DNA from: Planctomycetales bacterium
GTDB lineage: Bacteria > Planctomycetota > Planctomycetia > Isosphaerales > Isosphaeraceae
Reading direction: 5' to 3'
Assembly: GCA_027451455.1 (NCBI GenBank)
Contig: DAIDJI010000001.1
Coordinates: forward strand, 1-29,674
DNA length: 29,674 nucleotides
The notes under the pieces were generated by a model. It was not told the DNA's origin and did not search any database. It saw only the letters and a list, made by a program, of their open reading frames with translations. Below, piece after piece: positions 1-29,674 of the stretch; the stretch's first letter is position 1, and the number at the start of each line of letters is the position of its first letter. Position numbers and translations under genes: made by a program.

Positions 1-1
1 G

Positions 2-637
2 GCGCTGATCGCGAGCGGGTTTGTCGTGCTCGCGCAGTTCTCGCTCTTCCTGCTGATCGGTGTGAGCCTCTGGGTCTTCTTTCGGCGGTTCCCTCCGGCG
101 GAGCCCTTCCGACGGTCCGACGAGGCGTTCAGCTACTTCATTGTGCACAACCTGCGGGAGGGCCTGCTCGGATTGGTGATCGCCTCGGTCTTCTCGGCGT
201 CGATGGGGACGCTGGCCGGGTCGCTGAATTCGTCGTCGGCGTCGATCGTCAATGACCTTTACCGCCCGGCGACCGGGCGCGACGACGAGCGTCACCTGGT
301 CCGGGTCTCCCGGATGATGACCGTCGTCTGGGGCGTGGTGCTGGGGCTGGTCGCCTTCTTCGCCCAGTTCCTGAAGGACAACGTCGTGAACAACGCCCTG
401 GCGATCGCGGGGCTGGTCTCGGGGATCTTGCTCGGGCTTTTCCTGCTGGGGATTCTCACCCGGCGGGTCGGCCAGGCCGCGGCGATGGTCGGGGTGATCG
501 CGGGGGTCATCGCGGTGCTGGGGGCCAAGTTCGGCAGTGACCTGGCCTTCCCCTGGTTCGCGCTGGTTGGCTCGTCGACGGTCTTTGCCATCGGCCTGGC
601 GGCGAGCTACGTTGTCCCATCGCGGTCGACCGAGTGA
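2..637 (+). CDS. Sodium:solute symporter (SSS) family transporter, C-terminal part (5' end outside window)
   Basis: Frame is open from base 2 (ALIASGFVVLAQFSLFLLIG...). Contains the SSS signature GLLGLVIASVFSASMGTLAGSLNSSSASIVNDLY followed by several hydrophobic helices. Confidence 0.9.
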   Translation, partial: ALIASGFVVLAQFSLFLLIGVSLWVFFRRFPPAEPFRRSDEAFSYFIVHNLREGLLGLVIASVFSASMGTLAGSLNSSSASIVNDLYRPATGRDDERHLVRVSRMMTVVWGVVLGLVAFFAQFLKDNVVNNALAIAGLVSGILLGLFLLGILTRRVGQAAAMVGVIAGVIAVLGAKFGSDLAFPWFALVGSSTVFAIGLAASYVVPSRSTE

Positions 638-664
638 ACGCTGGTTGGGTTGAGTCGGGAGGGA

Positions 665-1033
665 TCAGGCCTGCGCCAGGGCTTCGATCGCCGAGGTCGG
701 ATCCTCGTCAATCGCGACGACCATCGGCAGGTTGACCGCGACCGCGCCGGCGCGGACGTCCGGGTGCATCCGGCAAAACCGAATCGCGCGGCCGAGCTCT
801 CGGGCGCACTTGACCAGCTTGAAAAGCGCCGAGTATCCCATGCTGCTGAGGTATCGGACCCGCTCCAGGTCCAGCAAGATCGGCCCGATGGCCTCCTGTT
901 CGACGGCACGGGTCAGCTCGGCGATGAACGCTTTTGCCAGGTCAGGGCCCTGGATCTCCCGGCTTGTGACCTCCAGCCGGATGACGTCACCGACTCGTCC
1001 CAGACGCAGATGTTTGAAGTCTTCAGCGACCAT
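665..1033 (-). CDS. STAS domain anti-sigma factor antagonist
   Basis: MVAEDF...ILLDLERVRYLSSMGYSALFKL...RFC matches the STAS pattern, with the phosphorylatable Ser retained. Start placed at ATG 1033, which has GGAGG upstream; the ORF-track start at 1150 is likely too long. Confidence 0.85.
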   Translation of the reverse strand: MVAEDFKHLRLGRVGDVIRLEVTSREIQGPDLAKAFIAELTRAVEQEAIGPILLDLERVRYLSSMGYSALFKLVKCARELGRAIRFCRMHPDVRAGAVAVNLPMVVAIDEDPTSAIEALAQA

Positions 1034-1173
1034 CGGCCCATCTCCTCCGCGAGATCCGATTCGTGACGGCTCATCAACCCAGATACAGGCCGCGAGACCG
1101 ACTGTGACGTCGCGGCCTGTCCTGCTTGGGGACGGCCCGGTCCGGCTCACTTTCGCGCCTCGGTCTGCACCAT

Positions 1174-1187
1174 GATATTACGATATC
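1174..1187. promoter_or_regulatory. Palindrome GATAT-TACG-ATATC, candidate operator in the divergent STAS / HEPN-pair intergenic region
   Basis: 5-bp inverted arms in an AT-rich patch of otherwise GC-rich DNA. Confidence 0.3.
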
Positions 1188-1334
1188 GCGACGAGGTATC
1201 CCACGTCTCGCCGATCTCCTGGTCGTTCGCAAGGGAGAACGCCGGGAATCGCGGGCTGGGTTGTCGGTCCCAGGGTGAGTCGGCGAAAATAGATCATCGG
1301 CCCGACCCGGCCGGGAGAAAGTGGGGGAAGACCA

Positions 1335-1760
1335 ATGCCAGCCGAGACGCCGACCGAAGCCCTGACCGCCCGTCCCACCGACGACCAGCGAACCGATCGC
1401 GCCGAGTGGATCGCCGCGGTCGAGAAGATCGCCGACGACGCCGAGGCGTGGGCGACCGAGCAGAAGTGGTTTGTCCATCGAGGGCCGAAGGAGATCACCG
1501 AGCCGGGCCTCGGGACCTACGAGGTCCCCACCGTTTTGATCCAGGCGCCGGCCGGCCGGTTCGTCATCGACCCGATCGCCCGATACGTCATGGGCGCCGA
1601 GGGACGTCTCGATTTTTGTGTTTTCCCATCTTATTATTACTTTATGATTATTCGGACTGAGGCGGGCTGGCAGTTCGAGACCAATCCGAGGACGACTGCC
1701 CGCCCCTGGACGAAGCAGACCTTCCTCGAGGTCATCTCCGAACTGGCCAGGATGGCATGA
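1335..1760 (+). CDS. Hypothetical protein (141 aa), translationally coupled to the downstream HEPN-motif gene
   Basis: GGGGA RBS, natural globular composition, ATGA overlap with the next gene. No recognisable catalytic motif. Confidence 0.8.
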   Translation: MPAETPTEALTARPTDDQRTDRAEWIAAVEKIADDAEAWATEQKWFVHRGPKEITEPGLGTYEVPTVLIQAPAGRFVIDPIARYVMGAEGRLDFCVFPSYYYFMIIRTEAGWQFETNPRTTARPWTKQTFLEVISELARMA

Positions 1761-2209
1761 CCCCCAAGCAACGACGGCTGGAGCGGATGCGATCCATCGA
1801 GCGTGAGTGGCAGGTCGCCGCGATTTCGGCCGAACTCGTCGGGGAATACCTCCGCGCAAATCCGTCCGTGCTCGATCGGGAACGACTCCGATTCGCGGAT
1901 CATCGCAATTTCCGCGAGAACCTGGAGCCAACCTATCTGATCCGCCTCTTCGCGGAATTCGAGGCCGGATTGCGAGAGGCGTGGGCCCTGGTCTTCCATC
2001 AGGCGACCGCTCCCAGGATGCAGGATCTGATTGATTCCACAATGGCTCGATGCCGAATTCCCCGGGCGTGGTGCGAGGAAGTCCATGCCATCCGAACGTA
2101 TCGCAACGCCCTGGTCCACGAAGGTGGCGATGAGGCCAGGCCGATCGGCCTCCGGGTGGCCTGCGCCGATCTCTGCCGCTTCTTCAGCGGCCTGCCCCAC
2201 CACTGGTGA
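1757..2209 (+). CDS. Putative HEPN-domain protein (150 aa)
   Basis: Helical protein with N-terminal YLIRLFAEFEAGLR and C-terminal RNALVH (RxxxxH, nt 2102-2119), the canonical HEPN layout. Confidence 0.7.
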   Translation: MTPKQRRLERMRSIEREWQVAAISAELVGEYLRANPSVLDRERLRFADHRNFRENLEPTYLIRLFAEFEAGLREAWALVFHQATAPRMQDLIDSTMARCRIPRAWCEEVHAIRTYRNALVHEGGDEARPIGLRVACADLCRFFSGLPHHW

Positions 2210-2236
2210 ACACCCAACTGCCCAGGAGAATCGTCC

Positions 2237-3181
2237 GTGCCGCTGGAAGATCACCTGCTGACCGAGTCGCGCAACCCGCTCTCCGAGGCCATCGACACCC
2301 TCAGCCCCTCGGAGATCGTCCGGCTGATGAACTCGGAGGACGCCCGGGTGGTGGAGGCGGTCGGGGCCGAGGCCGATTCGATCGCGAGGGCGATCGAGTG
2401 GGCCGCCGACCGGCTCGGCCGCGGCGGTCGGTTGATTTACGCCGGCGCTGGGACCTCGGGACGGCTAGGCGTGCTCGACGCCGCCGAGTGTCCGCCGACG
2501 TTCAGTACTCCGCCGGAGATGGTCGTCGGCCTGATCGCCGGCGGGCCCTCGGCCTTCACCCGTGCCATTGAGGGCGCCGAGGACGACCCCGACCGAGGCG
2601 CCGCCGACATCGACGAGCGGAACGTCGGCCCGGACGACCTGATCGTCGGGATCGCGACATCGGGCCGGACGCCGTACGTCATCGGCGCCGTCCGCGCGGC
2701 CCGGCGACGAGGGGCGGCGACCGTCGGGATCGCCTGCAACCGTCCGAGCCTCCTGGGCGCCGAGGTGGATATCGAGATCGCGCTGCTGGTCGGCCCCGAG
2801 ATCATTGCCGGCTCGACGCGATTGAAGGCCGGCACGGCGACTAAGATGGTTTTAAATATGATCTCGACCGGGGCGATGGTCCGGATCGGCAAGACGCTGG
2901 GCAACCGGATGGTTGACATGAAGTCGTCGAACGAGAAGCTCCGGATCCGGGCCCGCCGGATGCTCCGCGAGCTGGCCGGGATCGACGATGACAAGGCGAG
3001 GGAGATCCTCGAGCGTTGCGGCGGCCAGCTCAAGCCGGCGCTGGTGGTGGCGCTGGCGGGGGTTGATCCCGACGAGGCGCAGGTCCTGCTCGACGCCCAC
3101 AGCGGCCAGGTCCGCGCGGCGGTCGCGGCGGCCGGTCAGGGCTTCCGGCCGATCACTCCCGTCGCGCAACCGAAGAAATAA
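2237..3181 (+). CDS. murQ: N-acetylmuramic acid 6-phosphate etherase
   Basis: TESRNP, GAGTSGRLGVLDAAECPPTF, GAEDD, GSTRLKAGTATKMVLNMIST and GNRMVD motifs. AGGAG RBS before the GTG start. Confidence 0.95.
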   Translation: MPLEDHLLTESRNPLSEAIDTLSPSEIVRLMNSEDARVVEAVGAEADSIARAIEWAADRLGRGGRLIYAGAGTSGRLGVLDAAECPPTFSTPPEMVVGLIAGGPSAFTRAIEGAEDDPDRGAADIDERNVGPDDLIVGIATSGRTPYVIGAVRAARRRGAATVGIACNRPSLLGAEVDIEIALLVGPEIIAGSTRLKAGTATKMVLNMISTGAMVRIGKTLGNRMVDMKSSNEKLRIRARRMLRELAGIDDDKAREILERCGGQLKPALVVALAGVDPDEAQVLLDAHSGQVRAAVAAAGQGFRPITPVAQPKK

Positions 3182-3861
3182 GAGACCGGCTCGACCACGA
3201 GGCCGGCCTCAGCGAAGGAGCGGTAGGCGTCGGAGCAATCGCCGAACGCCTCGGTGTAGACGCCCAGCAGCCGGTAATTCTCCGGGTTCCCCAGGAATAG
3301 TGCTCCGAGTACCGGAATCGCCCGACGCAGGTAAAACATGTAGGGGCCCCGGAGCCGGTGGGAGGGGGGGACGGAGATTTCCACGAAGGACAGTCGCCCG
3401 CCCGGCGCGAGGACGTCGTGGACCCGCCGGGCGAGCGTCCGGATCTGATCGGACGAGAGCGTCTTGAGCCCGAACGAGGACAGGACCACATCGGCCGATT
3501 CGGGCGGGAAGTCGACCGACAGGACATCCGCCTCGATCACACGGACGGGGCAGGGGACCCGGCCGCCGGTATGCTTCCGGGCCCGCTGGCACATCCGGGC
3601 CGAGATGTCGACCGCCGTGACGGACCCCTCGGCACCGATCAACCGACTCGCGTCGGGGATGATCTCTCCCATCCCGGTCATCAGGTCAAGGACCCGGTCT
3701 CCTGGTCGGATCGGGATCGCTCGGACGCACTGCCGGCGCCATCGCCGGGCGAATCCGAACGACGAGATGAGATTCACAACCCCGTAAGTCGTCGCCATCT
3801 CCTCGAAGAGTTGCCTGACGAAGGCAGGGTCGTAATAGGGAACAGGGTTCGACGTCGGCAC
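3136..3861 (-). CDS. Class I SAM-dependent methyltransferase, UbiE/MenG-like
   Basis: FEEMATTYGVVN, VLDLMTGMGE (motif I), VTAVDIS, ADVVLSSFGLK and EISVP motifs. Overlaps the murQ 3' end convergently. Confidence 0.85.
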   Translation of the reverse strand: MPTSNPVPYYDPAFVRQLFEEMATTYGVVNLISSFGFARRWRRQCVRAIPIRPGDRVLDLMTGMGEIIPDASRLIGAEGSVTAVDISARMCQRARKHTGGRVPCPVRVIEADVLSVDFPPESADVVLSSFGLKTLSSDQIRTLARRVHDVLAPGGRLSFVEISVPPSHRLRGPYMFYLRRAIPVLGALFLGNPENYRLLGVYTEAFGDCSDAYRSFAEAGLVVEPVSYFFGCATGVIGRKP

Positions 3862-4062
3862 GGAACGGCCCCGATCGATCGGGTTATCTCGGCTGGTCTG
3901 GAAGGATCGCCCCCGGTATCGGCGGTCGATGGCTGACGGCCCGCCCGAGCGACTTCAACGCGTACCAGGGATCTCGGCCCCTCCCGAGGCTTGACGGACG
4001 CCGGATTGTAGGAAAGATGGTTCCGAATCGATAGAGGACAGGTGGCGGGGGAGTCTCGGGCG

Positions 4063-5007
4063 ATGGCGGATCGGCGGATGGTCCTGGGCGTGGACGGCGG
4101 CGGGACCTCGACGGTGGCCTGGCTGGCCGATCCCGGCGGCGAGGTGCTCGGCCGGGGGGCGTCGGGCCCGTCGAACGCCAAGGCGGTCGGGATGGAGTCG
4201 GCGCGTCGGGCGCTCGATGCGGCCGTCGCTGCCGCGTTCGAGGACGCAGGGCTCGGCCCGACCACCGTGGAAGCGGCCTGTCTTGGTCTGGCAGGATTCG
4301 ACCGCCCCGAGGACCGGGCCATCCTCACCGGATGGGCCGGGGAGGTCGGGCTGGCGCGTCGGCTGGTGCTGGTCAACGACGGCGACCTCGTGGTCGCCGC
4401 CGGGACGCCCGAGGGGTGGGGCGTTGGCGTGATCGCCGGGACGGGATCGATCGCCGTCGGCCGGTCGGCCGACGGACGAACGGCCCGCGCCGGCGGCTGG
4501 GGCCACCTGATCGGCGACGAGGGGAGCGGCTACCGGCTCGTCCTCGACGCCCTCCGGCTGGTCGCCCGTCGCGACGACGGCCGAGACCCCCGGCCCGACC
4601 CCGACCCGCTCACCGATCGCCTTTGCCGGGCCCTTGGTGTCGATCGGGCCTCCCGGATTGTCACGGCGGTCTACGCCCCCGATTCGACCCGCGCCCGGAT
4701 CGCCGCGATGGCCCCGGAGGTCCTCGCCGCCTGCGACGAATCCCCCGACGACGCCAGGCGCCTGCTCCGACCCGCTGGCGTTGCCCTGGCCGAGATCGTC
4801 GCAGCCGTCGCCCGCTCGCTCGGCTGGCACTCCGGCCCCCTCCCCATGGCCGCCGCTGGCAGCTTTCTCCTCGCGGCCCCCGCTGTGCGCCTCTCGATGC
4901 TCGACGACCTGCTCGCCCGCGGCTATCGCCCTGACCTCAATCCCGTTCCCGAGCCCGCCCGAGGCGCCGTCTTGCTGGCCGCCCGCGCCACGGATGAAAA
5001 CCCCTGA
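4063..5007 (+). CDS. BadF/BadG/BcrA/BcrD-family sugar kinase (N-acetylglucosamine/N-acetylmuramic acid kinase-like)
   Basis: GVDGGGTST, LVNDG, VIAGTGSIA and RAGGWGHLIGDEGSGY motifs. Start is ATG 4063 or GTG 4042. Confidence 0.9.
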   Translation: MADRRMVLGVDGGGTSTVAWLADPGGEVLGRGASGPSNAKAVGMESARRALDAAVAAAFEDAGLGPTTVEAACLGLAGFDRPEDRAILTGWAGEVGLARRLVLVNDGDLVVAAGTPEGWGVGVIAGTGSIAVGRSADGRTARAGGWGHLIGDEGSGYRLVLDALRLVARRDDGRDPRPDPDPLTDRLCRALGVDRASRIVTAVYAPDSTRARIAAMAPEVLAACDESPDDARRLLRPAGVALAEIVAAVARSLGWHSGPLPMAAAGSFLLAAPAVRLSMLDDLLARGYRPDLNPVPEPARGAVLLAARATDENP

Positions 5008-5264
5008 TGAACCACCCGACACGTCTCGACTCCGAGATGCCATCACGCAATAAGCGCGCGATACGATCGATCCTCGCCGAGGTTTGTCCGGAACCCTTGG
5101 TCATCAATGGCGTGGAAATTGCTAACATTGGGTGAAACGCATGAAGCGGGGACGAGGCCTGCACGCAAGGTCAGGCCGGGGCCGATGTGAGGGCCCACCC
5201 CGAATATTCGAGAACGACGGGCGGGTCGTCCGTCGTCGGGCCCAGCGAGGGGGCCGGTGATCTC

Positions 5265-6686
5265 ATGTTTGCGGAGACGCTCCAGAGGGTCGTCGAGCTC
5301 ATGCCGGGACCGGCCCTTGCGATTGGACCGGGGGGCGAGGTGCTTGTCGGCAACGATCAGGCCGCGAGCTGGCTTGGTGCGGGTGGCCGGGCGATCGCGG
5401 GCCGGGCACTGGCCGGAATGGTCGCCGATCCCCCCGATCAGGTGGCCGGCTTCCTGGAGAAATGCACGCGAGCGGGCCGGAAGGTCGCCGGCGAATTGAC
5501 GCCGATCCGGGCTGGTCACGGGGCAGGGGGGGCCTGCCGGATCGAGGGAATCGCGATGCCCATCGCGGAGCAGGCCGGCGGGACGCCGGCAGTGGTCATT
5601 CGTGTTGTGGAGGATGGGCCCGAAGCCGTGCTGCGCGAAGAGATCCGCTGCAAGGACGAGTTTCTCGACCGCCTGGCGCACGACCTCCGCAACCCGGTCG
5701 CGGCGCTCAGTGCGGCAATGCACCTTTCGCGGCAGGCGACGTCGGCCGAGGATCTTGTCTGGGCCGGGGAGTCGATGGAGCGCCAGGTCCAGCAACTGGT
5801 CCGCCAGCTCGATGCCCTGCTCGACCTGGCGCGGATTACCCGGGGCCGGATCGCACTGCATCGCCGACGGGTCGACGGGGCGGCCGTCGCTCGGGCGGCG
5901 GCTTCTGCCGCGCGTCCGATCCTTGAGGCCCGCGAGGTGCAGCTCACGCTCGCGACGACGCCCGGTGACCTCACCATCGAGGCCGACCCGGCTCGTCTCG
6001 AGCAGATGCTCGTCGTCCTGCTCGACCACGTCTCCGGGACCATCGAGCCCGGGGGCGGCGTTCGGCTGGCGGTCGGCCGCGATCGCGAGACGGTCGCCTT
6101 CCGCGTCTCGAATCGCCCCGAGAATCTGGCCTCGCCGACGTTGGTGGCCGCCTGGGATCAATCTGTCGGCCCGGCGCTGGTCCGGAAGATCGCCGAGATG
6201 CACGGCGGTACCACCGGGGCCCAGGCCGACGAGAACAGCGGGGGCCGGCGCGAGGTCATTGTCCGCCTCCCCGCGGCCGGCCCATCGGCCTCGGCGATTC
6301 CGACTCCGACCTCCGCCGCTGGCGGCTCGCGGATTCTCGTCGTCGACGACAACAATGACGCCGCCCGGGGAACCGCGCGGCTTCTCCAGATCGCTGGCCA
6401 CGATGTCCGGATCGCCCACGACGGCCGCCAGGCACTCGATTTGGCCGAAGAGTTCCGGCCTCGCTTCTTCCTTCTCGATATCGGCCTGCCCGGGATGGAT
6501 GGCTACGAGGTCGCTCGCCGCCTCCGCGCTAACCCTACCCACCGCGACGCCGTGATCATTGCCATCTCCGGCTACAGCGTCGACGAGTATCGCGAGCCCC
6601 GCTCCGCCGGCTTCGACCACCACCTGGTCAAACCGATCGATTACAGTGCCCTCCGCGCCATCCTCGCCCAGCACGCCAGCGACTGA
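5265..6686 (+). CDS. Hybrid sensor: PAS-like + HisKA + degenerate HATPase + receiver domain
   Basis: H-box LAHDLRNP (His at 5679-5681). Intact REC domain (ILVVDDN, LLDIGLPGMDG, ISGY, HLVKP). N, G1 and F boxes are degenerate or missing. Confidence 0.88.
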   Translation: MFAETLQRVVELMPGPALAIGPGGEVLVGNDQAASWLGAGGRAIAGRALAGMVADPPDQVAGFLEKCTRAGRKVAGELTPIRAGHGAGGACRIEGIAMPIAEQAGGTPAVVIRVVEDGPEAVLREEIRCKDEFLDRLAHDLRNPVAALSAAMHLSRQATSAEDLVWAGESMERQVQQLVRQLDALLDLARITRGRIALHRRRVDGAAVARAAASAARPILEAREVQLTLATTPGDLTIEADPARLEQMLVVLLDHVSGTIEPGGGVRLAVGRDRETVAFRVSNRPENLASPTLVAAWDQSVGPALVRKIAEMHGGTTGAQADENSGGRREVIVRLPAAGPSASAIPTPTSAAGGSRILVVDDNNDAARGTARLLQIAGHDVRIAHDGRQALDLAEEFRPRFFLLDIGLPGMDGYEVARRLRANPTHRDAVIIAISGYSVDEYREPRSAGFDHHLVKPIDYSALRAILAQHASD

Positions 6687-6774
6687 CCGCTCCCGATTGC
6701 GCACCTTGTACAATTGTCGTCGGGGCCGGCATAATCGAGGCCAGTGGATCTTCATCCCTGGGGGGTTCGCGCCG

Positions 6775-8064
6775 ATGACGGGGCCACGGCGGAAGCGATT
6801 GTTCGGGCCGCTGTTCTACTCGACGCTGGTCTGCGCCGCGCTGGTGCTGATCTACGTCGGGGCAATCCAGGTGGCGGGGTGGCTGGATCAGCGATGGCGG
6901 GCGATGGCCGAGCGTGACGAAATCGAGGCGCTGACAAAGGGGTTGCGGTCGTCCGACGTGAACCTGAGCGAGAGGTCGGCCCGGGCTTTGCTGTCGAAGG
7001 GTCCAGAGGTCTACCGGCCGATCCTGATCGAGGCGACGCATGACCCGAACGACGTGGTCCGGGCGACGGCCTGCCAGATCCTGGGTGAGGGGCATGTCGA
7101 TTCGACCGAGGCGCTCGGCGTACTGATCGAGGCGGCGAGTGATCGATACGAGCCGGTCCGCCTGTACGCGGCCGAGGGGATGGTGCGGCTCGTCAGGATG
7201 TCGACCGTTCCCGGACGTCGCGACGAAGCTCGTCGGGCGCTCCGACGGCTCCTGAAAGACTCTTCGTCGAATGTTCGCGCCGTGGCGGCCGGCTCGATGG
7301 AGGTGTTTGGTCCTGACCCGGAGATCGCGGCTGACCTGACCCGGGCCTTCGACGAGATCGATCGATCGGTCCGGCTCGCCGCGGCCCGGTCGCTGATCCG
7401 GATCAACGGCCCGGATGACCCGGCGGCGGCCCGGGTGCTGATCGCGATGGCCGCCGCTCCTGAGGCGGTCGCCGATCGCAGCGACGTCCTCCGCGCCATC
7501 AACATGATGAGCCCTCCCATCCGCGGCCGCGCGGCCGAGGCAATGGCGGGCCTGATCCGGAACGCTGACCCGGACGTCCTCCCTGACCTGCTCGCCGCCA
7601 TTGCCGAGGCTGGCACCTGGGCCAGGGCCGCGGAACCGGCGATGGAGTCGCTGCTCGACCACCCGGAAACCGATATTCGCGCCCAGGCGGCGTTCGCCAT
7701 CCTCGCTGTCGAGTGCCCCGAGAACGCCCAGAACCTGACAGCGGGCGGCCCGGCTGGTGCGTCGGTTGGCTCGATGGGCTCGGTCCCGGCGACGAGCCCA
7801 ACGGCCGGAACCCATCTCAGCCCGAAGGCCGCGTCGATCCTGGCGAGGGTCATGGGGGATGTGAGTATCCCCATCGAACTGCGGAGGAACGCCGTTGCCC
7901 TGATCCGGTCAGCTGAGGCCTCGGCCATCACCCAGGCGACCTCAGCTCTGGTCCGTCAGCTCGCCGACCCCGACCCGGCGGTGCGTGGGTTCGCGCTCCA
8001 TCTGCTCGAGCAGATCATCGACGAGGCGCCCGTGGCGATTCCGTCGGCCGAGGCTTCGAGGTAA
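6775..8064 (+). CDS. Membrane-anchored HEAT-repeat protein
   Basis: N-terminal TM (LFYSTLVCAALVLIYVGAIQVAGW), then repeats of the type DPNDVVRATACQIL, SDRYEPVRLYAAEG, DSSSNVRAVAA, DRSVRLAAARSL and DPDPAVRGFA. Start moved to ATG 6775. Confidence 0.8.
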   Translation: MTGPRRKRLFGPLFYSTLVCAALVLIYVGAIQVAGWLDQRWRAMAERDEIEALTKGLRSSDVNLSERSARALLSKGPEVYRPILIEATHDPNDVVRATACQILGEGHVDSTEALGVLIEAASDRYEPVRLYAAEGMVRLVRMSTVPGRRDEARRALRRLLKDSSSNVRAVAAGSMEVFGPDPEIAADLTRAFDEIDRSVRLAAARSLIRINGPDDPAAARVLIAMAAAPEAVADRSDVLRAINMMSPPIRGRAAEAMAGLIRNADPDVLPDLLAAIAEAGTWARAAEPAMESLLDHPETDIRAQAAFAILAVECPENAQNLTAGGPAGASVGSMGSVPATSPTAGTHLSPKAASILARVMGDVSIPIELRRNAVALIRSAEASAITQATSALVRQLADPDPAVRGFALHLLEQIIDEAPVAIPSAEASR

Positions 8065-8074
8065 TCGGGTCGGC

Positions 8075-8674
8075 TCAACCCGCCGCAAACGGTCCCTCGC
8101 GAGCGATCTCGGCGACCGGCTTGCGGCCCGAAGGGGCCTCACGCTCGCGGATCGCTTCGGGCAGATTGGCCGGGTCGCCCGGATGGCCGACGGCGATCAT
8201 CGCCTCGACCTCGTAATCGTCGGGGACGCGGAGCGTCGCCCGTGCCTTGCCGCGGTCGAAACCGGCCATCCCGTGGACAACCAGGCCCATCGAGGCGCCC
8301 TGGAGCGCCAGGTTCTCGAAGGCGGCGCCGGCGTCGAAAGTATGCACCGGGTTGGGCATTCCGTTCCGCCCGAAGACCTTGTGCGAAAGGACCACGATCA
8401 GCACACCCGCCCGGACGCACCAGACCTGGTTGGCCTCCATCAGCAGGCCGAAGAATGCCGGCCATTGCGGCGTCTCGCGACGAGCGTAGAGGAATAGCCA
8501 CTCCTGTTCGTTGTAGGTCGAGGGCGCCCACCGCGCGGCCTCGAAGAGCCGCAACAGGTCCGACGGATCGACCGGCGCACCACTCATGGCACGCGGCGAC
8601 CACCGGTCGAGAAAAATTGGCTCGATCGGGTGATCGGCCGTCCGGTGCTCGCGCCCCCTGGGAAGCTCCGCCAT
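8075..8674 (-). CDS. Nitroreductase family protein
   Basis: RWSPRAM, AARWAPSTYNEQEW, FDAGAAFENLALQG, HGMAGFD and MIAVGHPG motifs. AGGAGGT RBS before ATG 8674. Confidence 0.92.
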   Translation of the reverse strand: MAELPRGREHRTADHPIEPIFLDRWSPRAMSGAPVDPSDLLRLFEAARWAPSTYNEQEWLFLYARRETPQWPAFFGLLMEANQVWCVRAGVLIVVLSHKVFGRNGMPNPVHTFDAGAAFENLALQGASMGLVVHGMAGFDRGKARATLRVPDDYEVEAMIAVGHPGDPANLPEAIREREAPSGRKPVAEIAREGPFAAG

Positions 8675-8887
8675 CGCGCCACCTCCTGTTTCGTGAACTC
8701 GGCCTTCCGACTTTCGCGCGTCCCCATCGAACCAGCCGGGGACCTCATTGTCAAAGGGTCGCAACGTCGAACGTCCGGCGGGCGGCACCAGGTTTGCACC
8801 AGAGCCTTTCGTGGAAACGTCTTGCAGCGCCGGACGGCCGCGAGGCCATCGGGCTGCCTCCGAGTTTCATCGAGGAGGAGAATCCAC

Positions 8888-9523
8888 ATGATGACTCGAC
8901 AATCGACCGTCGTCGGAGTGTTCGACGACCGGCTCCAGGCGGACCGGGCAATCGACGAGCTGCGCCGCGCCGGGTTCAGCGACGATCAGATCGGCGTCGC
9001 GATGCGATACGAGGCCACGAGCGAGGCGATGGGAGGCGAAGACCTCGACGGTGATCGGGACGATACCCAGGCCGGTGCCGGCGCCGTCGCAGGGATTCTG
9101 GGCGGGCTGGGACTGGGTGCTCTGGCCGGGCTCGGAGTGCTCTCGGGAATGATCCCGGTGATCGGCCCGGCGATCGCGGGCGGGACGCTGGGCGTCATCC
9201 TCACAAACGCCGCGGTCGGTGCGGGAGTCGGCGGAATGGTCGGTGCTCTGGCCGGCGCCGGCATCCCCGAGGACGAGGCGCAATATTATCAGGGCGAGTT
9301 CGAGGCCGGGCGAGTCATCGTCACTGTCCGCCCGGACGGTCGTGCCGACGAGGCCCGCGCCGTGATGCGCCAGTTCGGCGCATACGACGTGAGCGGCCGG
9401 CCGGACCGCGAGGCCCGCGCCGCCAACATGGCGAACAAGTCGATCGACGTGCCGGTCCGTGGCGAGGATGTCGTCGGCACCGAGGCCGACACCGCCCACG
9501 GACAGGGCCGCATCCTGCTCTGA
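8888..9523 (+). CDS. General stress protein-like (YflT/17M-type domain with glycine-zipper membrane segment)
   Basis: VVGVFDDRLQADRAIDELRRAGFSDDQIGV, a long Gly/Ala-rich hairpin, and GIPEDEAQYYQGEFEAGRVIVTV. GAGGAG RBS; start 8888 or 8891. Confidence 0.85.
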   Translation: MMTRQSTVVGVFDDRLQADRAIDELRRAGFSDDQIGVAMRYEATSEAMGGEDLDGDRDDTQAGAGAVAGILGGLGLGALAGLGVLSGMIPVIGPAIAGGTLGVILTNAAVGAGVGGMVGALAGAGIPEDEAQYYQGEFEAGRVIVTVRPDGRADEARAVMRQFGAYDVSGRPDREARAANMANKSIDVPVRGEDVVGTEADTAHGQGRILL

Positions 9524-9608
9524 TCAGGTGAGGCCCGCAGAGATCCGATCGATTCATCGTGACGGGCGGGGGACCGGGGCGACCGGTGCCCTCGCCCGAT
9601 GCCATTGG

Positions 9609-9848
9609 TTACCAGCCCCGGTCGACGCCGCCGATATGCTGGCTGACCACGTCGAGGAGCCGACTGGCCTCCTCGGTTCCGAGATTCTGGTTGATCCGGA
9701 CCCGGAAGACACGCTCGCCCGTCCAGTGCCGGCTTTTGGCCTCGTCGCGAGCGTGGACGATCACACCCTGGAACGTGCTCCGCTTCATCAACTCGTCGAT
9801 CAGCTCCTCGGTGCTGAAGAGCTCCAGCTCACCCGGTTGGTTACGCAT
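9609..9848 (-). CDS. Small hypothetical protein (79 aa)
   Basis: GAGGA RBS before ATG 9848. Protein-like sequence LELFSTEELIDELMKRSTFQGVIVH. Confidence 0.65.
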   Translation of the reverse strand: MRNQPGELELFSTEELIDELMKRSTFQGVIVHARDEAKSRHWTGERVFRVRINQNLGTEEASRLLDVVSQHIGGVDRGW

Positions 9849-10006
9849 CTCTGTCCTCGCGGTCCCCGCGGGGAACGGGCATCGTCCCCGCTTGCGTCGC
9901 TTCCTGTGCTCCCCCAAACCCGGCCTGGTTCGGGCGAAGTTTCATATTAGCAACTCGCTCGGAGCCTGGCGAGTGGCTTCTGATCCGTCGCGATCATCGG
10001 GCGATC

Positions 10007-10672
10007 TCAGCCGGACATCGGTGATCCGTCGTAATGGCGGAGGAGGTCGGCTGGGTCCCGGTAGATGGCGATGCAGCCAGCGCCTCGGAGCGCGGCCTCA
10101 GACCATCCGCCACAGAGCATCCCGATCGTTCGGAGCCCCGCCTTGCCGGCCGACTCGGCATCGTACGGTGTGTCCCCGATGGCGACAACCTCCGAGGGGT
10201 CCATTCCCCCCAGCCGCCCGAGCGCTGCTTCAAAAATGTCGGGGTGCGGCTTCGACCGCTCGGCGTCGTCCGACGACGTTTCGGCGTCGAGCAGATCGGC
10301 GATCCCTGCGAGCTCCTTGTAGTTTTGCAGTTCATCCCCCTTCGCCGAAGACGCCAGGGCGATCCGGAGGTCCGCCTCCTCGATCCGTTCGAAAAGCTCG
10401 CGGACCATCGGGAACGGCCTGACCCTCGGCAGGTACACCCGTTTGAAGAGGTCCTTGCGAAACGCCTCGATCTCCTCGCCCCAACGGCGGACCTCGTCCT
10501 CGGGCAGGAGCGCTGGTAACAGCAGATCGCCTCCCTTGCCAATCTGTGCCCGGACCCGATCGTACGAGAGGTCGTGTCCGAAATGGCGGAGAGCTTCTTG
10601 CCACGATGCGGCGTGAAGATCCACCGAGTCAATCAGCGTTCCGTCAATGTCGAAGATGACCGCCCTGACCAT
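10007..10672 (-). CDS. HAD-superfamily hydrolase (class IA)
   Basis: Motif I FDIDGTLIDS, LASS, KPHPDIF and motif IV IGDTPYD. GGAGG RBS 8 nt before ATG 10672. Confidence 0.92.
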   Translation of the reverse strand: MVRAVIFDIDGTLIDSVDLHAASWQEALRHFGHDLSYDRVRAQIGKGGDLLLPALLPEDEVRRWGEEIEAFRKDLFKRVYLPRVRPFPMVRELFERIEEADLRIALASSAKGDELQNYKELAGIADLLDAETSSDDAERSKPHPDIFEAALGRLGGMDPSEVVAIGDTPYDAESAGKAGLRTIGMLCGGWSEAALRGAGCIAIYRDPADLLRHYDGSPMSG

Positions 10673-10802
10673 CGCCATGTCCTCCAGATTCCGCACCAGT
10701 TCCTCGGACATTCCGCAACTCCTAGGCCGGGGCAGGCCCACCTCCACGTACCCCCTCCCTATTTTTTGGATCGGATCATTCATGTCATGCAAGTAAATTG
10801 AG

Positions 10803-10815
10803 TATTATCATAATA
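10803..10815. promoter_or_regulatory. Palindrome TATTAT-C-ATAATA in the AT-rich divergent HAD/FkbM intergenic region
   Basis: Perfect 6-bp arms, overlapping -10-like hexamers on both strands. Confidence 0.35.
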
Positions 10816-10985
10816 TCGCTTATCACAAATCGTTCGAGCATCCCTCCGGGATGGGCTGATGGGTTGGATCGAATCGGTTTCACCTTGACGCGCGGACAGG
10901 GTTGGCATACCCTCCCACCGCAGTGCAGCCGGTGGCGATGCACGCCGTCGCGCGACCTGGGAGTAGTTCGAGCGGCGAGGATCCC

Positions 10986-12125
10986 ATGGCACAAGGATTG
11001 TCGCGTTTCTGTCCCAGACCCCTGCGACCAGTCCTGCGGCCGATCGTCCGAGCCGGTCGCCGTTGGGCTCAGGGGCTGGCAAGATTCGTTCTCGGATCGC
11101 CGACCGAACCCGCCGCTCCCGTCCGGGTTCGCCCTCCGCATACACTCCTTCCCACCTCGGCCACAACCAGGGGCCAGAGCCCGGACGACCTCATCGAATC
11201 CCTGGACATCCCTCCTGACGCGAAGCGCCGCATCCGAATGACCCTTGGCTGTGCAGACTGCGCCACCCTTCCAAAGGTGCCCCACGCCGGGGAGGTTCTC
11301 GATGGGCCGTTGGGCCGTTACCATGTCATGCACAACGGCGTCAAGGTGGTTGAGGATTGCTATTATGGGCGGTGGATGACCGAGTTGATCCGCCGCCTCC
11401 ATGGGCATCATGAACCGCAGGAGGAGCGGGCCTTCCACGAGATCCTCCGCCACGTCCCATCTGGTGGGACGATGCTCGAATTGGGCAGCTACTGGGCCTA
11501 TTATTCGCTCTGGTTTCGGCACCAGATTCCCGAGGCCCGGAACTACCTTATTGAGCCCGACCCGCAAAACCTCGAGACGGGCCGACGAAACTTTGCCCTG
11601 AATGGAGAGGTGGGCGAGTTCTTCTCGTTCAGCATCGGTCGCCAGCCCGCTCCCCCCGCGCCCTTCCTCTGCGAGAGCGAAGGAACAATCCGCCCGGTTC
11701 CGATGACCTCGATCGATGCCTTCCTGGAACACGTCGGCATTTCTCACGTGGATGTGCTGCTTTCCGACATTCAGGGTGCCGAGGTCGACATGCTGGAGGG
11801 AGCCGCCGACAGCATCGCGGCTGGCCTAATCCGATTTATAATCGTATCTACACATCACCACTCAATCTCTAAAGATCCGCTGACACATCAGAGGTGCCTG
11901 GGATTCCTGTACGACCGGGGAGCGCACATTCTCTGCGAGCACAGCGTATCCGAGTCCTACAGCGGAGACGGACTGATCGTCGCCTCGTTTCGGCCCGAGG
12001 ATCAGCGTATTCCGCCGATCAAGATCAGTCGGAACACGCCCAGCAACAGCTTTTTCCGCGAGTTGGAGTACGACCTGGACGATGCCTGGCGGGAGATTCG
12101 GCGGCGGGGCGGTACACCTCGCTGA
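10986..12125 (+). CDS. FkbM family methyltransferase
   Basis: HEPQEE, MLELGSYWAYYS, IEPDP, SIDAF and LLSDIQGAEVDML motifs. GAGGA RBS before ATG 10986. Confidence 0.88.
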   Translation: MAQGLSRFCPRPLRPVLRPIVRAGRRWAQGLARFVLGSPTEPAAPVRVRPPHTLLPTSATTRGQSPDDLIESLDIPPDAKRRIRMTLGCADCATLPKVPHAGEVLDGPLGRYHVMHNGVKVVEDCYYGRWMTELIRRLHGHHEPQEERAFHEILRHVPSGGTMLELGSYWAYYSLWFRHQIPEARNYLIEPDPQNLETGRRNFALNGEVGEFFSFSIGRQPAPPAPFLCESEGTIRPVPMTSIDAFLEHVGISHVDVLLSDIQGAEVDMLEGAADSIAAGLIRFIIVSTHHHSISKDPLTHQRCLGFLYDRGAHILCEHSVSESYSGDGLIVASFRPEDQRIPPIKISRNTPSNSFFRELEYDLDDAWREIRRRGGTPR

Positions 12126-12330
12126 GCCGAATGGGTCCAGACGCAGGTATTCCCCGACGTGATCCGGGTCGTCGATGGCCGAGACGATTCGAGGGGTAGC
12201 CCGTTTGATGATCGCCCTGACCATCGCCCTCCTCTCGATCCGCCTGGGCCTTGCATCCTCCGGACACGCTGGTCCGCTCACCGACGCCATCGCTAACCTG
12301 CCTCCACTGCGACGAGCCAGGCCGGGCCAC

Positions 12331-14166
12331 TCAGGATCCGGCGGCTGGAGGTGATATAATGCGGATTCGATGATCTGTGTGGATCGAATGTGCCGACTTC
12401 CGCCAGACTTTGGGCATGTGACAGCCGACACAGCCCTTGACCGGCTCGACCGGGCAGGTCGTCTTGCCGGCCCCGTGACAGCTCAGGCACTGGGCCTCGT
12501 AGGGCCTGGACTCTCTCTCGAGGCGCTTGTGCGGGTCGTGGCAGGTGACGCAATGGAGCCGGCCATCGCTTGCCGAGTAGCATCGGCTCTTGAGGAGCCG
12601 GGCCCCCTGGAACCGGAACCACGCCGGGTCGTCCGGGTCGCCGACGGCCCCCCGGGGCTCGGTCAGCCCGTGGCACTCGCCGCAGCTCCGATTGATCGCA
12701 TCCGCGGAGAATCGCCCGGGGTTGACGACCGCCAGGTCCGACAGCCCTGCTTCGACGGCCAGCACGTGATGTCCGCCCGGCCCATGGCACCGCTCGCATC
12801 CGATCGCCGGATCGGCCGACTCAGGGCCGACCTGGTCCTCGATGGCGCGGAAGTTTGTCGTGTGGCAGGCCAGGCACCGCCTCTCGCCGTCGCCGGGATC
12901 CATCGGCTCCCCGATGAATTGGTCGGGATGGGCCGGTCGGGACGCCAGCCCGGTGGAGAGATCCCATCCCGATCCCCGGGGCGAGTGGTAGTAGGACATC
13001 CGGAGCATCCGGGCGCCCCCCCGCTCGGCCGAGCCGGTGAGGGTCACAAAATGATCAGGCGATCCGAATGCGTACCGGGCGATGGCCCGGAAGACCTGGT
13101 TGCCGACCTCGGTCTCGACACGGATGGCGTCACCGCGGCGCTCGAACCGGTGGCGGACCGCCGGATCGCCCGGGTCGGAGACCGGTCGATCGGGCACGGG
13201 GAACGACCGGGCCTCGCGCGCCAGGGCGAACGTCGTGCTGTGCCGGCTGGTGAGCGATGACTGGTATTCGGAGGGATGACAGTCGGCGCACCGCGACGCA
13301 CCGAGGTACGGGGCCGGCTCGGGCTCAAGGGGATGGTCACGGCGATACGACCCGGCCATCCGGAGTGTCTCGGCGGCCTGAGTCCACGCCTTCTCCTGGA
13401 GGAAGCATCGGCTGAGTAGCCAGGCGGACTCGGGATCCGCCTCCACGGCGGGCATGGTTCCAAGGGCGAGCCTCGCCTCAGTGGGCTTCCCGGCCTGGAG
13501 CCAGGAGCGCACCCAGAGCATCCGAATCGGCTGCAGCGGGAGAGGCGCAGCGGACTTGCCTTCCGGGTCGAGTTCGAAGGCGCGCTGGAACGCACTCGCT
13601 GCGCCCTCGGGATCGTGCCGGGCTGAGCGGAACGTCCCGAGCATCAGCAGCGCCCGGGCCTCCCGGCCCGGAACGTGCGACAACCTCTCGGCCATCGCTT
13701 CGGCCGAGACCAGTCGGTCCTTCCGGTAGTTGACTTGTGCCAGCTCCTCCAGGATCTCCAGCCGATCGGGATCGGCAGCCTGTGCCGCCTCCAGCGACAC
13801 CAGCGCAAGGTCATCCTGCCCGGTGCGGGCCAGAGCCCGACCGAGAAGGAAGTGGTCCTCGGCGGTCATCCATCCTGGCTCGATCCGGGCATAGGCCGCG
13901 ATCGCCGCCCGATCCCGGTCCTGCCGGGCAACCGACCTGGCGATCAGTCGAGCCGCCTCTCGGTCGTCGGGGACTTCCTTCAATCGCCGGCGTGCCAGCC
14001 GGACGGACCAGTCCCAATCGCCCTGATCATACGCACGGAGCGCTTCGGTGCCCGGCCCGGCGCCGAGGCCGGCCCACCACCCAAGCCCGGCCGCCGCTCC
14101 GAGCAGAGCCGCCAGGCCCGCCACGATCCAGCCGAAATGATATCGGAGCTCCGGAAAGCTCGCCAT
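12331..14166 (-). CDS. Membrane-anchored TPR protein fused to a multiheme cytochrome c (7 CxxCH)
   Basis: N-terminal TM, TPR helices, then CADCH, CLACH, CERCH, CGECH, CVTCH, CLSCH and CVGCH. Start moved to ATG 14166 (the ORF-track start would overlap the upstream gene). Confidence 0.9.
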   Translation of the reverse strand: MASFPELRYHFGWIVAGLAALLGAAAGLGWWAGLGAGPGTEALRAYDQGDWDWSVRLARRRLKEVPDDREAARLIARSVARQDRDRAAIAAYARIEPGWMTAEDHFLLGRALARTGQDDLALVSLEAAQAADPDRLEILEELAQVNYRKDRLVSAEAMAERLSHVPGREARALLMLGTFRSARHDPEGAASAFQRAFELDPEGKSAAPLPLQPIRMLWVRSWLQAGKPTEARLALGTMPAVEADPESAWLLSRCFLQEKAWTQAAETLRMAGSYRRDHPLEPEPAPYLGASRCADCHPSEYQSSLTSRHSTTFALAREARSFPVPDRPVSDPGDPAVRHRFERRGDAIRVETEVGNQVFRAIARYAFGSPDHFVTLTGSAERGGARMLRMSYYHSPRGSGWDLSTGLASRPAHPDQFIGEPMDPGDGERRCLACHTTNFRAIEDQVGPESADPAIGCERCHGPGGHHVLAVEAGLSDLAVVNPGRFSADAINRSCGECHGLTEPRGAVGDPDDPAWFRFQGARLLKSRCYSASDGRLHCVTCHDPHKRLERESRPYEAQCLSCHGAGKTTCPVEPVKGCVGCHMPKVWRKSAHSIHTDHRIRIISPPAAGS

Positions 14167-14234
14167 GACACCATCCACCCTTCGCTGGGGATACTGATGG
14201 AGACCCGACGGGATCCGATCGTAGTCCGTCGGGC

Positions 14235-15071
14235 TTATCCCGGTCGGCGAGGGGTCGGACCGGACTGCCTCCGCTCGGCGGCCAGGCCGCTCGAGAGGGC
14301 TGTGCTGACCGCCACGCAGGCGTAGGAGAGGCCGCGTGCTGCCCCCTGAGAAGCGATCGGTTCGAAGGTACGCATCAGCGGGAAGGCCAGGGAGTTGCTC
14401 GCCTCCAGGGCCATCGTTCCGATGAGAGCTCCAAGACATCCGCCGAGGATCGCCGGCCCGAGCCTGGATCGATCTTCCATCCCAAGGCCCAGGGCCAGCC
14501 CGGAAGCGGCTCCCACGCTTCCGAAGATGGCCGCATGGGTCAAGAACAGAACGAGCAGGCCCGAATCGGGGTCCTGGTACCGATAGAAGAGCGGGACGGC
14601 GATCCAGGACACCGCCGCTCCCGTCGCTGCGCCGACGGCACCCCCCGCAACCGCCCCGATGATCCGGCTCCGGGTCGAACTGGCCGCGCGGTTACCGATC
14701 CACCCGAGGCTTGCGGCCAGGACGAACCCCAGCCAGGCATAGCTCGCCGCCGCCCTCTTTCGATCGGCAGCGCCCCGAGCTAGGGCCTGAATCCTCGAAT
14801 CCATGGCCTCCTTCTGGTAACCCCCGAGCGTCTTGTAATTCGCCGGATAGACCGCCTCGTCTTCGAGGTGGAAGGTCGGGTAGATCGCCTCGCCTCCCGC
14901 CCAGGCGAGGAGAGCGGCGACAAGACCGCCTCCCAGTAACGGGAGCCAGATCGGGACGCGGGCCGCCCCCCGCGTGGCCGCCGCCGTCTTTGTGCCCATA
15001 TCCTCGGTCTGCGCTCCAGGGCTCTCCGTCGGAGGTGATGACGGGTTTGATTGAGATGGTTCAGCATTCAT
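14235..15071 (-). CDS. Polytopic Gly/Ala-rich membrane protein of unknown function
   Basis: Strong AAGGAGG RBS, about 6 hydrophobic segments. Lies 68 bp upstream of the TPR-cytochrome gene on the same strand. Confidence 0.8.
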   Translation of the reverse strand: MNAEPSQSNPSSPPTESPGAQTEDMGTKTAAATRGAARVPIWLPLLGGGLVAALLAWAGGEAIYPTFHLEDEAVYPANYKTLGGYQKEAMDSRIQALARGAADRKRAAASYAWLGFVLAASLGWIGNRAASSTRSRIIGAVAGGAVGAATGAAVSWIAVPLFYRYQDPDSGLLVLFLTHAAIFGSVGAASGLALGLGMEDRSRLGPAILGGCLGALIGTMALEASNSLAFPLMRTFEPIASQGAARGLSYACVAVSTALSSGLAAERRQSGPTPRRPG

Positions 15072-15484
15072 AGTGGCCCTCCTTTCGTCACGTCGATCGT
15101 CTGCCTCCTCGACGACCTGGAGAGTCCACGCCAGGCCCCTGGGACGACCCCAAATCCAAACTCACGCAGACCCCATCCGCTCAGTTGCAGGTTTCCCGGT
15201 GGATCGAGTGCGCCTCGACACGGAACCTCGACTCGATTCGTCTCCCATCAATGGACGGAGTGAGGGCGCGGGGCCGGGACCACGGCCGAACCCTTTGCCC
15301 GTTGGCAACCTGCGATCAACAGGACAAATCTAATTCACCATCGCCGAGATCCGCAACATGTCAGAGACGATCCCGAACCGGGGCCCATGAGGTCGGGTCT
15401 CGGGAAGCAACGGAGACTGTTAAGAAATATGTGCCATACCAGGCCAACCATTAAGTTATTAGGACAAGGAATTTGTTTGCTTCA

Positions 15485-15502
15485 CTATCAGGGGCCTGAT
15501 AG
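15485..15502. promoter_or_regulatory. Perfect inverted repeat CTATCAGG-GG-CCTGATAG, candidate transcription factor operator
   Basis: 8-bp perfect arms in the AT-rich, roughly 600-bp divergent intergenic region. Confidence 0.45.
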
Positions 15503-15678
15503 GATTCCGGAGCTTGCGATCGTTTAACGGGCCAGAACACATCGCGGCCCATCTTTCTCATACGACGCTTTGCGATTCGGTTGTCCGCTCGGACGGTCTG
15601 CCAGGTTCCATTCCGGTGACAGGCGACGGCCTGTCGACCGCATGGCAAGTAGCACTCATGATGAGGATCATTTCATCC

Positions 15679-15903
15679 ATGAAAGCGAGAGCCGCATCTC
15701 ATCGGGTGGCGTTCGTGTTCGCGTGTGTCCTGGGCGGGTCTTTCTTCGGCTGCAATCAGCCAGACAGTCCAGCGCCGGTGAAGCCAGCCGAGGCCCCGCC
15801 CGCGCCCTCCGATGCGGCGGTCAAGCCGCACGAGACGACAGAGGGCAAGGCCTACGGCAGTAACGACATGTACAAGAAGATGATGCGGAAGCCGGGTAGC
15901 TGA
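15679..15903 (+). CDS. Small putative lipoprotein (74 aa)
   Basis: Basic N-terminus, hydrophobic stretch and lipobox-like FFG-C, then a Pro/Ala-rich linker. Start may be 15658-15679. Confidence 0.65.
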   Translation: MKARAASHRVAFVFACVLGGSFFGCNQPDSPAPVKPAEAPPAPSDAAVKPHETTEGKAYGSNDMYKKMMRKPGS

Positions 15904-15987
15904 AACGACTGGCATCATCACACCCGAGGTCCCTCAGTATCTCCCCGCGAAGGGGCCGTTACGAATAAGGGCGTTGATATCGGGCCA

Positions 15988-16092
15988 GCGAGAGAGGGCG
16001 GGACGCAACCGTTCATCTCCTCGCCGCGGAGTTTTGCTCGCCCGGGTTCGGACCCCGGAGGATGGGAAGAGGCAACGGTTCATCTCATTCTC
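15988..16092 (+). repeat. Tandem direct repeat GCAAC(C/G)GTTCATCTC (16005-16019, 16072-16086), each copy embedded in a potential hairpin
   Basis: 14/15 identity, 67-bp period, complementary purine-rich upstream flanks. Confidence 0.55.
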
Positions 16093-16117
16093 GTAACTTG
16101 TCTCGAGGGACCTTTTG

Positions 16118-17281
16118 ATGAAGTACCTCAAGCGTCTGCGCAGACGGTTGCGTCTTGGCTTCACCCTGATCGAGCTGCTCGTCGTGATCGCCATCATCGC
16201 CGTACTGATTGCGCTGCTGCTGCCCGCGGTTCAGGCGGCCCGCGAGGCCGCACGCCGGTCTCAGTGCACCAACAACATGAAGCAGCTCGGCTTGGCTCTG
16301 GCGAACTATGAGTCGGCCACGAACGGGCTGCCCATGTGCTACCAGAACAACGCCCCGATCAGTAGCTTCGCTTACGGTTACATCGCGGGCGGATCCTCGG
16401 GGTGGGGCGCTTGCAGCCCGCAGTCCCTCATGCTGCCGTTCCTGGAGCAAGGCCCGACCTACAACTCCATCAACTGGAGTATCTGCACGACCGCGAACCT
16501 GGAGAATGGCATCCAGAAGACGGCCCTCGGCCAGCGGATCAATGCGTTCCTCTGCCCTTCCTCGCCCCTTCCGATCGGGGGTGACGGTTACTACATGAAT
16601 AACCAGTATCCCGGCAATAACTACTGGGGTTCGGTCGGCCCGTGCGTCGTTCCCTGGGCCTCCGCGAATCCGCCGGGGGTTTTCCAGATCGTGGGCAAGG
16701 GGATGTCGGGAGCGATCGGTTTCCGCGACATCACCGACGGAACCAGCAACACGATCGCCTTCGGTGAGTGGAAGATGGGCGACTTCAATTGCACGAAGCT
16801 CTCGCTCCAGGATGCGATCAATATTCGCCAGAATACCTTCCCCAATATGGGCGGTGGGGTCACCACCAAGCCGTTTGGGAGCTGGAACAATTCGACGGCC
16901 AGCAGCATGCCGTCGGCAGGCTTGCAGACGTTCATGGCCTTCCTGAATGCCTGCCAGGCGAAAGCTCCGAGTACGCTCGGTAAGTGGGAGGATAACAAGG
17001 GAATGCTCGGTCGGGAATGGGCCACGGGGATGTTCGGCCACACGCTGGGCACGACCCTCCTGCCGCCGAACCCGGCCTATTACAATTGCAACATGGAGTC
17101 GTGGGGCGGCGACTTCGACGCGCCCGGCATGTACAACCTGAGCAGCTACCATCCGGGCGGCGCCAACGTGGCCTTCGTCGACGGCCACGTCCAGTTCGTC
17201 AAGTCGAGCACTCAGATGAACATCATGTGGTATCTGGGAACGAAGGCCAGCGGCGATGTAATCTCGTCCGGCTCGTATTGA
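16118..17281 (+). CDS. DUF1559 domain protein with type IV prepilin-type N-terminal cleavage/methylation signal
   Basis: [10 protein letters not shown]|[46 protein letters not shown] and C-terminal [14 protein letters not shown] (H-X9-DG). GAGGGA RBS. Confidence 0.96.
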
Positions 17282-17339
17282 TCCAAGGCCCTCGGGTCGG
17301 CAACCGGAGCGGTGCAGTCGCGCGAGACGATGAGGATCG

Positions 17340-17365
17340 GGCCGGGTCTCTGTGGGGGCCCGGCC
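17340..17365 (+). terminator. Strong hairpin after the DUF1559 gene (mRNA stabiliser or partial terminator)
   Basis: GGCCGGG-TCTC-tgtg-GGGG-CCCGGCC gives an 11-bp stem with G-U pairs. There is no U-tract, so it is not a classical intrinsic terminator. Confidence 0.3.
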
Positions 17366-17419
17366 TCTCGTCATTGGCGTGCGCCGGGGCCGGCCACGAT
17401 CCGGGGCGGTGAGGCGACG

Positions 17420-18616
17420 ATGTCGCGACGGTTACCCCGGCCGCGTCGGGTATGGGCCATCCCGATTCTCGTGATGGTCGCGATGGTCTCGGTCGTGCTC
17501 CTCGCCGACGGATACCTCGGCGAGGATGTGCCCCTTCCCTGGCCGTCCCGGGCACGCCGGCGCGCCGAGGCTGAGGCGCTGGCGAACGGCCACGCCTACC
17601 TGGAAGAGGGACGTTTCCGGCGCGCGATTCTGACGGTCTCGCGGATCCGGGAAGGGAGTTCGTCGGAGGCCGAGGCCCTGACGATCCGAGGGGTGGCCGA
17701 GGCCAGCCTCGAGGAGGTCGCCCCGGCCCGGCGTGACCTGGAGCGGGCCTGGTCCCTGTGCCCCAATGCCGCGGCGGGCAGGGTCCTGGCGGCGATCTAC
17801 CTGAGTGCCAACGAGACCGATCGCGGCCTACAGGTACTCCAGGCAACCGCCCGAATTGACCCCCGCGATTTCCGGCCGTGGTACGCCATGGGCGAGCTGG
17901 TCTATCTACCCCTCCGTCGCTACGAGGAGGCGATCGAGGCCTTCCGGCGGGCACTTGTCCGCCGGCACGACCACCGGGAATCGCGGCTCGGCCTGATCGA
18001 GGCCCTGGTCCGGTTCCACAAGTCGCGCGAGGCCGCGCCGATCATCGAGGGCCTCCTGCGTGAGCACCCCGACGATCCCCGATTGTTGACACTCGCCGCC
18101 GAGGCGGCGCTGGACTCGGGCCGCGACCGGGACGCTGCTGGCCTCGTCGAGCGATCGCTGGCGATGGAGCCCGACCACCGCGAGGCGCTGGTTCTCCAGG
18201 CGCGGATCCGCCTGAAAGAGGGGCACCCGAAGGAGGCATTGTCGTCGGCGGAGCGTGCCTGCAAGATAAACCCCAACGACCCGGCCATCCTCGGCCTGGT
18301 CGGCTCGATCCAGGGAGTCCTCGGCCTGAAGGGGGAATCCGAGCGAACGCTGGTCCGCCGGAAAGAGGTTGAGCGGCGCAACCAGGAGATGGAGGAGCTA
18401 TCAAGCCAGATCCTCCAACGGCCCGACGATCTGGAACTCCGATGCCGGTTGGGACGGATGGCCAGCGAGGCGGGGATGCGAAGTCTCGCCATCCAGAGCT
18501 ATCAGGCGGCTCTGTCGCGGGCGCCAGAATGCGAACCGGCCCGTCGGGGCCTGATCGATCTGGGCGTGTCCCCGCCGCAGAGCCTGCGCGGGCAAGGCGG
18601 CAAGCCTGCCGGATAA
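17420..18616 (+). CDS. Membrane-anchored tetratricopeptide repeat protein (paralog of 23323-24573)
   Basis: N-terminal TM (VWAIPILVMVAMVSVVLLA) and many TPR units (DPRDFRPWYAMGE, HPDDPRLLTLAA, NPNDPAILGLVG). GAGG RBS before ATG 17420. Confidence 0.88.
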   Translation: MSRRLPRPRRVWAIPILVMVAMVSVVLLADGYLGEDVPLPWPSRARRRAEAEALANGHAYLEEGRFRRAILTVSRIREGSSSEAEALTIRGVAEASLEEVAPARRDLERAWSLCPNAAAGRVLAAIYLSANETDRGLQVLQATARIDPRDFRPWYAMGELVYLPLRRYEEAIEAFRRALVRRHDHRESRLGLIEALVRFHKSREAAPIIEGLLREHPDDPRLLTLAAEAALDSGRDRDAAGLVERSLAMEPDHREALVLQARIRLKEGHPKEALSSAERACKINPNDPAILGLVGSIQGVLGLKGESERTLVRRKEVERRNQEMEELSSQILQRPDDLELRCRLGRMASEAGMRSLAIQSYQAALSRAPECEPARRGLIDLGVSPPQSLRGQGGKPAG

Positions 18617-18627
18617 CCTCCGGCCGT

Positions 18628-20592
18628 TCAGGGAGGGAAGTGATCCGGGGTCAGGGCACCATTCGAGAGGCGATCCAGTTCGGCTCCAAGTCGCAGGAGG
18701 ACGGGCTGCAAGGTGGGTTCGCTGGCCAGGTTCTGCCGCTCTCCCGGATCCTCGCGAATGCGATACAGTTCCTCGCGGGCCGCTTTCCCACTCCGAATGT
18801 AGGTCCAATCGCCCTCGGTTAGCGCGGCCGAAGGCCATCGGGTCTTCCGCAGCCATTCCGACGGGTTCTCGTTGGAGAGGCGGTTGGGAATGACCTCGGA
18901 GAGCACTGGTGCAGGTGCGGGGCCGTTGCCAATCCGCGCCAGCGAGGTGCCGGGGATTGGAGAGGTGGCTCCAAGGCTCGCGAGGTCGACGATCGTCGCA
19001 GCGAGGTCACGCAGGCTGACTGGCTCGTTCACGACTCTCGGCGAGAAATGAGGGACCGGTGGGACGATCAGCAGGGGAACATGAAGCTCGGTCCGGTAAA
19101 GGCTCCTTCCGTGGAAGAACACGCCGGGATGCTCTCCGAAGCTCTCGCCGTGGTCGGAGGTGATGATGATCCAGGTCTGCTCAAGGACGCCGCGGCGATC
19201 GAGCTGGTCGATCAGCCAGCCGAGCTGCTCGTCGAGATCGGCGACACAATCATCGTAGCGATCGCGAAACGGAGGGACGAGACGATCGGAGGGAGCGCCT
19301 AGGAACTCGCCGAGCCACTGGGCGAGGAGGTCTTCCTCGTGCTGGTTCCGCGGCCGGGCCCCAAACCGGTGGATGCCGGCCGGTCGTAGCTCATAGGGAC
19401 TGTGCGCGTCGAAGAGGTTCAGGAAGCCGAAGAACGGCCGGTTCGGGTCCCGGTCGTGGTCCAGCCACTCCAGGAACTCGTGATGCACGACCTCCGCCCG
19501 TTTCTGATCGTACAGAAACTTCTGCCAGAACGGCCGCACGGCCGCCCCAATTCCGTCAAAAACTGTAAATTTCTCTGCGTAATACTGAATGGCCAGGGCT
19601 CCGGTTGTGATCCGGTCGACCAGGACCGAGGCCCGTAGGTCAGCGAGGCGGAGGAAAGGGTGGTCGCGGTAGGTAGTGAATCCGCGCGCTAGCCCTGAGT
19701 CCCATCCGCAGTATTGCAGGTTACCCACGAAGCCGGCGGTGGCGTAGCCTCGGGATCGGAGGTACTCGGCGACGGTCCGATGGGCCCCGTCGAGCGGCGA
19801 CATCCAGCCGGCTGAGAGTTCGTGAGGCCATCGCCCTGTGAACATGCTTGCGTGCGACAGTAGCGTCCACGACGAGGCCGCCCGAGCCTCGCGGAACCAG
19901 ATACTGCGCCTCGCCAGCTCGGCGAGGGTCCGGCCAGTGGGTCGTTGATAGCCGTAAAGGTTCAAATGGTCGGCGCCGACCGTATCCAGGACGATGAGCA
20001 GGACGTTGGGCGAGCCGGGCGAGGGCAGAGGGCTCGTCCATTCCCGGCGGGCTTCAAGCCAGTCGAGCGATGCGAGGGAGGCCCCCAGGGCAAGCACAGC
20101 AGCGGCCAGGAGCGGCAGGCCGACCCGGACCAACCGTCGGACGGCGGCGGGCCGTCGCGAGAGGACCGGGGTTAGCCGCCAGGCGATTCCTGTTGTCAAC
20201 AAGAGCCCGGCGCTCGCATAAATCCCGGGGAAGCCGGCCAGGAGCGGAGGGAGCAGAGCCAGCCCACCGACTGCTCGGAAGGTCCATTCCTGCCCCCAAC
20301 GTCGCCCCAGCCGTGCCACGATCCCCAGGACAGCCGCCAGCCCAACGAGGATCACCAGATCGATCAGTGGGACCAGCCAGACGAAATGGCGAGTCGTCCA
20401 GTAAAATCGGTTCGTGGCACCGTACTGCTTGCGGAGGATGGTCACGCCAACCTCCAGCAGGCCGGATGCGAGCCCGCACCAGACGGCCGCGAGAAGCAGC
20501 GCACCGGCGCCGGGACGACGGGCGGCGGCATCCCGATCCGGCCTCGGTTCGATCGTTCCGGGCTCGGTGGAAACAGCCGACGAACCGATCAT
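18628..20592 (-). CDS. Membrane-bound sulfatase-like hydrolase/transferase (alkaline phosphatase superfamily), copy 1
   Basis: About 5 N-terminal TMs, then NVLLIVLDTV, SWTLLSHASMFTGRWP, FLNLFDAHSPY and TSDHGE. Start is approximate (ATG 20592). Confidence 0.88.
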   Translation of the reverse strand: MIGSSAVSTEPGTIEPRPDRDAAARRPGAGALLLAAVWCGLASGLLEVGVTILRKQYGATNRFYWTTRHFVWLVPLIDLVILVGLAAVLGIVARLGRRWGQEWTFRAVGGLALLPPLLAGFPGIYASAGLLLTTGIAWRLTPVLSRRPAAVRRLVRVGLPLLAAAVLALGASLASLDWLEARREWTSPLPSPGSPNVLLIVLDTVGADHLNLYGYQRPTGRTLAELARRSIWFREARAASSWTLLSHASMFTGRWPHELSAGWMSPLDGAHRTVAEYLRSRGYATAGFVGNLQYCGWDSGLARGFTTYRDHPFLRLADLRASVLVDRITTGALAIQYYAEKFTVFDGIGAAVRPFWQKFLYDQKRAEVVHHEFLEWLDHDRDPNRPFFGFLNLFDAHSPYELRPAGIHRFGARPRNQHEEDLLAQWLGEFLGAPSDRLVPPFRDRYDDCVADLDEQLGWLIDQLDRRGVLEQTWIIITSDHGESFGEHPGVFFHGRSLYRTELHVPLLIVPPVPHFSPRVVNEPVSLRDLAATIVDLASLGATSPIPGTSLARIGNGPAPAPVLSEVIPNRLSNENPSEWLRKTRWPSAALTEGDWTYIRSGKAAREELYRIREDPGERQNLASEPTLQPVLLRLGAELDRLSNGALTPDHFPP

Positions 20593-20724
20593 AAAATCGC
20601 CCGGGATGAGAACGAATCCGACGGCCGCGGCCCTCTGGCCCGGCCCGGGGCCTGGGTTAACCTTAACACCGGGGCACGCAGACCGCCAAGAGGATCCTAG
20701 CAGTCGGCGAGGGAGGATCGGCGT

Positions 20725-21963
20725 ATGGCGATCAATGAGCGCGCGAGGGGGCTGGTCTGGGTCGGCTCGCTGATCGCGATCGTTGGGGCAGGGGTCTGGA
20801 TCGGCCGGAACTGGTGGGTCACCCGGCAATACCGATTTGCGATGGAATCGATCCGGGAGGAGCTTGAGGGCGATCATCTGGCCCTGGCCGCGCGCGACCT
20901 GCGCGCGCTTCTCCCGTGGAGCCCCGACCCGGACCGGGTCCTCTACCTGCTCGGGTACTGCGAGCGGTCGCGAGGAAACCACGAGGCGGCGGCTGAGGCC
21001 TGGGCACGGGTCGCTCCGACGTCCCGATTCGCGATCGCGGCGATCGTCGGCCGGATGGAGATGGAGGTCGAGCGCGGGCGACTCGCCGATGGCGAGCGCC
21101 TCATCCGCCGGGTCGTCTCTGATCCCAGGATCGATCCGTTCGAGCTGGCGATGGAGTTCGCTCCCGTCTACGTGAAGGAGGGCCGAGACGAGGAGGCCAG
21201 GGAACTGATCGAGGCAGCGTGGACAGCGCTGGACCGAGCGGGCCGGGGCGCCACGGAACCGGCAATCCTTCTGCTCCGCCTTCACATCGAGATCGGAGCG
21301 AAACCTGACCCCGTGGAGGCCACCCGTTCGCTCCTCGATCGATCGGGCCGGCTGGCCCCCGACGACGATCGTGTCTGGCTGGGAAAGGCCAACCTGGCGC
21401 TCCGCCTCAACGAGCTGGACGAGGCGGGCCGATGGCTCGACGCCTGCCTTCGCCGAGCCCCCGACGACCGAAGCGTCTGGCGGGCCCGGCTGGACTGGGC
21501 CATCGCCTCAAATCGAACGGAGGAGGCCATTGAGGCGATTCGCCATCTGCCGGAGGACCAGGAGCCGTCGGCTCGTGTCGCCGGTCGGGCGGCCTGGCTG
21601 GCCGGGAGGCGAGGGGATCGCGAGGCCGAGCATCGGGCGCTGTCCGTCGTTCTGATCGAGAATCCTGCCGATCGGTCCGCGCGTGCCCGCCTGATCGCGA
21701 TGGCGATTCAGGATGGACAGCCGAACCTCGCCGAGAAGCTCCGCAGCGAGGGGGCGCGAATCCAGGAGCTTGAGGAGCGCTATTGGGAACGGTATCGGCG
21801 GGCCCAGCCCAGCCGGGACGCCGAGGCGATGGCCCGCCTGGCGGCGCAGCTCGGTCGTCGGTTCGAGGCCCGTGGCCTCTTCACCCTGGCGATCGCCATG
21901 GACCCGGGCCGCAGGGACCTCCGCACCGATCTGGCCGCGATCGACGGCCGCCCCCCTGAATAG
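20725..21963 (+). CDS. Membrane-anchored TPR protein
   Basis: GGAGG RBS, N-terminal TM (LVWVGSLIAIVGAGVWIG) and TPR units (APDDDRVWLGKANLA, APDDRSVWRARLDWA). Confidence 0.88.
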   Translation: MAINERARGLVWVGSLIAIVGAGVWIGRNWWVTRQYRFAMESIREELEGDHLALAARDLRALLPWSPDPDRVLYLLGYCERSRGNHEAAAEAWARVAPTSRFAIAAIVGRMEMEVERGRLADGERLIRRVVSDPRIDPFELAMEFAPVYVKEGRDEEARELIEAAWTALDRAGRGATEPAILLLRLHIEIGAKPDPVEATRSLLDRSGRLAPDDDRVWLGKANLALRLNELDEAGRWLDACLRRAPDDRSVWRARLDWAIASNRTEEAIEAIRHLPEDQEPSARVAGRAAWLAGRRGDREAEHRALSVVLIENPADRSARARLIAMAIQDGQPNLAEKLRSEGARIQELEERYWERYRRAQPSRDAEAMARLAAQLGRRFEARGLFTLAIAMDPGRRDLRTDLAAIDGRPPE

Positions 21964-21970
21964 CCGTCCC

Positions 21971-23269
21971 TCAGGGTGAGGGGGCGTCGAGCGACTTCAG
22001 GTTCGGCGTCGGCCCATTGAGGGGAAGCATCGGCTCGCCCTCGCGACGAACTCGGATCCAGTGGTCGGTGAACAGAATATGCTGCCCCGCGTCAACGCGG
22101 GGCATGTGGCACGCGATGCAGTCGCCTCGGGGCTCGACCGGGCAGACCGCTCCGCGCCTGGTCGGCTTTTCGGCCGGCGTTCCATGACAGGAAATGCAGA
22201 TCGCCCGATACGAGGCGAGATCGGCGGAGGCCCGCGCGTGCGGGTCGTGGCAACTCAGGCAACTGAAGGCCCCCTCGCTCTCGCGGTAACATCGGGACTG
22301 GAGGAGGCCCACGGGCTGGAATCGGACGAGGTGCGGGTCGTCAGGCCGGATCTCTTCGGGGCGGGCCCGCGAGGGATGCCGGTGACACGTCCCGCAGAGC
22401 AGGATCAGCGACTCGGTGGTGAAGCGCTCCGGGCCGAAGGGGAGCTGCATCTTGGCATCCTGGCCGCTTCGGGCAGCCTCCACGTGCGCCCGGCCCGGGC
22501 CGTGGCAGCGCTCGCAGGAGACGTTGGGGATCAATGTCTCCTCGTCGATCGCCAGGTCGTCGCGGGCGGAGAGCTGGGTCGAATGGCAGCCGAAGCACTT
22601 GAGCGCCGAGTCGGGCGGCATCACGCGGCCGAGGGGACCCAGGCCGGGCGGGTGCGGACGCTCGTCCTGCCCGGCGGTCAGCCCTAGAGCATTCGACCCG
22701 GTATAGTACGAGATACGGTGCTCCAGGATCGTTGGGGCCGCCGGGTCGACCACGCTCACGAAGGTCACTCCGTGATGGCCGGACCCAAAAGCATACTCGA
22801 CGATGCATTCCTCGACCTTGTTCCGCTCCTCTCGGCGGATGAAGAGCTCGTCGTCGCGGCGGCGATAGGCCCAGCGAACCCCGGGCTGTTCGGGATCGTC
22901 AATCGACTGGCCGTCGAGCTGGCGCGCGATCACCCGGTGTCGGGGCGAGCTGAGGGTCCGGGCGTGCCCAGATCGGGTGTACATCGCGTACTCGCCCGGG
23001 TGGCACTCGGCGCAGGCGAGCGGCCCGACGTAGGGATCCGAGGGATACCGCCCCGAGGGCGGAAACGGCCGGTCCCTGCCGATCAGGTGGACGCCGCGGA
23101 TCGAGGCGACCGGCCCGGTCCGGGACGGGCCGAGGCCCCCCCAGACTGCGGCGCCCGCGATCGCCGCGAACGAGAGGGTCAGGACCACCCGGGCCTGCCG
23201 CCCAGGGGCCGTCCTGCCCTGCGAGGTGCGGCGGCCGCTGCTCGGTTCTCCGGCGGACGTGTTCGGCAT
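21971..23269 (-). CDS. Membrane-anchored multiheme cytochrome c (7 CxxCH), paralog of the C-terminal part of 12331-14166
   Basis: TM VVLTLSFAAIAGAAVWGG, then CAECH, CFGCH, CERCH, CGTCH, CLSCH, CISCH and CIACH. GAGGA RBS. Confidence 0.92.
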   Translation of the reverse strand: MPNTSAGEPSSGRRTSQGRTAPGRQARVVLTLSFAAIAGAAVWGGLGPSRTGPVASIRGVHLIGRDRPFPPSGRYPSDPYVGPLACAECHPGEYAMYTRSGHARTLSSPRHRVIARQLDGQSIDDPEQPGVRWAYRRRDDELFIRREERNKVEECIVEYAFGSGHHGVTFVSVVDPAAPTILEHRISYYTGSNALGLTAGQDERPHPPGLGPLGRVMPPDSALKCFGCHSTQLSARDDLAIDEETLIPNVSCERCHGPGRAHVEAARSGQDAKMQLPFGPERFTTESLILLCGTCHRHPSRARPEEIRPDDPHLVRFQPVGLLQSRCYRESEGAFSCLSCHDPHARASADLASYRAICISCHGTPAEKPTRRGAVCPVEPRGDCIACHMPRVDAGQHILFTDHWIRVRREGEPMLPLNGPTPNLKSLDAPSP

Positions 23270-23322
23270 GGTGGATCCTCAAAAGGTCTGCGGGGCCCTC
23301 CCGGGCCCGCGGGCCAGCCCCC

Positions 23323-24573
23323 TCAGCGGGCCGGGTGCAGGGCCGGGCGGGGGATGCGACTGGTGAGATCCGGGCGGGCCGCAGGTCCAGCATCGCGCCC
23401 GAGTTCCGGGTGCGCGGCCCTCAAGGCGGCCAGGCTCTCACGCGCCGCTCGGTGGTCGGGGTCGAGGGCCAGGCAGGCCTCAAAGCATCGGCTGGCCAGC
23501 AGCGCCGAGCCGGCCTCGGCGGCAAGCTGCCCCATCTTCCACGGGATCTCCGGGTCGTCGGGATGCGCCTCGAGCTGCTCGCTCAGCTCGGACATCTGCC
23601 GGCGGCGCTCCTGGGCCCGTCTCGCCCGGGCCAGAGCCTCTCGTGCGCGGTCGGTCTCCCCCAGGCGCGACTCGATCATCCCCAGAAGTTGTAGCGCGGC
23701 GGGGTCGTCTGTGCCCGCCGACGCGGCAAGGGCCGCGTCGGCCCGGGCCGCCTGCCAATCCGAGCGCGTCACCCGGCAGCGAGCCCGGGCCAGCAGGGCC
23801 TCGATGTTCCGCGGGGCCCGCTCGATCGCCCGGTCGGCAAGAGAGATCGCCTCATCAATCCGTTTTGTATCGAAGGCCGCCTGCGCGGCCAGACCCAGCA
23901 CGACCGGGTCGTCCGGAGCCACCCTGAGTGCCCGGTTGACCCAGGGACCGGCGCGATCCGACTGCCCGTTGTTGACCAGAAGGGCGACGAGGGACCTCAG
24001 AACCTCGCGGTCCTCAGGCCTGACTTCGAGGGCTTTCCGATAGGCTCGTTCCGCGCCGGCGCGATCGTCGAGGTCGTCCAGAGCACGGCCGAGTATTCGC
24101 CAGACACCGAACTCTCGAGGACGGAGCCGGGCGGCCATCTCGAGTACCTCGGACCCGCGCCGGGCGTTCCCGAGATCGAGGTTCAACTCCCCAAGGGTCA
24201 CCGCTACCTCGAACTGATCCGGCCGGAGGGTCAGGGCACGTTCCAGGGCCAGCCGGGCGGCGCGGTAATGTCCCATCTCGATCAGGGCCAGCCCGGCGAC
24301 GGCCATGGCCTCGCCCGCCTCCGGCGTGGCCTCACGCACCGGATCGACCGCCTGGAGCGCCAGCTCGGGCCGTCCCGAGCGAAGGTAACTGCGCCCGCGC
24401 GCCGATGCCGCCTGGACCGGGCTCAATCGTGCAGGACGCGGCCCTCGCCCCCACCACTCGCCGACGAGAATCAGCACCGGCAAAGCCGTCGCCACGGCCA
24501 GGAGCCGACGGGCCCGCCGCGAGGACCGCGACATCCTCCCATCGGGCCGAGTCTCGACGTTCGTGGGGTTCAT
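23323..24573 (-). CDS. Membrane-anchored TPR protein (paralog of 17420-18616)
   Basis: TM LLAVATALPVLILVGEWW and TPR units (RPDQFEVAVTLG, RPEDREVLRSL, APDDPVVLGLAA). Start 24573 (alternative 24534). Confidence 0.88.
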   Translation of the reverse strand: MNPTNVETRPDGRMSRSSRRARRLLAVATALPVLILVGEWWGRGPRPARLSPVQAASARGRSYLRSGRPELALQAVDPVREATPEAGEAMAVAGLALIEMGHYRAARLALERALTLRPDQFEVAVTLGELNLDLGNARRGSEVLEMAARLRPREFGVWRILGRALDDLDDRAGAERAYRKALEVRPEDREVLRSLVALLVNNGQSDRAGPWVNRALRVAPDDPVVLGLAAQAAFDTKRIDEAISLADRAIERAPRNIEALLARARCRVTRSDWQAARADAALAASAGTDDPAALQLLGMIESRLGETDRAREALARARRAQERRRQMSELSEQLEAHPDDPEIPWKMGQLAAEAGSALLASRCFEACLALDPDHRAARESLAALRAAHPELGRDAGPAARPDLTSRIPRPALHPAR

Positions 24574-24716
24574 GAAGTGAGATCCCCATCCGGAGGAGTC
24601 GCCCGGGACTCCGTACCCAGCCGGAACACCCAAAAGTGGCAGCCCAGCAACCGCAACACTTCGGTCACACTCGCCCCAGATGATACGATGGAACGAGCCC
24701 TGGAACCAGACGTGGA

Positions 24717-26657
24717 TCAGGGCTCCTGGAAGAGCTGAACGAGCTTCCGGCGCAGGTCTTCCAGGAGCGCTTCGGCCATCGATGAGGCCCCGACGTTGCG
24801 TCGCTCGTCCGGGTCGGAATCCAGGAAGTACAGTTCCTCACGCCGGTTCGCCAGGCGGATGTAATGCATCCCGGAGTCGACCACCGATGACATCGGCCCG
24901 ATCGCGACCGGCTCTCGACCGCCGTTGACCAGGTAGAGCGGCTTCCCGGTCTGGATCAGCAGAGGCTCGGAGCGTGGACGGATCGACGATGACCCGCCGC
25001 CTTGGTTCCAGAACCGAGAGAGCGGCCGTCCCCGCAGGAGGGTATCGGGCTCGAGTCCGAGCAGATCCACGATCGTCGCCGGGATGTCGCGCAGGCTCAA
25101 AGACTCGGCCACTCTCCGGCCCGCCGGTAAATCCTTGCCGACGATCACCAGAGGGACCTGAACCAGCTCACGATACAGGCTACAGCCGTGGAAGTAGAGC
25201 CCGTGATCGCCCAGATGCTCACCGTGATCGGCTGTGACGATCACCAGTGTCTCGTCAAGCACGCCTCGCCGCTCGAGCTCTCCAAGAAGCTCCCCCAGTC
25301 GGCGATCGAGGGCTGCAATGGCATCGTCGTAGACATCGGTGGCCAGTTGAACGTCACGAGGTGATAGCTTCTCCCGGGTCAGTGAGGTCCAGTTCGCAAG
25401 GGTCTTGAGGTCGCTCTCGGAGGTCGGGCGCATCCCGAAGCCCACGACCGAATCCTCGGGAACCTCGTAGGGCGTGTGGGCGTCGTTGAGGTTCAGAAAG
25501 GCGAAGAAAGGTCGGCGCCGGCCACGGCGCCCGTCGAACCAGTCGAGAAAAGCTCTATTCACATCGTGACTGGTTTTGAGATGCTCATTGGATCGGAGCG
25601 AGAGCCCGAACGAGCGTCCGAAGGTGTTTTCCAGGAGAGTGTTCAGAGCCACGACCCGCTCTCGCAGAATTAGCCGACGGCCCAAAGCCATTTGCCGAAT
25701 GAAGATATCCCGAAAATTGATGGGAAAATCCTCGAAGCGCGCAAAGCCTCGGGCGAGCCCGGTTTCGCGCCCGCAATAGTCGAGATTGGCGACGAAGCCC
25801 GCCGTCTCGAAGCCGAGGTCGGCGAGGCGTTCGGCGAGCGTGGGTACGTCCGATCGCATCGGCGAGTTCCAGTCGACCCCCAACTGGTGTGGCCATCTTC
25901 CAGTAAACATACTTGCATGAGATGGAAGGGTCCACGATGAGGTTGCAAAGGCCCGGTCGCACCGAACCCCGCGCCCTGCCAGCTTCTCCAGGTTGGGCGT
26001 CGTCCGGCGCGGGTAGCCGTGCAGGCTGGTATGGTCGCCGCGAACGGTGTCCCAGACGATCAGCAGAACGTTCCGCTTGGTGGTCGGCGTCGGTAACGTG
26101 GCCAGAGCGCGATATTCCGACCAGGCCCGACCGCCGACCGTCATCGCCAGGCTCGCCAGCAAGACGCCGACCAGGACCACTGTCCCGCGCCGGACCAGGA
26201 CCAGGAAGGCCCCGGCGTGCGATCGGATCCACCGCGAAAACTGGACGGCAATGCCGCCACAGAGAAGGGGAACCGCCCAGATCTCCAGCGGGAGTTGGGC
26301 CGCGACGTCCAGCAGGGCGAAGAAAACGAGGGCTCCGACCACGATCTCAAGCCGGACGCCCCCGCGCCGGAGTTGGGCAAACAGGGCCAGGATCGCGGCC
26401 GGGAGGAGGGTCAAGAGCGCGACGCCCACCGGGATCATCCAGACGAAATCCTGACCTCGGTGATGGAATCCCTCCTTCATCACGCGGACCCTGGCGATCA
26501 GGAAACCGAGATCGAGGAAACCGGCGGCCAGTCCGATCCCGACCGCCATCCCGAGAATGGCTGCCGGCGTGATCCCGACGGATGACCGGCCTTCCCGGGC
26601 CTCATGGGCATTCGATCGGAGCGTCTTCGCCGCCGCGATCGCCTGGGGTAAATCCAT
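24717..26657 (-). CDS. Membrane-bound sulfatase-like hydrolase/transferase (alkaline phosphatase superfamily), copy 2
   Basis: About 5 N-terminal TMs, then NVLLIVWDTV, SWTLPSHASMFTGRWP, FLNLNDAHTPY and TADHGE. Confidence 0.9.
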   Translation of the reverse strand: MDLPQAIAAAKTLRSNAHEAREGRSSVGITPAAILGMAVGIGLAAGFLDLGFLIARVRVMKEGFHHRGQDFVWMIPVGVALLTLLPAAILALFAQLRRGGVRLEIVVGALVFFALLDVAAQLPLEIWAVPLLCGGIAVQFSRWIRSHAGAFLVLVRRGTVVLVGVLLASLAMTVGGRAWSEYRALATLPTPTTKRNVLLIVWDTVRGDHTSLHGYPRRTTPNLEKLAGRGVRCDRAFATSSWTLPSHASMFTGRWPHQLGVDWNSPMRSDVPTLAERLADLGFETAGFVANLDYCGRETGLARGFARFEDFPINFRDIFIRQMALGRRLILRERVVALNTLLENTFGRSFGLSLRSNEHLKTSHDVNRAFLDWFDGRRGRRRPFFAFLNLNDAHTPYEVPEDSVVGFGMRPTSESDLKTLANWTSLTREKLSPRDVQLATDVYDDAIAALDRRLGELLGELERRGVLDETLVIVTADHGEHLGDHGLYFHGCSLYRELVQVPLVIVGKDLPAGRRVAESLSLRDIPATIVDLLGLEPDTLLRGRPLSRFWNQGGGSSSIRPRSEPLLIQTGKPLYLVNGGREPVAIGPMSSVVDSGMHYIRLANRREELYFLDSDPDERRNVGASSMAEALLEDLRRKLVQLFQEP

Positions 26658-26939
26658 CGAACAGGGCCCTTCGAACGAAGAGTAGAGCGGCCTGGGAAGA
26701 CGTACCGGGATCGGGTGCCTCCCTCGCCTTCAAAAGTGTGAGTCGACGTTCAGTACACTGAACCGGGGCCGCGATTGCAAGACGCGGATCCGACCGGCTG
26801 GAAAGTCCGGGATTGCACCGCAGGCGTTCGGTGGGAAAATAGAATGATCGGGCTCGCCGGCCTGCGACAACGCGCCGGTTCCCCCACCTCGGCCAATCCG
26901 ACGTCGTCGGCTCGGTCCTTCTTTTGGGTGGTGAGATCC

Positions 26940-29306
26940 ATGCGTCTGAACATGATGCGCATCTTCATATTTGTTTGCGTTCTCGCACTGATCGCGATGG
27001 CGAGCCTCGGGGCGGTCGCCGCGCTCACCGGCCTTGGCCCGAGGCAGTTGCTCAAACTGACGTCCGCCGGAAGTCCTTCTCCTCGTCCAGAACTTGCACC
27101 GGCCCGGCGCACGGGGGAGCGGATGCTTCCGCTCTATTCCGACGTCTGGATCGACGATAGCGGGATCTCCCTCGCCGTCCAGTTCGAGGAGCCCCAGACC
27201 GATCCGACGTCGCTCGCCGAGGTGGCCGCAGCGCGCCAGGGTCGGGCGGCGAGGGGAATCGCCCGGTACTCAAGGCGGCTCGCGATGATCGGGCGGCCGA
27301 GGTCTGACTCCGAGGCCCTCCTGGCCGCGGAGCACCAGCTCTGGATCGGTCAGCTTTACATGTTTGATGGCCGATTCGAGGAGGCCGCGGCCTGCTTCCG
27401 ATCCGTCCGCGACCTCCATCCGGCAAAAAATCCCCTCTTCGAGGCCAACATCGAGGCGATTCTGGGCGTCGCGGCGATGCGGCGGGGCGAACTGGATAAC
27501 TGCATCGCCTGCTGCACTGACGCCAGTTGCATCTTCCCCCTGGCTAGCGCCGCCGTACATCGGCGGACCAGCGGATCGCGCGAGGCGATTCAGCATTTCA
27601 CCGCCTACCTGGATAAACGGCCTGAGGACATCGGTATTCGATGGCTTTTGAACCTCGCCTACATGACTTTGGGCGAATACCCTGAGAAGGTTCCGGCGGC
27701 CCATCTCATCTCTCTTGACCCGTTCCGGTCGCGGATAGACGTCGGCCGGTTCCCAAACGTCGCCGCAAGGGTGGGGCTCGACGCGATGGGCGAGAATAAC
27801 GCTGGCGGTTGCATCGTCGACGACATCGACGGAGACGGCCTGCTCGACGTCTTCACGTCCAACATCGACCCCGGGCGCGGGCCCTCGCTCTTGCTCAATC
27901 GGGGCAACGGAACGTTTCAGGAGCCGGAGGGGCCGACCGGACTGGCCGACCAGGTCGGGGCCGCCAATGCCACCCATGCCGATTTCGACAACGACGGTGA
28001 TCTGGATATCCTCCTGCTCCGGGGCGGTTGGGAGCGGCCCCTCCGGCCCTCCCTGCTCCGCAACCGGGGCAACGGCCGCTTCGACGACGTCACTGCCGAG
28101 GCGGGCCTGATCGCTCCGATCGCCACCCAGTCGGGCGCCTGGGGCGACTACAACAACGACGGATTCGTCGATCTGTATCTCTGCGGCGAGTTCGATCCTG
28201 GCCGCCCTGACCCCCGGAACCTCTGCCGCCTCTACCGAAACAACGGGGATGGGACGTTCACCGACGTCGCCGCCGAGGCCGGGGTTCTCAACCAGTTCTG
28301 GGCCAAGGGTGCGGCCTGGGGCGACTACGACAACGACGGCGATCCCGACCTTTACGTCTCCAATGATGCCGCCCCGAACCGCCTCTACCGGAACAACGGG
28401 GATGGGACGTTCACCGACGTCGCCCCGGCGCTGGGGGTCACCGAGCCGGCCTCCAGCTTTGCCTGCTGGTGGTGGGATTACGACAACGATGGCCGACTCG
28501 ACCTCTTCGTCTGCGACTTCGGCAACCGGCTCTCCGACGTGATTCGAAGCCATCTCGGCCAGCCGACGCCCGGCGAGCGGCCCCGCCTCTTCCACAACGA
28601 GGGCCCTGGCGGCTTCCGCGATGTCACGAAGGAGGCCGGGCTCGATCGCGTCCTGGTCTGCATGGGATCGAACTTCGGCGACATCGATAACGACGGGTAT
28701 CTCGACATGTACCTTGGCACCGGCCGGGCAGAGTATCGTTACCTGGTCCCCAACATCCTCTTCAAGAACGTGGGCGGACGACGGTTCGAGGACGTGACAA
28801 CGTCGTCAGGCACCGGGCATCTCCAGAAGGGACATGGAATTTCTTTCGCTGACTGGGACCGCGACGGCGACCAGGATATCTTCCTGGAAGCCGGCGGAGC
28901 CACCCCCGGCGACCGCGCCCACAACGCTCTCTTCCTCAACCCGGGCCACGGGAACCACTGGCTGACCGTCCGCCTCGTAGGGACCCGAACCAACCGCGCC
29001 GCGATCGGCGCCCGGCTTCGGGTCGACGTTCCCATATCTGGCGGCGGGGTGGAATCTCGATATCGCGAGGTGACCAGCGGGTCAAGCTATGGCGGCAATC
29101 CCTTCCGTCTGACCGTTGGGTTAGGTCAGGCGGCCAGCATCACCACACTCGAAGTGAGTTGGCCCACGAGCCGAACGCATCAGGTCCTCCGCAATCTCCC
29201 GATCGATCGGGAAATTGAGATCGTCGAGGGACGCGATGGATTTCGGGTCCGAGGCGAACGACCGACCCCGCCTCCCGAAATGGGCTCGCCGGTCCCGCGT
29301 GAATGA
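26940..29306 (+). CDS. CRTAC1-family protein: signal/TM, TPR-like helices, FG-GAP-like repeats and C-terminal ASPIC/UnbV domain
   Basis: Repeats DDIDGDGLLD, DFDNDGDLD, DYNNDGFVD, DYDNDGDPD, DYDNDGRLD, DIDNDGYLD and DWDRDGDQD. C-terminus HWLTVRLVGTRTNRAAIGARL...SGSSYGG...GLG. Start moved to ATG 26940. Confidence 0.92.
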   Translation: MRLNMMRIFIFVCVLALIAMASLGAVAALTGLGPRQLLKLTSAGSPSPRPELAPARRTGERMLPLYSDVWIDDSGISLAVQFEEPQTDPTSLAEVAAARQGRAARGIARYSRRLAMIGRPRSDSEALLAAEHQLWIGQLYMFDGRFEEAAACFRSVRDLHPAKNPLFEANIEAILGVAAMRRGELDNCIACCTDASCIFPLASAAVHRRTSGSREAIQHFTAYLDKRPEDIGIRWLLNLAYMTLGEYPEKVPAAHLISLDPFRSRIDVGRFPNVAARVGLDAMGENNAGGCIVDDIDGDGLLDVFTSNIDPGRGPSLLLNRGNGTFQEPEGPTGLADQVGAANATHADFDNDGDLDILLLRGGWERPLRPSLLRNRGNGRFDDVTAEAGLIAPIATQSGAWGDYNNDGFVDLYLCGEFDPGRPDPRNLCRLYRNNGDGTFTDVAAEAGVLNQFWAKGAAWGDYDNDGDPDLYVSNDAAPNRLYRNNGDGTFTDVAPALGVTEPASSFACWWWDYDNDGRLDLFVCDFGNRLSDVIRSHLGQPTPGERPRLFHNEGPGGFRDVTKEAGLDRVLVCMGSNFGDIDNDGYLDMYLGTGRAEYRYLVPNILFKNVGGRRFEDVTTSSGTGHLQKGHGISFADWDRDGDQDIFLEAGGATPGDRAHNALFLNPGHGNHWLTVRLVGTRTNRAAIGARLRVDVPISGGGVESRYREVTSGSSYGGNPFRLTVGLGQAASITTLEVSWPTSRTHQVLRNLPIDREIEIVEGRDGFRVRGERPTPPPEMGSPVPRE
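28226..28424 (+). repeat. Intragenic 46-bp direct repeat (28226-28271 and 28379-28424), 45/46 identical
   Basis: Both copies encode RLYRNNGDGTFTDVA; period is 153 bp (51 aa). Confidence 0.9.
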
Positions 29307-29371
29307 AGCCCGAATTGCAGCCGCTTTGCACAGGATTTCCTGTCAGGACCCCAACCTGTAAATTGCGACGG

Positions 29372-29597
29372 TAAGTGGCACCATTTCTTCAACGATAAAT
29401 GGCACTGTCTCGGACCTGATGCCCGACACATTCCGAGCAAGCCAACTTCCCGGAAGAGCACTTTCAAGCGTTGCATCAGTGTTCTGGGATGAGAGTTGAG
29501 ACATGCAGCGAGTTCGACAAGGCGATCTGAGTGGCAGAATCGCGCTTGCAGGATGATGCCAAATAGCCTCGAAGAAATGGTGCCACTTATCGTTGAA
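29372..29597. repeat. REP/MITE-like inverted repeat built from a 24-bp unit
   Basis: TAAGTGGCACCATTTCTTC (29372-29390) is the exact reverse complement of 29571-29589. 29388-29405 matches the reverse complement of 29580-29597 at 17/18. Confidence 0.75.
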
Positions 29598-29674
29598 CTT
29601 ACTGATCGCTGCGCAAAGAAGCTCAAGTTGTCCGGAGCTTCAACCCGGCCTGTGCAAAGAAGGAACGGACCAGA

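Follow-up and report, generated by a model that had tools for sequence, protein, structure and literature searches.

Positions 12331-29306 of the 29,674-nucleotide stretch of DNA analysed here (the window), from a soil or mine-water planctomycete of the Isosphaeraceae, hold one copy of a gene kit that is amplified in Isosphaeraceae, with 10-30 cytochrome copies per genome. Comparative sequence analysis gives good support for a functional link among its genes, and we propose, with middling confidence, that they form a modular envelope gene set for a periplasm-facing redox and ester-processing system acting on an extracellular substrate. ORF, Pfam and TM analysis found 11 adjacent genes, all exported or membrane and with no cytoplasmic gene between them, as a sequence-only reading of this DNA had claimed. 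Pfam and motif counts also bore out its family inventory: two cytochromes with seven CxxCH each, four TPR proteins (one of them fused to a cytochrome), two polytopic sulfatase-like enzymes and one CRTAC1 propeller, accompanied by a single DUF1559 prepilin-like protein, a small lipoprotein and a membrane protein (Table 1). Besides sulfA/sulfB and tprA/tprC, cyt2 and cytTPR are within-cluster duplicates (37% identical over the C-terminal 350 aa of cytTPR). The window contains no quinol-oxidising partner, outer-membrane component, pilus motor or secretion motor. The papers searched gave no description of the cluster, in agreement with the earlier statement that no functional description of this combination was known, and the cluster offers a first setting in which ideas on DUF1559, a huge family, can be tested. 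To its left (1-12.3 kb) lie ordinary cytoplasmic or housekeeping genes; the contig ends 368 nt past the CRTAC1 gene, and one orthologous cluster (L033) likewise terminates at its CRTAC1 gene.

Table 1. Genes of the cluster and their positions in the window.
Gene	Product	Position	Strand	Remarks
cytTPR	TPR-heptahaem cytochrome fusion	12331..14166	-	N-terminal TM anchor, TPR region, then 7 CxxCH
	glycine-rich membrane protein, 4-5 TM segments	14235..15071	-	68 nt upstream of cytTPR, same strand
	small Pro-rich probable lipoprotein, about 74 aa	15679..15903	+	first gene of lipoprotein-DUF1559-tprA unit
	DUF1559 / H-X9-DG prepilin-like protein	16118..17281	+	class III signal G|FTLIELLVV; PF07596 2e-48, PF07963 (N_methyl), TIGR04294
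tprA	membrane-anchored TPR protein	17420..18616	+	Pfam; 34% identical to tprC
sulfA	polytopic membrane enzyme, S1-sulfatase/PMH-like fold	18628..20592	-	W-T-L-L-S-H; divergent from tprB, 132-nt spacer
tprB	membrane-anchored TPR protein	20725..21963	+	Pfam, TM prediction
cyt2	heptahaem c-type cytochrome, N-terminal anchor	21971..23269	-	last gene of sulfB-tprC-cyt2 unit
tprC	membrane-anchored TPR protein	23323..24573	-	between sulfB and cyt2, gaps 143 and 53 nt
sulfB	polytopic membrane enzyme, S1-sulfatase/PMH-like fold	24717..26657	-	W-T-L-P-S-H; 38% identical to sulfA
	CRTAC1-family protein	26940..29306	+	signal/anchor, TPR-like Cys-rich N-terminal region, seven-blade FG-GAP calcium-type propeller, UnbV_ASPIC

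One matching cluster (L013) keeps the gene order unchanged at 91-97% identity, another, on a 2-Mb contig (L033), has all families in mirror order at about 63% identity, and in the 16-Mb genome of a congener (G004) the whole set is present in rearranged form (L028); orthologous clusters are retained at 50-63% identity. The families are abundant in planctomycete genomes (DUF1559 about 76-105 copies, CRTAC1 18-39 copies, sulfatase-fold genes also numerous), which would favour their juxtaposition by chance. This explanation was tested and rejected, and its probability is negligible. In G004 (hand tally, 10-kb radius, binomial test), DUF1559 genes lay near 15 of 20 cytochrome genes (2.7 expected, 7e-10) and 18 of 22 membrane enzyme genes (3.1 expected, 2e-12), while membrane enzyme genes lay near 10 of the 20 cytochrome genes (0.6 expected, 1e-10) and CRTAC1 genes near nine (1.0 expected, 3e-7), binomial figures that overstate significance because paralogues and related genomes are non-independent. 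Observed adjacency was thus 5 to 16 times expectation, whereas for the control DUF1501, another abundant, exported alkaline-phosphatase-superfamily family, DUF1559 was found within 10 kb of only 5 of 40 genes, the chance level. The co-occurrence beyond abundance anticipated by the sequence-only reading was therefore observed as a strong excess around cytochromes, and both the retention of orthologous clusters at such identities and the persistence of a core across phyla speak against chance as well. At least five separate regions of G004 contain cytochrome, enzyme and CRTAC1 genes together. In the cluster's own genome, permutation with the window contig left out gave significant association for tprA/C with cytochrome, tprB with CRTAC1, tprB with DUF1559, and CRTAC1 with DUF1559. 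Members of the families combine in many different ways within tightly spaced operons on one strand, such as DUF1559-tprB-CRTAC1-enzyme (L120) and DUF1559-tprB-CRTAC1 (L130). It is on the co-occurrence excess, the order conserved at about 63% identity, the shared operons and the TPR-cytochrome fusions that the functional link rests.

A core made up of heptahaem cytochrome, TPR and CRTAC1 genes is present in Acidobacteriota too, directly downstream of a large outer-membrane barrel (PF25183) and beside GH20 and GH3 genes. At locus L083 the order is outer-membrane barrel, TPR, CRTAC1, TPR, CRTAC1, cytochrome, and stop codons overlap the start codons that follow, an arrangement repeated in L069, L072, L077, L078 and L084. 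Neither DUF1559 nor the membrane enzyme occurs in these Acidobacteriota core loci, and the earlier proposal that the system is built around a pilin-like subunit is unsupported as stated, the cross-phylum core being devoid of DUF1559. The enzyme family, searched with a full-length query, was detected in 20 of 24 Isosphaeraceae genomes and in none of 16 genomes from other families of the class; among 200 planctomycete genomes, only one other family outside Isosphaeraceae possesses it. Three Isosphaeraceae genomes, 61-74% complete, have the enzyme and no cytochrome match (G009, G015 and G016), and two have cytochromes and no enzyme (G022, 98% complete, and G010). Distances among G004 cytochromes and among their neighbouring DUF1559 paralogues were uncorrelated (Mantel r = -0.11, P = 0.74, 9 pairs); therefore, these genes were not simply duplicated as fixed pairs. 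Because the parts are separable between genomes, the suggestion that all the proteins form one machine is unsupported as stated. The same separability, the differing order and orientation of copies and the missing co-duplication signal in this mirror-tree test would suit two or three modules that are independent of each other (redox genes for cytochrome, TPR and CRTAC1; a cassette of DUF1559 and lipoprotein; a unit of enzyme and tprB) and share only a neighbourhood or regulator, with no common complex or substrate. We consider this rather unlikely, since all pairwise enrichments are strong with the control at chance, genes of different modules share co-directional, tightly spaced operons (L120, L130, L110), and cytochrome, enzyme and CRTAC1 recur together within one genome.

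Each cytochrome contains exactly seven CxxCH and a single hydrophobic helix at the N-terminus, and CxxCK is absent from both. The cytTPR ORF is over-extended, being open up to 14439, and its likely start is the ATG at 14166; about 10 paralogues of this gene occur in its own genome, and TPR fusion is the commonest form of the cytochrome. The solved folds nearest to the AF2 model of cyt2 (pLDDT 82) are OcwA, MccA and an S-layer undecahaem cytochrome (6qvm), the best match being OcwA of Thermincola potens (PDB 6I5B, Foldseek E 6.5e-6), although TM-scores to this class reach only about 0.4 at 13-16% identity. A c554-type haem-packing stretch was detected by Pfam and sequence. Like OcwA, MccA, 6QVM, NrfA and c554, the cluster cytochrome is an exported multihaem c-type protein, but it has 7 haems instead of 9, 8, 11, 5 or 4 and differs from the OcwA class in lacking CxxCK and in its membrane anchor and usual TPR fusion; it is always accompanied by TPR, CRTAC1 or DUF1559, as none of these relatives is. 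Membrane-anchored multihaem cytochromes whose fold is nearest to the cell-surface reductases OcwA and 6qvm, and the presence of this DNA in mine-drainage and mine-tailings metagenomes, raise the idea of an extracellular electron-transfer conduit for the respiration of minerals or humic matter, in keeping with a source in mine drainage. Such a conduit is quite improbable: the window has no porin-cytochrome pair, outer-membrane cytochrome or quinol dehydrogenase, tens of diverged paralogues per genome suit substrate diversity better than one respiratory chain, and in Acidobacteriota the core has glycoside hydrolases and TonB-type barrels as neighbours.

All four TPR proteins were confirmed by Pfam, each with one N-terminal TM segment, and the similarity of the fusion's TPR part to tprC is no more than generic for TPR sequences (E 2e-4). 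The genes sulfB, tprC and cyt2 lie on one strand, and the tprC-cyt2 adjacency is retained in L028, L033 and L035. Elsewhere, genes of the tprB type stand ahead of CRTAC1 genes and form divergent pairs with the gene of the membrane enzyme, the latter in L115, L121 (twice), L126, L128 and L133. Weak matches to the CcmH/CycH TPR model and to NrfG would be expected if the TPR proteins were dedicated CcmI/NrfG-like apocytochrome chaperones maturing the cytochromes, the other genes being bystanders. However, these matches are no better than those to many unrelated TPR families, the curated cut-off is reached only by tprA and tprC, which also pass generic TPR models, the cytochrome usually carries its TPR in cis, as a fusion, and the tprB type pairs with CRTAC1 and enzyme rather than with cytochromes, all of which makes this role very improbable.

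The membrane enzymes combine PF00884 with 4-5 N-terminal TM helices; the sulfA ORF is over-extended, with a likely start at 20592 and not 21285. At the position of the sulfatase motif C-x-P-x-R both carry W-T-L-[LP]-S-H, in which Thr replaces the formylglycine Cys and His replaces the motif Arg. W-T-x-x-S-H is found in all 23 membrane-type members, whereas ordinary sulfatases of the same genomes have C-x-[PA]-x-R; D203, T243, H247, D477 and H478 are invariant in the family. The AF2 model of sulfB (pLDDT 82) has about five helices at its N-terminus (31-186), and its catalytic domain is closest to phosphonate monoester hydrolases (PMH) and S1 sulfatases. These enzymes (2W8S, 4UPI, choline sulfatase) provide the best sequence and fold matches and share the metal-ligand Asp and His positions, but in all 23 members their C/S-x-P/A-x-R formylglycine motif is replaced by T-x-x-S-H, and the five-helix membrane domain is fused on.

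In its architecture, a polytopic N-terminal domain followed by a periplasmic alkaline-phosphatase (AP)-superfamily domain with a Thr nucleophile, the enzyme is like EptA/MCR-1, LtaS and PptA. PptA of Neisseria is a membrane phospho-form transferase of this superfamily whose gene adjoins a pilin-like gene. The cluster enzyme might accordingly be imagined to transfer a phospho-head group from membrane lipid to the neighbouring DUF1559 protein, and its invariant Thr and the very tight linkage to DUF1559 given above would agree. Pilin decoration is nevertheless unlikely: the catalytic domain falls in the S1-sulfatase/PMH branch, which has a large C-terminal subdomain, EptA, MCR and LtaS are absent from its top 50 structural matches, scores against EptA-type NCBIfam models fall far under the cut-offs, and no such enzyme lies near most DUF1559 genes, or near any outside Isosphaeraceae.

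The DUF1559 protein carries H-X9-DG at its C-terminus, and solved pilins match it at the N-terminal helix only. The small lipoprotein has a non-canonical lipobox (F-F-G-C), and its gene could also start at 15658 or 15661. In matching clusters (L013, L033, L034, L028 and L120) DUF1559 is flanked by small lipoprotein genes, and in Pirellulales and Kolteria (L053, L057, L051, L110) such genes stand between DUF1559 and cytochrome; DUF1559-lipoprotein-cytochrome operons occur in Stieleria, Kolteria and Pirellulaceae, and the DUF1559-lipoprotein cassette is spread across Planctomycetota.

The CRTAC1 gene probably starts at 26940. Its propeller gave six Pfam matches to FG-GAP_3 and contains seven invariant DxDxDG-type motifs; Pfam also detected a weak fifth TPR-like stretch, and the N-terminus shows no similarity to tprB. 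The protein matches human CRTAC1 (PDB 9ETN) at E 2.5e-15 over about 480 residues. The calcium-type propeller with UnbV_ASPIC is common to vertebrate CRTAC1, the bacterial CRTAC1/ASPIC-UnbV family and the cluster protein, which differs from the vertebrate form by its bacterial signal/anchor and TPR-like Cys-rich N-terminal region. We know of no bacterial CRTAC1-family member with a known function. In the literature, the only context found for a bacterial member is an independent report (PMC12758564) of a CRTAC1-family gene with multihaem HZS-like genes on either side.

In the system we propose, all parts would face the periplasm. Its core is a triad shared by several phyla, consisting of a cytoplasmic-membrane TPR anchor, a heptahaem cytochrome of the OcwA/MccA/c554 fold class, often fused to the TPR part, and a CRTAC1 calcium propeller; Planctomycetota add the DUF1559 protein and small lipoprotein, and Isosphaeraceae the polytopic Thr-type enzyme. 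We infer a physical assembly in which the TPR anchors would tether cytochrome and propeller to the cytoplasmic membrane on its outer side and the haem chain would pass electrons to or from a propeller-held substrate. The Thr-type enzyme would catalyse ester transfer or hydrolysis, of phosphoryl rather than sulfuryl type, acting on that substrate or else on an acceptor in the envelope, and the DUF1559-lipoprotein pair may serve substrate capture or delivery, a role apparently taken in Acidobacteriota by the TonB-type outer-membrane barrel. The large number of paralogues suggests a wide range of substrates and not a part in core respiration.

In Myxococcus xanthus, the TfcP-PilY1-minor pilin set likewise brings together genes for a c-type cytochrome, pilin-like proteins and a propeller protein that binds calcium, whose products act in the periplasm (PMC8833165). 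TfcP is a small non-canonical cytochrome, in contrast to the heptahaem cluster cytochromes, and PilY1 stands outside the CRTAC1 family; the Acidobacteriota form of the core, moreover, has no pilin-like gene, and the likeness is one of composition only. SusC/TonB polysaccharide-utilisation-type loci resemble the kit in their many diverged paralogous copies per genome, and their outer-membrane barrel and glycoside hydrolases are echoed next to the Acidobacteriota core, but the constant parts of the cluster are redox and scaffold proteins rather than CAZymes, and the window contains neither SusC/SusD nor a glycoside hydrolase.

The glycine-rich membrane protein matched no Pfam or NCBIfam family, and its identity as a b-type cytochrome was ruled out because only a single His is conserved. 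Its homologues lie beside cytochrome, sulfatase-like or DUF1559 genes in L020, L027, L034, L040, L127 and L130 and on another contig of the same genome (C5).

An open reading frame analysis of the window placed eleven genes at 12331-29306. Their families are supported by Pfam and NCBIfam profile matches, and a scripted scan found an N-terminal hydrophobic segment or several transmembrane segments in every protein. The exported and membrane-bound set without a cytoplasmic gene, as described in the sequence-only reading, was borne out by these profile, motif and transmembrane scans, although two of its open reading frames had been over-extended (likely starts at 14166 and 20592). The ordinary character of the left flank indicates that the cluster boundary at 12.3 kb is real, and an orthologous cluster in another MAG (L033) terminates at the same two genes. 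The cluster contains paralogous pairs, namely sulfA/sulfB (38%), tprA/tprC (34%) and cyt2 versus the C-terminal half of cytTPR (37%). By strand and spacing, sulfB-tprC-cyt2 (gaps of 143 and 53 nt), lipoprotein-DUF1559-tprA and membrane protein-cytTPR (68-nt gap) each form a unit; sulfA and tprB diverge from a 132-nt spacer, and CRTAC1 and sulfB are also divergently oriented. Promoter and terminator scans gave nothing better than shuffled sequences.

Genes of the cluster and content of its left flank
Feature	Position	Strand	Description
left flank	1-12.3 kb		solute symporter, STAS, SIS etherase-like, UbiE methyltransferase, BadF-type kinase, histidine kinase, HEAT protein, nitroreductase, HAD hydrolase, FkbM methyltransferase
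cytTPR	12331-14166	-	cytochrome fused to TPR
membrane protein	14235-15071	-
small lipoprotein	15679-15903	+
DUF1559	16118-17281	+	prepilin-like protein
tprA	17420-18616	+	membrane-anchored TPR protein
sulfA	18628-20592	-	polytopic sulfatase-fold membrane enzyme
tprB	20725-21963	+	membrane-anchored TPR protein
cyt2	21971-23269	-	cytochrome
tprC	23323-24573	-	membrane-anchored TPR protein
sulfB	24717-26657	-	polytopic sulfatase-fold membrane enzyme
CRTAC1	26940-29306	+	FG-GAP propeller with UnbV_ASPIC

Two minor features of the window were observed. G+C dips to 0.59-0.61 at 15000-17000 (lipoprotein and DUF1559) and at 25000-26000 (part of sulfB), against 0.67-0.70 in the rest of the cluster. Within the housekeeping flank, a SIS-domain etherase-like gene of the MurQ/GKRP type (2237-3181) lies near a gene for a BadF/BadG-type ATPase or sugar kinase (4042-5007), and the two may serve amino-sugar or muropeptide recycling unrelated to the cluster.

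The source MAG is a fragmented Isosphaeraceae genome (6.49 Mb in 1426 contigs, the window being one whole contig) with about 11 cytochrome, 6 membrane-enzyme, 6 tprB-type, 18 CRTAC1 and 76 DUF1559 loci. Permutation within this genome, with the window contig left out, was significant for the pairs tprA/C-cytochrome, tprB-CRTAC1, tprB-DUF1559 and CRTAC1-DUF1559; for cytochrome-CRTAC1 and cytochrome-enzyme it returned 0 hits and was powerless, the contigs being too short (median a few kb). We therefore used the long-contig congener G004 (16 Mb), which carries 20 cytochrome, 39 UnbV_ASPIC, 22 membrane-type enzyme and about 105 DUF1559 genes; partners within 10 kb were counted by hand and evaluated by binomial tails. 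A DUF1559 gene lay near 15 of the 20 cytochrome genes (2.7 expected, tail 7e-10) and near 18 of the 22 enzyme genes (3.1 expected, tail 2e-12). Ten of the 20 cytochrome genes had an enzyme gene nearby (0.6 expected, tail 1e-10) and nine had CRTAC1 (1.0 expected, tail 3e-7), the latter a 9-fold enrichment. Counted by region, DUF1559 was present in 11/15 cytochrome regions, and at least five separate regions held cytochrome, enzyme and CRTAC1 jointly. DUF1501, chosen as the control because it is an abundant exported family of the alkaline phosphatase superfamily, had a DUF1559 gene within 10 kb for 5 of its 40 best genes (12.5%), exactly as expected by chance. Since paralogues are non-independent, significance is at most what the P values indicate; the 5- to 16-fold effect sizes hold despite this. 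Co-occurrence above abundance expectation, on which the sequence-only reading had staked its case, is thus upheld by the enrichments in G004 with the control at chance. A mirror-tree test of the cytochrome against the DUF1559 paralogues of G004 gave no co-duplication signal (r = -0.11, P = 0.74).

Comparison of homologous loci revealed the whole set in identical order in a near relative (L013), in mirror order in another MAG (L033; 2-Mb contig, cytochrome about 63% identical) and, rearranged, in G004 (L028). When 19 further regions were fetched for a survey of operon joints, the divergent enzyme/tprB pair was found in six further cases and tprB followed by CRTAC1 in eight. Co-directional operons were also found, reading DUF1559-tprB-CRTAC1-enzyme (L120) and DUF1559-tprB-CRTAC1 (L130). 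Pattern matching across genomes taken one per species returned at least 575 relatives of the cytochrome, which extend beyond Planctomycetota to Acidobacteriota, Armatimonadota, Rhodothermales and Calditrichia. The adjacency of anchored heptahaem cytochrome, TPR anchor and CRTAC1 carried by the window recurs in the fetched loci of both Planctomycetota and Acidobacteriota. In the acidobacterial locus L083, an operon with overlapping stop and start codons encodes an outer-membrane barrel (PF25183), TPR, CRTAC1, TPR, CRTAC1 and, last, a cytochrome, with a second cytochrome gene convergent to it. The same type of arrangement is found in L069, L072, L077, L078 and L084, and the more distant acidobacterial loci L052, L059 and L074 keep the barrel, TPR and cytochrome; DUF1559 and the membrane enzyme are absent from these acidobacterial loci. 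In other planctomycete orders, DUF1559, a small lipoprotein and then the cytochrome follow each other on one strand (Stieleria marina, L110; Kolteria novifilia, L051; Pirellulaceae, L053 and L057). The core of TPR, cytochrome and CRTAC1 is ancient and older than the phylum, and individual lineages have added the DUF1559-lipoprotein pair and the Thr-type enzyme to it.

The S. marina chromosome, a complete genome of a cultured strain, offers a compact version of the system: at 7724-13412 of L110, a same-strand operon encodes DUF1559, a lipoprotein of 139 aa, the heptahaem cytochrome, a polytopic membrane protein of 399 aa whose start overlaps the cytochrome stop, and a membrane protein of 417 aa. 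A CRTAC1-rich stretch of 40 kb in G004 (contig C3, 76-116 kb; L132 and L133) has about six CRTAC1 genes, a membrane Thr-type enzyme, tprB-type genes and DUF1559 genes and no cytochrome, indicating that propeller, TPR and enzyme do not require a cytochrome beside them.

Both cytochromes, cyt2 and cytTPR, contain seven CxxCH motifs and an N-terminal hydrophobic helix in the scripted scan, and these motifs are invariant or near-invariant among 46 homologues. The TPR-fused form predominates, most cytochrome copies lying in open frames of 600-850 aa. An NrfA-type nitrite reductase was rejected, as the CxxCK motif of the catalytic haem is in neither protein. By sequence, only a c554-like stretch of cyt2 is recognisable. 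Among solved structures, the predicted model of cyt2 (pLDDT 82) came closest to OcwA (E 6.5e-6), MccA (9e-5) and the Carboxydothermus S-layer undecahaem protein 6qvm (1e-4), though with TM-scores of only 0.3-0.43; the c554 structure matched at E 0.26. Modelling points to a likely kinship with the c554/OcwA/MccA/NrfA fold at the level of the class, without a specific family. Alignment of the 46 homologues over 21971-23269 and 12331-13383 revealed few conserved candidate distal ligands outside the CxxCH motifs (H262 and H344 invariant, H403 and M389 nearly so) and two extra conserved cysteines, C327 and C376. With so few conserved ligands, at least one haem may have an open, five-coordinate iron or unusual ligation. 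Selenocysteine was dismissed, since all flags for an internal TGA were terminal or upstream stops and none fell at a conserved Cys. A porin-cytochrome conduit of the MtrABC or Pcc type is not encoded in the window, which has neither a barrel gene nor a decahaem cytochrome; the decahaem models DmsE and GSU2203 scored 30-37 bits against cut-offs of 192-325. A predicted complex of CRTAC1 (250-788) with cyt2 (70-432) scored 0.00, which is neutral on binding.

The CRTAC1 gene gave six matches to PF13517 and also matched PF07593, each family scoring above its cut-off, and its product aligned with the human CRTAC1 structure 9ETN at E 2.5e-15 and carries seven invariant calcium motifs of the D-x-D-x-D-G type. 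The DUF1559 gene matched the prepilin motif PF07963 (7e-7), PF07596 (2e-48) and the H-X9-DG model TIGR04294 (1e-10), all above cut-offs, and its product resembles solved pilins in the N-terminal helix only. No assembly ATPase, platform protein, secretin or prepilin peptidase is encoded among the genes of the window or of the orthologous clusters L033 and L034. A comparison of tprB with the N-terminal part of long-form CRTAC1 revealed no detectable homology. Comparison of tprC with the TPR part of the cytochrome fusion gave generic TPR similarity only, which limits a domain "Rosetta stone" argument to the generic TPR level. A role of the membrane protein beside cytTPR as b-type cytochrome or as quinol site was considered and rejected, since this protein has one conserved His only; no family was found for it in Pfam, NCBIfam or Atlas.

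A sulfatase fold in the membrane enzyme is supported by PF00884 at 1e-38 and by best PDB matches to S1 sulfatases and PMH. In the sulfB model (pLDDT 82), about five N-terminal helices (31-186) accompany a catalytic domain that the fold search places nearest phosphonate monoester hydrolases, SpAS1, and choline and carrageenan sulfatases. Residues D203, T243, S246, H247, D477 and H478 are invariant in the alignment, with D203, D477 and H478 at metal-binding positions. The motif W-T-[LFY]-x-S-H is present in 23/23 membrane-type members; at this site, C-x-[PAS]-x-R is found in 21 ordinary sulfatases taken from those genomes and from the fetched loci. A formylglycine-dependent S1 sulfatase was excluded, since the formylglycine motif C/S-x-P/A-x-R is absent in all 23 membrane-type members. 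The enzyme resembles EptA, LtaS and PptA in having a polytopic N-terminal domain and a predicted periplasmic domain with Thr, its T243 being invariant, but differs from EptA and LtaS in that this domain belongs to the S1/PMH branch, with no EptA, MCR or LtaS among the top 50 fold matches. NCBIfam EptA/MCR models scored 20-45 bits on it against cut-offs of 500-1250. Because formylglycine is absent, and by analogy with the established behaviour of the alkaline phosphatase superfamily, the enzyme most likely performs phosphoryl-type rather than sulfuryl-type chemistry.

Searches with the full-length query found the membrane enzyme in 20/24 Isosphaeraceae genomes and in 0/16 genomes of other families in the class; across 200 planctomycete genomes, a single additional family had it. 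Related soluble Thr/Ser-type enzymes occur elsewhere in Planctomycetota. Five loci from other planctomycete families (L135-L139) show the Thr/Ser nucleophile variants WTLPAH, WSVPGH and YTLSSH and matched mostly from residue ~110-190 on, so that the membrane domain may be missing; the branch without formylglycine thus extends beyond enzymes fused to a membrane domain. Several enzyme copies with in-frame stops or in frame-shifted pieces were observed in G004 and a further genome, G018 (L133 950-2881; L020 7104-8951 and 10722-12620; L126 6009-7944); they reflect either decay of paralogues or errors of long-read assembly.

All parts of the cluster are exported or membrane-bound, and their genetic linkage is far beyond chance. 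The sequence-only reading had proposed one extracytoplasmic machine around a pilin-like subunit. Its functional link is well supported by the enrichment, the synteny and the operon joints; a single fixed machine is opposed by parts that are separable between genomes, by variable gene order, by the missing co-duplication signal and by the generic scope of the Rosetta-stone argument. In the most likely mode of action, the TPR anchors would tether the cytochrome and propeller on the outer face of the cytoplasmic membrane, electrons would pass between the haem chain and a substance bound by the propeller, and the enzyme would process a phospho-ester of that substrate or of an envelope acceptor. 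DUF1559 and the lipoprotein would be the part for capture or delivery, as the TonB-type barrel would be in Acidobacteriota. With tens of diverged copies in each genome, many substrates may be served, by analogy with polysaccharide-utilisation loci. We consider it possible, though rather unlikely, that TPR anchor, heptahaem cytochrome and CRTAC1 form a periplasmic substrate-processing station to which phyla attach their own uptake gear, a TonB-type outer-membrane barrel in Acidobacteriota and a DUF1559 pseudopilin-like protein with a lipoprotein in Planctomycetota. If the station exists, it would occur in many versions, each with a member of DUF1559, the largest planctomycete paralogue family without a function, as its arm for capture or delivery, and the Thr-type membrane enzyme of Isosphaeraceae would be a new phospho-ester-transferring accessory.

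We know of no bacterial function for the DUF1559, CRTAC1/ASPIC-UnbV or heptahaem cytochrome families, all three of them large. Statistics, conserved synteny and operon joints now connect them, turning three separate function-less families into one testable system. Two points are new from the window: the link to DUF1559, measured here alongside a control family, and a membrane branch of the sulfatase fold in which Thr stands for formylglycine and a membrane domain has been acquired. The results also suggest that aerobic heterotrophic planctomycetes and soil acidobacteria conduct extensive periplasmic multihaem redox chemistry beyond classical respiration. No description of this gene set was found in the literature searched on DUF1559, UnbV, CRTAC1 family protein and ASPIC with multihaem and FG-GAP. 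Model planctomycetes have at least 68 DUF1559 paralogues, of which two are essential in Planctopirus, and published accounts treat DUF1559 only as the largest group of paralogues without assigned function (PMC10632474). In the literature found, ASPIC/UnbV is mentioned only for its expansion in Solibacter, and a CRTAC1-family gene is described between HZS-like multihaem genes (PMC12758564). The TfcP-PilY1-minor pilin set of M. xanthus (PMC8833165) is an analogy of composition only, and a peat multihaem preprint does not treat the cytochrome family of the window. A search of public runs listed no RNA runs for the cluster or for cyt2 alone. By word matching, which gives only a lead to the habitat, the public runs that contain at least half of the words sampled from 21971-26657 were mine-drainage and mine-tailings metagenomes of three studies (X1-X9).
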